A stretch of DNA of 64,000 nucleotides from positions 5,518,001 through 5,582,000 of the forward strand of contig JBHGNT010000002.1 in assembly GCA_043228905.1 (NCBI GenBank). Direction: 5' to 3'. The notes beneath the pieces are model-generated. The model did no database searches and was not told where the DNA came from. It saw nothing but the letters and a program-made list of their open reading frames with translations. Position numbers and translations under genes: made by a program. This stretch comes from Azolla caroliniana (Eukaryota; Plantae; Polypodiophyta). How positions within the stretch are numbered: position 1 is the stretch's first letter; every line of letters begins with the position of its first letter. Positions 1 through 64,000 of this stretch are shown here, in pieces.

Positions 1-224
1 CAAATCACATCCTTGGCATGCGAATACTCCAAAACCGGTCGAAAGGGGTACTTTTTCTATCTCAGCAGGAGTATATCTCTAAGGTTTTGCAGCGTTTCAA
101 TACGGAGGGGGGAAAAACAATTGGGGTTCCATTACCTCCATATTTGAAACTCAGTGCAGAAGACAGCCCTACATCTGATGATGAGAAGGCTGAAATGGCT
201 AAGGTTCCATATGCTTCTGCCGTA
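1..224 (+). pseudogene. Ty1/copia reverse-transcriptase fragment (Tnt1/Tork-like)
   Basis: Translation ...LFLSQQEYISKVLQRF...EMAKVPYASAV is the copia RT C-terminal region. It is joined in frame to a different element's gag at ~224. Confidence 0.8.
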
Positions 225-3200
225 ACTTCATCCTCTTCAACCAAATCAGTTGCTGGCTCATCTAACACCGAGACTGAAGCTTGGCTAGATAAGGATTCTC
301 GTGCCCATGCTTTCCTCATGTTTAATATTAAACCGAGCATCGCTCATCAATTTCAAGATACAGATGAAGAGATAGCCAATGAACTATGGACATCCATCAA
401 AAAGAGGTACCATCAAGCTAAACATGCTCAAATGATAGCTATTGAGAACCAACTAGCTAATCTCAAGATTCATGACACTCCCAACATCATGGATCAAATA
501 ACACAATTTGTTACTCTCCAAAAGGAACTAGTTTCTTTGGGAAGCAAGTCAACTGAAGTTGAGTTTGTGCATCGTCTAATGATAAAGTTGCCTGAGTCAT
601 TCTCAGCATTTTGTGACACAATTTCTCTTCTTCCCAACACACCTGATATGAATACATTTCTTGGTATGCTACAAGATAGGGCAACAAGGAAGAAAAGTGC
701 TCAAACTTCCAATGAGACGCTTCTACATGCGAAAAGTAAAGGCAAGTGGAAGCAAAATGGTAACTCCTACAACAAACTCAACCCAAGACCACCAAACAAC
801 CCAGCCTACAAGGAGCTTACCTGTCATTATTGTGGCCACAAAGGTCACATTCAGCCCGACTGTCAGAAAAAGAAAAGAGACGATGCCAGGAAATCTTCTT
901 CTACTGAAAATCAACCTACACTGAAATCCAACTCAGCCCACTCAGCCCACTCAGCCAAAGAAACAATTTTCCTTGGCATTGAGGAACATACTTCACATTT
1001 GGCTGGACCAACTACCTCAACCATTGATGAGTGGCTAGTAGATAGTGGTGCCACTTCACACATGAACTATGACAAATCCATTTTGCATGATGTGAAGCCT
1101 AGCTCTTCCCAAATCTCTATAGGAGATGCCTCAAGCATTGAGGCTTCATGTGTGGGTAGTGTGTTTCTTGACAATTCTTCAAATGAAGAACCTGTCGTTC
1201 TTCAAGATGTGCTACATGTGCCTCTAATCTCTGCCAACCTACTTTCGGTCTACAAAATCGCTAAGCAAGGTTATGGAGTCTACTTTGATAGCTCAGTTTT
1301 GGAAGTGATTGACACCAACAGCCTACAAATTGTAGCTAGTGGCACATAAGAAGGGGGTTTATATCGCCTAAAAAGCTCCCATAGCCCCTTGGAAAAGTCC
1401 AAATCTCATCTTCTTCAAGGCTCTCATGCGTTGGTTGCACAAGAAGATCCCACGTTGTGGCATGCTAGGTTTGGTCATCTCAACTATGATTCTCTTCAAA
1501 AGCTCTCCTCTTCCCAACTAGTTGAGGGTCTTCCTATTTTCAAATCTCCCAATACCCCATGTGTTGCTTGTCTTCATGGCAAGCAACATCAAGAGCCTTT
1601 CCCTCATGAAGCCACTCACCGTTCAACATCTATCTTGGAGTTAGTGCACATGGATCTTTGTGGTCCCATGAAAACCACTACTCTTGGTGGTGTGCGCTAC
1701 TTCATGCTTATAATTGATGATTTCTCCCGCAAGGTTTGGGTTTATTTTCTTGTAGAAAAATCCCAAGCCTTCACAAAATTTCAAGAATGCGTATCTCTCG
1801 TGGAGAATGAGACATCAAAGAAAGTTTGAAAGATCAAGTCGGACAATGGTGGAGAGTTTATCTCCCACGCTTTCCACCATTTTTGCTCTCAACGAGGCAT
1901 TGCTCGCCAATTTTCTACACCTAGTACCCCTCAACAAAATGGAGTCGTGGAAAGGAAGAACCAGACAGTCCAAGAGATGGTTCGTACGATGCTATCTCAA
2001 TCTGATCTTACTCTCTCGTTTTGGGGTGAAGCTGTCAACACAGCAGTCTACATCATCAACTGCTGCCCAACAAAAGCAGTTGTTGGAATGACGCTTGCAG
2101 AAGCATTTACAGGTGTAAAGCCCTCAATATCTCATTTTAAAGTCTTTGGTTGTGATGCTTATGTTCACATTTCAGATCATAAAAGGAAGAAATTTGAGTC
2201 CAAAACCAAGAAATGCAAATTTCTTGGTTACAACACAATCTAAAGCGTACAGGTTATGGGATTTAGAGTCAAAGTCCCTAGTCATCTCTGGGGATGTTCA
2301 TTTTGTGGAGTCTCCACCAGATGACTCTAGGATTTCACCTGAGTTCATGGTTGAAATCCCAGCTCCTCCGGAATCTCCTATTTTAGACGAAGATGTTTCA
2401 CCTTCAAGGCCCCTATCTCCTCCTACTCAATCTCTAACTTCGCCAACAATTCAATCCTCTCCCTCAACTCCATTTGTTTCCCCTCCCTCTACAAACCAAC
2501 TTCTGCCACTTCCCAAGTGGCTTCAAGCCACCATTCGTGATTCTTAACTCTCCGATGCTAAACTTCTTGAGTATACATCTAGTTCTCGAACACGTAAGTC
2601 ACAACGGCCTCTTCACTCATGCAACTTTGCCTTATTGTGCACTGTTGTGCAATCAAAAGAACCCACAGTAGCAAAAGAGGCCCTTGTTCTTCCAAAGTGG
2701 AAGCAACAATGGAAGTTGAACTTGATTCAATTGAGCGGAATCATACATGGGAGCTCGTCCCACGGCCTCAACATCGACAAGTCATTGGACTGAAATGGAT
2801 TTTCAAGACCAAATACCATGCTGATGGTACTTTGGATAAGCACAAGGCACGTTTAGTGGCAAAAGGCTACTCACAAGTCGAAGGAGTGGATTACGAGGAA
2901 ACTTTTGCTCCAACAGCAAGGTACACCTCTATCCGATGTGCGCTTGCACTTGCTGCTCACAACAAATGGCCCATTTTTCAAATGGATGTCAAGTCAGCCT
3001 TCCTTAACGGTGACTTGAAAGAGGAGGTTTATGTTGAACAGCCTCCAGGTTTTGAGATTTTAGAGCAGAAAAACATGGTCTACAGGTTACACAAAGCCTT
3101 GAATGGCTTAAAGCAAGCTCCCAAAGCTTGGCATGACAAAATTGATAGCTTCTTTCTCTCTCTTGGGTTTCAAAACTGTAATGCTGACAACAATCTCTAT

Positions 3201-4804
3201 GTTTTTTCCCAAGATAATTTGTTATGCTTGATCATATTATATGTTGACGACCTTCTAATTACAGGGTCCCTTGCATCTAAAATCGAGGAGGTCAGCGCTG
3301 ACCTCAAAACAACCTTTGAAATGATTGATCTAGGACTTCTCCATTATTTCATAGGTATGGAGGTCTATCAATCACATGGTGGTGGTACCTTTCTCAACCA
3401 ACATAGGTATCTCAGGCAGCTCCTTGAGACCTATAGCATGTCAAATTGCAAGCCACTCTCCTGTCCAATGGATCCAAACTCAAAGCTATCTCGTGAAGAC
3501 AATTCTCCCATATTTGAGGATATCACGAAATATATAAGGTTAATTGGGTCCCTTCTTCACTTAACTTATACAAGACCTGATTTGTCCTATAGCGTGAGTA
3601 TTCTCAGCCAATTCTCAAGTGCTCCAAGACAAAGTCATTGGCAAGCAACTATTCGAGTTCTTCGGTATTTGGCCAACACACTCGACTATGGTCTGTCTTT
3701 TAGAGGCGGCATTGAGCTTGTTGGCTACTCAAATGCTGATTGGGCAGGTAATATTGATTCTAGAAGGTCCACATCTGGCTATTGTTTTATGTTAGGTTCA
3801 GGCTTGATTTCTTGGAAATCAAAGAAGCAAAACTCAGTTTCTACTTCATCGACGAAAGCTGAATACCGCGCCTACTTGGATACTTGTTGTGAGTTGCTAT
3901 GGTTAATGCAATTGTTTTCTCACATTGGTGTTTTGCAAGACTCTCCTATTGCAGTTTTCACCGACAGCCAAAGTGCCCGTGCCTTGGCACATAGCTCAAC
4001 ATTTCATAGTAGAACAAAACAAATCGAAGTGCACTACCATTTTGTTCGTGAATTAGTAAAATCACAAGTCATCAACTTGGCATATTAGAAAATGTGGCCG
4101 ATTTATTTACTAAGCCGCTTCCAAGGCAAGCCATTGATCAGCTCCTTGATCGACTCAATGTTGGACCGCCGTTTTGGAGCTGAGAGGTGTTGGAGGGTGG
4201 CAACTCCAAACCTGCACTCTCTTTCATCTTTATTATCTCTGTACTACATTCTCTCTCTTCCCAAATTTTTTTCTCTCTAGAATCTGCAATTCTTTAAATG
4301 CCTTCTCTCTCTAGAATATGCAATGCTTTAAATGCCTTTTGTCTCTTCCACTTTTTCCAAGATATTCCCTTTTTTTATTCCTAGTTTATTGTACCTGTTT
4401 GGTAGTACAAGAGTCTCTTAACTACCAAACAACCATTCCCAATTTTGTATAAATAGGCTTATACCAGCCTCTTTTGTAATGAGATTATTTTCTGCTGCTA
4501 CTTACAAACAAGCACAACACTTTGGTTGTGTCTCTACTCTTTGCAACCATTTTTCTACTGCTGTCTAACAACCTTCTCACAGCTTGGCTGTGTCTATTTT
4601 GTTCTAACTCTTCCGCTACTGCTATTAATAGCACTTCTCACATTCCTCTCTACAGGAAGCGGAAAGAACAACATCAAACAATTTACACAAAGTTTAAGAG
4701 ACATAGATTTAAAAATCACTCAGTCAATTAGTCGTATTAGAAAGCACTGTCCTCATTGGGACAACATTGCTAAATGAGAGCTTTCTCTTGAGGGAATATC
4801 AACA
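225..4804 (+). mobile_element. 5'-truncated Ty1/copia LTR retrotransposon (gag-PR-IN-RT-RH, decayed) with 3' LTR
   Basis: CCHC knuckle CHYCGHKGHIQPDC, protease WLVDSGAT, integrase HARFGH/VHMDLCGP, RT YVDD and RH WKSKKQ, with stops and frameshifts. A purine tract at ~4175-4187 is followed by the LTR. Confidence 0.92.
4188..4804 (+). repeat. 3' LTR of the copia element
   Basis: TGTTG...CAACA termini directly after RH/PPT. TATA-like tataaata at ~4448. Confidence 0.8.
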
Positions 4805-6276
4805 ATGATTTCAATGCAAGACTTCCGACAATACCTAACTGGTGAAACTTAATTACACAAAAAATGCTTTATGGGAGGACTAAATCATCGTCAATAAACT
4901 CAGGATAGAGTGCAATGAAAATGTTATAATTTTTTCTTAAACTATAACAGTATAAATCAAGTTGATTTTGTTAACCTTATTAAACATTGTATAGATTTCT
5001 CAAATATTGAATTCTGTTATGTTTCCATTCATTTTCACATCATCAATTTATGGTTGGAGAAAGAAGTGGAGAAGGATAGTCTTAGCATTAGACTCTATGA
5101 ACAAGTAATTGTGATAACACCAAAAAATATGATTATAATGCATTCACATGAAGCGTACAAGGGTTATAAAGTATTACTCGAGTATTACCCGATGGACAAT
5201 TGCACCATAAATCTTCATTTTCCAATATATAATTACGATAAAACTGGTTTATAGGATTGCTTCCCCAATCCAGAAAGGAAGAAGTGTTTATTGGATTGGG
5301 AAAATGAACAAATTATCGTATAGAAACATGACATCTTAAGTTCCAATTACTTCACCAATCTAACACTTACTTGACTCTAGAGCTAAAACTATATATACCT
5401 TCATGAAGAGACAACATGAGCAGAAACTCCTGACATAGAAGAAAGAAAATCAAACTGAATTAAAGAAACATGTTTGATGAAAAAGAGGTCAAACATGCAA
5501 ACATCCACAACAGGTACAAGCATCTTCATCTCTTGAATAACAAATCAAAAGCTGTAAAATGTAGACCTTCTGTTAATCCATCTACTACTACCCATAAAGT
5601 TGATAGATTAAAAACTCCAAAGAGTTTGCAATGTTTCCTCATAAATTTCATATACTTTCCTCAATTTACATAAATTTTGTGGTGTCATCTGGTATCTGTT
5701 GCATATTTTACTTTTCTCTCTTTCGTAGGAAGACCTACTTCTTGATGAAGGATTACTTCTTCATAGGTTTTCATTGCACATCATATCAAAGTTTCAAAAT
5801 TTTCTGAAATCAGGAATACACTAGATGGAGGCATGACCACAGATCAGGCCGAGGTTTTCGAAAGGAATCTGAATACAGATTTTTGATAGATTGAGCTAAT
5901 ATAGCAGAAAGAAGGAGATGAGGATGCAATGAGATGATTTAATAGACCTCAAAAAAAATTTGAAATCAAATCGAAGGAGGAGGAGAAATCAAAGGAAATA
6001 TTCTTCGAATTCAAAGGAACACACTTGTTATAAACCAAGAAAAGATTTTGTTAAGATTCAAAGAAGTTATTCATCGAAATCAGAAGAGAGAGAGAAAAAA
6101 CAATAGCACGTATCGTGATCAGAAGAAGAGGAAGAAAATATTTTCAGAGTAGAGGAGAATAAAAGAAAAGAAACGAAGGAGGAAATATTTTTGATTCTCG
6201 AGAACCAGAAGAAAGACAAGAACGCGAAGCAGGTGCGTCCAAGAAGACCACGAAAGGTAGAAGTTATGGCCAGAAA

Positions 6277-6278
6277 TC

Positions 6279-6312
<34 letters not shown>

Positions 6313-6468
6313 CTCGTGTACCTGCCCAGGCCGAAGAAATTCATGGCGCGAAACGGATGAGCGAAACGGAAGGGGATCACGAAACGGCCGAGCGATTCCT
6401 TCGTTTCGCAGCGCGCAGAGAGCGACTTTGCTTTCGTTGACACACAGAGACAGACAGACAGACAGAAA

Positions 6469-6503
<35 letters not shown>

Positions 6504-6578
6504 AAGTGGAGATGGAGTTTTGTCTATTTCTGTCGATGCCCCCGTTCTGTTTCTCATAATTCCCCCCATGCCCTTCCA

Positions 6579-6618
<40 letters not shown>
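6277..6618. repeat. (GA)n/(CT)n/(CA)n microsatellite cluster around the putative promoter and 5' UTR
   Basis: Runs at ~6279-6312, 6470-6503 and 6584-6616. Confidence 0.95.
6322..6344 (-). CDS. MOB1: Probable first coding micro-exon of a MOB kinase activator 1 gene (MNFFGLG-R); remaining exons not seen in the window
   Basis: Minus strand gccATG AAT TTC TTC GGC CTG GGC AG|gtacac has good start context and a GT donor, flanked by GA/CT microsatellites. The peptide resembles the plant MOB1 N-terminus MSLFGLGRNQKTF (recalled). Only 8 codons are available. Confidence 0.5.
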
Positions 6619-6779
6619 TTATCGTAATTATCTTACCTAGTGGTAAGTCGTTTACACTAGTAACAATACATCTTGGGTTCAAACACACACGATTGTATTA
6701 ATAACTGCGTGTGCAAAACACTACTCACAATGGGTTTCACAATGGACTATGGACACCCCGCTAACTAACTACATGGATA

Positions 6780-9700
6780 GGCGGAACTTGTTGCATTGCC
6801 AATAGGCAAGTCGAACACTCCAGTGAGCGAAAGAATTTCCGCTTGCTCCAATAAAGAAAATTGCCCCATTTGTACCCCCCCTCCCCCCCTTCAACTTTCG
6901 CAGATATGCTCTCACTCCATGCCTACCATCAAATGCAAAAGTGTTGCGCATATCCCAATTATGACGCAATCCCCAATACCTCGAAAATAGGAAAACGATC
7001 TCCATCTCTGATTTGGGGTCAACCTGTGTAACGTGTGCAAACGCCCACTGTGTAGGCATCAAATAACACCATGATAAAATTTGCCAAATTTGAGAAATGT
7101 GACCCCAAATTTCACAAGCAATCCGGACATTATATGAAACTATGAGTACTATCTTCCATTTGAATAGTACAAAAAAGCAATTGCCCGTTACTAGTCCACG
7201 TTTTTAGATCTACCATCATCCATGATCAGAGTTATGTATTTTCCATTATTCTTCAGCCTTAGATGATAGCAATGATACAAAAGATAAGTAGTCACTTGTA
7301 AAAACAATGTCTAACCCTGTAAACACCAATCAATCCACGGTTGCTATTTTGTTTGTAAAGATAAAGGACCTTGCATCAATGCAATATTTTTGAAGTTGTT
7401 GCCAGATAAACCCATAATTGGGTGGAATGCATAATAATTGTCATGCTTTGAGAACTCCAAAATTATTTGAGATTGAGCCTCAACTATATCTCCCACCTCT
7501 TTAACCCCCAAATGAAACAAACGATTAAACTAAGAGTGCATTCTCTCATTTCTAGGCCAACATAATAACTAAGAAGACAAAAGTAACTCTTTTTGCAAAG
7601 AATTACAATGTTCTCGACTAGATGATGGTTTCCATACACATAACAAGACCACTTCTTGCTATGAGATAACCAAGTGTTGAGCACATGAAAAGTCAAGAAT
7701 CTTAAGTTAAATATATCCGTTTAGTAATTGTCACCATGACAAGTAATATAATATCGTGGATTCCATAATAAATTGGACAACCTTCAGGCGCACATGAAAT
7801 GGCCAAGATTGTGACTTCCAATACATGAACTTATCCCTGCAAGCAAGCAAGCAACTTCTGTCATATTATCCATAGTTGTTCATCAAGAGTGCAAAGTTTT
7901 TTTCATTTCCATGTTATTCTATTCATTCAGATTCAAATGGGGCCCGTCCAATTTAGAAGGTAATGGAAAGTAATTCCATGTAGCTCAACGCACCTAATGA
8001 GTTGTATTATACGTAAACCCAAACAACATCCTCCTGCCTAGGTAGACAAAAGGGCACTTTTGGAACACCAATTGGCATGCATAAATTACATCTTATTTTC
8101 AATCCCAATTACTGAATTAGAAATGTAGAAACCAAAGTTGGCAAAAGTTTGTATCATATTATAACACACTTGATTAAGGATTTGTGGTAAGTCAAAACAA
8201 GGTTGTTATTGAGTAGTGTTCCCACTCATATGAGAAAAGGGGTCAATTGGCAAGGCCATACACTCATGGAGCTAGTAAAAAGATTGTTTCTTTAAAGTGA
8301 AAAGAAAAGTGCAAAGAATCTTCTTACCATTGATTGATCAAGATTGTCATTAAACGACTGCTTTAAAGTGATAAGAAAATTGAGCTTTGTGTTGCTGGAT
8401 TCACAGATTATGGCCAGAAGATGATATTACGCACTTCCTCACCAACAGACAACTCACCCCTAATAGTATAGTAGATGACTCTTAACCTTGCGGACCATTC
8501 TTCCCCTACAACAAATGGCTCTACCTTAGCAACTTTGGTTTTCTCTACCACACGTGAAGATGGCGTACTACCATCCGGTAGGTTTCCTTGAAAGATTGAA
8601 ATTTGTTAGTTTGCTCCACAACCAAAGGCCCAAAGTTTTGTTCGGGGTCAAAGACCCGTGCGCTCTTGGTTATTCATTTCCTGGGCGGAATAAGGTGAAG
8701 GAGCATTTGTTTTGCCCCACTTTGGAATGTCAAGGGGAATGGAATGCATTAGTGGGTACTAATGATCCTATGAGTTCCAAACAGGGATCTAGCTCATCAT
8801 TGGATCTCGCCAATACAACCTATGGTTTTGATAAATCTCTATAAATAGAAGAAAGGGGCCCTTGCACACATGCATGTAAAACAATGGAGCCTCCCATAAC
8901 AAGAAAGCAGTTGGTTGGGTAAAGGCTAACCAAGCCACATATGCTTAGCTAATATTTTCAGACAATCAACCACACTAGGATTGAGACACAACCTAAACTC
9001 CATAGGGAGGCAACAATGGGGAATAACAAACAATGGGCAAAAGCCCGCTCCAACAATATTGCGTGAGGTTACAATGCTTGTTTTATCTCGTGGACAAGTC
9101 ATTTGTGCACCCCCTCCCCTTACCCTACTTTGTGTGGTTCCACCACTCGGTTACAACTTAAGACATGAACAATCACAAATGATTAGCATTTTGATCTTCC
9201 TTCAAGATTGTGCAAATCAATTCTACACTTTGTTTATTTGGATTTGGTTGTGTTATACATACTGTTGAAAGTGCGCCCCATTCCGCATCTCTTGAACTAG
9301 ACTTAACTAGTAGTAATGATGGTAGAGAGTTGGCAAATTTTTAGTAGAACCGATGGTAGAATCGTCTTTATTGGAGGGAAGGAAGGATGTTAGTATGCTA
9401 AAGCGCTTTCACGGTGGAAGGGAGGTTTGAAAGGTCAATTCCCCTTTCCTAAAGTGCATTTTTTCAAGCTAAGAAAAGGGTAAATAGAAGTTTTGCTTCT
9501 CTTCCTTTATATCCCTTTATTGGAGTCTTTAAGTGAACAAACTTTCTCTTCCCTTCCATTTCCGCAACTATGGATAGAGTCGACATACCACCTTCACCTA
9601 ATTGGAGACTTGATTTAGCTACTCTAACTTACAAGACATCCACTAAATCAATTGAGCATTTGTAACATTCATTCCAATTGGATACCCCAAGTGTCGAAAA

Positions 9701-10300
9701 ATGGACGAATCTTTGTCATCCTAAACATTCTAAATCCCGTTCACTACATGATATGAGACTAAACTTCCTCTAATTAATATGTAATCTGGAAGCCAATGAA
9801 AATTGGTTCCATACAAGCATCCCCTTCTCAAGATTATCTCTAATTTCACCATAATCAATTCTTGATGAGTTTGTTGTACATAATCCATAACCATTTGAAC
9901 AATCAATACATTATTCAATATATTCCAACCTGCAATAAAACCATATTGGGCAGGATGTATCAACTTTGACAAATAATTTTGTAATCTATTTTCCAAGACC
10001 TTTATAAAGGTCTTATACAATCCCCCCATCAAAGAAATAGGTCTCTATCGATGAAATGACTCGGGAGATGCCACTTTCAGAACTAATTTAATGAAACTAA
10101 CCTTCAAAGCTTGAAGCATACAACCAAAATCCTAACAACGTTGAAACATCAAAGTTAGAGGCCCATTTAAAATGTTTGAATATCGCTTAAAATTTCCATT
10201 TGTGAAGCCATCCCAATTGGGGCTCTTACTACTAGGAAGATTCCTTAAAACCGTGTCCACCTCATCTCTATGAAATCTACATCCAATTCATGACTAATGA
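6780..10300 (-). mobile_element. Highly degenerate LINE (non-LTR) ORF2 remnants; boundaries approximate and possibly interrupted
   Basis: Minus-strand peptides SKSPNWDGFT (~10200-10230) and PISLMGGLYK..VLENRLQ...LIHPAQYGFIAG.NI..NVL (9850-10040) match L1-type RT. WDMRNTFAFDG (~6900-6960) resembles the LINE ORF2 C-terminus. Confidence 0.7.
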
Positions 10301-10514
10301 AATCATGTGTAACAAAATCTCACTACCAAGATTTGAACCTATAACCTTTAAACAAGAGTCATACATTAACAATCCCACCCATTTATTTCTAGTAATAAAT
10401 ATTTTTTCATATTATTATTATTTAGAGTCGTGTGACACTGGACACAATGGATGATCACCAAATGGCCTGCATGCATGTATGCCAAGTGGCGATCATGCAT
10501 GAGCATATATATGT

Positions 10515-10530
10515 TGTCGAAACTCGTGAG

Positions 10531-10580
<50 letters not shown>

Positions 10581-10933
10581 AAAGAAATGGAAATGAGATT
10601 ATATTATGAGGAAACAAGGTTACAAAGAGTAGGCTAAGGGCTAAAGACTGGTGTTGAACCGAATGAGTTGTGATGAATGAATATACACCTATTTATAGGT
10701 CCTTATGGAGTATTCTAGAATGTTCTAGAATATTTTAGATATTTATGATATTTAATATAATCATGGAATATCCTAGAATGTTCTAGAATACTCTAGAATG
10801 TTCAAGAATACTTTAAATATCTTGTAATAACTAATAATATATTTATTATAACTATACATCATATATGTAACATATAGACCAAGACGTCGTGGGCTCGAAT
10901 CCTTGTAAGGCCAAAATATATGTCTTCATGAGA
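10515..10933 (-). repeat. 3' LTR of element A
   Basis: Homologous to 20456-20843 and adjacent to the PPT. Confidence 0.85.
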
Positions 10934-13524
10934 TTATCCCCCCTTTTTGACGACGAGTTCCACGAGTCGGAAGACAAGATTTCGGACTTGGCTTATGCGG
11001 ATATTTCTTGTGAAATGCAGCAACCATTTTGGAGGCATTAGCAATATTCTCGAGAGGTTCCCATGTTTGATCATTAGGTGTATAACCTAACCAGTTAGCC
11101 AAATAATACAGTTTGTTTCGAACGATCTTGGAGACGAGAATGGCGGCAACTTCATATTTGGAGCCATTCGAAACTTCGATTAGAGGTGGGGGAGATGTAA
11201 GACGACCTGGAATAGAGTTGGTTGTGTGGGGCTCCAAAAGTGAAACATGGAAGACCGGGTGAAGATGTATATGAGGGGGAAGATCAAGGCGAAATGCCAC
11301 ATCATTGATCTTACCAGATATCACATATGGACCAAAACATTGATAATCCAATTTGCAGCAAGGTCGGGTTGTTTTAATGCGACCTTGTAAAAGCCATACT
11401 TGATCTCCCACTTGAAATGTAGTCGATGAATCACGTCGATGACGGTTGAGAACCTTCTTTTGAGTGTTTTGAGCATCACATAAATGGTGCAAAAGGATAT
11501 CTTGAACTTCGTGGAGTCGGGTGAGCCGATCTTCAACAGCCGGGTTTGTCGGGAGTTGGGGATGTTCAAGCATAGTCCAATGAGGATGGTACCCAATGTT
11601 TGCAAAAAATGGGGAATAACCAGTAGAAGAATGTTCTGAGTTGTTGTAAGCAAATTCCACCAAATGTAATAGATCAACCCAATCATCTTGTTGATAGTTG
11701 ACAAAACAACGAAGATATTGTTCTACTGTTTGGTTGGTGCGCTTACTCTGCTCGTTAGTTTCTAGATGGTAGCCGGAAGAGAGTTTGCAAGAAGTATGTA
11801 AGAGTTTGAACATGTGTCGCCAAAATTTTGAGATGAATTGGGGACCCCGATCACTGATAATATCATTGGGAAGACCATGATGCTGAAACACCTCTCGCAT
11901 GAGTAACTCGGCTGTCTCTTGGCTCGTAATGGCCTTTGTGCAGGGAAGAAAATGTGCCATCTTGGTAAAACGATCTACTACCGTGAGAATAGAATCAAAA
12001 CCCTTGGAAGGTGGTAGATCTGTAATGAAGTCCAATGAAATAGATTTCCATGGACTCTCAGGAATAGGCATTGGCTGTAATAAGCCATATGGATGATGTT
12101 GAGGTTTTTTGGATTGGCAACATGTATCACAACTACAAACATAATCCGTAACAAAATGGTGGAGTCGTGACCACCAATACCTTCCAGAAATTAACGCCAA
12201 AGTCTTGTGGATGCCGAAATGTCCAGCCATTGGTGTGTCATGACATTGTTGCAAGACTTGGAATCGAGAAGGACCATCAGGCACATATAAGAGGTTTTGT
12301 CGAAAAAGTAAACCATCATGCCAACTGAACTGGTTGTAGTCTTGACGAGGATTTTGAGATTGTGGACAAGAAACACGATTTGGGATAATATGGTTCAGAA
12401 TGTCTTGGGCGAATTCATCAGACTCAATATGCTCCTGAATGGAGTCCAGAAGACTTGAATCCCCGGGTGTGTCTATAGCATGAAATGCCATTAGCTGTAG
12501 ATGGTCAGGACCCAAGAGGATTTGCTTCTGACTTTCAAATGCGGCCTCTCCTGGTTGAAGTTCCATATACGAACACTGAGATAAAGCATTTGCTTTTCCT
12601 TGTTGCGTCCCAAGGCGATATAGACTTAGGAAATCAAAACGAGTTAAGAACTGTGCCCAACGAGCTTGTCGATGATTCAAGACTTGAGCACTTTGGAAGT
12701 ATGTTAGATTTTTGTGATCATTATAGACAATGATTTGTTGAGACGAACCCTCCAAAAAATGACGCCATTGTTGAAAAGAATTCACAATGGCAAGAACCTC
12801 TTTGTTGTGAATCTCATAGTTGATTTCTACAACTTCGAATTTCCGTGAATGAAAAGCCACAGGGTGTAGTTGACCATCATTGCTAATATGGAATAATACG
12901 CTTCCTAGTGCGAAGTCAGATGCATCAACCTCGAGTATAAAGCGCTTCAATGGATCAACATGCAATCAAAATTGGTGCGGATGTAAATGCTTGCTTTAAT
13001 CCTTTAAATGTGGAGTTTGCATTTATACTCCACACAAATGGTCGATTCTTTTGTGTCAGTTGAGTGAGGGGCAATACGATCTTTGAATAATCTTTGATGA
13101 ACTTGCGATAAAAGTTTGCGAACCCCAAAAAACATTGTACATCTCGCACAGACCATGGAAGACCAAGAACTAAGGAGTGCTCTGGACTACTAATGATGTT
13201 GAATGAGATGACACTAGCCAAATTGCCTAGGACTACATGAATTGGTTCAGACTCTTCAACTATATCACCTGATGCTATAGGGCATCCATCAATGACTCCG
13301 ACAGACACTGGGCTTGGGAGCTTATGCAACTGAATATTATGCATTACAACAAACTCACGATCCGTGAAACAAGAGTTGGTTCTAAAGTCTAAGAGGGCAG
13401 AAGTTGGGACTCGATGACACCTAGATGTGTTAAGCTCAACTTGTGCAGAGAAAACTCGACAAACTTGACCGGATGAAATGACAACACAACTAGGGACAGA
13501 CGTTATATACCTAGGGCTGTCCAA
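10926..13524 (-). pseudogene. pol of element A (protease fused to RNase H, integrase and chromodomain; RT core missing)
   Basis: ORFs 12955-13524 (LLDFRTNSCF protease, GLPW|[11 protein letters not shown] junction) and 10926-12965. Confidence 0.9.
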
Positions 13525-14094
13525 CCAAATGGCTTCGATTTTGGCCGGACTTACTCGTTTAACACATCATCTAATTGGCTCAAGACATCAAATGTATTTT
13601 TATGACAGGGACTACTTGGGTTACGAGAAGGTGGGGTAGAAATTGAGATGGGATTGTCATGAGCACTTACTTGGTTAACTTGTTGTTGTGGTTGATGTGG
13701 ACAATTCACAACAATATGCCCTGGACCACCACAATAGAGGCATAGACGATTCACTCGCCGTCGTTGCTTTTCAGCATCCGACAATGGTCCTCGACGTCAT
13801 GTTGTCTCAATTTCCATTGGAGTAGGGCCTTCCACCAAACTTGACTTTGATACTTGGGTTGGAGTTGCGACCACCGAAGCATATGTTTCTGTTGATTGGA
13901 AGTGTAACATTTGTTGGCGCTCAAAATGCAGCTCAAATAAGCGATTGTCACATTGCATAGCTCAGCTTACTACTTCAGTAAGAGATTTTGGATCATCATG
14001 GAAGGTAAGAAGTAAATCTCTCACATCATTGCGTAGACCTTGACGAAATTTGTCCATTAATGCTGCCTCGTCTCATGGAATATCACATGCTAGA

Positions 14095-14522
14095 TGTCAT
14101 GATATGGCAAGACTCGAACCCATGACCTTAGGTTATATAGGTCGATCTCTTGACCATTAGACCATCTATTGTAATGCGTAAGATATTATTTTCATTTACA
14201 TTTTATTATAGGAAATTAGTGTATATTCCAGATTTCTCTGGAACATTCTAGAAGCTTCAGGATTACTCCTGAAAACACTATAAAAGAGGGCACTAGGCAT
14301 TATGTTGAACCAAATTGGTTCAATGCCAGTCTTAAGCCTTTTAGCCACCATTGTATATTCTCTTCACATAATACATATCTTTCTTATCATCACTCTCTCT
14401 CTCTCTCTCTTTCTCTCCGTCTCGCTCACTTCTTCCTTCTCTCGAAGAAGTTCTACACCTCTCATAGTACTAATCCTTCATTTAGTACTAATTCCTTCTT
14501 TGTCTTAGTACTGTTCCTGACA
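14095..14522 (+). repeat. 5' LTR of element B
   Basis: Near-identical to 19323-19790 except for CT-tract length and a few substitutions. Confidence 0.95.
14241..14285 (+). promoter_or_regulatory. Heat-shock element (GAAcaTTCtaGAAgcTTC) plus TATA box in the B LTR
   Basis: Four alternating nGAAn units at 14241-14258, followed by TATAAAAG at 14279. Confidence 0.7.
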
Positions 14523-14639
14523 ATTTGAACCAATTTCTCTTACCTTCTGTCTCTCATTTCCTACTAATCTCTTATTCCTCTTTTCTTTCATCCCATGGCC
14601 ACTGTTAGCGCTGAAGAATATCAATCTGTTTTCTCGGAA

Positions 14640-17600
14640 TTTCAATGCTTGAAAGAGAAGTTCCATGCTTTGGAACAAGAAAACCAACAGTTGCTGGGGG
14701 ATCTTTAGCAAATCTCCTTAGAAAAGCAGCAAACGCAACAACAGCATGGGGAACTTGCGTTACGCGTGCAACAACTCGAAGCAACCATCGTAGCGATGCA
14801 ATAACAAGGGCCCGGAACACAAGGGATTCATAAAGAACCCAAGATTGGCCTTCCCACGAAGTTCGATGGAACGCAATTGCAGTTTAGAGGGTTCCTTAAC
14901 CAGGTACGATTAGTTATCCAAATGCATCCTTCCCGATATCCCACCGATGCATCACGAGTGGGTTTAGTAGGCACTTTGTTAAGTGGCTTAGCGTTGTCAT
15001 GGTTCGCTCCACTATTAGAAAAGGAATCTCCGTTACTCAACAATTTTGAAGAGTTTCTAGGTGAGTTTAAAGCATGTTTCGGAGATACTGACAGCATCAG
15101 GACCGCAATCAACAAAATTCGGCGATTACGCCAAGGTGACCGTCCAACCTTCGCATACGCTGCAGATTTTCGCCTACTCGTCGCCGATATCCCTTGGGAT
15201 GATTAAGCGTTGATGGAGCAATTCCGTTATGGTTTACGCAACGACGTCAAGGATTTACTCTTGACCTTCCCCGAAGAGCCAAAGTCCTTAACAAAAGCAA
15301 TCAGTCGCGCAGTGAGATGTGACAACCGCCTCTTTGAGCGACGTTCGGAAAGATAGCTACAGATGCCGAGGCCAAGATCAGAGCCCACCTACGCCTTAGT
15401 GGTAGCAAGACCTTTTCCGAGGGAGTCATATAATGCGCCTCCAGCGAATACTCCGACTCCGATGGAGATTGACACTACACGTCGTTGAGGGCCATTATCC
15501 GAAGAAGAAAAGCAGTGACGCCGTACAAATCGACTATGTCTTTACTGCGGTGGACCAGGACATATCGCAATTAATTGCCCCCATAGGCCAAGAAGACAGG
15601 TAAACCAAATAGTCGCTAGTTCTAATTGTACTAAACCCAAGCCTATTTCAGTAGGGATATCTGATAGTCCTAATAGTACTAATAGCCCAGATCTAGCGAA
15701 CAAATTTGATGTACTTAGTCAGTTAGAAGAAGAGTTAAACGACTAAGTCCAACCAAAATAGGAGCCGTTTGGTTGGACAGCCCTAGATCTGTGCAACCCA
15801 TTAGTGGTTCCATTCCCTCTAAGCAAGTTAGTGATGTGTTCGTAGCCCAAGTAATAGTTAGTACTAAAAGTACCCCTCCAGTACATGTCCTAGCACTCCT
15901 AGATTCCGGAGCTAACTCTTGCTTTATGGATAAGAAATTTGCTCAAGCTCATAAGATATCCCTAAGAAAACTTTAGTGTCTAGCCTCTGTAGTAGTCATT
16001 GATGGACGTCCCATTGCTTCCGGAAAAATCATAGAAGAGTTAGAGCCCATTAATATTGTCCTAGATAACTTAGCATGTGTAGTATCATTTAATATTATTA
16101 GTATCCCAGAACATCCTATAGTTTTAGGATTACCGTGGTTCAAGTTACATAACCCAGACATAGATTGGAGAACAAGAGAAATCCGGTGTCGACAAACCCA
16201 AGGGTCAACTCAGAAGATGACAACCATTTCGCTACGTCAGTTGCGTAAAGAAGGGCACAAGGAGGAAATGTTCCTCTTTGCAATATCAGTAAACCCCTCC
16301 AGCACCACTAAAGAAGAATCCACCGTTCAACTTCCCGAGAGGTATCGTCATTACGCCGATGTGTTCGATAAAGTACAAGCCAACACACTTCCTCATCATC
16401 GACCGTACGATTGCCCCATCGATTTACAACCGGGAAAAGAGCCGCCATGGGGACCGATCTACAATTTGTCACCAACCGAGTTGGAAGTCCTTCGGGCCTA
16501 TATCGAGGAGAATTTGGAAAATGGTTTCATTTGGCATTTGAAATCTCCAGCCGGCGTGCCCATTTTCTTCGTCAAGAAAAAAGATGGATCGCTTCGTCTC
16601 GTTGTAGATTATCGTGGCTTGAATAAGGTTACAATCAGGAATAGGTATGCTCTTCCCCTTATCTCAAGTCTTTTAGAACGGATCAATGGTGCCAGGTTCT
16701 TCATGAAGATCGACTTACGGGGAGCATATAACCTCGTACGGATCCGACCAGGAGACGAATGGAAGACTGCGTTTCGCACCAGATATGGGCACTTCGAGTA
16801 TACGGTCATGCCGTTCGGCCTCACTAATGCACCGGCAGTCTTCCAGCACATGGCTAATGATATATTCCGAGATCTATTGGATGATTTTTTTATCATCTAT
16901 TTGGATGATCTACTGGTTTATTCAAAGACCCAAGAAGAACATGATTCTCATGTACTATTAGTACTAAAACGATTTCGAGAACATGGTCTGTATGCAAAGC
17001 TGGAAAAATGTAGTTTCGGGTGCAACCAAGTGGAATTTCTCGGCTACATCATTTCGTCAGAAGGCATCTCCATGGACCCAGCTAAGGTCAAAACGGTGTT
17101 AGAATGGCAGACTCTGCGTTCGGTGTGGGATGTGCAATGCTTCCTAGGCTTTGCCAATTTTTACCGGAAGTTCATACAAGATTACTCAAAGATCGTTCTA
17201 CCTCTCACACAACTTACCAGGAAGGGACAACTGTTCATCTGGTCTGAAAAAATGGACATGGCTTTCGAGAGTCTTAAAAAGGCATTTACATCGGCTCCAA
17301 TTCTAGCTCATTTCGATCCGGAAAAACCATTCATTATCGAAGCTGACGCATCGGATTTTGCATTGGGGAGCATTCTGTCACAATAGGGGAATGATGAGAA
17401 GCTACATCCTGTGGCTTTTCACTCACGCAAGTTTGACGCCGCTGAAATCAACTATGAAATTCATGATAAGGAGCTATTGGCAATAGTGGATTCTTTTATG
17501 CAATGGAGGCATTTTCTGGAGGGATCCTCTCATCCAGTCACCGTATTTAGTGACCACAAGAATCTTGCCTACTTTCAGGATGCTCATGTGTTGAATCGAC

Positions 17601-19330
17601 GTCAAGCTCGGTGGGCCCACTTCCTCACACGTTTCGACTTCAAAATTACATATCGTCCAAGGAAACACCAAGGGAAGGCAGATGCATTATCACGACATTC
17701 GTATCTAGCACCCCGTCCCGGCGAGCTAGCTTTCGATAACCAAAAACAAGTAATCTTGGGACTGGCACGACTACAAGCAACACAGATCTTTGACATGCCC
17801 ATGGATTCCTGCGTTATCGATACCATACGTGAAGACTTGAAGACAGATGCGTTCGCCCAAGCTATACTAGCACAAATTGATCCCTCTCGAGCGTCGTGTT
17901 CATAGTCACAACCACTAGGTATGGACTATCGACAATTCAAATACCATGATGGATTACTCTTCTTTAAAGAACTTTTGTATGTTCCTAATGGTTCTTGCCG
18001 CCTTTGAGTAGTACAAAACTGTCATGACACATATACAGCTGGGCATTTTGGTAGTACTAAAACATTACATTTAGTATAACGATCATTCTGGTGGCCCTGT
18101 ATGCGACAATTTGTCGAGGATTTTGTTCGGACTTGTGATACATGTTGCAGAGCGAAAATGCCAAGGCATCATCCATATGGTTTATTAGAACCATTACCAA
18201 TTCCAAGCAAGCCGTGGCAATCCATTGCTCTAGACTTCATCACAGATCTTCTAGTCTCTAAGGGGTTCAATGCGATTCTAACGGTGGTCGATCGATATAC
18301 GAAGATGGCTCATTTCTTGCCATGTACTAAGGAGATCTCCAGTGAAGATACTGCCGAAATTGTCATGCGTGAAGTATGTCGGCATCATGGACTTCCCGAT
18401 AGTATCATCAGCGACCGTGGACCCCAGTTCGTGTCAAAATTTTGGAAGCACCTTTTTAACATGCTCAAGGTCACTTGTAACCTCTCCTCCGGCTACCACC
18501 CACAAACCGACGGCCAAGCTGAACGAACAAATCAAATGCTGGAGCAGTATCTGCGGTGCTTTCTCAGCTATCATCAAGACGACTGGGCAGATATTCTCCA
18601 CTTCGCTGAATTTGCCTATAACAACTCTATCCACGCATCCACTAAAGTTACGTCATTTTATACTTATACGGGATGTCACCCCCGGTGGCGTGTACTTGAA
18701 ACCCCAGAGGTGTCCACAAATCCGTGCGCGGAGGATCGTTTGGAGCGGTTACGCAAGATACAAGCGTATTTATCTACTCATCTCTAGCAAGCTCAACAAA
18801 CACACAAGGTCTACGCGGATCGTCATCGACTTCCATCCAGTTTTAATATTGGAGATCGGGTGTGGCTGCTATAACGACACATCAAGACTACTCGCCCATG
18901 TGAGAAGTTGGATTATCGGCGATTAGGTCCTTTCCGTATTATTGGACAGATTAATGATGAAGCTTTTCGTCTCGATCTACCTCCTCAACTTCGGATACAT
19001 CCGGTGTTTCATAGTTCTCTCCTCGAACCCTACCACAAGAGCACCATCCCAGGACGTCTTATCCAACCTCCACCCCCGATCGAGCTTGAAGATGGGCCGG
19101 AGTACGAGGTTGCCACCATCCTTGATTCCAAGATTGTTCGCAACAAGCTCTACTATCTAGTCGATTGGCTAGGCTATAATCCCAGCGAACGTACTTGGGA
19201 ACTGGTCGAGAATGTGACCAATGCTCGTGCTCTTCTTGAAGACTTCCATCGTCAATATCCACACAAACCAGGTCCTCAATCCAAGATGACTCGTGACACT
19301 CGTCCATTTAAAGGGGGGATAGTGTCATGA
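14640..19330 (+). pseudogene. gag-pol of element B
   Basis: gag ends at TAA 15744-46. pol is in the -1 frame: ORFs 15773, 16217-17386 (RT), 17411, 18101 (IN) and 18908-19330 (chromodomain). Confidence 0.92.
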
Positions 19331-19639
19331 TATGGCAAAACTCGAACCCATGACCTTAGGTTATATGGGTCGAGCTCTTGACCATTAGACCATCTATTGT
19401 AATACGTAAGATATTATTTTCATTTACATTTTATTATAGGAAATTAGTGTATATTCCAGATTTCTCTGGAACATTCTAAAAGCTTCAGGATTACTCCTGA
19501 AAACACTATAAAAGAGGGCACTAGGCATTATGTTGAACCAAATTGGTTCAACGCCAGTCTTAAGCCTTTTAGCCACCATTGTATATTCTCTTCACATAAT
19601 ACATATCTTTCTTATCATCACTCACTCTCTCTCTCTCTC

Positions 19640-19688
<49 letters not shown>

Positions 19689-19790
19689 CTCGCTCACTTC
19701 TTCCTTCTCTCGAAGAAGTTCTACACCTCTCATAGTACTAATCCTTTGTTTAGTACTAATTCCTTCTCTGTCTTAGTACTGTTCCTGACA
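19323..19790 (+). repeat. 3' LTR of element B
   Basis: Direct repeat of 14095-14522. Confidence 0.95.
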
Positions 19791-20455
19791 CTAGAAGGCG
19801 AAAATCTGCAGCATAAGCGAAAGCAGGACGATCTCCTTGTCGTAATTGCCAAATTTTGTTTATTGCGGTCCTCATACTATCGGTGTCTCCAAAGTTGGCT
19901 TGGAACTCATTAATAAACCCTTCAAAATCTTCTAATAATGGTGAGTGCTTCTCTAGGAGTGGTGCAAACCATGCTAATGCGGTACCTGTTAACAAGGTAC
20001 CAACTAGTCCCACATGAGCAACATCAGTTGGGTAATAGCTATGATGCAATTTAATCACAAGTCGTACCTGATTTTAAAAATCCATGAAATTGAGACCTTG
20101 TACCATCAAACTTGGCTAGTAGACTAATCTTTAGTTCTTTCGGTGAAGTTTGAACTTCCACTACTTGTCGTTGTAATAGAGTAGCCTCCAATTGATGCAC
20201 CCGTTGAGATAACTCTTCAAATTGTTGTACCTTCTCAGCAGTTACTTGTTGTAGGTCGCCTAGCAATCTTTGATTTTCTTGCTCCAGGGCCACGAATTTG
20301 GTTGTTAGCATATTGAGTTAAGAGAGAACGCGCATATATTCTTGCTTGCTGACGGACTCCATAGTTATGAGAGAGATTTGCTAGATTCGCTTGAATAAGT
20401 TTAAGAGAAAAAGAAGAAGAAATTGGAGAAGAAGAAAAGAATATTCGGTTCAAAC

Positions 20456-20471
20456 TATCGATACGAATGAG

Positions 20472-20529
<58 letters not shown>

Positions 20530-20843
20530 CAAGAAATGGAAAAAGACTGGTGTTGAACCGAATGAGTTGTGATGAAGAATAGACACCTATTTACAGGTCC
20601 TTATGGAGTATTCTAGAATGTTCTAGAATATTTATGATATTTAATATAATTATGAATATCCTAGAATATTCTAGAATATTTATGATATTGAATATAATCA
20701 TGGAATATCCTAGAATGTTCTAGAATACTTTAAATATCTTGTAATAACTAATTATTATTAATATCTGGTTAAAGGTCTAACATATAGACCAAGACGTCGT
20801 GGGCTCGAATCCTTGTAAGGCCAAAATGTATGTCTCAATGACA
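20456..20843 (-). repeat. 5' LTR of element A
   Basis: Begins TGTCATTGAGAC on the minus strand and is homologous to 10515-10933. Confidence 0.85.
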
Positions 20844-20903
20844 TATGCTATATAAATGGAAGATCTGATTACATTTTGTTATTATCTTTTTTTCTTCGAA
20901 ATC

Positions 20904-21003
20904 NNNNNNNNNNNNNNNNNNNNNNNNNNNNNNNNNNNNNNNNNNNNNNNNNNNNNNNNNNNNNNNNNNNNNNNNNNNNNNNNNNNNNNNNNNNNNNNNN
21001 NNN
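20904..21003. other. Assembly gap (100 N)
   Basis: Run of N. Confidence 0.99.
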
Positions 21004-23609
21004 AGCGGAAATGCTGATGCGGGACATTCCGGAAGAGAGGCGTCTTGCCGGGTTCCCTCGAGTGGCGATGTCGAGCATCCATGCGGAGGTGCTCGAGGTA
21101 CGGGCGGAGAGTCGTACCTGGGAGGAGTTCGAAGGCCGACTCCTAGAGAAATATGGGCTGGACGACACGCTCCGGCTTTCGAAACGGGACTTCATGGAAT
21201 GGGTGGAGTCCCCTGGCAAAGGAAGAAACGCGTCGGCACTCCTCCGGGAGTTCGAAGAACGCTTTGCGCGCCTTTCGGCGCTTGACCGAACTATCCTGGA
21301 TACGAGCCGGGTCCTACTGTTCGTCAAGTCGGTGGACGAGCGGGACCGGGATCAAGTCGCCTCCTTGCTGGAAACCGAAGACGGGTTGACAACCGACTGG
21401 GCTGCGGTTAAGAGAGTCTGTGGCCATTTCGACAAACGGCGAGAATGGGCTGACAACGGGGCGGCCGGTGCGGGCTCTGTTACAGCAAGGAGGCTTGAAC
21501 CGGCGCCACAAGTACAAAGGGAAGAAACCCGGGAATGGCTTGAAACCGCTCCGGCTTCGACCGGCATGGTCAATGGCTCGTCTGGAGGAGCAGCGCTAGA
21601 GGAGTTGACGCGGGCGATAAAGGACCTCTAGATCGCCCAGACTCGAAGGGAAGGCGGCGAACCGGCTCGTGACCGACGGCCGGCAGCGGGGAACAGGTGT
21701 ATGTGGTGCGACGAGGTCGGCCACATTCGGAAGGACTGCGGCGATTTCGCAGAGGCGTTGAGAAACCGGGTGGTGTACCTGTGGGAAGGCCGGGTGCACG
21801 CTGGTGACACCAGGAGGGCCCTGAGCCGAAACGACGGGCGAGGAGGTATGAAGAGACTGATGGAAGACGCAGCGGCCCGACACGTGGAGGCCATCCACTA
21901 CTCAGCGTCGGTCGGTATTCGGGTCGGGGGCAGCGAGACCCGAAAGGAGAGCAAAGACGGTTTCTGGTCGGCAATGCTGGAAGGCCTCGCCGGCGCGCGA
22001 CTGATGAAAGATGAAACGGACCACGCTGAGAGACGGGTCCGGGAAATAACCGGGTGGAGCGATCCGGTCGAGGAGAAGAGGGGCTTCGTAGAAGCCGCTT
22101 GCCGGAACTACGAGGCTCTGGTAGAGGAGAAACGAGTGGGGAAAGCCGGAGCGACCGGGCCCTCACAACGGTACGAGACCCGATTCGGACAACAACGGAA
22201 CGATGCCGGTGGGCCCAGCCCGCAAGATAACCCCAGGAAGGGCGGGTACCGACTGGGGACAGAAATAGAAAGGACTACGGACCTACGAAAGGTCCTAGAA
22301 GAACGGGTCCTCGACAGCAAAGTGGAGCTGTCATTACGGGAGGTGCTAGGGATCGCCAAGAAGGAGTTCCACGACTCTATTGTAGACTTGGTGAAACGGA
22401 AGAGACTGTCGACGGAGACAGAACCGGAAAGACCGGTGGAGGTGCGGACGACGCACATCGACGACTCGGCGCTGGAAGATGAGTGGGCGGAGAGCCACTA
22501 TTCGAGGCCACACTAGGCCCGAGCGACCACAGAGACCCCGGTAAAGATCGGAGATGTTCGGGAACTGGTGGTGGCATTGGTGGACCACGGTTCGGAAATA
22601 AACCTAATGTCCATGGACTTCTATAAGAAGGGGAAGTGGCCGATCAACACCAAGCACGGGTGGAAGATACGGGCGGTGACGCGTGCCACCGAGGAACTGC
22701 ACGGGGCCTGCCCGAATGTGCGAGTAAAGATCGGCGACGTCGAGATTGACCAGCACTTCTTCGTACAGGAGACGTCCTCGCATCCGGTCATATTAGGGGA
22801 ACCATACATCACGGCAGCTCGAATGGAGACCAAGGTGCTAGACAACGGTTCGGCCTACGCAAGGGTCAAAAGCCAGGACGGGCGCCATTCGGTCCAATTT
22901 CTGACCGTGAGACCGAATCATGAGAGGAACCGCGAATCCCTCGGTGGCGAGAACCGGGAGGATTTTTAGAGAGGGCTGCCAAGGCGTGGGGCCGAGACAG
23001 TCCGGACACTCGGGAAAGACCCTACGACTGTACGATAGGTAGAAAATTTTGCTTCTCCAACAATGGAGGGTGTATGATAGTCGGCATCGTCGGCCGAGAA
23101 AAGACAAGGGCGGAAGTGCGACTTCGAGCGTGCGGAGTTCTTGGCCCGGACGAGGAAATCAGCGGAGCCGTGGAGACGGTCTCCTTCGACGACACCTTGG
23201 GAATGCTGAGGAACGTAGCCGGAGAAGACCTTAACGAAGACCGGACGATACCGGTATGTTCCGAAGAGATGTACGAAGTCATCGCGAACTTCAGTCGGGG
23301 GCTCGGGTCGGATCGGACGGCCCGAGTTAGCACGAAGTACAAGACTGTGGACCGGAAGGTAAGGTCAGTCGCGGCACCCTTGCCGAAGGGCAGCGAGTCC
23401 CGAATCCGAGGGGTGGCGTCGGACCCCAGTTTACGAGATCCGGCCTGCATAGGACACACCTTCACCGACGGAACGCTCCGGGAGCTCAAAATCGGTGGGG
23501 GCGGGTTCCTACTGCCGGCGGAGGAAAACCAGTTTCGGAAAATGCTGGAAGGCATGGGAAAGCCTTCGCATTCTCGCCGGAAGAAATCGGGTGCGTAGAC
23601 CCGACGATC

Positions 23610-26408
23610 GTGGAGCCGATGGTGATATTCACGGTACCGCATGTACCGTGGAATCTCAAGCCGATTCCAGTACCGAGAGCTCACAACCCGAAGTTGATGG
23701 AGCTATTGAGGCAGAAAGTCGATATGGGTATTCTCGAACCGTCGAGCGCGCCATACTCGAACCGATGGTTCACCATACCAAAGAAAAACGGAACATTGCG
23801 CTTCATTCAGGACCTGCAGCCGGTCAACAGAGTGACCATCCGGAACGCAGGAATCGGACCGACCATAGACGAGTTCGCGGAGGCCTTCGCCGGAAGGTCG
23901 ATTTACTCGGTCGGTGATCTGCACTCGGGGTACGACCAGTTCCAGCTAGTTGTGGAGAGCAGAGACATTACGACAATGCGAACTCCCCTCGGCCTAGTGC
24001 GAATGTGTACCCTGCCACAAGGAGGGACCAACTCGGTGGCCCACATGGTGAATGCAATGAACAAAGTACTGAGGGATTGCATCCCGGACATCACCATGCC
24101 GTTTCTAGACGACATCCCGATAAAGGGGTGCCCGGTGGAGGAGAAGGACGAGACAGTCAGGCCGGACGGATGCCGCCGATTCGTGGCAACACACATCGAC
24201 GACTGCGAGAAGGTGCTACAGAGGCTAGAGGATGTGAGGCTCACCTTCTCCGGGGAGAAATCGGCCTTCGGGCAATCAGAAATCCTGGTGGTCGGACACC
24301 TATGTGGGCCATATGGCCGGACGCCGTCTCCGGCAAAGGTAGAAACCATCTCCGCGATGAAGACCGACTGTAGCTCGGTTACGGAAGTTCGGAGGTTCCT
24401 GGGGGCATGCGCATTCTACCACATATGGATCCCGCATTACGCCCACGTTGCGGAGCCGCTATACGGGTTGCTAAAGAAAGGGCAAAAATTCGAATGGCAA
24501 AACGAGCATACGGAGTCGGTCCGGAAGCTGAAGGAAGCTCTTGCGGCAGCACCGGCGCTCCGGAAGGCTGTCTACGGGAAGGGTACCCCGGTATACATAA
24601 CGGTGGATACGAGTCCGACCGGGATCGGATGGGTCATCAACCAAGAAGACGAGGACGGCATTCGGTTCCCTATCCGATTCGGCGCGAAGGTCCTCAGTGA
24701 GCGACAGCGAGGGTACGCCCAGGTTAAACGTGAACTCTGGGGTATCGTTTCGGCAGTAAAGGCCGACAAAGACTACCTGATCGGGGCAGAAGTGATTATC
24801 GAGACGGATTGCCTGCCAATTCTCGGCATGGTTTCCGGATGCGCGACACCGGACCTGGCGATGCTCAGGTGGATAGCGTACATCAAGTCCCTGGACCCGG
24901 AAATACGGCACATTTCCGGAAAGGACAATGCCATGGCCGACATGCTTTCGAGGGAAGGGTTTGACGACGAGGGCGGCATGGTTTCGGAGGACGAAGAAGT
25001 CGGCGTGGACTTCTTCGAGGCGGCGTATGTGACGACCGATGGGACGAGCACTCCGGCACTTAACGACTTCGACGAGAGCAAGTACGACGGCGAGTGGCTC
25101 CAGATCGGTGGATTCTTGAGGACAATGACGCCGGATGCGTCATGGACGAAGGACGAGGCCAACCGGATCCGGAAGAAAGCTTACCGATTCTTTCTCCGGG
25201 ACGGATACTTATGGAAGCACCCGAAGAAGAGGGACGGCGCTACGCTCCGGGTGGTGGCGATGAAGGAAGAACAGGAGGAGCTGCTAACGGCCTACCACAA
25301 CAGCCCTTGGGCCGGACACCGTGATACCTGGGCCACGTTCGAGAAGATAAAGGGGAAGTACTGGTGGTCGGGACTGTACCGAGATGTGCATAGATTCGTG
25401 ACAACTTGCGAGAGCTGTCAGATGCACTCCATAGTCCGACACCAGGACGAACTTCACCCTACGTACCCTCCGACCATCCACTTCAAATGGATGGTAGATC
25501 TGGTGACGATGCCAATGGGAGTAGGACAGATGCGGTATCTGGTCCTGGCTCGGGAAGATTTGACAAACCAGGTAGAAGGTCGGGCCCTTCAGAACAAAAC
25601 GACCGCGGCCGTATGTCGGTTCCTGATTGAAGACGTGATATGCCGGTACGGGTGCGTCGGGAAGATTGTGGCCGATCGCGGGGAGTTGGACGCCGAAGAG
25701 GCCGAGGAGCTATTCGACCGGCTAGGAGTCAAGCTCTCGCTTACCACTGCGTACAATCCGGAGGCGAATGGAAAGGTGGAGCGCGGACACGGACCAATCG
25801 TGAAGGCGTTAGTTCGGGCATGCAGAGGTCAAGTCGGGAACTGGCCGCAGTTGTTGCCTTACGCGTTGTGGGCGGACCGAACTACGCACAATTCGGTAAC
25901 CGGATTCATGCCGGCAGAGCTTATGTTTGGGCAGAAGCCGATCATGCCGATGGAACGCACGATCTCCTCGTGGGCAACCATGGACTGGAGAGACGAGATG
26001 AGCCGGGAGGAACTGTTGGCGGCGCGCATACGACAGCTCGAGCAGAGACCGGAGGACGTGGAGCAGGCTGCGGAAAAGCTTCGAGTGGCCTGGATGAGGA
26101 ACAAAGCCCGGTTCGACCGAACGCACCGGCTCCGACCGGTGCTAGTCTACGACAGCAGCCTCGACAACCAGCACCGAGCGACACGGAAATTCGCAAGAAG
26201 GTGGTTTGGGCCTTACGTGATACAAAGCGCCAACGACAACGGGACGTACCATCTGGCGGAACTCGACGGCACGAGAGTGGCGATACCAGTAGCTGGGAAA
26301 CGGATCAAAGCGTTCAAGAAGCGTCGAGACGACGAGCCGGATCCGGTTGACCTGGACCGCGACGATGAACGATCCGAAACCGAGGAAGAACCGACGGGCA
26401 GGGAATGA
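23610..26408 (+). CDS. pol of element C (RT-RNase H-integrase), 932-aa open frame
   Basis: Motifs PHVPWNLKPIP, SSAPYSNRWF, FLDD, VDTSPTGIG, ETDC, ADRGE, NGKVERGH and WFGPY. Confidence 0.9.
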   Translation: MEPMVIFTVPHVPWNLKPIPVPRAHNPKLMELLRQKVDMGILEPSSAPYSNRWFTIPKKNGTLRFIQDLQPVNRVTIRNAGIGPTIDEFAEAFAGRSIYSVGDLHSGYDQFQLVVESRDITTMRTPLGLVRMCTLPQGGTNSVAHMVNAMNKVLRDCIPDITMPFLDDIPIKGCPVEEKDETVRPDGCRRFVATHIDDCEKVLQRLEDVRLTFSGEKSAFGQSEILVVGHLCGPYGRTPSPAKVETISAMKTDCSSVTEVRRFLGACAFYHIWIPHYAHVAEPLYGLLKKGQKFEWQNEHTESVRKLKEALAAAPALRKAVYGKGTPVYITVDTSPTGIGWVINQEDEDGIRFPIRFGAKVLSERQRGYAQVKRELWGIVSAVKADKDYLIGAEVIIETDCLPILGMVSGCATPDLAMLRWIAYIKSLDPEIRHISGKDNAMADMLSREGFDDEGGMVSEDEEVGVDFFEAAYVTTDGTSTPALNDFDESKYDGEWLQIGGFLRTMTPDASWTKDEANRIRKKAYRFFLRDGYLWKHPKKRDGATLRVVAMKEEQEELLTAYHNSPWAGHRDTWATFEKIKGKYWWSGLYRDVHRFVTTCESCQMHSIVRHQDELHPTYPPTIHFKWMVDLVTMPMGVGQMRYLVLAREDLTNQVEGRALQNKTTAAVCRFLIEDVICRYGCVGKIVADRGELDAEEAEELFDRLGVKLSLTTAYNPEANGKVERGHGPIVKALVRACRGQVGNWPQLLPYALWADRTTHNSVTGFMPAELMFGQKPIMPMERTISSWATMDWRDEMSREELLAARIRQLEQRPEDVEQAAEKLRVAWMRNKARFDRTHRLRPVLVYDSSLDNQHRATRKFARRWFGPYVIQSANDNGTYHLAELDGTRVAIPVAGKRIKAFKKRRDDEPDPVDLDRDDERSETEEEPTGRE

Positions 26409-26481
26409 AGGCTGGACAGGTTTTCTCCGTCCCAACACAATTTGGCGCATGCCGGTGGATGCGCGGTTAGGTGGGGGCGGA

Positions 26482-27023
26482 TGTCGTGAAGAAAACCGTC
26501 CACGAGCGGAATCGGTGCACCGGAGCGTAGAAACCGACTCTTCATGCACGTGCGACTTAAGGAGATCCTAGGTAGATTCGGTAGGCAGGGAGTAAAGGGG
26601 GAACGGCTCCTTCCTTGCCTATAAAAGGAGGGAGACGAGGAGGGTAGAGGAATCGCGGAGAGTCGAGGACGAAGTGTTGTCGGATTGGGCGCGAAGGCTT
26701 CTCTCTCTCTCTCTCTCTGGTTCGCAGAATCCATAGCTTCCTTCTGTGCAGGTTTCGGGAGGCTCGCGCTGCTCTGAGGAATGCCCGAGTGCTTCCGGCA
26801 GCACCTCTAACCTGTTCCTGTCTTTCTGTGCGTTTACGAACAGGCATCGGCATCTGTCCGCCGGCCTGTTCGGTTGTAACCGACTTCGCGTTTTGTTATC
26901 TTTGTGTTCTTGTTGTTTGTCTTGGCAATACATACATACTTTCGTGTCTTTCTGTGTGGTTGTCCCATTCGCGTCTTTGCGTCGAAGGGCCGTGTCCTTG
27001 TGAATCTACGCTCGCACGTAGTG

Positions 27024-27079
<56 letters not shown>

Positions 27080-27142
27080 TCTTCGGTACAGGACCCCCGA
27101 GGTCCCGCCTCACTCCACGCATCCGCGAGGAATACCTCGATA
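26482..27142 (+). repeat. 3' LTR of element C
   Basis: Starts TGTCGTGAAG after the PPT and is homologous to the reverse complement of 31987-32644. Confidence 0.9.
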
Positions 27143-28327
27143 GCGGTCCGTTTCATCTTTCCTCAGCCGCGCGCCGGCGAGGCCTTCCAGCATTGCCGAC
27201 CAGAAACCGTCTTTACTCTCCTTTCAGGCCTCGCTGCCCCCGACCTGAATACCGGCTGACGCCGAGTAGTGGATGGCCTCCACGTGTCGGGCCGCTGCCT
27301 CTTCCATCAGTCTCTTCATACCTCCTCGCCCGTCGTTTCGGCTCAGGGCCCTCCTGGTGTCGCCAGCGTGCACCCGGCCTTCCCATAGGTACACCACCCG
27401 GTTTCTCAATGCCTCTGCGAAATCGCCGCAGTCCTTCCGAATGTGGCCGACCTCATCGCACCACATGCACCTGTTCCCCGCTGCCGGCCGTCGGTCACGA
27501 GCCGGATCGCCGCCTTCCCTTCGATTCTGGGCGATCTGGAGATCCTTTATCGCCCGCGTTGTCGTAGTGTATTTTGTACACTACGTGAAAAACGTATATA
27601 GTATTAGATTCAATAAAAAATGAAGAAATAGAAGAAAATAGCAAAATAAATGGAACATGCATAGGGCAAGATTCGAACCTTGCACCTCCATGTTAATAAT
27701 GTAATGTCTTACCATTACACTAGCATTTCATTAGTGTTAAAGCATAGATGTCCCACATAGAAAGCTAAATTCACGCTAGGATAAACATTAGAAAAACGCA
27801 TAACAAAAGAAAAAGTTACACATACACATCTAGCATGCATGATAAAAAACGCACAAGTTAGAAAAAAAGCATGATCACTTTAGATAAAGCATATAGTCTA
27901 TCTATAGGAAAAGCATGGGGTCTATAGTTAGAGAAAAAGCATGGATTACTAAGACTTCCTCATCACTACATAAGGATGGGAAGCACAATGTAATTGTGTG
28001 TGAAAAATATTTGGAAACTGGATATGTTTCTAAAAAACACCAATTAATAAACTATACTCGTGTGATTCACGAGAATTCTATATCATTCTCTTTCAACCGA
28101 AGTTTATATTCTTATATTCATATTGATTAATCTAATACAATACACTCGTGGGATTCACGAGTTTGCTATAACTCTTTCTTACAACATATTTATATTCTTA
28201 TTAGCCTTAAAACTCTCCTCTTCCTAGTCCAAAACCTCAGTGGTTCCCACCCGACTCACGCAAACGATCCGGAGCCGAAAGGCACGACACAGTTGGTGAA
28301 CCCGACGTGAAGGCGGGTGGCAAGGAG

Positions 28328-29611
28328 ATGGAGAATCAACAAGAGGCGATGAACATGATGATGATAATGTTTGAGCGGATGCAACAAGAACAACGTGCGA
28401 TGTCGGAGATGAAGGCGGCAGTAGAGCGGCTTCTGCGACGAAACGGGGAATTCAACGGTAAGGGTGTGTCACGCTACCTACATGAATATAAGGCGGAGAT
28501 GATGCAATATCGGATACCGGAAGGATTGCAAGTGATATCCTTTAGTCGGGTGGCCTCGGACGAACTACAAGAGAGAATCCACAAGATACAACAACAAAAC
28601 TCGACATGGGAGTCCTTTGAAGAAGCTTTACGGGAGGCATATGACTATGAGAGATGGACGGGACGAGATCGACGAGAATTCGACGAATGGGTGGCGTCGG
28701 AGAAGACTCACCGAAGTGCAACGCAAGCGTTCCTAGAGTTCGAGCATCGTTTTGCTCGACTCTCGGAGCGGGAACGAAGATTGGTGGGAGAAGATAAAGT
28801 CTTAATGTTCGTAAGATCGATCGATCGAAAAGAAAGGATGGACATCGGGATCGAACTCGAAGATGATGACGGTGCGAACGGTCTTACCGAGGATTGGGCC
28901 AAAGTCGAAAGGGTATGCCGAAGACATGATGAAAGGAAGCTGAGAATCTCGTCAACAACGACATGGCCCATGAAGGATGGTCGATTGAGGAAAAACGATG
29001 AAGCCAATATGAAGGCCGAAATACAACATGATGGTACCACGGGAGAAAGAGTGGAACAAGACACCCACTCGTCTTGTGAAAGAACGATGGCGAAGGATAA
29101 GGCCGATAATTCAAGTGTAGAAGGAAATTTCGGGATACAAGTGCCCGAGACATCGGGTCAAAAAGGGGTAAGCATAATAGATGTTTGCATAATTGATGCA
29201 GATAAAGAGTGTGAAGCGGATGTGATTAAGGAGGTAGCCACAAAAGACGAAATCGAATCGGAGGTGGCTATGGACGAATCAATGGCGGATTGCCATATCG
29301 AGACTTCCCCACCACTGATTCCAGAGACTCCGGCGGTTGCGATCGAAAGGCAACGTGAGACCGAAGAGACGGAAGGTGGCGGAGAGAAAACGAATGTCGA
29401 AGCCGACGAATACGATGAAGAGATAGCCGAGAAGAATGCTAAGGGTGAAACTACGAAAGAAGGTAATACCGAGGATTCCTACCCACTAATCCTAGAGACT
29501 TCGGCAGTTGTGTCCGAGAACCAACGTGAGACCGGAGAGACGGGAGGTGGCAGCAAGAAAGGTAAAGTCGGAAGCCGGTTTGGATGGAAGGTGATCCGGA
29601 CGGGATTCTGA
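28328..29611 (+). CDS. Gag-like protein of element D with acidic C-terminal tail
   Basis: Open frame (longest start 28307, first ATG 28328). EFNGKGVSRYL, FEHRFARLS and NGLTEDWAKVERVC align by eye with C gag RFSGKDATKYL, FEERFARLS and DGLTTDWAAVKRVC. Confidence 0.8.
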   Translation: MENQQEAMNMMMIMFERMQQEQRAMSEMKAAVERLLRRNGEFNGKGVSRYLHEYKAEMMQYRIPEGLQVISFSRVASDELQERIHKIQQQNSTWESFEEALREAYDYERWTGRDRREFDEWVASEKTHRSATQAFLEFEHRFARLSERERRLVGEDKVLMFVRSIDRKERMDIGIELEDDDGANGLTEDWAKVERVCRRHDERKLRISSTTTWPMKDGRLRKNDEANMKAEIQHDGTTGERVEQDTHSSCERTMAKDKADNSSVEGNFGIQVPETSGQKGVSIIDVCIIDADKECEADVIKEVATKDEIESEVAMDESMADCHIETSPPLIPETPAVAIERQRETEETEGGGEKTNVEADEYDEEIAEKNAKGETTKEGNTEDSYPLILETSAVVSENQRETGETGGGSKKGKVGSRFGWKVIRTGF

Positions 29612-29830
29612 TCCGAAAGAAAGCCGAACCGGGTAAAAGACGATTTGGCCAAAAGACGAACCGAAAGAAAGCCGAACCGGGTGAAAGGGGATTCAACCGA
29701 AAGACGACCTGAAAGAAAGCCGAACCGGGTGAAAGGGGATTCAACCGAAAGACGACCCGAAAGAAAGCCGAACCGGGCGAATGAGGATTCGGCCGAAAGA
29801 CGACCCAAAAGAAAGCCGACCCGAAAAGGG
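29610..29830 (+). repeat. ~48-bp tandem repeat inside element D
   Basis: Repeated ccgaaagaaagccgaaccgggtgaaaggggattcaaccgaaagacga units. Confidence 0.85.
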
Positions 29831-32375
29831 GTCGACTCGGTCAAAACCGATCGACTGAGTCTGACTTGGCCGAACGCGAATATGGATGGAGGCCGACCTA
29901 GCCGAAAGCCGATCGGACGAGACCGATCCGGAAAGAAGCTAATCCGACTCAACCGGAGGTTGGACCGGTCGAGGCTGGTGAAAACGAGGAAAAGAAAGCC
30001 AACCGAAACCGAAACCGATAGATCGAAACTGGGCCGGAAGGAGACCGACTCAATCGAAACCGAACAACCGATTCCGATTCGTCCTAATATGAATCCGATC
30101 GGAAGCCGATCAAACCGAAAGTCGATCGGACGAGAGCGATCCGGAAAAAAGTCAAGGTTGATGAAGACAAGAAAGAGGCCAGTAAAAGACACTACCACGA
30201 ATGACAAGGGCCAAGAATATGACGAGAGAGAACAAAGAATATGGTGGATCGGATGGCGACAATGGTTCGGGTGGAAAGAATGGATGTGCTCCAAATGGAG
30301 AGACAAAGTCAACATAACAAGAGAAGTCGAGGGTACTACGAGCCGGCAACGAAACCAATCGGGTAGAGACCGGACGGAGGAGACTAACAAACACCAACAA
30401 CTTCGGCACATACCGGAGGATGTGCGGGTTTGGAGGGGGTGAGTGTCGTAGTGTATTTTGTACACTACGTGAAAAACGTATATAGTATTAGATTCAATAA
30501 AAAATGAAGAAATAGAAGAAAATAGCAAAATAAATGGAACATGCATAGGGCAAGATTCGAACCTTGCACCTCCATGTTAATAATGTAATGTCTTACCATT
30601 ACACTAGCATTTCATTAGTGTTAAAGCATAGATGTCCCACATAGAAAGCTAAATTCACGCTAGGATAAACATTAGAAAAACGCATAACAAAAGAAAAAGT
30701 TACACATACACATCTAGCATGCATGATAAAAAACGCACAAGTTAGAAAAAAAGCATGATCACTTTAGATAAAGCATATAGTCTATCTATAGGAAAAGCAT
30801 GGGGTCTATAGTTAGAGAAAAAGCATGGATTACTAAGACTTCCTCATCACTACATAAGGATGGGAAGCACAATGTAATTGTGTGTGAAAAATATTTGGAA
30901 ACTGGATATGTTTCTAAAAAACACCAATTAATAAACTATACTCGTGTGATTCACGAGAATTCTATATCATTCTCTTTCAACCGAAGTTTATATTCTTATA
31001 TTCATATTGATTAATCTAATACAATACACTCGTGGGATTCACGAGTTTGCTATAACTCTTTCTTACAACATATTTATATTCTTATTAGCCTTAAAACTCT
31101 CCTCTTCCTAGTCCAAAACCTCAGTGGTTCCCACCCGACTCACACAAACGATCCGGAGCCGAAAGGCACGACAGCGTCAACTCCTCTAGCGCTGCTCCTC
31201 CGGACGAGCCATTGACCATGCTGGTCGAAGCCGGACCGGTTTCGAGCCATTCCCGGGTTTCTTCCCTTCGCACTTGCGGTGCCGGTTCAAGCCTCCTTGC
31301 TGTAATAGAGCCCGCACCAGCCGCCCCGTTGTCAGCCCATTCTCGCCGTTTGTCGAAACGGCCACAGACTCTCTTAACCGCAGCCCAGTCGGTTGTCAGC
31401 CCGTCTTCAATTTCTAGCAAGGAGCCGACTTGATCCCGGTCCCGCTCGTCCACCGACTTGACGAACAGTAGGACCCGGCTCGTATCCAGAATGGTTCGGT
31501 CAAGCGCCGAAAGGCACGCAAAGCGTTCTTCGAACTCCCGGAGGAGTGCCGACGCGTTTCTTCCTTTGCCGGGGGACTCCACCCATTCCATGAAGTCCCG
31601 TTTCGAAAGCCGGAGCGCGTCGTCCAGCCCATATTTCTCTAGGAGTCGGCCTTCGAACTCCTCCCAGGTACGGCTCTCCGCCCGTACCTCGACCACCTCC
31701 GCATGGATGCTCGGCATCGCCACTCGAGGGAACCCGGCAAGACGTCTCTCTTCCGGAATGTCCCGCATCAGCATTTCCGCCCCGTAGGACGCCAAATACT
31801 TCGTAGCATCCTTTCCGCTGAAACGGCCGATCGTACCGACGACCGCCTCAATGGCTCTGTCGAGGGCACCGGTGCCCTCGCGTGTGCTCAATATCCGATC
31901 CATGGCCGAAGCCATGGCCTCTGCAAGATCCGACCCCCTCATCTTCTGCTCTTCTGCCGCCTCTTTCACGTCGGGTTCACCAGATATGTCGTGGTATTCC
32001 TCGCGGATGCGTGGAATGAGGCGGGACCTCGGGGGTCCTGTACCAAAGAGTAAGAGAGAAAGAGAAGAGACCCACTACGTGCGAGCGTAGATTCACAGGG
32101 ACACGGCCCTTCGACGCAAAGACGCGAATGGGACAGCGACACAGAAAGACACGAAAGTATGTATGTATTGACAAGACAAACAACAAGAACACGAGGACAA
32201 CAAACACGAAGTCGGTTACAACCGAACAGGCCGGCGAACAGATGCTGATACCTGCTCATAAACGCACAGAGGGGAAAGAGTAGGTTGGAGGTGCTGCAGG
32301 AAGCACTCGGGCATTCCTCAGAGCAGCGCGAGCCTCCCGAAACCTGCACAGAAGGAAGCTATGGCATTTGCAACC

Positions 32376-32412
<37 letters not shown>

Positions 32413-32676
32413 CCTTCGCACGCAACCCGACAGCACTTCGTCCTCGACTCTCCGCTATCCTCTCCTCTTTCGCGTCTCCCTCCTTTTTATAGGCAGGGAA
32501 GGAGCCGTTTTCCCCTTTACTTCCTACCTACCGAATCTGCCCGCCTAGGATCTCCTATGTACAACATAAGGCGCACGTGCATGAAGAGCCGGTTCCTACG
32601 CTCTGGTGCACCGATTCCGTTTGTGGACGGTTTTCTTCACGACAACGTAGTGGGCTATTAATAGGGTATTAAACCG

Positions 32677-35600
32677 TTGCCACATGGCACATCATTCTAT
32701 TCTAGTACACGACGTGCACACACGCGGGTAAGAAAAACAGGCGCCAACATGCAACAAGAAAACCCCCACCGCATAGAGGTCTTCACATTTCGCGAACAGA
32801 GGAGTGCAAACACAGACAGGCGACTAAAGATCATTAGACGTGAGCCCACGCACACAGAGCCTCCTCACACACATCCCTCACCAACGCTCACCGACCTCGA
32901 AGAAGCCATGGACTGCCAAGCACTCTCTGAAGCAGCCAAGAAGTGGCTAAGGCAACACGGGTTAGAAGGTTTCCTCACGATCATGGAGGCGCCACTGCAC
33001 CAGGAGGCGGAGAAGATAGTAAAGGAAATCGACACAGAGCTGATCACGGAGGAGGCCATCCATGCTTTGATTGGCCTTCCGAAGGGGGTCATCTTCACTA
33101 TCGACAACCCTACCCCAGAGCAGCTCCAAAAATATTTTGGCGAATACTCTCTGGCCAGCAAGGCCTACAGGACACAGGGTGGCGAAGATACATTATTTAG
33201 AGAGATTGCCCATGTGCTCCATGAATTTGGACATGTATACCCCCGACCCCCGTGCATGCCTCAGAACCGAGCCGGCTTATTCATAGCAACATATGAAGGC
33301 GTGAAGGTGGATTGGCTGGTACTGATTGCGGACGGCCTCTGTGCGGCCATCGACTCTATAAGAGGCAAGGAGGGTCGGAAAATATGGACTGTAGTGGCAC
33401 AATGGCTCACCCTATTGGCGCCACCTATCGAGCCTGTCAAGACCACGAAGCGGGGGAGAACGATCGAAGGCACCCCGAAAACGGCTTCGAAACGGCAACA
33501 GTCGTTGGCCTCTAAGGCACCCAAAGGGAAGGCGGCCAACACGGACAAGGCGGCAAAAGAGCGCGCCAATAGGAAGCGGCAGGCGGAAACGCAGGGAGAC
33601 ACCGGCACGGCCAATCAAGACTAGATTTCACCGACCGGTTCAACAAGAGTCGGACCCCTTGGTAGCAAAAATCAATATCGGGACTCAAGAGGAGGAAGCT
33701 GAGGAGGAACCGTTAGAGCACCTCTAGCTGCACCAGAAGGCAAACACCGCAGAACAGGCCGGGGAGCTTTCGGACCCAAAGAAGAATGGAACGCCTCTAC
33801 TCCGCACTGAGCATCCTGCACCAAGGGTGGAACCGGAACCGGTTTGGACAGAACCGGTCACAGAGCTCCCTGCACAACAAGCTATACCGGCGGGTCAGGA
33901 TACGGCAAGACCCGAAATTCAAGCGCCGGCAGTACAGTTGCCTCCCGCACCGGCAGGTCAAGAGCAATCAAAGGTGGAGCGGCCAACAAAGGTGCAACCG
34001 GAACCAGAACGGCAAAGTGGTCACCAACCAGAGACAAAGTTGCAACTCGACGCAACCGGACAAGACCGACCACTGGCTAGCGGAACCAATAGCCAACCCT
34101 CCGTGCAGACGCAACAACAGGGCACCGACAGCCAATGGCTCCGATGGATTGGAGAACAGATTGCCGGAGTGGTGCACTACATAGAGGAGGAAGAGAAAGC
34201 GCAGATGGACCGGTTGCTAGTCACAGCCGGAGAACTAGAGACGGCCCGTTCGAGAATCCGGAGCCTAGAGCAAGACTTGGACCTGGACACAGAAGAATTG
34301 GCCAAAATGGCCTTAACCAGACCACAGATCCAAGCACTGGTGACTCCGGTAGATGTACAGAATAAAGACACACCAGCACCTGTGCATAGTAATAAGACCC
34401 CGGAGACGGAACCAGTCCCAGAGACAGTGGCGGCGCAAGCGAAAGAGCTGGCCGAATTGAAAGATGAACTGGCCGCACAAGAAGCATTACGCACCCGAGA
34501 AAGGGACTTGAAGAAAGCGGCAAAAGAAGAACTACAAAAGACTGCTGAGAACCTCCGCTGGGCAGAAGTGAATCTGCGGAAAGGACATCAGGCATATGAC
34601 CGGCTTAAGGAGGAGAAAGAGAAAGTGCTGCAAGAAAAGGATAAGCTACGATGGATGGCGGAAACGGACATTGAAAGACTTAAAGAAGCACTCCGTCAAC
34701 AGAAAGATCGGGAAGACCGTGCTCGCCGGCAACTCAACCAGAAGCTGAAGTAGAAGACCGATGATTTTGAGCACCTACACCGGGACTATAAGCACCTGGA
34801 TACGGAGCATAAGAAGCAACAGGAGAAGATGGCAAAGCTCTAGCAGGAAGTTCATCGAGCCGAGACAGCGCTAGCTAAAGAACGGGCTGAAAGAACAATG
34901 CTACTGGAGGAAGCCGCGCAGGAACGTATGGAGCTCCTAAGCAGCATTATGAAGAAAAGGAAAGAGTGACAATGGTATTACAGAGGTTGCAGAACACCTA
35001 CCAAAACCAATTGTCACATTACCGGGAGCAGGAGGCGGACACGGTGAAGCTGATCAAGCAATTGAAGGAAGAACGGCAAGCCGCGGAGAACAAATCGAAG
35101 ATGGGACTTGAGTGTATCCAGTTCATTGTCCATGCATGGAGGAACAAGACAAAACGCTTGATTGACGAAAGCTCCGCACAATGGTGGGACAAATGGGCAA
35201 AGCACATAACCGAGCTCCAGTTGCTAAGGGTGGCTACGGAAAACCGGCAGAAGGATGGCGACGACTGCTACATGCTAACAAAGGAGGACTTCACCGCCGT
35301 AAGAGATGAGTTAGCATAAGATTTTGTAACTCTGACGGAGGAATAGTCAGTAGTGGTCCGGCAACTGGTAGCACAACTAGATGATGATCGACTGGATGCT
35401 CAAATCCAGTTTGAAAGCTATGAGTGGACTAGGCTACGGCAAGAAGAAGCAAGGCAAGCGGCGACCGTCAACCTCAGTGATGAGGAGCCATCGCCGGGGC
35501 AAGGACCAGACGGAGACAAAGCCAAGGCAAGTCAACCAGAGTCAAATCCGGCAGAGCAGCTGACAGAGGAATCACCACCACAACCACCGGTACCGAGAGC

Positions 35601-35748
35601 CGAACAGATGCCACCCAAGGAGCAACAATCGGAGGAGCCGGAGCCGGAGCAACAGCAACCACAGCCACAACCGCAATAACAACAAATTCCCAAAGAACCA
35701 TTGGACACCCTGGAGCAGAGTATTATGGATATCTTGGACGAAGGCTAA
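32677..35748 (+). pseudogene. Disrupted extra ORF of an LTR retrotransposon 3' region (N-terminal globular domain plus long coiled coil)
   Basis: Colinear ORFs 32677-33624, 33827-34753, 34966-35319 and 35353-35679 end just before a PPT and LTR. No gag or pol motifs. Confidence 0.6.
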
Positions 35749-35848
35749 GGGCCGGATAGTGGGATTCGACGTACAAGGTACTATCCCACGGGCGTACCTT
35801 GTGTTACCCGACCGGCAAAGGAGTGAAAGACCAAAATGTGAGAGGGAT

Positions 35849-36244
35849 TGTTTATTCGGAATCTATATTAATTAAGTAGTTTATGAGACGTGAACAGACG
35901 GACCGGAATCGGTATGCCGATCCGGATCCAGTCCAGTTCCAAGCAGGTGCCGATTGGCACCATTTTGTACTCATCACCGGTGACCTATATAAAGGCCCGG
36001 TTACAATCTAAAACTTTGACGAATAATTAATAGAGCTTCTTGTTTTATCTTTAAGTGTTGATTACCATTCTGTGTTAATTGTTCTATCATACGCGTGTAT
36101 CAAGTCTAATGTCATATTGCTAAGTAACCAATTAAAGTCTGATTAATCGTTGAGTCTTAAGTTATCTCGCCGTAACACCCCTTTGGTGAAGTGTCTTCCG
36201 TAGACACCCTGTGTTAGGCCATTGTCCGGCCCTAAGGAATAACA
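35849..36244 (+). repeat. 3' LTR of element H
   Basis: Follows purine tract gtgagagggat. Termini TGTTTATTC...GAATAACA. TATA at ~35986. Directly abuts copia E protease sequence. Confidence 0.7.
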
Positions 36245-37821
36245 CTCCGACTTGCACAATCGGGTGAGGGGTGTCGTCTCCGGTTTCGACGATTCCCAGT
36301 TGTTTCGGTTTCTCCAAAAACGAGAACCACTCTTCGTGGCTCGTAATGTGGTTTGACGCTCCGGAATCAACACACCATACTTCCTCCGATTTGGAAGTAG
36401 TCTTCTTCATCAAGTTAGCCTTGTGCTTCATCACAAAGGTTGACCCCTTTCCGGTTTTCCCGGTTCCAAATCCTTCCGATCCTTCTATGTAGTGCAAGTT
36501 TTGCTAGTTTCCCTGTCCGGCCTTGCCGGATCCGGATTTGTCCGAATCGGCGTGCTTCTTCCAGCACTAGCATTCTCTGTGGCCTTTCTTGCCACAATAC
36601 CAGCATTCCGTGTCGGCCTTCCCTTGCCGGTTTTTACGGCTATTTTGACTCCACTTGCTCGTGGAGGGTCCGGAACTGCTGTTGACACTATCTCGGTGCC
36701 TTCGATTATACTCTTTCCGGCCGCCTCCATTGTGTGTTGACCCACCTTATCCTCCATGTGCAAGGGGTCGGCCCGCCTCCGTGTACAACATCCGGTTGTC
36801 CGATTGAGTGGTCCTCAACCCACTTGCGTGGTTTTATTCCACCATCAACATTGATTGTAAGTCGAAGAAGGACAGTGGCTTCTCCCGGGTGCAAATTGCC
36901 GTCCGGATTGGCCCGTACCGTTGTGTTAGATCACAAAGGCAGATTCGGACCATTTCGTCTTCGTCCACCATCACATTGATGGGCCCGAGTGCATCACAAA
37001 TCTCCATTATTTTGGTGGTGTACTCCATAACCAACATATCTCTCTATCGGTTGTTGTTCAGCTCTTGCCTGAGCTGCAACTTACGGGTTGTGGTACTTGC
37101 GATGAAAATCCTCCGAAGATTTTCCCGTGCCTCCTTCGGCATTTTTGCATCCTTGATGTAGTTGAGCATTTGATCGTGCACACAGGATGCGAGGTAGTAC
37201 AACACTCTGCTCGCTCCTTGTTCCCATGCTGGGAAGTCCTTGTGTGCCGGCTCCGGCGCTACATTGTTCATTACTGGTGCATTTTATATGACTAGGATGC
37301 ATAGTTGCTTCGATCGAGCTTTTCTGTGGGAAGCGAACTTGTCATACCTCTGTCCATCTTGGTTCTCTTCTGTTCTTCACCGAGTGTTAGGGTTTGTCTT
37401 CGAAAGCGTCTATAGGCTGCAGAGGAGTCTCAACCCTCGCGCTCTGATACCATGTGAAAGTTAATGTGCGGAAGCGTATGACAAACCGGCTCAACCGAAT
37501 ACCAACAAAACGTAGAGAAGAAGGTTTAATGGAGATCTTACACAGAGAATACATGGGAGAGACAGAGAGAGCAAAACATAAACTCAATTCAAAATGATAA
37601 TACACTCTGTACATAGAATGTGCTCAGAGAGAACTTTTATACAAGTCCATAAAGGAGTGACAGGTACTTCAATGCTCATCCGAGCGACTGGCACTGACTC
37701 CCAAAATTGTGCCTACGTACTAGGCTAGATTTGTAGGCTTCTAACGGCCTCCCGGTTTCAATCCGATCCGGCTCTGGCTTATTCAGCCGATCCGAATCCA
37801 GTTTAGCTTGCTTAGTCAACA
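36245..37821 (-). mobile_element. Element E: 5' part of a Ty1/copia (5' LTR, Met PBS, gag-PR), same family as G
   Basis: LTR 37453-37821. PBS TGGTATCAGAGC at 37441-37452. Gag TRKLQLRQEL and protease WCVDSGAS. Confidence 0.88.
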
Positions 37822-39005
37822 TCTCCCTAAGAGGATATCTTCTTCCTTGGTCCTCAATCACCAGTTCCTCCGTTTTTCTTCATCTGAATCTGATTCAAGG
37901 TCTTGATCGGTTCCAGTGTCTGATTCTTGTTCGGTTGGTCTGGTTCTTTGTCTGAATCCGACCGGTTCATCATGGTCTTCGGTTGGCATCCGTCTTCCAA
38001 CTGGATGTGTCCTAGCATCTTCCAATCGTTCTCTGTTGGTTGATCCGGAGTCCGATATCTTCTTCTTCAACTCCCAATAGGCAATAGTCTTGTCTTCCAT
38101 GAAGACTATGTCATGACTCTAGAAGACCTTCTTGTTGACCAAGTCCCACACTCGGTAGCCGAACTCATCATCGTCGTATCCAAGGAATATGCATGGTTGG
38201 GACTTCGGATCCAACTTTGCTCTCTTGTCCTTTGCGACATGCACGTAAGTGAGACAACCGAACACCTTCAGATGTTGGTAAGACAAGTCTTTACCAATCC
38301 ATACTCTCTGTGGTGTGTCTCCTTCCAAGGGTGCTAAGGGTGATTTGTTTATCACATAGGTCGTTGTCATAAGTGCCTCAACCCAAAACATCTTTGGTAA
38401 CTTTGCATGTGCTAGCATGCTCCATACTCTCTCCATTATGTTCTGGTTCATCCTTTCGGCCAATCCATTGAGCTCTGGTGTCTTCAGTACGGTGAATTCG
38501 AGCCAGATTCCCTTCGACCGGCAGTACACCTCGAACTGCCCCCAATATTCTCCTCCGTTGTCCGCTTGAACTGCCTTCAGCTTCCGGCCGGTTTCCCTTC
38601 CCACTCTCATGTGGAAGTCCTTCGTCTTCAGCAGTGAGACCCACAGCTTCTGGTTGTTATCGTCTATGAATGTCATGAAGTACTGTGATCCGGCATGGGA
38701 CTTCATGTCCACTTGGTATACATCGATATGCACAAGTTCCAGCGGTGCATTCCGTCTCATCGGTGGTCTCGATCGGAAAGAGGTTTGCTTTTGCTTATCA
38801 ACCAAGCAATCGGTGCACTTCTCAAGATACACGTCTTTCACCTCTAGAATGAGGTTATCTTCGGCAAGTCTTCTCATCCCTTTCTGGCTCATGTGGCACA
38901 ACCTCTTGTGCCATAGCTCACCAGCATTTTCAGACGCCATGTTCACTTCTTCCTGGCAAATCTGGGCATATAGAGTGTTGATCTTCCGCATATGATTTCC
39001 CGATT
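37822..39005 (-). pseudogene. Ty1/copia integrase fragment (Tork/Tnt1-like)
   Basis: LWHKRLCHMS, LELVHID, DNGGEY, NGLAERMN and CIFLGY. Confidence 0.88.
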
Positions 39006-39008
39006 GAT

Positions 39009-40107
39009 TTGCGGCTCAGAAAAGAGCCTCCATGGGGGCCAATTTATAACCTTTCACCCACGGAGTTAGAGGTTCTTCGGGAATATATCGATGAGAACTT
39101 GGTGAATGGGTTTATCCAACATTCAAGATCTCCTGCCGGCGCACCCATATTTTTCGTTAAGAAGAAAGATGGTTCGCTTCGTCTACTCGTGGATTATCGA
39201 GGATTGAATAAAGTAACTATTTGAAACCGATATGCTCTACCATTGATTTCGAGCCTTCTGGAACGCCTCAATGGAGGTAAGTATTTCACGAAGTTAGATC
39301 TTCGAGATTCTTACAATCTTGTTCGAATTCGTCCTGGGGATGAATGGAAGACTACTTTTCGTACTCGCTATGGCCATTTTGAGTATACAGTGTGCGAGAT
39401 GTACAATGTTTTTTAGGGTTCGCAAACTTTTATCGCAAGTTCATCAAAGATTATTCAAAGATCGTATTGCCCCTCACTCAACTGACACAAAAGAATCGAC
39501 CATTTGTGTGGAGTATAAATGCAAACTCTGCATTTGAAGGATTAAAGCAAACATTTACATCCGCACCAATTTTGATGCATGTTGATCCATTGAAGCGCTT
39601 TATACTGGAAGTTGATGCATCCGACTTCGCACTAGGAAGCGTATTATCCCAAATTAGCAATGATGGCCAATTGCACCCTGTGGCTTTTCATTCACGGAAA
39701 TTCGAAGCTGCAGAAATCAACTATCAGATTCACGACAAAGAGCTTCTTGCCATTGTGGATTCTTTTCAACAATGGCGTCATTTTTTGGAGGGTTCGTCTC
39801 AACAAATCATTGTCTATAATGATAACAAAAATCTAACGTACTTCCAAAGTGCTCGAGTAATGTATTATTAGTTATTACAATATATTTAGAGTATTCTAGA
39901 ACATTCTAGGATATTCCATGATTATATTAAATATCATAAATATCTAAAATATTGTAGAACATTCTAGAATACTCCATAAGGACCTATAAATAGGTGTCTA
40001 TTCATTCATCACAACTCATTCGGTTCAACACCAGTTTGTAGCCCCTTAGCCTACTCTTTGTAATCCTTGCTCTCTTATAATATAAACTCTCTTTCCATTT
40101 CTAGTGT

Positions 40108-40154
<47 letters not shown>

Positions 40155-40202
40155 CTTCTATTGTCATCTTATTTTTCTCTCTCCTATTCTCAAGTCACGA
40201 CA
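39009..40202 (+). mobile_element. Deleted A-family fragment (partial RT, RH, partial LTR)
   Basis: RT/RH nearly identical to A. 39860-40202 matches the A LTR and ends CACGACA. Confidence 0.85.
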
Positions 40203-40580
40203 CATTATAGTAAATCTCCATGGGGTGCACCAGTTCTCTTGGTTAAAAAGAAAGAGGGCACATGGTGTATGTGTATTAATTACCGACACTTGAATAAAGT
40301 GACAATCAAGAATTCGTATCCATTGCCCCGGGGTGACGATCTAATTGACCGTCTCCAGGGAGCTCAGTATTTTACGAAATTTGATCTCTGTACTGGCTAC
40401 CATCAAATTCGTATAAGTGAGGATGATGTTCCTAAAACGGCATTTCGTACACGCTATGGCCATTATGAGTTTTTGGTTATGTCTTCTCAATGCTCGACTA
40501 CATTTCAACAAGAAATGAATGACATTTTCCGAGAACAACTTGGAAAATTTGTCGTTATTTTCTTGGATGATATTTTAGTT
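40203..40580 (+). pseudogene. RT fragment duplicated from element F
   Basis: Nearly identical to 43365-43742. Confidence 0.9.
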
Positions 40581-43500
40581 ACGTGATTTTAATATCGAAT
40601 GTTTTCATTTATGGGGAAAGGATCTTGGTGGCCGTCCTCACATTTTTGTGAAAATGGCGTTGTCACCATCCCTTTTTTCAACAATGTTTTATTATTGACA
40701 TTCTCGTTGGTGACTTCGATTTTATTACGTAAAGAAATGCCTATAGCCACAATGATGTTGAGAACGTAGGGCTTGACCCACTTCATGTGAGGTCGCTCCT
40801 ATGACACACATATCCAACATCCCTCCCTCATTACATGGATACGATGCCACCATGAGATCATTCTTACGAGAGGCATTCGTAATGACGTAACCATGTGATG
40901 GGCCACGTGGGCCTACTACGAAAAGAGGGCTCATTTGGTTTGACCATTAGGTTGCACTTTAACGTATGCCATCATAATTACGAGACTTGAGGTTAGGTAA
41001 CGTACCAACATATTTTGTAGTAAACGAGGGGGAAATAAGGACTCTTGACATATATGTTTCTTTTTAGAAAACATATATGGGCAAATGCCTCGCATATCAC
41101 TTATACGCATGAAACATTAAACATTCAAGAAGAGCAACCTACTTGGTTGGCTCCAGTGTTTAATGCATTTGTTCTCGAGGTCTCGAGTTCAAATATAACC
41201 AAGACCATACAACATCATTGATACATATGACTATAACACATCTTTAGACTTGAGGTCTAAGTGCACTTCGGTGTCCTCGTAATAGGACTTAAAGAGCCAA
41301 AACCACATATGTGGGCACAGAAACATAATTTATTATCAACATTTTTTTCGTGTATAAACTACTCATGACGCGAACATGTTGAGCCTCGAGGAGCCGCCAT
41401 GAAAAAATTGATATAGAGATAAGGGAAAGACATTAATTTGTCACCCCCATGGTTTTTAAAACACCTTTGTGTTACCATAGTAACCTGATCTTGAACCTCA
41501 CCTCATACGTCTAAAGGGGTATTGACGTGAGATCATGATAACTATTAATGTTTGTCCATGATATGTTTACATCACGACATGATGTTATGACTATTTGTCT
41601 AACCTTATCCTATTTCTTTGCCAGAAATAATCATTCAATGGCTCAAAATAACAACCCAATGTCATCCGCTCAAGTAAAAAGGAACTCAAGGAAATCCTCC
41701 TGGACAAATGTCCATTGAGATGTATTTTTCGCAAATAACCCAATACCTTAGTTTCACCACTCAACAGATGACCTAACTTCGGCAATCTCAAAGTGCTCTC
41801 GAAGCACGTGTCATTAGTTTACAACATGAGACTAATAAACCTGATGAGCGACAGGGTGAACCATCATTTGTCGTTAAGCCATTTATGGGAGAAAAAAAGG
41901 AAAGAACCGAAGAAGCAATCTGCACATGGCTCGGCCAATGGGAGTCTCATTTTGAGCTCTATCCCACGCCAAATAGTACGAAGATTGCATATGTCGGCCA
42001 AGAACTAGGAGGTAAGGCTGCCACCTAGTGGCATGGGCTCCGAACTTTGGGGAAATTGCCCGATACCTGCACATATTTTGTCACAGTTTTTAAGGGCCAA
42101 TTTCTGCAACCTCCCTCTCCAACCGAGGCAGCTCAAGCCTTAATGAACCTCTCTAGCCGGAAGTTTTCCTCGCTAGAGGATTATGTTCACCATGCTAGAA
42201 CCCAAATCCAAAAGTCGGGTCTAGAAGGGGACAATTGGTTGATAGCTTGTTTTCTCAATGGCATCCCCAATTCGGACTATCACTGGATAGTGCACGATAA
42301 GGATCCAAAATCCTTCGAAGAGGCCGTTGAAATAGTTCTTCGCTATCAACACACTTCGAAGAAGGACCACAACAAACCCAACGAAGTGCCTGGGACTAAG
42401 CAGTCACAATTCGCTGGGAAACGCAAGACACCCAACGAATTCATGGATAACGATTGTAAGCGACAACATCCTTTTTGCGTATTCTGCAAAAAGAAGGGTC
42501 ATACAAAAGAACAATGTCGAAAGCTCCAACGGAAAGAGAACGATAGCAAAGCTAAAGCTGCAGACCATAAAGCTCAGATTCCTAATGTCCTTCAAGTCTA
42601 TACACATCATTTAAGTAATTCTCAATGTTCTTTCCCTCACTATGTATTGGGTCCCAATGATTTACTACGTGCAAACGGGTATATCAATGGATCTCCCGTA
42701 CCATTTTTGTTTGATTTGGGAAGCTCACACAACTTTGTGAATGATCGTTTGGTTCAGATATGGGGAATCCAACCCACTATAAGTGATCACACCTATACGG
42801 TGCACTTGGCTGATGGAAGAGTACAATACATCAATGGGGCGATTCATTCATTAGGAATTTCTATTTATACTTATATAGAGGAAGTAGACATCCATGTAAA
42901 GAATCTTTGTACCACTTATGTAATATTGGGTTATCCATAGTTCTATAATAAAAACTCTTCTTTATCTATTGATTGGGGTCATCATTCAATAACATTTATA
43001 TTGGACGATTGTACTCATTTTATTCAATGTGCAAAAAAATAATCCCTCTCGATTGTTTCCTCTCCATCAATATCCGAGTTGTCTTGTTCTACTCTATTTT
43101 ATTGTGTACTCTACAATATCGATAATGTCTCGGTTCAATTAACATATTTTGAACAACAACAACTTGATGAAATCTTAAATGATTTTCGTGATGTTTTTCC
43201 GAGTGAACTACCAGATGGGTTACCTCCTAAACATAATATAGACCATCGTATAGATATTGTACATGGCGTTGCACCAATAAGTATACCTCCTTATCACTTA
43301 CGTCGATCCGAAGAGGATGAGGTATCTAAGCAACTCAAGGACTATTTACGAATGGGTTATATACGTTATAGTAAATCTCCATGGGGTGCACCAATTCTCT
43401 TGGTTAAAAAGAAAGAGGGCACATGGTGTATGTGTATTAATTACGGATGCGTGAATAAAGTGAGGATCAAGAATTCGTATCCATTGCCCCGGGGTGACGA

Positions 43501-46500
43501 TCTAATTGACCGTCTCCAGGGAGCTCAGTATTTTACGAAACATGATCTCTATACTGGCTACCATCAAATTTGTATAAGTGAGGATGATGTTCCTAAAACG
43601 GCATTTCGTACACGCTATGGCCATTATGAGTTTTTGGTTATGTCTTCCCAATGCTCCAACTACATTTCAACAAGAAATGAATGACATTTTCCGAGAACAA
43701 CTTGGAAAATTTGTCGTTATTTTCTTGGATGATATTTTAGTTTATAATCGTTCATTACAAAAACATGCTAAACATGTCCGCTTTGTTTTACAAACAATTT
43801 TATGCGAAGATCTAAAAATGTGAGTTCTTCAAGAAATCAATTACTTATCTTGGACATCTCATAACTGAACGAGGAGTTGAAATTGATCCTTCTTGCATCG
43901 AGAAAATCAAGCTTTGGCCCACTCTTTGGAATATTTGAGAAGTTCGATTATTCCTTGGTTTTGTCAGGTTTTTGCGAAAATCTCTTCGTAATTACTCCCA
44001 ATTGACAACGCCGTTTACTGATCTCCTAAAAGGTCAAACACGTAAGTCTACAAAACCTATTATCTGGAATGCTACACTAGACCTCGCCTTTAAGGAACTC
44101 AAGGACCTGGTGTGCAAGGCTCCTTCACTTCTTTTACCTGATCCTTCAAAACCTTTTGAGGTTGAAACCGATGCAAGAGATTATGTTATAGGTGTTGTCT
44201 TATATCAAGATGGTAAACCAATAGCATTCGAGAGAAAGAAACTTGATTCTGCTCAATGTCAGTATACCGTTCAAGAAAAGGAGTTATTTGCAGTTATACA
44301 TGCGCTCAAAACATGGCGCCATTATCTTTATGGAAATCGCTTTGTGGTAACTATGGACCACGAGTCCTTGAAATATTTTTGTGACCAACAAGACCTAAAA
44401 GGTCGTAAGGCATGATGGGCTAATCTCATCCAGGACTTTGATTTTTCCATACGATATCGTAAAGGTTCCATGAACACTGTCGTTGATGCACTAAGTCACA
44501 TCCATGAAGTTAACATACTTAGCTTCACTAAAATGCCATCAGATCTTTATGATCGCCTTCGAGGAAAGTATCTTGATGACAGTTATTTTGCGAAATACTG
44601 GGCAAGAGTTCAGTCTGGAATAGACACCACCACATCCTCGAAGGAATACTTCCACATTGCTAATGGTCTGCTCTACCGTAATGGGAAGGTTTGTGTTCCA
44701 AATTTGCCTGAGGTCAAAAAGAGAATTCTTTTTTAATGTCATGATGCACCCTCAACAGGGCATCCTAGAATACATCGTACACTCATTCTAATCTCCACTC
44801 AATTCTATTGGCCTAAGATGCGCCCTTACATACATAGCTATGTGACTAAATGTCACCAATGTCAAGTTAACAAAGCCGCATGACTTTTACATCCCTTTGA
44901 CATTCCCAATAATAAGTGGGAAAGTATATCCATGGATTTTATTGTTAGCCTTGCTCGCACCCAAAAAGGCCATGATGCCATCTAGGTTGTGGTTGATAGA
45001 CTAACTAAAATGGCCAGATTTATTGCTACTAAAACCACAGTAATAGCTCCTGAATTGGCTTACCAATTCGTTGACGAGTGATTTCGTTTTTATGGGTTAC
45101 CGATGGATATTGTGAGTGATCGAGATCCAAAGCTTACTAGTGACTTCTGGACACAAGTCTTTAAGAAGTTAGAAACTACATTGAGCAAGAGCTCCATGGA
45201 TCATCCTCAATCCGATGGACAGACAGAACGAGTAAATCAAATTATTGAGGACATGCTTCAAGCATACGTTGGTACAAAACCAACAAAATGGGAACATTAT
45301 CTCCCAATTTTGGAGTTTGCTTATAACAACTCCAAGCATACGTCGACGGGATATAGTCCTTTTATGTTGATGTATGGTTTTCAGCCACGAGCCCCAATTG
45401 ATGTTAATATACATCATGATGAGTTGCGAAGTACACAAAACTTTCTTCGGGATATGCAAGATATGTTGCATATTGCACGAGATAATATAAAAAGAGCTCA
45501 AGATAAAGCGCGTTTTTATGCCGATCATCATAGGCAACCTCGTGTATTCAACCCTGGACAGAAGGTATTTTTACATGTACCTCACAATTCTAAGACATTG
45601 TCTAAGGGTACGTGCGCTAAGTTAGCCCCATGGTTTTGTGGACCTTTTACAGTCCTCAAACGCATTGGCTCATTAGCCTATCGTCTCGCTCTTCCCGATG
45701 GTGTTGAAATTCATCCAGTTTTTCATGTGAGTTGTCTAAAAGAACTTCTAGGTTCTTGCGACAATACAGTTACAACTAAAACTCTGGTTACTTCTAAAGA
45801 ATTATCTTCTAAACCACATGTACAAGGAAGAATTCTCAATATTAAAACAAAAAAATTATGTACTAAAGAAATTCGAGAATTTAAAATAACATGGATGGAT
45901 AAATCAATAAAAGATGCCACGTGGGAACGCGAAAATTCTCTCAGAACTACCTTCCCTAACTTTCCATTGCAAGAGTGCAATGTTTTAAAGAGGGGGAGTA
46001 TGTTATGGGCATGACGATATAATATCTTGTGGTGAGAATTTACCGTAGTATTCTATACACGTGGATAAGTGTGAGGGTTGGTTAAACGAGAGTGTAAAGA
46101 AAGGGAGGATTACTTTTAATCCTCAGGATTGAGACAACCCATTAGACCAAGTGTGAACTTGCCTGGGGCCTTGGGTATCGCTATAAATAAGAGGCCTAGG
46201 TACCCTCATTTCATCATCTTGTTGACTACGTGGAGACTCTGTCTTGTGGTGGGTCAACTCTTGTAGTTAGCGCGCCAGCACCAGGTATGACTCAACGCCA
46301 CGGTGGTGGTATGGGACGCCGATCGAGGCTGAAGTCCGTCTCGATCCCTTCTCTCAGGGGTGGTCGGGTGGATCGGCACCCTTCTTTCTCTCTCTCCTTT
46401 CTGTCTAGATCTATCTTTTATCCTTATTTTATGCTTACATTAGTTCATGTCTCTAACAACTTGCGTCCAACTTCGGTTAGAACGGCATCAAGTGAGCCAA

Positions 46501-46573
46501 GTTGTTACACTCCATCACAGTTTGTAGCTAACTCTAGACAAAGTGTATTATACCAACACAGGTGGCTTCAACA
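40581..46573 (+). mobile_element. Element F: decayed chromovirus (leader, gag, pol, 3' LTR); 5' boundary uncertain
   Basis: CVFCKKKGHTKEQC, LFDLGSSHNF, FLDD, RH, IN and degenerate chromodomain (FKITW...DATWE). PPT aagagggggag. LTR 46001-46573 (TGTT...CAACA). Confidence 0.85.
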
Positions 46574-47637
46574 TCTGGCTCGTCAGAGATGAGTCTAAGG
46601 AAGTTCGATGGATCGAACTTCAATTTCTAGAAGGAGCAGATGCAAGACTATTTAATAGTCAAGGGGAAAATTGACCCCATTGAGAATGAAGACCCTCCAG
46701 AAGGATAAAAGTCACTTGAATGGGAAAAGCTCGACAGAATCGTCCGAGCCACCATTCGAATGCACCTATCGGAGTCCGTGTACTTCACGGTGCAATCGTG
46801 TTCGACTACCTTCCAACTTTGGAAGACACTTTTGGACACTTACGAAAAGAAGTTCGTTGCCACCAAGATGCACCTGATTCAGTGCCTTTATAATCTTCGA
46901 ATGAAAGAGTCTGACTCGGTCCAGGCACACCTGAACGAGTACGAAAGCTTAAGCTCCCAAATTTTGGCCCAGGGGACAATTATCGAGGATGAACTAAAAG
47001 CAATGTTGCTTATGAGTAGTCTTCCTCCTTCGTGGGAAACTTTCGTCACAACCATGTGTAATGCGTCGACAGCTGCCGTCAAGTACTCTTCAGTCACAAG
47101 TGCAATTCTAACTGAAGCAGCTCGGACAAAATCGTTTGCTAACGATTCAGCCAACAACGCTTACGTAGTACAAGGTTCGACTAACCAATCGAATAGCCAT
47201 GGAAGAGATTCTTCACGGCAGCCGAACAATCAGCAAAGTCAGAGCAAGTCACGGGATAATCGAGTATGCAACTACTACAAGAAACCTGGACACATCAAAG
47301 CCGATTGTCGTGCACTCAAAGCCAACAACAATAAGGCTCAGCGATCCAAGCAGAAGGGTGGCCGACACGAGGAGATCAACTACATCGGTTCTTTGGTCGA
47401 AGTATTGATAAACGACCCTAATATACTATCAATTGAGAACCCAATCGAATCAAAAGTTTTGCTTACGACTGAAGAATCGAGCACATGGCTCTTAGATTCG
47501 GGTGTGTCTTTTCATGTGACTCATCATCGATCCCAATTTTGGTAATACACGGCCCGACATTCCGACTCATTTCGGGTAGGAAATTCACAACATTGCGACA
47601 TAATTGGAATCGGCATGGTAGAGCTCAACCTTGCAGG
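46574..47637 (+). pseudogene. Ty1/copia gag-protease fragment (Tork-like)
   Basis: KFDGSNFNF, LMSSLPPSWETF, degenerate CCHC and WLLDSG. Confidence 0.85.
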
Positions 47638-49150
47638 TGTCAGGAATAGTACTAAAACAGAGAGAGAATTAGTACTAGAGAAGGGAAGTACTATTAGTAC
47701 TAAGAGGACGGACTACGTAAGACTCACGATGTCGTGAAGATCCGTCACTAGGCGCGGATCCCGAGGCAGAACCGCCAAGGTTCTGGACCAGAAGGATCGA
47801 AGTTCGCACCAAGCTTAGTGAGAAAGTATTTAGGATAGATTGAGAGAGAGAAAGAGATTAAGATTAAACGCTTGACTTAGATTGAGAAATATTGATATGG
47901 CCAAGAGAGAGAGAGAGATCGAGATTAAGATTTTAACTCTTGATTTAAGAAACAAGATATATCATCAATGAATTTTCTTCTCATTAATTTCTTCATTCAT
48001 ACATGGATCCATAATACATTTTCATCCATCCTTTTATAGATGCCCCCATGCATATGATGCATGTTTGCCATTTGGCGCTCGTGTATTACATGTGGTGCAT
48101 GATAACCATGTCACTCGTTTTAGCTCTCACACATAAGAATTTACATGTAAAAGTGCGATGATAGAAATATAATTTAAACTAAATATCTTGGCTTAGTGGT
48201 AAGCCAATTGACTCCTAACTTGGAGGTGCAAGGTTTGAATCCTTACTTGCCCTCCTTGTATATGTATATATATATATTTATATATTTATATATTTATTTA
48301 TCTAGTCGTCGAACGCCGGTTCACCGGGCGATGTCGTCGCCTCGTCGACGCCGGATGCCCGTCGGTTACCTGTGGCCGCCGCCTCGCCGGCCGGTTCGCC
48401 GGATGTCATCGCCTCGCCAGTGCGCCGCCAGATGTCAGTTCCACCAGCTCGCTAGCTCCGTCGGATGTCGGTTCCGCCGGATCACCGGTTGCCGGTGTGC
48501 CACCGTCGCTTTGCCGCCGAATCACCGACTCCATCGCCGGTCCAGTTTTAGTTGGCCAAAACCTTTACGAGTGGCAAGGCCACCTCCACTCTTAGTTCAA
48601 GTTACCTTGAACTCTCTATGCTCCACACATAGACACAAAGATAATAGCTTTTGCTCTACCTTATATATGATGAGAGTCGTATTTATCGTGCCTATGTGGG
48701 ATATCTCACAATTTTCTCTTTTTCTTTCGCAACTTCTTACCCACATAAGTTGACACTTAGATGTCTGTTTCTTATGTAGTAAAGTGCACCTCTCCAAGAT
48801 CTTCGTCTTTTGTAATAAGATATTAAACTTACTTAGAATTAGTATATTCACTATTATTGTTTTATATGATTGACATTTGATTTCGTACGTCTTATGTGAT
48901 TTTCACACCATTGCCGAAAATCTTCACGACAACGAGAGAGAGATAGTGAAGGCGAGAGAGAGAGAGAGAGAGAGAGGATGATGATAACAGATGATATATT
49001 ATGTGAAGAGTAAGTACAAAATAGCTATGAGGCTTAAGACTGGCGTTGAACCAATTTGGTTCGAAATAATGCCTTGTGCCTCTTTTTATAGTGTTCTCAG
49101 GAATAGTCCTGAACCTTCTAGAATGTTCCAGAGAAATCTGGAATATACAC
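47638..49150 (-). repeat. B-family LTR (truncated), split by a solo LTR
   Basis: 47638-47729 and 48932-49150 match the reverse complement of the B LTR (tgtcagga..., ttgaaccaatttggttc, ttctagaatgttcc). Confidence 0.8.
47730..48931 (-). mobile_element. Solo LTR-like insertion of the TGTCGT-ended gypsy group (orientation inferred)
   Basis: 12-bp terminal inverted repeat TGTCGTGAAGAT/ATCTTCACGACA. 4-bp TSD ACGA (47726-29 and 48932-35). Minus-strand TATA at ~48035. Confidence 0.8.
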
Positions 49151-49810
49151 CACAAAGATCAAGAAAATTTGTGACTCACTCAGCCCCATCAACGTGATGG
49201 TGGACGAAGGCCCATTTTTGTTTCAATACCTTGAGGATGACAACAATCGATAAAAGGCTATAAAAGAAAAGAACATTTGCAAAACCAATCAATATTAATA
49301 ATGTTGAAATGAGAAAAAAAGGCCCCATTAATGAACAATGTCTTGAGATGAGGCATTGGGGCAAAAGTGATGAGAGTGGTCGATTATACACACTTTGCCC
49401 CCAAACAAGTTTGAGAGTTTGAGTATCACACTTTGATACAATGCTCGCCTTTGATCATATTTGGCCATGTTTTCCACACATCCTTAATTGACTCATCAAA
49501 AAAATTCCTAAACTCCATAAATAATTGATCATAGACTAGTTTGTCGGGACTAACAAGTATTATGTTACACTACTATATTCACTTTATTATGAATATTACT
49601 TTAATACCATTCATCAATTTTATCAAGATTTAAAATAGTTTACACTTAAAATTTTCAAAGAATTTCTACAGTCATCCAAAAGGATATTTTCAAGATAAAT
49701 TTATACACATGCAGATTATAGGTATAGGGGAATGCCCAAATCTAGACCTATAATCATCAATAGGACTATTTAGGGAAGATGATAAAATATGCTTTTGTAT
49801 TTGGTATTTG

Positions 49811-52800
49811 GGAGATATACACAGAGAGAGTAGAACACAAAGGCTATATTCAAAAACAATATGGACACTCTCTGTGTATACAACTGTGCTCAGTAGCACT
49901 ATTTATACAAGTCCTCATGGGACTGACAAAAGTACCGCGTACTTCAATGCTCACACGAGCATCTGACACTTACTACGAGACTATAACTACCTAGTAGTCT
50001 AAACTAATACTAGGCTTCCAATTACCGATTGGATACGGTTAACTGGCTCCCCAGCTCACCGGCTTACCGATCCGTCTCGCTCACTGGCTCAGGCTTATCC
50101 AGCCGATCCGGCTCCAGTTGAGCTTGCCGCTCAACACTCCCCCTCAAGCTCAACTTGAGGTTGGATCCTAGTGTCAACCTCTGTGGCATTCGGTTCTTCC
50201 AACCGACTTCTCCTGGCGTCACTCTGCCTTGCTTGCGCTCCTCGTCCGGTCCGGTTCTGTTTGCCGCGACCCCTCTTGTTCTGCGCACCTCGACCTCCTC
50301 GGTTGGCTTGTCTGCTCAACATGCCCAATTCAGCTCCCTTGCTGTTGTGACTTTGGCGCGTTCCAGTTCGCCGATTCCTTCGTGTTGGCGTCGACTTTCG
50401 CTGCCTTCTCGTCCTCTTGGCCTTGAGTTGATCCGGTTCTTCTGAATCTGTTTGTTGAACCAAATCGATTGTCTTTGATTCGTTCTAGCTCTTGTCCGAA
50501 TCGGTTGCTCCCGATTCGTCTTCTGGTTCCAAGCCCTTCACCACATCGAACCATGTCCGGGTCTTGGCCTTCTTCCTTCGGTCAGCTCTATCCTTCTTGA
50601 CTCTGCCACCGTTGCCGCTTGTTCCAACTTGTTTGGACGTGTTGACTCCCCTTGTCGACTTGGCTCCTTTTTTCTTCTTGACTCTCCCTTCGTCGGTTCT
50701 TCCCTCACCGACACAATCGGCAGTCTCTTTGCCTTTGCCCGTTCTCCCCCTCAAGTGTGGCACGTCGAGATGTTGAACACCAAGCATTTCGGTGAAGTGT
50801 TGCAACTTGTCCGATACGAGTGGTTTGGTGAAGATGTCGGTAACTTGCCAATCCATGTGAACATACCGAAGTTCAACCTCACCGCTCAGGAAACGCTCAC
50901 GCACGAAGTGATAGTGCACTTGTATGTGCTTTGTGCGAGCATGGAATACGGGGTTCTTAGCGAGTTGCATGTTGCTTATGTTGTCGCAGTAGACCAGAAT
51001 CGGGGTCGGTACCTCGATCCGTAGGTCTTGTAGTAATCGTCGAAGCCAAATGGCTTCACAGGTGGCAATGGTAGCGCCCCGATACTCAGCCTCAGTGCTC
51101 GACAGAGCAACTGTTGGCTGCTTTTTGCTGCTCCACGCAACAGCCGCGCTACCTAGGGAAAACATGTAACCAGAGGTTGATCGGCGATCCGATGCATCAC
51201 CGGCCCAGTCGGCATCTGTGTAACCGACCAGCTCTTCGGGTATACCGCGCCGGTATAACAGGCCCCGGTCCTTCGTGCCGCTTACATATCACAGTATCCG
51301 ATGCGCGCACTGAAGGTGCTCCACGGTCGGCTTCTGCATGAATTGACTTATCATTCTAACCGGATAGCTGATGTCGGGTCACGTGATAGTCAAGTAAATA
51401 AGGCTTCCGACAATTTGTCGGAACCGTTGCTCGTTGTAGGCCGATCCGGAGTTGGGACGAAGCTTTTGGTTCCGGTCCAAGGGTGTGGAGACAGGTTGGC
51501 ATTCTGTCATGCCGAACTTGTACAGCATATTCAAGACGTAATGTCGTTGTGAGAGCAATATGCTGTCAGGGGTTCGGATCACCTCAATCCCAAGAAAATA
51601 ATGAAGGTCCCCTAGGTCCTTCATCTCAAATGCGTCTGACAACTGGGACTTGACGCGGTTGACTTCTGGAAGACCCGGTCTGGTGATGACTAAATCATCA
51701 ACATATAACAGGATACATACCGGACCGGCTGAGCCTTGCCGGATGAACAATGAAGAGTTGGACTTGGAGGCCGCAAACCCCATCTTGCACAACTGATGCG
51801 TGATCTTCGCATTCCAAGCTTGAGGGGCTTGCTTCAGGCCGTACAACGACTTCTTCAGCCGGCATACCGTCGACTTGTTCATCTCCGATTGAAAACCGGA
51901 GGGCGGAGTCATAAAGACTGCTTCTTCAAGATCACCCTGAAGAAACGCATTCTTCATATCCATCTAGTGAAGATGCCACCCTCTTGCTGCAGCAACCGCC
52001 AGCACCACACGAACCGTCGTCATCTTAGCTACCGGAGCGAAGGTCTCGTCGTAGTCGATTCCGTGGGTCTGCGCGTATCCCTTCGCCACTAACCGAGCCT
52101 TCTACCGGTTAATTGAACCGTCGGCGTTGTACTTTACCTTGTACACCCACTTGCATCTAATCGGTTTACAGTGACAGGGAGGGTCAACTAGGTCCCATGT
52201 CTCGTCGACATCAAGTGCCCGCATTTCTTCCTCCATAGCGGCACGCCAATTTGCGTCCTTTGCCGCTTCTGCGTAGCTCTCCGGCTCACGCACTTCTGCC
52301 ACCTTAGTCATGTACGCATAGTGATGCGCCATGTACTCATTGTACCCGTACCGCGTGAAGGGATCCTTCTGGCGGGTGGACCATCATAACTCTCTGTTAC
52401 CTGGTTTGAGGCCCTTTTGGTCGGTTCAGTCTTCGTTGCCGAAGATCTGCCTTTCTCCTTGCCGGAGTCGGATGCATACCGATCCGACTCATTGTTGCCA
52501 ATTTCGAATTCCGACATCTTTTTCTTCCCTTTCTCTTTGCGCGTGAACCGTCTCCTTGGTTCCTTGCGCTGGGAGAGCACGACAGAGTCTCCACTACTCG
52601 CTGGTTCCTCATCGGACTGGTCAAATTGACTCAGTCTCTCGTTCGGCCCACTCAACCGAAACGATTCCGGACTCTCATCCTGAGTCCACGTTTCATCATC
52701 ATTTACCTAGGCCGGTTCAGGCTCACTAGCCTCATCGTCCGGCATCGGGTCGGATTCGGAAGTCGGAGCCGGTAAGGAGTACCACGATGCCGATTCATCG

Positions 52801-55800
52801 AACTCGACATCTCAACTAACTTGGACCTGCTTTGTCCGGGGGTTATAACACTTATAACCCTTTTGCTCTTGAGCATAGCCGATTAGGATGCATTTTTCCG
52901 ATTTTGCATCTAGCTTCCTCCGCTTCTCATCCGGTACATGCACATATGCAATGCTGCCAAAGATCTTAAGGTGTCTCAAATTTGGCTTTCGCCCGAAATA
53001 CAACTCGTGAGCTAACACCTTGTCACCGATCTGATTCTGGATGTAGACAGCCGTTCGGACTACCTCCGCCCAGTAGAATTTGGGCATGCTCTTCTCCTCC
53101 AGCATTGCCCTTGCCGCATCAATAAGCGACCGGTTCTTCCTCTCGACAACACCGTTCTGTTGCGGTGTGTATCTGTAGCTGAACTCTCGCCGAACTCCCT
53201 TTTGCTGCAGATAACTATTGAATTGGCCGGAAAAGTATTCTTTTCCGCCATCCAACCGTAGGCATTTGATCTTACTCTCCTATTCCCGTTCCACCATGCT
53301 TTGGAGACTCCGGAAACACTCGAAGACTTCAATCTTCTGCTCAATGAGGTAGATCCATGCGTGCCGCGTATAGTCGTCGATGAAGGAGACGAAATATCGA
53401 CTCCCACCAAGACTAACATTCTGTGTCGGTCCCCACACATCCGAATGGATAAGGTCGAGCTTGTTACGGCTCCGGTTACATTCGGTAGGGAATGGAAGCC
53501 GGTGTTGCTTCCTAAGTTGGCAGGCTTCACATACTTGGGCCTTCCGGCCGCTGAACTTCGGCAAACCGAAAACAACTTGTTTCGTTTGCAAGTCTTGAAG
53601 CCTCCGGTAATTGACGTGGCCTATCCGCTTGTGCCACAGGTCAATGTCCAATTCGACCTTCTGTCCTTTTGCAAACAGAGCAGTGCCGACGTCATTGGTG
53701 TCGAGGATAAACATCCTCCCGTCTCTGCGCCCTTGTCCGACCGATACTAGGTTCTTCGTGATTGTCGGAACGTGTAATACGTTCATCAGCTTCCCCTTCT
53801 GTCTGACGTGGCTCAAAGGGACTTCTCTAACGTGCACGATTGGGTGAGTGTCATCTCCGGTTTCGACTACTCCTGGTTGATCCGGTTTCTCCAAAAAGGA
53901 GAACCACTCTTTGTGGCTCGTCATGTGGTTTGACGCTGTCGTAGTGTAATTCGCACACTACGTGAAAAATTACATTTTTGGTTTCTCCGGATAGGATATG
54001 GAGTACCCAGTGAGAAACGGATGAAGAAGGCCGGTGAGAGTCGATGAGAAATGGACGAAGAGGACCGGTAAGAAGGATCCAGTAAGAACCGGATAAAGAA
54101 AACTGACAAGAACCAGATGAAGCAGAACCGGCAAGAGCCGGATGAAGAAGGCCGGTGAGAGTCTCTCACTAGATGAAGAGACATATTTGTAAATAGAAGA
54201 AAGTATAAAATTATAGATTACATGTATAAGGCAAGAATCGAACCTTGCACCTCCATGTTAATAATGTTAAGCCTTATCATTATACTAGCGTATTATGAAT
54301 TTTAAAGTTATACTAAACTTTATCCCATGTAAAATTTCTAGACATGCATGGTACAAAAAGTTATTCATGTATAGACACTCGAGTTAGAAGAAAAGTTGAG
54401 ATAGAAAGCTAATCATGCACATGCAGTGTGCATGAAAACTAAAGATAGGAAAAGCATGATGCTTGCATGTGATAAACTTAGACTCTTCCAACACTATATA
54501 AGGAAGAGAGAAAGATGTATAGAGGTTGTTGATTATTTTACAAGGATTGGGATCAATCTAATAGATTCGTGGGATTCACGATTTTTTTTTCCATCTATTT
54601 CTCTCTTACATTCTAAGTATCAATTAATACACTATACTCATGGGATTCACGAGTTTCATATCTTCTTTCAAATATTTCTCTTTCTTGCAATCGATTCATA
54701 AGGAGCCTTATCTCATATTCTTCTTTCTCCTAGTCCAAAACCTCAGCAGTTCCCACCCGACTCATGCAACGATCCGGAGCCGAAAGGCACGACAATGCAC
54801 CGGAATCAACATACCACACTTCCTCCGATTTGGAAGTGGTCTTCTTCATGGAGTTCACCTCGTGCTTCATCACCAAGGTTGGCCTGTTACCGTTCTTGGA
54901 TCCTCCCGATCCCTTCGCGTAGTGTGAGCTTTGCCGGCCATCCTTGCTGGCCTTGCCGGATCCAAATTTGTCTGAATCGGCGCGTTTTCTCCAACACTCG
55001 CTTTCTTTGTGGCCTTTTTGCCACAGTACCAGCATTCCGTTGCAGTCTTCTCTTGCCGTCTTCCGATGCCACCATTACTCCCCCTGCTCCCAGAGGGTCC
55101 GGAACTGCTGTCACCACATTCTCTGTGCCTTTGTTCCTGGTCTTGTCGGCCGTCTCTATTGCGTGCCGACCCGCTTCATCCACCACGCCCACAGGACCGA
55201 TCTGATTCCCTATACAGCATCCGGTTGTCAATGGGTGCACTAGTTGACACACCGGCATGGTTCTCCTCTACAAGGAGCATCGACTGTAAGTCGAAAAATG
55301 ACGGCGTATTCTCCCTTGTACACACCGCCGTTCGGAACACCTGAACTTAGACACCAGGCCCCCAAGATAGACTTGTTCCATCTCGTCTTCCTCTACGGTA
55401 ATGTTTATAGAGGCAAGTGAGTCACATATCTCTTTGATCCGGGCCGTGTAATCTGCCACCGACATGTCCTTCTGTTGGACATTGCTCAACTCCTGTCGGA
55501 GTTGCAACTTCCGGGCAGTAGTGCTCGCGGCGAAAACCTTCTTCAGGTTTCCCCAAGCCTCCTTTGGCGTCTTGGCGTCTCGGATGTGGCTCAGCAGCTG
55601 GTCTCCGACACTGGTCGCGAAGCAGTACATCACTCTGCTTGCCGATTGTTCCCACACTGGGAAATCCTTATGTGCCACATCAGGCACTGTTTCGTTGACT
55701 CCTTCGATGAAACTCCAGTAGCCATGCCCAAGCAGGTACTGGTGCATCTTGTACGACCAAGATGCATAGTTGGATCTGTCGAGTTTCTCCACAGGGAGCG

Positions 55801-56300
55801 AGCTAACCATTCCTCTATCCATCACTTCTCTGTTTGCTGTTCTCACAACCTGTTAGGGTTTGCTTTCAAGCGTTTGTCGATTGCAGAGGTTCTCAACCCT
55901 CTCGCTCTGATACCATATAAGCGATTACTTGCGGAAGCGTTAGAAAACAGAGAAAGCAGAGAATACACAGAGTACACGGGGGAGACAGAGAGAGCAGAAC
56001 ATAAAAGCTATATTCAAAAACAATATAGACACTCTCTGTGTTTATAATTGTGCTCAGTAGCAACATTTATACAAGTCCTCATGGGACTAACAGAAGTATC
56101 ACGTACTTCAATGCTCACACGAGCATCTGACACTTACTACGAGACTATAACTACCTAGTAGTCTAAACTAATACTAGGCTTTCGGTTACCGATTGGATCC
56201 GGCTAACCGGCTCCCCAGCTCACCGGCTTACCGATCCGTCTCGCTCACCGGCTCAGGCTTATCAAGCTAATCCGGCTCCAGTTGAGCTTGCCGCTCAACA
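49811..56300 (-). mobile_element. Element G: near-complete Ty1/copia, interrupted by a D-family solo LTR
   Basis: 5' LTR 55916-56300. PBS TGGTATCAGAGC at 55904-55915. gag, PR, IN, RT (YVDD) and RH ([12 protein letters not shown]). PPT at 50137-50148. 3' LTR ~49811-50136 with its outer end eroded. Confidence 0.92.
53937..54794 (+). mobile_element. Solo LTR related to element D
   Basis: TGTCGTAGTG...GGCACGACA with ends homologous to the D LTR. TSD acgc/atgc inside the G protease (DSGAS codons). Confidence 0.88.
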
Positions 56301-57469
56301 TTGATCAAACACATAAATTGTCAATGCATGTCATCATTTTGTAGTCAATTTGCCCATTTCATTTTGATACCTTGAAGATGACAACAATCGATGAAAAAGC
56401 TATGAAAGTGAAGGACATCTTCAAAATAAATCAATATAAATAATGTTGAAAAGAGAAAAAAAGGGCCCATCAATGGACAACGCGATGAAAGAAGTAATTC
56501 CTTGTAAATCTTGGAGCAATCGTTCTTCGGCAACTGCACATGGTAGAAAAGTATTCAGACAAGTTTGTGAATTCTTGTTATTTTAACCAATATTTCATGC
56601 TTTGACTTTTTTAGCAACGTATTCGTAGCTATCATGATGCGATTATTTAAAGAATGGTTAAGGTTAGCAACACTCAATGCTCATACCTGTCTCAAATTTA
56701 TGGAGTCATGATGTCACATGCTTAAGAGTGTTATGCACAGCATAACCAAGTTCCTTATCACAAATCATTTGTGAGCATATATGAGGAAATATTTACAAAT
56801 GTCACATAATAAGATTGAAATATATATATAATCCAACTTTTCCTTGGTAAGACTCATGAGAAGAGAGTGGAGGATGTTTATGCTAAATTCGGGTTGTATG
56901 AGGCTCACATGGAGTTATGCGTTCGGGTAATGCTATGCTCTTCGAATGATGTGGTGTTTTGGAGTTGTTTTTGTGTTTCCTTTACACATATTATTTTCCT
57001 TTTGACATGCAAGTTGGCTTGTAAGATATGAGTTGTATATTATCCTATGTACATTGCCTTAACTAATGGAAGTTTTTTTTTTTTGGAAAAAAAAAAGACT
57101 CATGTTTTTCTTAGTCTCTTGTGGACCTCATATTGTGTCCATGTTCTTCAACTTGCTCGATTATCATGTAATATAATTTCTCTTAATGGGAAAAGAATAT
57201 TGTGGTTCAAGACTTTTATGTATCACAAGTGGGACTTGTATTCCCACGTGGATATTTTAGTGGTCACACATTTATGTATTCTTTTGTCGTAATTGTTTAT
57301 CTTTTAGCTCATATTACATGTCAATCAATGTATGATAAATGTATCAAAGACTATTAAAGAACTTTAAAATCATCATTCATGGTCATTGTTCTTTAATCAT
57401 TGTATTAAAGACAATAAAAAGACCTTAAAATTGATTTTCATGCTCATTGTTTTTTAATTCTTAATAAAA

Positions 57470-57965
57470 AACAAGGAAAGGTTTTGAAATCTTCTAAGAG
57501 ATAATGGCAAGTTCTCCAAGGTACTTGATTTCAATTTGATTCATTCTACCCATAATTAGTCATGCAATGAAATTCATTCATCTTAATAAAGGTTTAAGGT
57601 TGCATTTGATTCAACCGTATTTAGCCTTCCATATAACATTAATCTAATCATTGTTTCTGGTTAATATGCTTACTATTACATGAGCTTTGAGTGCATTTAA
57701 GTAATAGTTAAGAAATGGCAAGATTTCATCCTTGATAGGGATAAAGGCAGGAAAGGTTTCTGAAATCTTTGAGCAAATAATGGCATTGGCTTCAAGGTAG
57801 CTTATTTCATTTTGATTCATTTTATCCATCACTAGCCATGCAATAAAATTCATCAATCATAATATAGCTTTAAGATTGTATTTGATTCAATAGTTTTTAT
57901 GCTTCCATACAACATTAATTCAATCAATGTTATTGGTTAGAATTTTTACTATTGTATGAGTTTTT
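57470..57965 (+). repeat. Diverged ~275-bp tandem duplication containing the SDR start exon
   Basis: 57470-57690 and 57747-57965 align by eye. Confidence 0.8.
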
Positions 57966-58948
57966 CATGATTTATATAATTATAACAGTGCTATTGCTTT
58001 AATGGTTATGTAGTTTTTGGCCATGAGTCTCATCATTATTGTAATAAATTTGTATATAGTTTGTGTAAAATTAAACAAATTTATGTTTTTTTCAATGATT
58101 AACCTCCTATTTATTCTTTCTAATTTGTATTATTCATGTGGGTTAGGCTCGAGGGCAAAGTAGCCATCATCACAGGGGGGGCAAGTGGTATCGGTGAGGC
58201 GACCGCACGCTTGTTTGTTGAAAATGGGGCCTTGGTTGTAATAGGAGATGTCCAAGATGATTTGGGTACCCATCTTGCTAATGAGCTTGGCGGCCATGTT
58301 GCTGTTTATAAGCATTGTGATGTCACAATGGAGTCCGATATGGAGGGGCTTGTAACACAAGCAATGGCGAAGTGGGGAAAGCTTGACATAATGTTTAGTA
58401 ATGCTGGTATTCACACAAGTTTTAAGGGTGGGATGCAAAACGTGGATATAACGAACTTCGACAATGTGATGAATGTCAATCTACGTGGTATGGTCCTCGC
58501 CGTAAAACATGCAAGTAAGGTTATGATTGAGACCAAAACAAGGGGTGTTATTATTTGTACTTCAAGTATAGCGGGTGTTACTGCAACGATAACATCTATT
58601 GAGTACACAATTTCTAAACATGGTCTTCTTGGGCTTATGAAAGGAGCAGCTAATGATCTAGGAAAGTATGGTATTCGTGTGAATTGTGTTTCGCCATCAA
58701 TACTCGTAACACCACTATGCATGAAATACTTTCGTGATGTTTCTGGTGATCATTCGTTACAAGACCATGTGGTTCAAGATTTTGTTAACTCCGCTAATGT
58801 TCTTGTTGGTCATACATTCTCCGCATCAGATGTTGCAAAAGCTGTCTTATATTTAGCATCAGATGATGCTGCTTTTGTTAATGGCCACAACCTTGTTATT
58901 GATGGTGGAATAACTATTAAGGATCGAACATACCAAGAGATAAAGTAA
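57780..58948 (+). CDS. Short-chain dehydrogenase/reductase (ABA2/SDR2a/secoisolariciresinol-dehydrogenase-like); exon 1 at 57780-57796 (or duplicate 57504-57520), exon 2 at 58147-58948
   Basis: RLEGKVAIITGGASGIG, FSNAG, YTISK and VNGHNLVIDGG. Acceptor ttag| at 58146 splits the Arg codon, and ATG..AG|GT mini-exons lie upstream in the matching phase. Confidence 0.88.
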
Positions 58949-59458
58949 CTTTGCAAAGATACATTAACTTTACTATGGAAACAATCTATGATTATGTAAT
59001 AAATGAGTTGAATAACGTGAATGATGTCTTCAAATGTTAAGGTGGATGAATGTCTCATCTACACATACAAGCAAGTATGTGAAGGCTTATTGTAATTTGT
59101 ATACAATTTGTAAGTTTATACCATCTTCCTTTGTTACTTGAGTCATATTCACAAGCCATGCATGTGCAGCTACATGCACACACATGTGCACAAATATATC
59201 CGAGATCATTTTTAATGGTTACTGTTCTAATTTAGAGAATGATGCAGTTTAGACTTAACTGCATACATTGTCTTGGAGTAAACCCCACTCTATATTTGAT
59301 TTCTCCATCTGCTACCTACTCTTCCTGCAGATATTATTGCTTGAGAGGCTATTTCGGGAAATAGCAAAAACTTAGGAGCATTTGAGTTTTGAGGGGGGAT
59401 ATGCGCAACTATTTTCCAATATTTTGAATATCGATCTCTTTACTCACCATAATTGAGT

Positions 59459-62119
59459 TCACCTTCCTCCATATATCTGAGACATCATGGCATAAGCAGC
59501 AGAATCGTTGTCATCCAACTGCATTGCCTCCTCAAAAGCTTTCTCTCCAAACTTCACATTGCCGCATTTTTGACATGCACCCAATATACTGTGCCAAACC
59601 ACAAGATCAGGTGATGATGGCATTTTCTTCACCATTATTATTGCTTTCTCTAATTGACCCGATCGACAAAGAACATCAATAAGGCAACTTTGATGCTCAA
59701 TAGCCGGACTAATACCATAGTCTTTACTCATTGCCTCAAAGTAAGATTGACTCTTATAAAACAAGCCTGCTCGACTACATGCATTGAGAACGACAACAAA
59801 TGTTATCGGGTTAGGCCTTGGTCCTTCCCCTAGCATTCTATCAAACATACCGAAAACAATGTCGCTCTCGCCAAGTTGGGCGTATCCAGCCATGAGTGCA
59901 TTCCAGGGTACAATATTCCGTATAGGAAGCTTGTTGAACACTTGTTGGGCTTTCATGAGGGAGCCACATTTCGCATACATATCGACTAATGTGCTCCCGA
60001 CATAAAGATGAGTTTCTAACAACCCTTTACTTTCAATCTCAGCATGAATTTCACCTCCTCTGGCTGTAGCTCCTTGGTTTCCACATGCTTTTAAAGCACA
60101 CATATAAGTAACTGGATCCGGTGTTATACCTCCCTTTTTCATATCATCGAAGCAACGGATTGCTTCATTACCATGTCCATGTTCAGCATATCCTGTGATT
60201 AATGCATTCCATGATACCACGTCCCGAACCACAAGACCATTGAACACTTCTTGTGCTTTTGCAAGGTAGCCACATTTGGCATACATGTTGATTAAGGCAT
60301 TCGCAACCACAAGGTTTTTTCCCAACAACCCTTGTTTTACAATCTCTTCATGTATCTTACTTTCCTTTCCTGTGATGCCCAAGTTACCACAAGCTTTTAA
60401 ACAACAAGACAATGTGATGTCATCTGGATTGATACCATCAAAGCTCATCCGTTCAAAACAATCGAGAGCTTTTTCACTGTGACCATTTTCAACATAACCT
60501 TCAATTAATGCATTCCATGACACAACATTTCGAATCAGAAGCTTGTCAAAAACTTCCTGTGCCTTTGAAAGGGAGCCACATTTAACATACATATCAATCA
60601 AGGTGTTCCCAAGCACAAGGTCTTTATCAAGGAAACCCTTCCTTTCTATCTCGTCATGCAAATACTCTCCTTTCTCTAAGTCTTTCATACTACCACATGC
60701 TTTCAAGCAGCAAATATAAGTGACATTATCCGGAGAGATGCCCTCTGCTTCCATCTCTTCCAAACATATAAGGGCTTCTGACCCATTACCAGATTCAGTA
60801 TATCCTTCCATTAGTACATTCCAAGACACCACATTTCGAATTGGAAGTCGATCAAACACATGCTGCACAACATAATGTAACCCACATTTGGCATACATAT
60901 CAACTAATGCATTACCTATCATGACATCACTTTCCAAGAAACCTCGCTTTTCAATATCAGCATGTATATAATGTCCCTTTTCGGCATCCGGTACATTTCC
61001 ACATGCTTTCAAAACCCAAATAAACGTAACACCATCTGCACAAACATTTTCTTCTAGCATATGTTGATAGTTTTCCAATGCTTCTTGACCCTGGCCATTT
61101 TCAACATATCCTGAAATAACTGCAGTCCATGAGAACACATCCCGAACCGGAAGCTTATCAAACACTTCACAAGCTAAGACAATCGAACCACATTTCACAT
61201 ACATATCAATCAAAGCATTGCTGACGAGAATATCTTTTCCCAATTTTCCTCCTTTTCTTTCAATTTCTACATGAATTTCCTGACCCTTATTTAGGGCTCT
61301 GATGCTGCTACAAGCTTTTAACGCGAAAACAAATGCGACTGCATCCGGAGAAACACCATCTCTTTGCATTAGTTGGTAACATTCTAGTGCTTTCTCACAG
61401 TGGCCATTATCAACATACCCTGCAATAATCATTGTCCATGAAACAACATTTCGAATCTGAAGCTTACAGAGCGTTTGATGAGCTTTTGAAAGAAAACCAC
61501 ATTTCACATACATATCAATCAAGGTGCTTGCAACAAAAGGATCTGTCTCTAGGATTCCTATTCTTGCAACTTCAGCATGTATTTCAAGAGCTTTTTCCAC
61601 ATATTTTAGTTCTACGCATGCCTTTAACAATGCCACAAAAGTATACCCATTAGGATTCACGGACTTATCCTTTGTCATTTTCTCATAGATGATGAATGCA
61701 TGTTCAGGGGTGCCAATTTCAACATAACTTGAAATGAGAGTATTCCATGATCTCTCATTTCGATATACTAATTGATCAAAAAGATGATGCGCATAATGAG
61801 TGATTCCAACATCTATCAACATAAGGAAAAGTGTGTTTCCTAGAGATGGATGAGTTTCAAGTCCGTTTTCATGCATGTACACATACAATCTCTTTGCGTA
61901 TCCGGGGTTCCGAGCCAATCTACAGTTGTTTAAGATGCACACCAAATCCTCGAGAGTAGGATGAGGCAACAATCTCTTCTCCAATGTAAGCAAAGATGAT
62001 GCTAAGCTAATAACCTTCATGTCATGAAAAGCACACTGTTTTGTTGAATCTCTACGTTTGCTCTTGCCATAGCCTGTTCTTGAGCCCCTGAACCCTAAAC
62101 CTTGTATAGTACGTACCAA
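59459..62119 (-). CDS. PLS-class (E-type) pentatricopeptide repeat protein, probable organellar RNA-editing factor; start and 3' end uncertain
   Basis: Many NALIDMYxKCG...VVSWNALI triplets and a C-terminal HQSCLIDVLCRSG...WHSILGAC E-motif. First ATG in frame is at ~62020. No DYW domain in the ORF. Confidence 0.93.
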   Translation of the reverse strand: MVRTIQGLGFRGSRTGYGKSKRRDSTKQCAFHDMKVISLASSLLTLEKRLLPHPTLEDLVCILNNCRLARNPGYAKRLYVYMHENGLETHPSLGNTLFLMLIDVGITHYAHHLFDQLVYRNERSWNTLISSYVEIGTPEHAFIIYEKMTKDKSVNPNGYTFVALLKACVELKYVEKALEIHAEVARIGILETDPFVASTLIDMYVKCGFLSKAHQTLCKLQIRNVVSWTMIIAGYVDNGHCEKALECYQLMQRDGVSPDAVAFVFALKACSSIRALNKGQEIHVEIERKGGKLGKDILVSNALIDMYVKCGSIVLACEVFDKLPVRDVFSWTAVISGYVENGQGQEALENYQHMLEENVCADGVTFIWVLKACGNVPDAEKGHYIHADIEKRGFLESDVMIGNALVDMYAKCGLHYVVQHVFDRLPIRNVVSWNVLMEGYTESGNGSEALICLEEMEAEGISPDNVTYICCLKACGSMKDLEKGEYLHDEIERKGFLDKDLVLGNTLIDMYVKCGSLSKAQEVFDKLLIRNVVSWNALIEGYVENGHSEKALDCFERMSFDGINPDDITLSCCLKACGNLGITGKESKIHEEIVKQGLLGKNLVVANALINMYAKCGYLAKAQEVFNGLVVRDVVSWNALITGYAEHGHGNEAIRCFDDMKKGGITPDPVTYMCALKACGNQGATARGGEIHAEIESKGLLETHLYVGSTLVDMYAKCGSLMKAQQVFNKLPIRNIVPWNALMAGYAQLGESDIVFGMFDRMLGEGPRPNPITFVVVLNACSRAGLFYKSQSYFEAMSKDYGISPAIEHQSCLIDVLCRSGQLEKAIIMVKKMPSSPDLVVWHSILGACQKCGNVKFGEKAFEEAMQLDDNDSAAYAMMSQIYGGR

Positions 62120-62610
62120 AGCTTAAATCAATCTTACCTTATTCGTCCATAAGCATGGTAATGCTTCCATGTCCTGTTTCTCTATCCTCTGCCATTGCTG
62201 ATCCAAGCAAATTCAGGGTAATTTGCAGAAGTAGTCCTGAAGTCGGCCCAATTCACATGTCTAGCCCATGGCAAATTCTCCCCAAGGACGCCCCCAAGGT
62301 TTTTGACTCTCTTACTCGTTTGCCGACCATGGGACCCATCGAGAGGAGTATGTATACAAAGGGTTGGCTCATCATACGAAACTTGCTATCTTGTTTGCGT
62401 GAGAGGAAAAAAAGGGGTGGTTTCAAAAAACTCTCAAATACTACATTGGTACCATTGTGCTTAGATGAATGTAGCTTAGTAGTTATGATGGTTCAACAAA
62501 GACCACACTAATGGTCATGTGTTCTTTGGTTGGCAAGGAGAGAGAGAGAGAGAGAGAGATGGCTTATCAATGAGGCATGTCCTTTGTATATGTTGAGAGA
62601 GAGCTTCGTT

Positions 62611-63272
62611 TGTAAGTTTGTTTGAAGGAGACTTGAAAACTATGTGTCTGGTTCCTAGATTAGATGTTTGTCGCTTGAGTTAATGAGGTTATTTGGTAGA
62701 GACAAAAGGTCATGCATTTGACCCTTGCATTCAATTTATTACAATCGTAGACTACTGATAACGTAATTATTGAAAAGACTAAGGAGAATATAATGGTTTA
62801 AGGTACCTAATCAAGGTAAAATGTTGTCATGGATTAAGAATGTAAGTTTGTTTGAAGGAGACTAGAAAACCATGTGTCTGGATTAGATGTTTGTAGCTTG
62901 AGTTAATGAGGTTATTTGGTAGAGACAAAAGGTCATGCATTTGACCCTTGCATTCAATTTATTACAATCGTAGACTACTGATAACGTAATTATTGAAAAG
63001 ACTAAGGAGAATATAATGGTTTAAGGTACCTAATCAAGGTAAAATGTTGTCATGGATTAAGAATGTAAGTTTGTTTGAAGGAGACTAGAAAACCATGTGT
63101 CTGGATTAGATGTTTGTAGCTTGAGTTAATGAGGTTATTTGGTAGACACAAAAGGTCATGCATTCAATCTATTACAATCGTAGACTAATGATAATGTAAT
63201 TATTGAAAAGAATAAGGAGAATGATGGTTTAAGGTACCTAATCAAGGTAAAATGTTGTCATGGATTAAGAAG
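62611..63272. repeat. Tandem repeat, ~223-230 bp x 3
   Basis: Unit starts tgtaagtttgtttgaaggagact at 62611, 62841 and 63064. Confidence 0.95.
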
Positions 63273-63948
63273 TGATAAAACTTATGACAATCATTTATCA
63301 CATTCTTTCAACCCCCTACTTAGGTCCATAATGTTGATTCACCTTGGCTCAACTCATGATTTGCTTGACACTTTTGTGCTCAGTAATTAAAGCTTATTAT
63401 TTATTTGATTTATCTCTAATCTAACACTCTTGTACCCTAGACTCTCTGTGCCATTAATCTCTTCGTAGCCCACTTATCCTACTTTAACCCTCCATTAACC
63501 TCTTCTTAATTCACCATATCCTCCTCCTTATTAATCATACTCCATCCAAACTTTTGACATGATCTACTGAATCACTTCTTAAAACCAAATGAATCTGTCT
63601 TTAACACCTTCATCAATTGACGTGCTCGACCATGTTAATCTCTCCAAGAGTCGTAACCCTTCCACTTTGGTAATCATACCCCGTTTCGGAAATATCTCTT
63701 TCCGGATGTACTCAAATTGATCGGCAATTGAAATACTTGTGTATTCTGGTTCCTCGAGAAATAGCCCCATCGAGAAGAAGAAGAAGAAGAAGAAAAAGCA
63801 GAGCAAATAAATGAGACCATCTCACCAAGCAGGTTCCTCAAAATGATCGGAAGCCTATTTTTGTAGTTTCCTCAAACATAATATATACACGCACTCTTCT
63901 TCTTCTTCTTCTTCTTCTTCTTTGAAGTTCTGCGTGTGTGCAGGTTTA

Positions 63949-64000
63949 ATGGCGATGTCGGAGCAGCAAGCCGAAACAGCAGATAATGTCGACCTCGATG
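63949..64000 (+). CDS. Start of an unidentified gene (MAMSEQQAETADNVDLD...) after a 5' UTR intron
   Basis: (CTT)n pyrimidine tract and tgcag| acceptor at 63943, then ATGG. Runs off the window. Confidence 0.45.
   Translation, partial: MAMSEQQAETADNVDLD

Follow-up and report, generated by a model that had tools for sequence, protein, structure and literature searches.

Retrotransposons of the window and their cassettes

The window, the whole 64 kb stretch of Azolla caroliniana DNA that was analysed, contains LTR retrotransposons and solo LTRs, several of which carry a cassette made of the A box and B box of a tRNA promoter (Table 1). The sequence-only reading had described these cassettes as belonging to several unrelated families. 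The families fall instead into two Ty3/gypsy lineages, whose reverse transcriptases are 29% identical: one is Tcn1-like (A, B and F) and the other Phygy-like (D, D-solo and E, together with C, a relative of D).

In both A and B the integrase is followed by a PF00385 chromodomain, and a self-priming site takes the place of the tRNA primer-binding site (PBS). These two features, rather than the integrase tree, whose loci lack clade names, are the grounds for their assignment to Tcn1, and are shared with the plant Tcn1 chromoviruses described in the available text of PMC6317226 and PMC2864245. The solo LTR F has been split by the insertion of A immediately ahead of its TATA box, at a point about 140 bp upstream of its A box.

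Element D has 730-bp LTRs that are 99.9% identical, a gag that is 37% identical to that of C, and a tRNA-type PBS (28294-28311) that is the same in C. This PBS may match tRNA-Trp, which is the dominant primer of Phygy elements. The assignment to Phygy is based on the 4-bp NCGN target site duplications (TSD) in all three of D, D-solo and E, on the tRNA-type PBS, and on the lack of a chromodomain in C, rather than on a reverse transcriptase tree against named references; Phygy shares all these features in the available text of PMC6317226. Among named proteins, the relatives of C pol come from liverworts and ferns and bear no clade labels. E was inserted into a truncated B-type LTR (47639-49150). 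When D is aligned globally with D-solo or E, A+T richness inflates the result, and for E such an alignment was set aside.

A generic pattern that was not trained on the window was used to scan for the cassettes. It consisted of an A box TRGYNNARTGG or TRGYNNARYNGG and a B box GGTTCRANYC, 36-51 nt apart, with at most one mismatch in total. It found six matches in the 64 kb, where 12 dinucleotide shuffles gave 0.08 on average; this excludes a chance origin for the cassettes. All six lie in the U3 of LTRs, antisense to their own element and with the TATA box downstream of the cassette, as had been proposed, and every strong match in the window is inside an LTR. One weak, unassigned match is seen at 6636-6683. 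No cassette was found in C or the remaining LTRs of the window. ARAGORN identified 0 tRNAs in the window, and an Rfam search of it with E up to 10 gave no tRNA match and no 5S match; with the unpaired stems described below, this rules out a functional tRNA gene.

All seven sites listed in the sequence-only reading were found at their coordinates and on their strands, and the solo LTR F, with its decayed cassette, had been overlooked. Three of the descriptions need qualification. The cassette of B does recur in its 3' LTR, but not as an identical sequence: the 3' copy carries GGTTCGAGTT, a change that is private to it, since 97% of contig depth has the consensus base. The site in A is a homologous cassette by alignment but falls below the scan threshold, with a C at tRNA position 54 of the B box in both LTRs and an A box that is damaged in one and deleted in the other. 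The cassette placed at 48189-48243 is indeed on the plus strand, while the solo LTR around it is a 1202-bp minus-strand, Phygy-like LTR related to D. The idea that cassettes serve as landing pads for insertions is unsupported in the window, where the distance of A from the A box of F is about 140 bp instead of 22-23 or 73 bp and the junctions at 39859 and 49150 resemble deletions.

Table 1 Retrotransposons, solo LTRs and cassettes of the window
Feature	Position	Strand	Remarks
Element A, decayed Tcn1-like chromovirus with self-priming site	10515..20843	-	TSD TATGT/TATGC
A LTRs	~20456-20843 and 10515-10930	-	92.8% identity over aligned bases
A 5' LTR cassette, antisense to A	20763..20811	+	B box GGCTCGAATC; A box damaged
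A 3' LTR cassette remnant	10868..10903	+	A box deleted, B box retained
Element B, Tcn1-like chromovirus, 5696 bp, gag-pol and chromodomain	14095..19790	+	Nested in A; TSD CTAGA
B LTRs	14095-14522 and 19323-19790	+	97.7% identity
B 5' LTR cassette, antisense	14111..14164	-	Scan match; B box 16 bp from LTR end; TATA box 14279
B 3' LTR cassette, antisense	19339..19392	-	Scan match; final B-box base a private mutation
B self-priming site	14524..14535	+	Complementary to R region ~14311-14322; no tRNA primer site
Solo LTR F, L003-type Tcn1-like	10308..10514, resumes 20844-20904	+	73% identity to L003
F cassette, decayed, antisense	~10327-10372		In solo LTR F
Element D, young non-autonomous Phygy-like, 3.6 kb with gag	27560..31173	+	TSD GCGT
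D 5' LTR cassette, antisense	27670..27722	-	Scan match, generic pattern matched perfectly; TATA-like site ~27968
D 3' LTR cassette, antisense	30554..30606	-	Scan match
D-solo, D-type solo LTR	53937..54794	+	Within copia element; TSD ACGC/ATGC
D-solo cassette, antisense	54235..54287	-	Scan match; A box 1 mismatch; TATA box 54495
Solo LTR E, Phygy-like, 1202 bp	47730..48931	-	TSD ACGA; U5 end D-like
E cassette, antisense to E	48189..48241	+	Scan match; A box perfect; invariant B-box C changed to T

Conservation of the boxes

From 79 loci, the 29 with a placeable 3' LTR were examined. A significant antisense score (P<0.05, 200 shuffles) was obtained for 10 of the 12 loci in the accession series nearest to A and B, compared to 1 of 17 more distant loci; the ten positives represent nine distinct families, L004 and L006 being one. 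Nine family representatives have integrase ends that are 45-79% identical. Across these Tcn1-like families, and with region limits that were drawn after viewing the alignment, mean pairwise identity is 0.78 in the A core, 0.79 in the B box and 0.64 in the variable loop, compared to 0.37 in the spacer, 0.45 upstream and 0.40 downstream, where composition alone would give 0.26-0.35. The boxes are thus far more conserved than the U3 around them. Two of the three outcomes that the sequence-only reading had named as telling against it turned out the other way: the boxes decay more slowly than their flanks, and the orientation is not random but fixed, in the window copies as in the related loci.

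Of 17 stretches scored for the distance from A14 to G53, with 36-42 nt allowed, 14 have 38-39 nt, which is exactly the spacing of a tRNA and bears out the earlier remark that the spacing is tRNA-like. Boxes A and B at this distance have the arrangement of a type 2 Pol III promoter, damaged in the A, E and F copies. The spacing, the A box, the variable-loop GGTC and the B box all support the proposed origin from a tRNA or SINE. The stems have fared differently. In ten representatives, 23/70 acceptor, 22/50 anticodon, 22/40 T and 26/40 D pairs are formed, with about 40% expected by chance, so that it is the motif and not the fold that has been retained. Only the universal tRNA motifs of 6-9 nt are conserved, and G10 of the A box is frequently T. 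The 45 nt upstream of the cassettes are 67-93% A+T, and a CAA motif at -7 to -3 was found in none of the scored cassettes. A run of Ts follows downstream in 10 of 16 anchored stretches, at a variable distance (L018 was excluded as mis-anchored). With D, D-solo, L008, L018, L007 and L045 either dropped or re-read from the raw sequence, the B box lies 6-40 bp from the U3 end in the Tcn1-like LTRs and about 110 bp from it in D; in E the distance is about 690 bp.

Two of the relatives with high coverage depart from this pattern: L009 has no cassette, and L018 has only a B-like motif. The B box retains its invariant C in 5/5 metagenome contigs whose integrase frame is open, whereas 3/4 low-coverage copies with 2-4 stops have lost it. 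Retention of the B-box CpG proves nothing by itself, since active lineages keep CpG as a rule (in the integrase of higher-coverage contigs, observed/expected is 0.72-0.93), and was therefore dropped as a sign of protection.

The pattern of the D cassette has no matches in the 79 loci or in viral contigs. For D-type LTRs, contig depth was used, as a relative profile along one LTR and not as a copy number. In contigs from four runs and three organisms, the summed depth of the cassette is about 6-25 times as great as in the adjoining U3 on both sides and at least that of the LTR terminus, and the cassette forms a common island amid family-specific U3. At the invariant B-box C, 26-30% of D-type contig depth has T instead, and the tolerated change on the opposite strand of the same CpG is present in 6-13%. 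This excess is in the wrong direction for selection, unless a sense-strand G-to-A bias accounts for it; the B stretch in run X1 has 13 G>A places and 5 C>T. In the B family no such prominence of the cassette is seen, the A-box bin having the lowest U3 depth in X1 and among the lowest in X3 and X11. Run X10, which may be RNA, has five contigs on the B LTR and is uninformative.

As for repeated capture, the two lineages allow at most about two captures to be deduced, and the saturation of the spacer means that their independence is not demonstrable.

Possible roles of the cassette

On the basis of the observed position, orientation and spacing of the cassette, its box-specific conservation and the loss of the cloverleaf, we hypothesise that this antisense pair of tRNA-type boxes was taken from a tRNA gene or SINE, and that selection has retained it as a putative TFIIIC site that helps the Pol II promoter of the LTR to stay open. 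We rate the chance that this is correct as about even. TFIIIC would bind the boxes and position TFIIIB within the A+T-rich DNA that separates the cassette from the TATA box, which lies 120-250 bp further in, giving a back-to-back Pol III/Pol II layout. Such a layout may form a barrier, poor in nucleosomes, that stops silencing or read-through coming from the flank. An A+T-rich region is found upstream of plant tRNA genes (PMC3082873, available text), and in yeast TFIIIC sites influence neighbouring Pol II transcription and require the invariant B-box C (PMC4228148, available text). The back-to-back geometry would also explain the antisense orientation: with a B box so close to the end of a Tcn1-like LTR, a sense cassette would have its TFIIIB site outside the element, in host DNA, and Pol III would run into the TATA box.

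The cassette would appear to be helpful but not essential, being dispensable in some abundant relatives, as the loss of all or part of it in L009 and L018 indicates. Against the explanation count these cassette-poor relatives and the lack of a cassette in C, the frequent C-to-T change in D-type contigs, the low depth of the A-box bin in the B family, and the frequent T at position 10 and missing CAA motif noted above. In addition, Arabidopsis heterochromatic Pol III genes can be methylated and silent (PMC7544208, available text), and Pol III machinery bound stably to the 3' LTR could obstruct the genomic RNA.

A short antisense RNA, which under the TFIIIC-site hypothesis would be a by-product, could instead be the useful product, read by Pol III from the 3' LTR past the end of U3 and into sequence complementary to the polypurine tract (PPT), and tuning plus-strand priming, copy number or small-RNA silencing. 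The first run of at least four Ts lies just beyond the PPT complement in A3, L001, L005, L007 and L029, and in L002, L003, D and D-solo it is inside U3, 12-24 nt past the B box. However, there is no common terminator, since none is present in the scored stretch of B, L004, L008, L045 and E. The transcribed spacer and tail are unconserved, and the distance from B box to LTR end in D and E puts the PPT out of reach. We consider this reading unlikely, although it is the best placed of the alternatives.

It is less probable again that the cassette is a neutral relic, a SINE or tRNA copy inserted in the ancestral LTR of each lineage and simply carried along. The loss or damage of the cassette in L009, L018, A, E and F would fit, as would the frequent C-to-T change in D-type contigs. 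Yet the boxes and their spacing persist, while spacer and flanks are near background, across families as divergent as those compared above, and for the Tcn1-like lineage a relic is largely refuted.

More doubtful still is a role before integration, in which TFIIIC on the end of the linear cDNA would tether or target the integration complex. The B box is close to the U3 end in Tcn1-like LTRs, and the terminus and the cassette are the common U3 modules of D-type LTRs; against this, the distance to the end ranges from 6 to about 690 bp, and a B box alone would suffice, yet the A box, the spacing and the A+T-rich upstream stretch are all kept. Another possibility is pairing at the RNA level, with the cassette in genomic RNA complementing both the D arm and the T arm of a tRNA. 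The model for this is yeast Ty3, where the 3' half of a bipartite primer site lies in U3 and base-pairs with those two arms of the primer (PMC5371799, available text). Such pairing would account for the antisense orientation and U3 location but is very improbable, since A and B are self-primed, primer positions 59-65 deduced from the D PBS match the cassette at only 3/7 (two of them universal), and only universal 6-9 nt motifs are kept, with a tRNA-exact spacing and A+T-rich flank that pairing does not need.

Extending the TFIIIC-site hypothesis, we suggest tentatively, as something rather less than an even chance, that these are self-insulating retrotransposons: two fern Ty3/gypsy lineages would have independently captured a backward tRNA promoter, with TFIIIC/TFIIIB shielding the Pol II promoter wherever the element inserted. 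If so, this would be a cis-acting anti-silencing device based on host factors, present over very many copies in a repeat-rich fern genome. It would offer a testable route by which retrotransposons remain active in heavily methylated fern genomes, and would predict very many mobile TFIIIC sites.

Comparison with known systems

Pol III cassettes are present in the U3 of foamy viruses, where defined microRNAs are made from them, and the U3-R of HIV-1 contains a tRNA-like stretch. A search of freely searchable literature for a published description of the cassette identified only Helenus/Ajax and Cassandra.

The closest published case is Helenus (TRIMp3; Kojima 2024, PMC10886601). As described in the available part of that paper, Helenus has tRNA-derived sequence in both LTRs, as B and D have boxes in both; conservation is confined to boxes A and B, mostly without a functional tRNA; and it is proposed to have been born by SINE insertion, several times independently. 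It differs in that Helenus elements are non-coding TRIMs of 311-1263 bp, compared to the gag or gag-pol elements of 3.6-5.7 kb here. In the available supplement entries, including Helenus-1_SMo, the boxes have sense orientation, lie towards the 3' end of the LTR and are the proposed driver of the element's own transcript, whereas the cassette described here is antisense, in U3 and upstream of a retained TATA box. In plants Helenus is given from Selaginella only. The same text remarks that 'not a few' of the LTRs in Repbase look like a portion of a tRNA, TRIMs being the ones analysed, and similar LTRs may thus already be in Repbase, undescribed.

Cassandra and Ajax TRIMs also have a captured Pol III internal promoter in the LTR, and Cassandra is present in ferns (available text of PMC7215508 and PMC10886601). 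Their boxes A and C are 5S-derived, and Pol III transcribes the non-coding miniature element itself. The boxes here are tRNA-type and not 5S-derived, in agreement with the Rfam result. The Pol III promoters known from plant LTRs (Cassandra, Helenus) stand in for the Pol II promoter in very small non-coding elements. A conserved backward tRNA promoter next to a Pol II promoter that is still intact, in elements that are large and abundant, suggests another use, most likely chromatin protection.

In this respect the tDNA and extra-TFIIIC (ETC) barrier or insulator sites of yeasts are similar (PMC4228148, available text), having boxes beside a Pol II promoter that are TFIIIC-bound in yeast and putatively so here. 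They are fixed chromosomal loci whose effect was shown by mutation, whereas the cassette is mobile and located in an LTR, and its effect is a proposed one. Ty3, in the available text of PMC5371799, likewise has tRNA-related U3 sequence in an autonomous LTR element, but its U3 matches the tRNA that primes it, and the cassette shows no match of that kind.

In the available text of Neumann 2019 (PMC6317226) and Novikova 2010 (PMC2864245), Tcn1 and Phygy are described from mosses and lycophytes, a PCR survey detected no Tcn1 in ferns, and there is no mention of Pol III boxes in their LTRs. It is worth adding that more than 7500 tRNA genes are predicted in Azolla (PMC13578239, available text), and that LTR cassettes might inflate such counts in ferns.

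Cassette sites and the elements that carry them

All the cassette sites cited in the sequence-only reading were found in the sequence. A generic scan of the 64-kb window for an A box and B box, allowing at most one mismatch, gave six matches compared with 0.08 in shuffled sequence (n = 12), and all six are in U3; they are antisense to their element and upstream of the TATA box, as that reading had placed them. The site in element A gave no match because its boxes are damaged; in alignment, intact relatives still have their cassette at the corresponding position. A profile search located an extra, decayed cassette in solo LTR F, which is 73% identical to the metagenome locus L003 and is the insertion target of A. 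The same search gave no match in element C or in the remaining LTRs of the window, the limits of which were set by eye. No tRNA was identified in the window by ARAGORN or by Rfam.

Both A and B encode a chromodomain, and in each the primer site is complementary to the element's own R region; these features are described as marks of Tcn1-like chromoviruses (PMC6317226). The integrase ends of the two are 59% identical. A and B are thus self-primed Tcn1-like elements in a likely fern, whereas a published PCR survey reports no Tcn1 in ferns (PMC2864245). The second class comprises D, the solo LTRs D-solo and E, each with a 4-bp NCGN target duplication, and C, which has a tRNA-type primer site in common with D; these features match the description of Phygy (PMC6317226). 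The gag of D is 37% identical to that of C. Given these marks, and only 29% identity between the reverse transcriptases of B and C, the cassette is present in two deep lineages. The proposal of several unrelated families is thus overstated, the carriers forming two lineages and not four unrelated families. Capture by the two lineages may have been separate or shared, the spacer being near background already within one lineage.

Elements and minor features of the window
Position	Strand	Feature	Remarks
10515-20843	-	Element A	Tcn1-like
14095-19790	+	Element B	Tcn1-like; nested in A
27560-31173	+	Element D	Phygy-like
53937-54794	+	D-solo	Phygy-like solo LTR
47730-48931	-	Element E	Phygy-like solo LTR
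~10327-10372		Decayed cassette	In solo LTR F
14311-14322 with 14524-14535		Self-priming pair, B	Layout also in loci L003, L009, L018
~20549-20561 with 20443-20453		Self-priming pair, A	Layout as in B
14227-14260; 10708-10806; 20606-20725		GAAnnTTCnnGAA arrays, A and B LTRs	Between cassette and TATA box; 2-4 triplets each
28211-30442		gag of D, then charged repetitive frame	48-bp repeats, in place of pol; no Pfam match
6636-6683	+	Weak cassette with A and B boxes	Profile E 0.087; adjoins CT repeat; no match among the metagenome loci compared
41149-41194	+	Weak cassette-like stretch	Profile E 5; upstream of gypsy gag
46139-46150	-	Lone A-box word, identical to that of B	No B box; in LTR starting near 46005
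39391-40154		A-family deletion derivative	RNase H fused directly to U3; cassette lost
48936-49150		Truncated B-type LTR	Cassette lost
8713-9056		Decayed small-subunit rRNA fragment, bacterial type	Rfam E 6e-9, under gathering score; probably organelle insertion
32665-35750		Long reading frames, then LTR-like stretch	No Pfam match in the two frames scanned; possibly accessory region of another gypsy element

Conservation of the boxes

Tcn1-like relatives came from metagenomes scanned with an alignment of integrase and chromodomain, as the best 79 loci of 568 confirmed candidates, and the 3' LTR could be placed in 29 of them. Twelve of the 29 belong to one accession series, in which L005 is a close relative of A, and L007 and L045 are close relatives of B. 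In ten of these twelve an antisense cassette lies within 160 bp of the LTR start (P<0.05 against shuffles), and by the same criterion one is present in one of the remaining 17. In a FastTree analysis of the integrase ends the carriers form two groups (support 0.97 and 0.98), the second of which includes the cassette-free L009 and has a sister group that is also cassette-free.

Pairwise identity among nine family representatives is 0.78 for the A core and 0.79 for the B box, with 0.64 for the variable-loop GGTC and 0.37-0.45 for the spacer and flanks, all for regions bounded after the alignment had been viewed; in the Tcn1-like families the boxes are therefore better kept than the surrounding U3. 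The tRNA-like spacing is borne out by a distance of 38-39 nt from A14 to G53 in 14 of 17 stretches. Pairing in the acceptor and anticodon stems is at chance, and somewhat higher in the D and T stems. Judged from sequence, the kept part of the cassette is what TFIIIC is expected to read, at tRNA spacing and without the RNA fold.

In the Phygy-like lineage, the cassette is the best-aligned U3 block among D, D-solo and E. When contigs from four runs, representing three organisms, are aligned to the D LTR, they pile up at the terminus and at the cassette. In run X1 the summed depths there are 484,000 and 508,000-530,000 respectively, compared with 21,000-31,000 on either side, and over the four runs the ratio is roughly 6-25, contig depth not being copy number; free SINEs could add to the cassette peak. 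Loose contig ends reveal relatives with the same A box and a different spacer. In the B family the cassette is not prominent in the depth profile, and the A-box variants, among those listed, are at positions 9, 10 and 12. A depth peak of that family is the region of the GAAnnTTCnnGAA array; such arrays are present in locus L004 and absent from D and E, and resemble heat-shock elements.

Known systems and possible function

The cassette is real, conserved and not accounted for by a known family, and probably represents capture of a small-RNA gene by LTRs. Helenus TRIMs likewise have tRNA boxes in their LTRs, but are described as non-coding and shorter than 1.3 kb (PMC10886601), unlike the elements here, and in the Helenus entries examined the boxes are on the sense strand rather than antisense. 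Cassandra and Ajax have 5S boxes in place of tRNA-type boxes. The cassette resembles all three in origin, and departs from Helenus in size, coding and strand. The literature searched contains no account of a tRNA promoter lying antisense within the U3 of plant elements of autonomous type; Kojima mentions other Repbase LTRs that resemble tRNA (PMC10886601), so unreported cases may exist.

A chromatin role is plausible. TFIIIC is described as requiring the invariant C of the B box and, in yeast, as shaping Pol II transcription nearby (PMC4228148). The 45 nt upstream of the cassette are 67-93% A+T, and plant tRNA genes are reported to require an A+T-rich upstream region (PMC3082873); the plant CAA motif is absent from these 45 nt in the cassettes examined. 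In Tcn1-like LTRs the B box is 6-40 bp from the LTR end, so that only the antisense orientation would hold the predicted TFIIIB site within the LTR, facing the TATA box 120-250 bp away. TFIIIC and TFIIIB on the cassette would then form, with the TATA box, a back-to-back Pol III/Pol II unit, and we consider the chances evenly balanced that such a unit helps the LTR promoter to stay open or shielded. A difficulty is that a cassette in the 3' LTR could obstruct genomic RNA, to which occlusion by Pol II running through would be one possible answer.

A functional antisense RNA across the U3 end and PPT is unlikely, since terminators are not common to the cassette-bearing LTRs. We also think it rather improbable that the cassette is a neutral relic. 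In D-type contigs the invariant C is changed to T in 26-30% of depth, compared with 6-13% for the tolerated substitution of that CpG, which counts against selection. In the Tcn1-like lineage, the invariant C is kept in all five contigs with an open integrase frame, and lost in three of four low-coverage copies bearing several stops; among high-coverage loci, the cassette is missing from L009, and a B-like motif is all that L018 has of it. Tethering of cDNA ends via the cassette is a distinctly doubtful alternative. Pairing with the primer tRNA, as in Ty3, is very improbable, given that A and B prime without tRNA and the D cassette mismatches D's own primer.

Genes in the window

Nested LTR retrotransposons make up the window, at the end of which are genes for a short-chain dehydrogenase and a PPR protein. 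The dehydrogenase makes a fern the likely host: among its full-length named homologues, the top identities are to ferns (Adiantum 54-58%, Ceratopteris 53%), those in seed plants being mostly 44-52%, with one at 55%.

What the first reader, a model, noticed from the sequence alone, without database searches (positions are those of the whole stretch)
27143..54798. Gypsy group with TGTCGT...ACGACA ends inserts at 4-bp sites centred on CpG (5 of 5)
Seen: complete TSDs GCGT (D, 27556-59/31174-77), ACGC/ATGC (53933-36/54795-98) and ACGA (47726-29/48932-35). One-sided flanks are GCGG (C, 27143-46) and ACGT (C', 32645-48). All are N-CG-N and 4 bp, whereas A and B here have 5-bp TSDs without CpG. All five targets lie inside other retrotransposons, and the C integrase has no chromodomain. 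Inference: the integrase may read CpG (possibly methylated CpG) directly, steering several LTR families into silenced TE DNA without a chromodomain.
Basis: partly seen in the sequence, partly recalled or inferred. Interest (0 to 1): 0.85.

Follow-up and report, generated by a model that had tools for sequence, protein, structure and literature searches.

The report
Known CpG-targeting Phygy retrotransposons
These plant jumping genes do sit in four-base target sites centred on a CG pair, but that habit is already published for the Phygy retrotransposon group, to which they likely belong, and nothing here shows that they sense DNA methylation.

Summary
All five flanks are N-CG-N at the stated places; empty-site paralogues and public contigs fix the duplication at 4 bp. 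Related elements in public metagenome contigs gave 22 of 23 CG-centred junctions against 4.4% CpG in the flanks.

It is already in print. Neumann et al. 2019 (PMC6317226) report for 186 Phygy elements a 4-bp NCGN TSD, mostly a tRNA-Trp primer site and no extra domain. The window's elements match these features; a tree with REXdb references could not be built.

The methylation idea has no support here: 85% of the window's CpGs lie in TE DNA, so 5 of 5 in TEs has p≈0.44. CG-centred targets are also described for Drosophila errantiviruses and Ginger1.

Small additions: the rule extends to a host that is likely not Physcomitrella and sharpens to V-CG-B; the integrase position matching foamy-virus Ala188 is acidic in 98 of 98 relatives.

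The scan noted NCGN TSDs before in a fungal genome (e1-10582392) and Phygy elements in this genome (e1-10618240).

The parts
21004..27142 (+). Element C: Ty3/Gypsy gag-PR-RT-RH-INT with 3' LTR; 5' end lost at the N gap 20904-21003; carries stops and frame breaks
23331..26408 (+). Open stretch of C pol (RT, RNase H, integrase); no chromodomain, no extra RNase H
25683..25685 (+). Glu codon three residues after the second catalytic Asp, aligned to PFV Ala188; acidic in 98 of 98 relatives
26482..27142 (+). 3' LTR of C (TGTCGT...CTCGATA), behind a purine tract
27143..27146 (+). One-sided target flank of C, GCGG; host is gag of C'
27143..32644 (-). Element C': 5' LTR 31987-32644, primer site, truncated gag; host of D and of C
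31967..31982 (-). Primer-binding site of C', tRNA-Trp type
32645..32648 (+). One-sided target flank of C', ACGT
27560..31173 (+). Element D: non-autonomous gag-only element, 730-bp LTRs with 729 of 730 identical, TSD GCGT/GCGT
28294..28309 (+). Primer-binding site of D, tRNA-Trp type
47730..48931 (-). Solo LTR E (1202 bp), TSD ACGA/ACGA at 47726-29 and 48932-35, inside a B-type chromovirus LTR
53937..54794 (+). Solo LTR F (858 bp, related to the D LTR), TSD ACGC/ATGC at 53933-36 and 54795-98, inside a Copia element
21608..21611 (+). Empty-site paralogue of the D target (ACGC once)
36356..36359 (+). Empty-site paralogue of the F target (ACGC once)

Best explanation
The five ends belong to chromodomain-less Ty3/Gypsy retrotransposons, likely of the Phygy lineage, that sit in 4-bp duplications centred on CG, and their integrase likely picks that CG step by its sequence and bendability, without a need for methylation. 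Shown: 4-bp TSD, central CG, tRNA-Trp-type primer site, no chromodomain or extra RNase H, V-CG-B consensus in relatives. From the literature: intasomes that make 4-bp duplications kink the target at a central pyrimidine-purine step, and integrase residues contact bases around it. Inferred: this lineage narrows YR to CG through integrase-DNA contacts; candidates are the conserved C-terminal-domain loop (the region that carries Arg329 in PFV, not mapped residue by residue here) and the acidic residue at the Ala188 position. Inferred: the gag-only element D borrows integrase in trans, recognised through the shared LTR ends. Inferred: pile-up in TEs follows from where CpGs are. TE DNA here holds 85% of them, and the element's own coding DNA is about 10% CpG, so it is its own richest target; selection against insertions in genes likely adds to this.
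For: TSDs and empty sites. 22 of 23 outside junctions CG and 1 TG; T at position 0 in 1 of 23, A at +3 in 0 of 23, as the 4-bp retroviral rule describes (PMC4422553 passages). Phygy row of Neumann's Additional file 5: 186 elements, 4 bp 100% (NCGN), tRNA-Trp 81%, no extra domain. Primer site matches a published tRNA-Trp probe at 13 of 14 letters behind TGG. DUF4100 in the gag of C and of Riccia relatives. Integrase closest to PFV and Ty3 by sequence and fold, with no further domain. YR-only model rejected, P = 2e-15. CpG share in TEs 0.85. CGCG targets in Drosophila errantiviruses and CCGG/CCGT in Ginger1 show that Gypsy-type integrases have reached CG-centred sites more than once.
Against: No tree with REXdb Phygy references (the FASTA supplement was too large to read), so the lineage name rests on features. 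E and F are solo LTRs, assigned by LTR similarity only. The estimated length of C (about 7 kb) is just under the published 7.7-10.0 kb. E's site reads TCGT in LTR orientation, an exception to V-CG-B. In PFV and HIV the Ala188/Ser119 position reads bases outside the TSD, so it cannot alone explain the central CG. The candidate loop has pLDDT under 50 in the model. Nothing here excludes a methylation effect.
Confidence: 0.75

Rival explanations
1. The integrase reads or is strongly helped by 5-methyl-CpG, which would direct a chromodomain-less lineage into silenced DNA.
For: All five window targets are in TEs. TE DNA here shows C>T and G>A excess among copies, as expected for methylated DNA (table 1). 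At least 8 of 23 outside flanks match TE DNA in a small reference set. Phygy is reported as enriched at liverwort centromeres (PMC12885004 passage). A 1992 paper on CpG methylation and retroviral integration in vitro exists (seen only as a reference title; text not held).
Against: 5 of 5 in TEs is expected at p = 0.44 from CpG share alone. Flank CpG density is like that at random CpGs. No methyl-reader domain in Pfam scans or the model. Drosophila errantiviruses take CGCG in a host that, from recall, has almost no CpG methylation. Decay such as ACGC/ATGC arises after insertion and says nothing about the site at insertion.
Confidence: 0.15
2. A host tethering factor or chromatin state brings the intasome to TE-rich DNA, and the CG rule is only the local choice within it.
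For: Reported centromere enrichment and frequent nesting of Phygy in Tcn1 in Physcomitrella (PMC6911290 passage).
Against: No regional enrichment beyond CpG share is visible in this window; many outside flanks are CpG-poor (0.3-2%); no tether was identified.
Confidence: 0.07
3. The pattern is chance, or an artefact of shifted ends of 5-bp TSDs.
For: Five sites only, two one-sided, pattern chosen after the fact; one LTR end is decayed.
Against: Empty-site paralogues and net 862-base joints give 4 bp; the independent set is 22 of 23 (P = 4e-30 at each flank's own CpG rate); the same rule is published for 186 elements.
Confidence: 0.01

Closest known systems
Phygy clade, non-chromovirus Ty3/Gypsy (Neumann et al. 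2019, PMC6317226; passages and Additional file 5 read)
   Same: 4-bp NCGN TSD, tRNA-Trp primer site, no chromodomain, no aRH, short element with gag-pol filling the inside.
   Different: Defined from Physcomitrella patens; the host here is likely another plant (no near-identical named hit for its SDR or PPR gene). C is a little shorter than the published range. A gag-only derivative (D) and several LTR families share the rule here.
TatI clade (same paper)
   Same: 4-bp TSD and tRNA-Trp primer site.
   Different: TatI carries an extra RNase H between protease and RT; none was found in C or five relatives. No NCGN rule is given for TatI.
Drosophila errantiviruses with CGCG targets (PMC5408687, passages)
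   Same: Gypsy-type integrase with a 4-letter palindromic target centred on CG in one subgroup.
   Different: Insect elements, fixed CGCG rather than NCGN.
Ginger1 DNA transposons (PMC2836005, abstract and passages)
   Same: Gypsy-like integrase, TGTNR ends, 4-bp TSD CCGG or CCGT/ACGG.
   Different: DNA transposons with TIRs and no RT; narrower target.
Prototype foamy virus intasome (PMC4005685, PMC4422553, PMC4176367; passages)
   Same: Closest solved integrase; 4-bp TSD, central YR kink, T disfavoured at 0 and A at +3.
   Different: PFV takes any YR weakly and has a neutral Ala188; here CG is near-absolute and the position is Glu or Asp.

Membership tests
Phygy | 4-bp TSD with NCGN motif | tested here: met
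   3 full TSDs and 2 one-sided flanks; 22 of 23 outside junctions
Phygy | Primer site complementary to tRNA-Trp | tested here: met
   Sites at 28294 (+) and 31982 (-); 13 of 14 letters match a published vertebrate tRNA-Trp probe; the host's own tRNA was not seen
Phygy | Ty3/Gypsy order with no chromodomain | tested here: met
   Pfam on C and five relatives; median 75 residues after the GPY-type motif in 87 sequences; model and fold search
Phygy | No aRH domain and no extra ORF | tested here: met
   No second RNase H hit at E up to 0.5; only 73 bases lie between the pol stop and the 3' LTR; the 5' part of C is in the gap
Phygy | Length 7.7-10.0 kb | tested here: inconclusive
   5' end of C is lost; rough estimate about 7 kb from C plus C'
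Phygy | Falls in the Phygy branch of the RT-RH-INT tree | not testable with these tools
   REXdb FASTA too large to read. Own RT tree groups C with unnamed and Riccia relatives, far from the window's chromovirus B (28.8% identity)
TatI | aRH between protease and RT | tested here: not met
   Protease-RT spacer of C and five relatives has no RNase H hit
Chromovirus (Tcn1, Galadriel) | Chromodomain at the integrase C-terminus | tested here: not met
   Absent in C, present in element A of the same window
Methyl-CpG-reading integrase (proposed) | Preference for methylated over unmethylated CpG | not testable with these tools
   No methylation data or assay; indirect tests gave no support

The most novel reading that the evidence does not exclude
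Phygy-type integrases, all with an acidic residue at the foamy-virus Ala188 position and a conserved C-terminal loop, read methylated CpG in the target itself. That would be a chromodomain-free way for a retrotransposon lineage of seed-free plants to home in on silenced DNA.
Probability: 0.13. Interest if true: 0.75.

Novelty: new member of a known kind. Interest (0 to 1): 0.2.

Why it matters
As it stands this confirms, in another host and across several LTR families, a target rule published as one sentence and a table cell in 2019; a search for NCGN with retrotransposon returned only that paper on the subject. Neumann et al. name Phygy as the one exception to sequence-blind insertion among plant LTR lineages, so it is a handy natural case for asking how an integrase narrows a weak bending preference to one dinucleotide. 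The acidic Ala188-equivalent and the V-CG-B, C-at-minus-1 profile give concrete leads. If methylation did matter, it would be a new targeting route, but nothing here points that way.

Tried and rejected
No whole genome is held, so no genome-wide TSD logo for the host. The primer-site pattern found nothing in viral contigs. No RNA holder was listed; this says nothing on expression. Contigs laid on the D 3' end left loose ends behind 31173 (16, 21, 5, 12 contigs) and behind 31177 or 31178 (10, 9, 3, 10), which fits CG-centred flanks at other copies, but 41 rows were hidden and the aligner's end rules are unknown, so it is not counted as evidence. No named Physcomitrium sequence turned up among the 120 listed Pol hits or the members listed from 10 clusters. 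Host identity stayed open: best named hits are ferns at 58% (SDR) and up to 50% (PPR), with unnamed proteins at 77-95% for the SDR. The Atlas look-up of the ORF at 32749-33621 returned nothing usable, and Pfam gave no convincing family for it. Rfam did not detect the tRNA-like stretch near 35755-35799. Rows dropped before the 23-junction count: L012 (contained in L013); 18 LTR starts behind a purine tract and 6 apparent starts that are LTR ends beside the primer site read backwards (L049, L053 minus, L088, L108, L120, L121), of 45 start rows; 2 of 4 non-primer ends (L011, a decayed primer site; L091, likely an internal tandem repeat, flank TCGA); 95 primer-side ends. Before these drops the raw count was 23 CG of 31. 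GingerRoot (PMC6839031, abstract and passages) was checked and is unrelated (6-bp TSD, no motif). PMC7466625 passages give no TSD data. Searches for a methyl-CpG-reading retrotransposon integrase listed nothing on point; the library lacks most subscription journals.
Full report
1. The observation. The duplication is 4 bp. The gag of C is a paralogue of the D host and has ACGC once at 21608-11; a second Copia copy has ACGC once at 36356-59 for the F site. Contigs of four public runs join across F; the 862-base skip appears in 6, 7, 10 and 4 contigs, and every listed joint with known letters between nets 862 = 858 + 4. These are likely other copies of the host Copia, not proven empty alleles. 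For C, the paralogue shows that host sequence runs up to 27143 (3 of 4 letters match), so GCGG is host DNA in register.

2. More than chance. With CpG rates of 1.9-10.6% beside the five sites, P(5 of 5 CG) is 5.7e-7, or 2.2e-4 for any shared dinucleotide class. None of 7 junction sides of other LTR elements in the window has CG in that register. LTR starts and ends were called by similarity to reference ends without regard to the flank. After dropping internal junctions (listed under Tried and rejected; raw count 23 of 31), 23 genomic junctions remain: 22 CG and 1 TG, the decay product. Flank CpG is 4.4%; P = 4e-30 at each flank's own rate. T occurs at position 0 in 1 of 23 and A at +3 in 0 of 23, giving V-CG-B; E, read in LTR orientation, is an exception (TCGT).

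3. What the elements are. C is a Ty3/Gypsy with gag (weak DUF4100 hit), protease, RT, RNase H and integrase and no chromodomain. C' is a truncated copy of the same family on the minus strand (about 95% identical inside). D carries a related gag but no pol. F is related to the D LTR; E, on the minus strand, begins like the LTR of L001 (28 of 30) and shares patches with LTRs that precede the same primer site. The primer site of C' and D matches a published tRNA-Trp probe at 13 of 14 letters behind TGG. Pol relatives number 187 at E up to 0.001; the named ones among the 120 listed are from Riccia sorocarpa (up to about 65% identity) and one from Adiantum. An RT tree of 25 rows (23 of 24 chosen relatives, C and B) keeps C with them and far from chromovirus B. 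The host is a land plant and likely not Physcomitrium patens, since neither host gene has a near-identical named hit; other scan notes call it a likely fern, which I could not settle.

4. It is in print. Neumann et al. [quoted passage not shown] Jedlicka et al. (PMC6911290, passages; author name from recall) confirm mostly 4-bp TSDs and frequent nesting of Phygy in Tcn1. A liverwort genome paper (PMC12885004, passages) reports Phygy there, enriched at centromeres. TatI shares the TSD length and primer but needs an extra RNase H, absent here. Additional files 1 and 3 of Neumann (element table and sequences) were too large to read; they would allow the tree test and may hold more on target sites.

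5. How it likely works. Known: integrases that make 4-bp duplications bend the target at a central pyrimidine-purine step, disfavour T at 0 and A at +3, and contact bases through PFV Ala188 and Arg329 (PMC4422553, PMC4005685, PMC4176367; passages). The integrase of C is closest to PFV and Ty3 by sequence and by fold (model pLDDT 77) and shows no further domain. Bending alone is not enough: CG is 19% of YR steps in the flanks but 22 of 23 targets (P = 2e-15). So some read-out of CG is inferred. Leads: the residue aligned to Ala188 is Glu in 87 and Asp in 11 of the 98 relatives (of 120) that cover the integrase, whereas the window's chromoviruses have Pro and retroviruses have neutral compact residues there; and the loop before the GPY motif is strongly conserved (Q84, H82, K90, F89 of 98). 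The first position reads bases outside the TSD in PFV and HIV, and the loop is poorly modelled, so neither is shown to read CG.

6. Methylation and steering. Not shown. By my rough annotation, TE DNA outside the inserted elements holds 1532 of 1806 CpGs (85%; 71% of bases), so five hits in TEs has p = 0.44. CpG density beside the 23 outside junctions (median 3.7%) does not differ from that at 1798 random CpGs of the window (median 4.3%, p = 0.68); the hosts differ, so this is weak. Eight of 23 flanks match TE DNA by nucleotide search of a small reference set and one more by protein search; the rest are unclassified. CG-centred targets are also known for Drosophila errantiviruses (PMC5408687, passages) and Ginger1 (PMC2836005, abstract and passages); that Drosophila has almost no CpG methylation is from recall. 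In favour of the idea: TE copies here differ mostly by C>T and G>A, so most candidate CpGs are probably methylated, and a 1992 in vitro study on CpG methylation and retroviral integration exists (title only). Searches listed no paper on a methyl-CpG-reading retrotransposon integrase.

7. Earlier scan notes. None near this place or by sequence. One note reports NCGN TSDs in a fungal genome and gave the Ginger1 lead (e1-10582392); one names Phygy elsewhere in this genome (e1-10618240); several describe the tRNA-like site that helped me read the host of C'. They are unchecked notes and are not counted as support.

8. Verdict. Sequence-based CG choice without need for methylation: 0.75. Methyl-CpG reading: about 0.13-0.15. 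Interest 0.2.

Noticed in passing
window 35755-35799, before an LTR-like end at about 35800-36244: The host of C' has no purine tract before its LTR; a short stretch that looks like a tRNA 3' end split by a small hairpin sits there, as other scan notes describe for a Gypsy group of this genome (e1-10598439 and others). Rfam did not detect it; the tRNA likeness is from those notes and recall.
   Followed up: partly
window 32665-35750: Long, broken ORF region of unknown family (no convincing Pfam hit) in the 3' part of that element; likely an extra ORF.
   Followed up: partly
window 27560-31173: D is a very young gag-only element (729 of 730 LTR letters identical) with a 48-bp tandem array at 29610-29849 where pol would be.
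   Followed up: partly
L033, L034, L071, L008; window C and D: Frequent insertion into the lineage's own coding DNA (4 of 23 outside junctions, 2 of 5 in the window), whose CpG density is about 10% per base against 1.7% in the gene region.
   Followed up: partly
23 junctions: C is enriched one base outside the TSD (11 of 23, p = 0.0085, not corrected for many tests); a PFV R329E mutant is described as preferring C at that place.
   Followed up: no
window 10515-20843 and 14095-19790: Chromovirus A (chromodomain, 5-bp TSD TATGT/TATGC) with chromovirus-type B nested in its gag (TSD CTAGA).
   Followed up: partly
window 38980-40580: Patchwork of A-type and other Gypsy RT/RNase H pieces with a truncated LTR (39860-40202) inside a Copia element.
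   Followed up: no
window 58124-58948 (+) and 59459-62122 (-): Host genes: a short-chain dehydrogenase and a long PPR reading frame with a 306-bp repeat period; a 223-bp tandem repeat follows at 62611-63271.
   Followed up: partly
window 20904-21003: Assembly gap of 100 N between the flank of A and the gag of C; the order across it is not assured.
   Followed up: no
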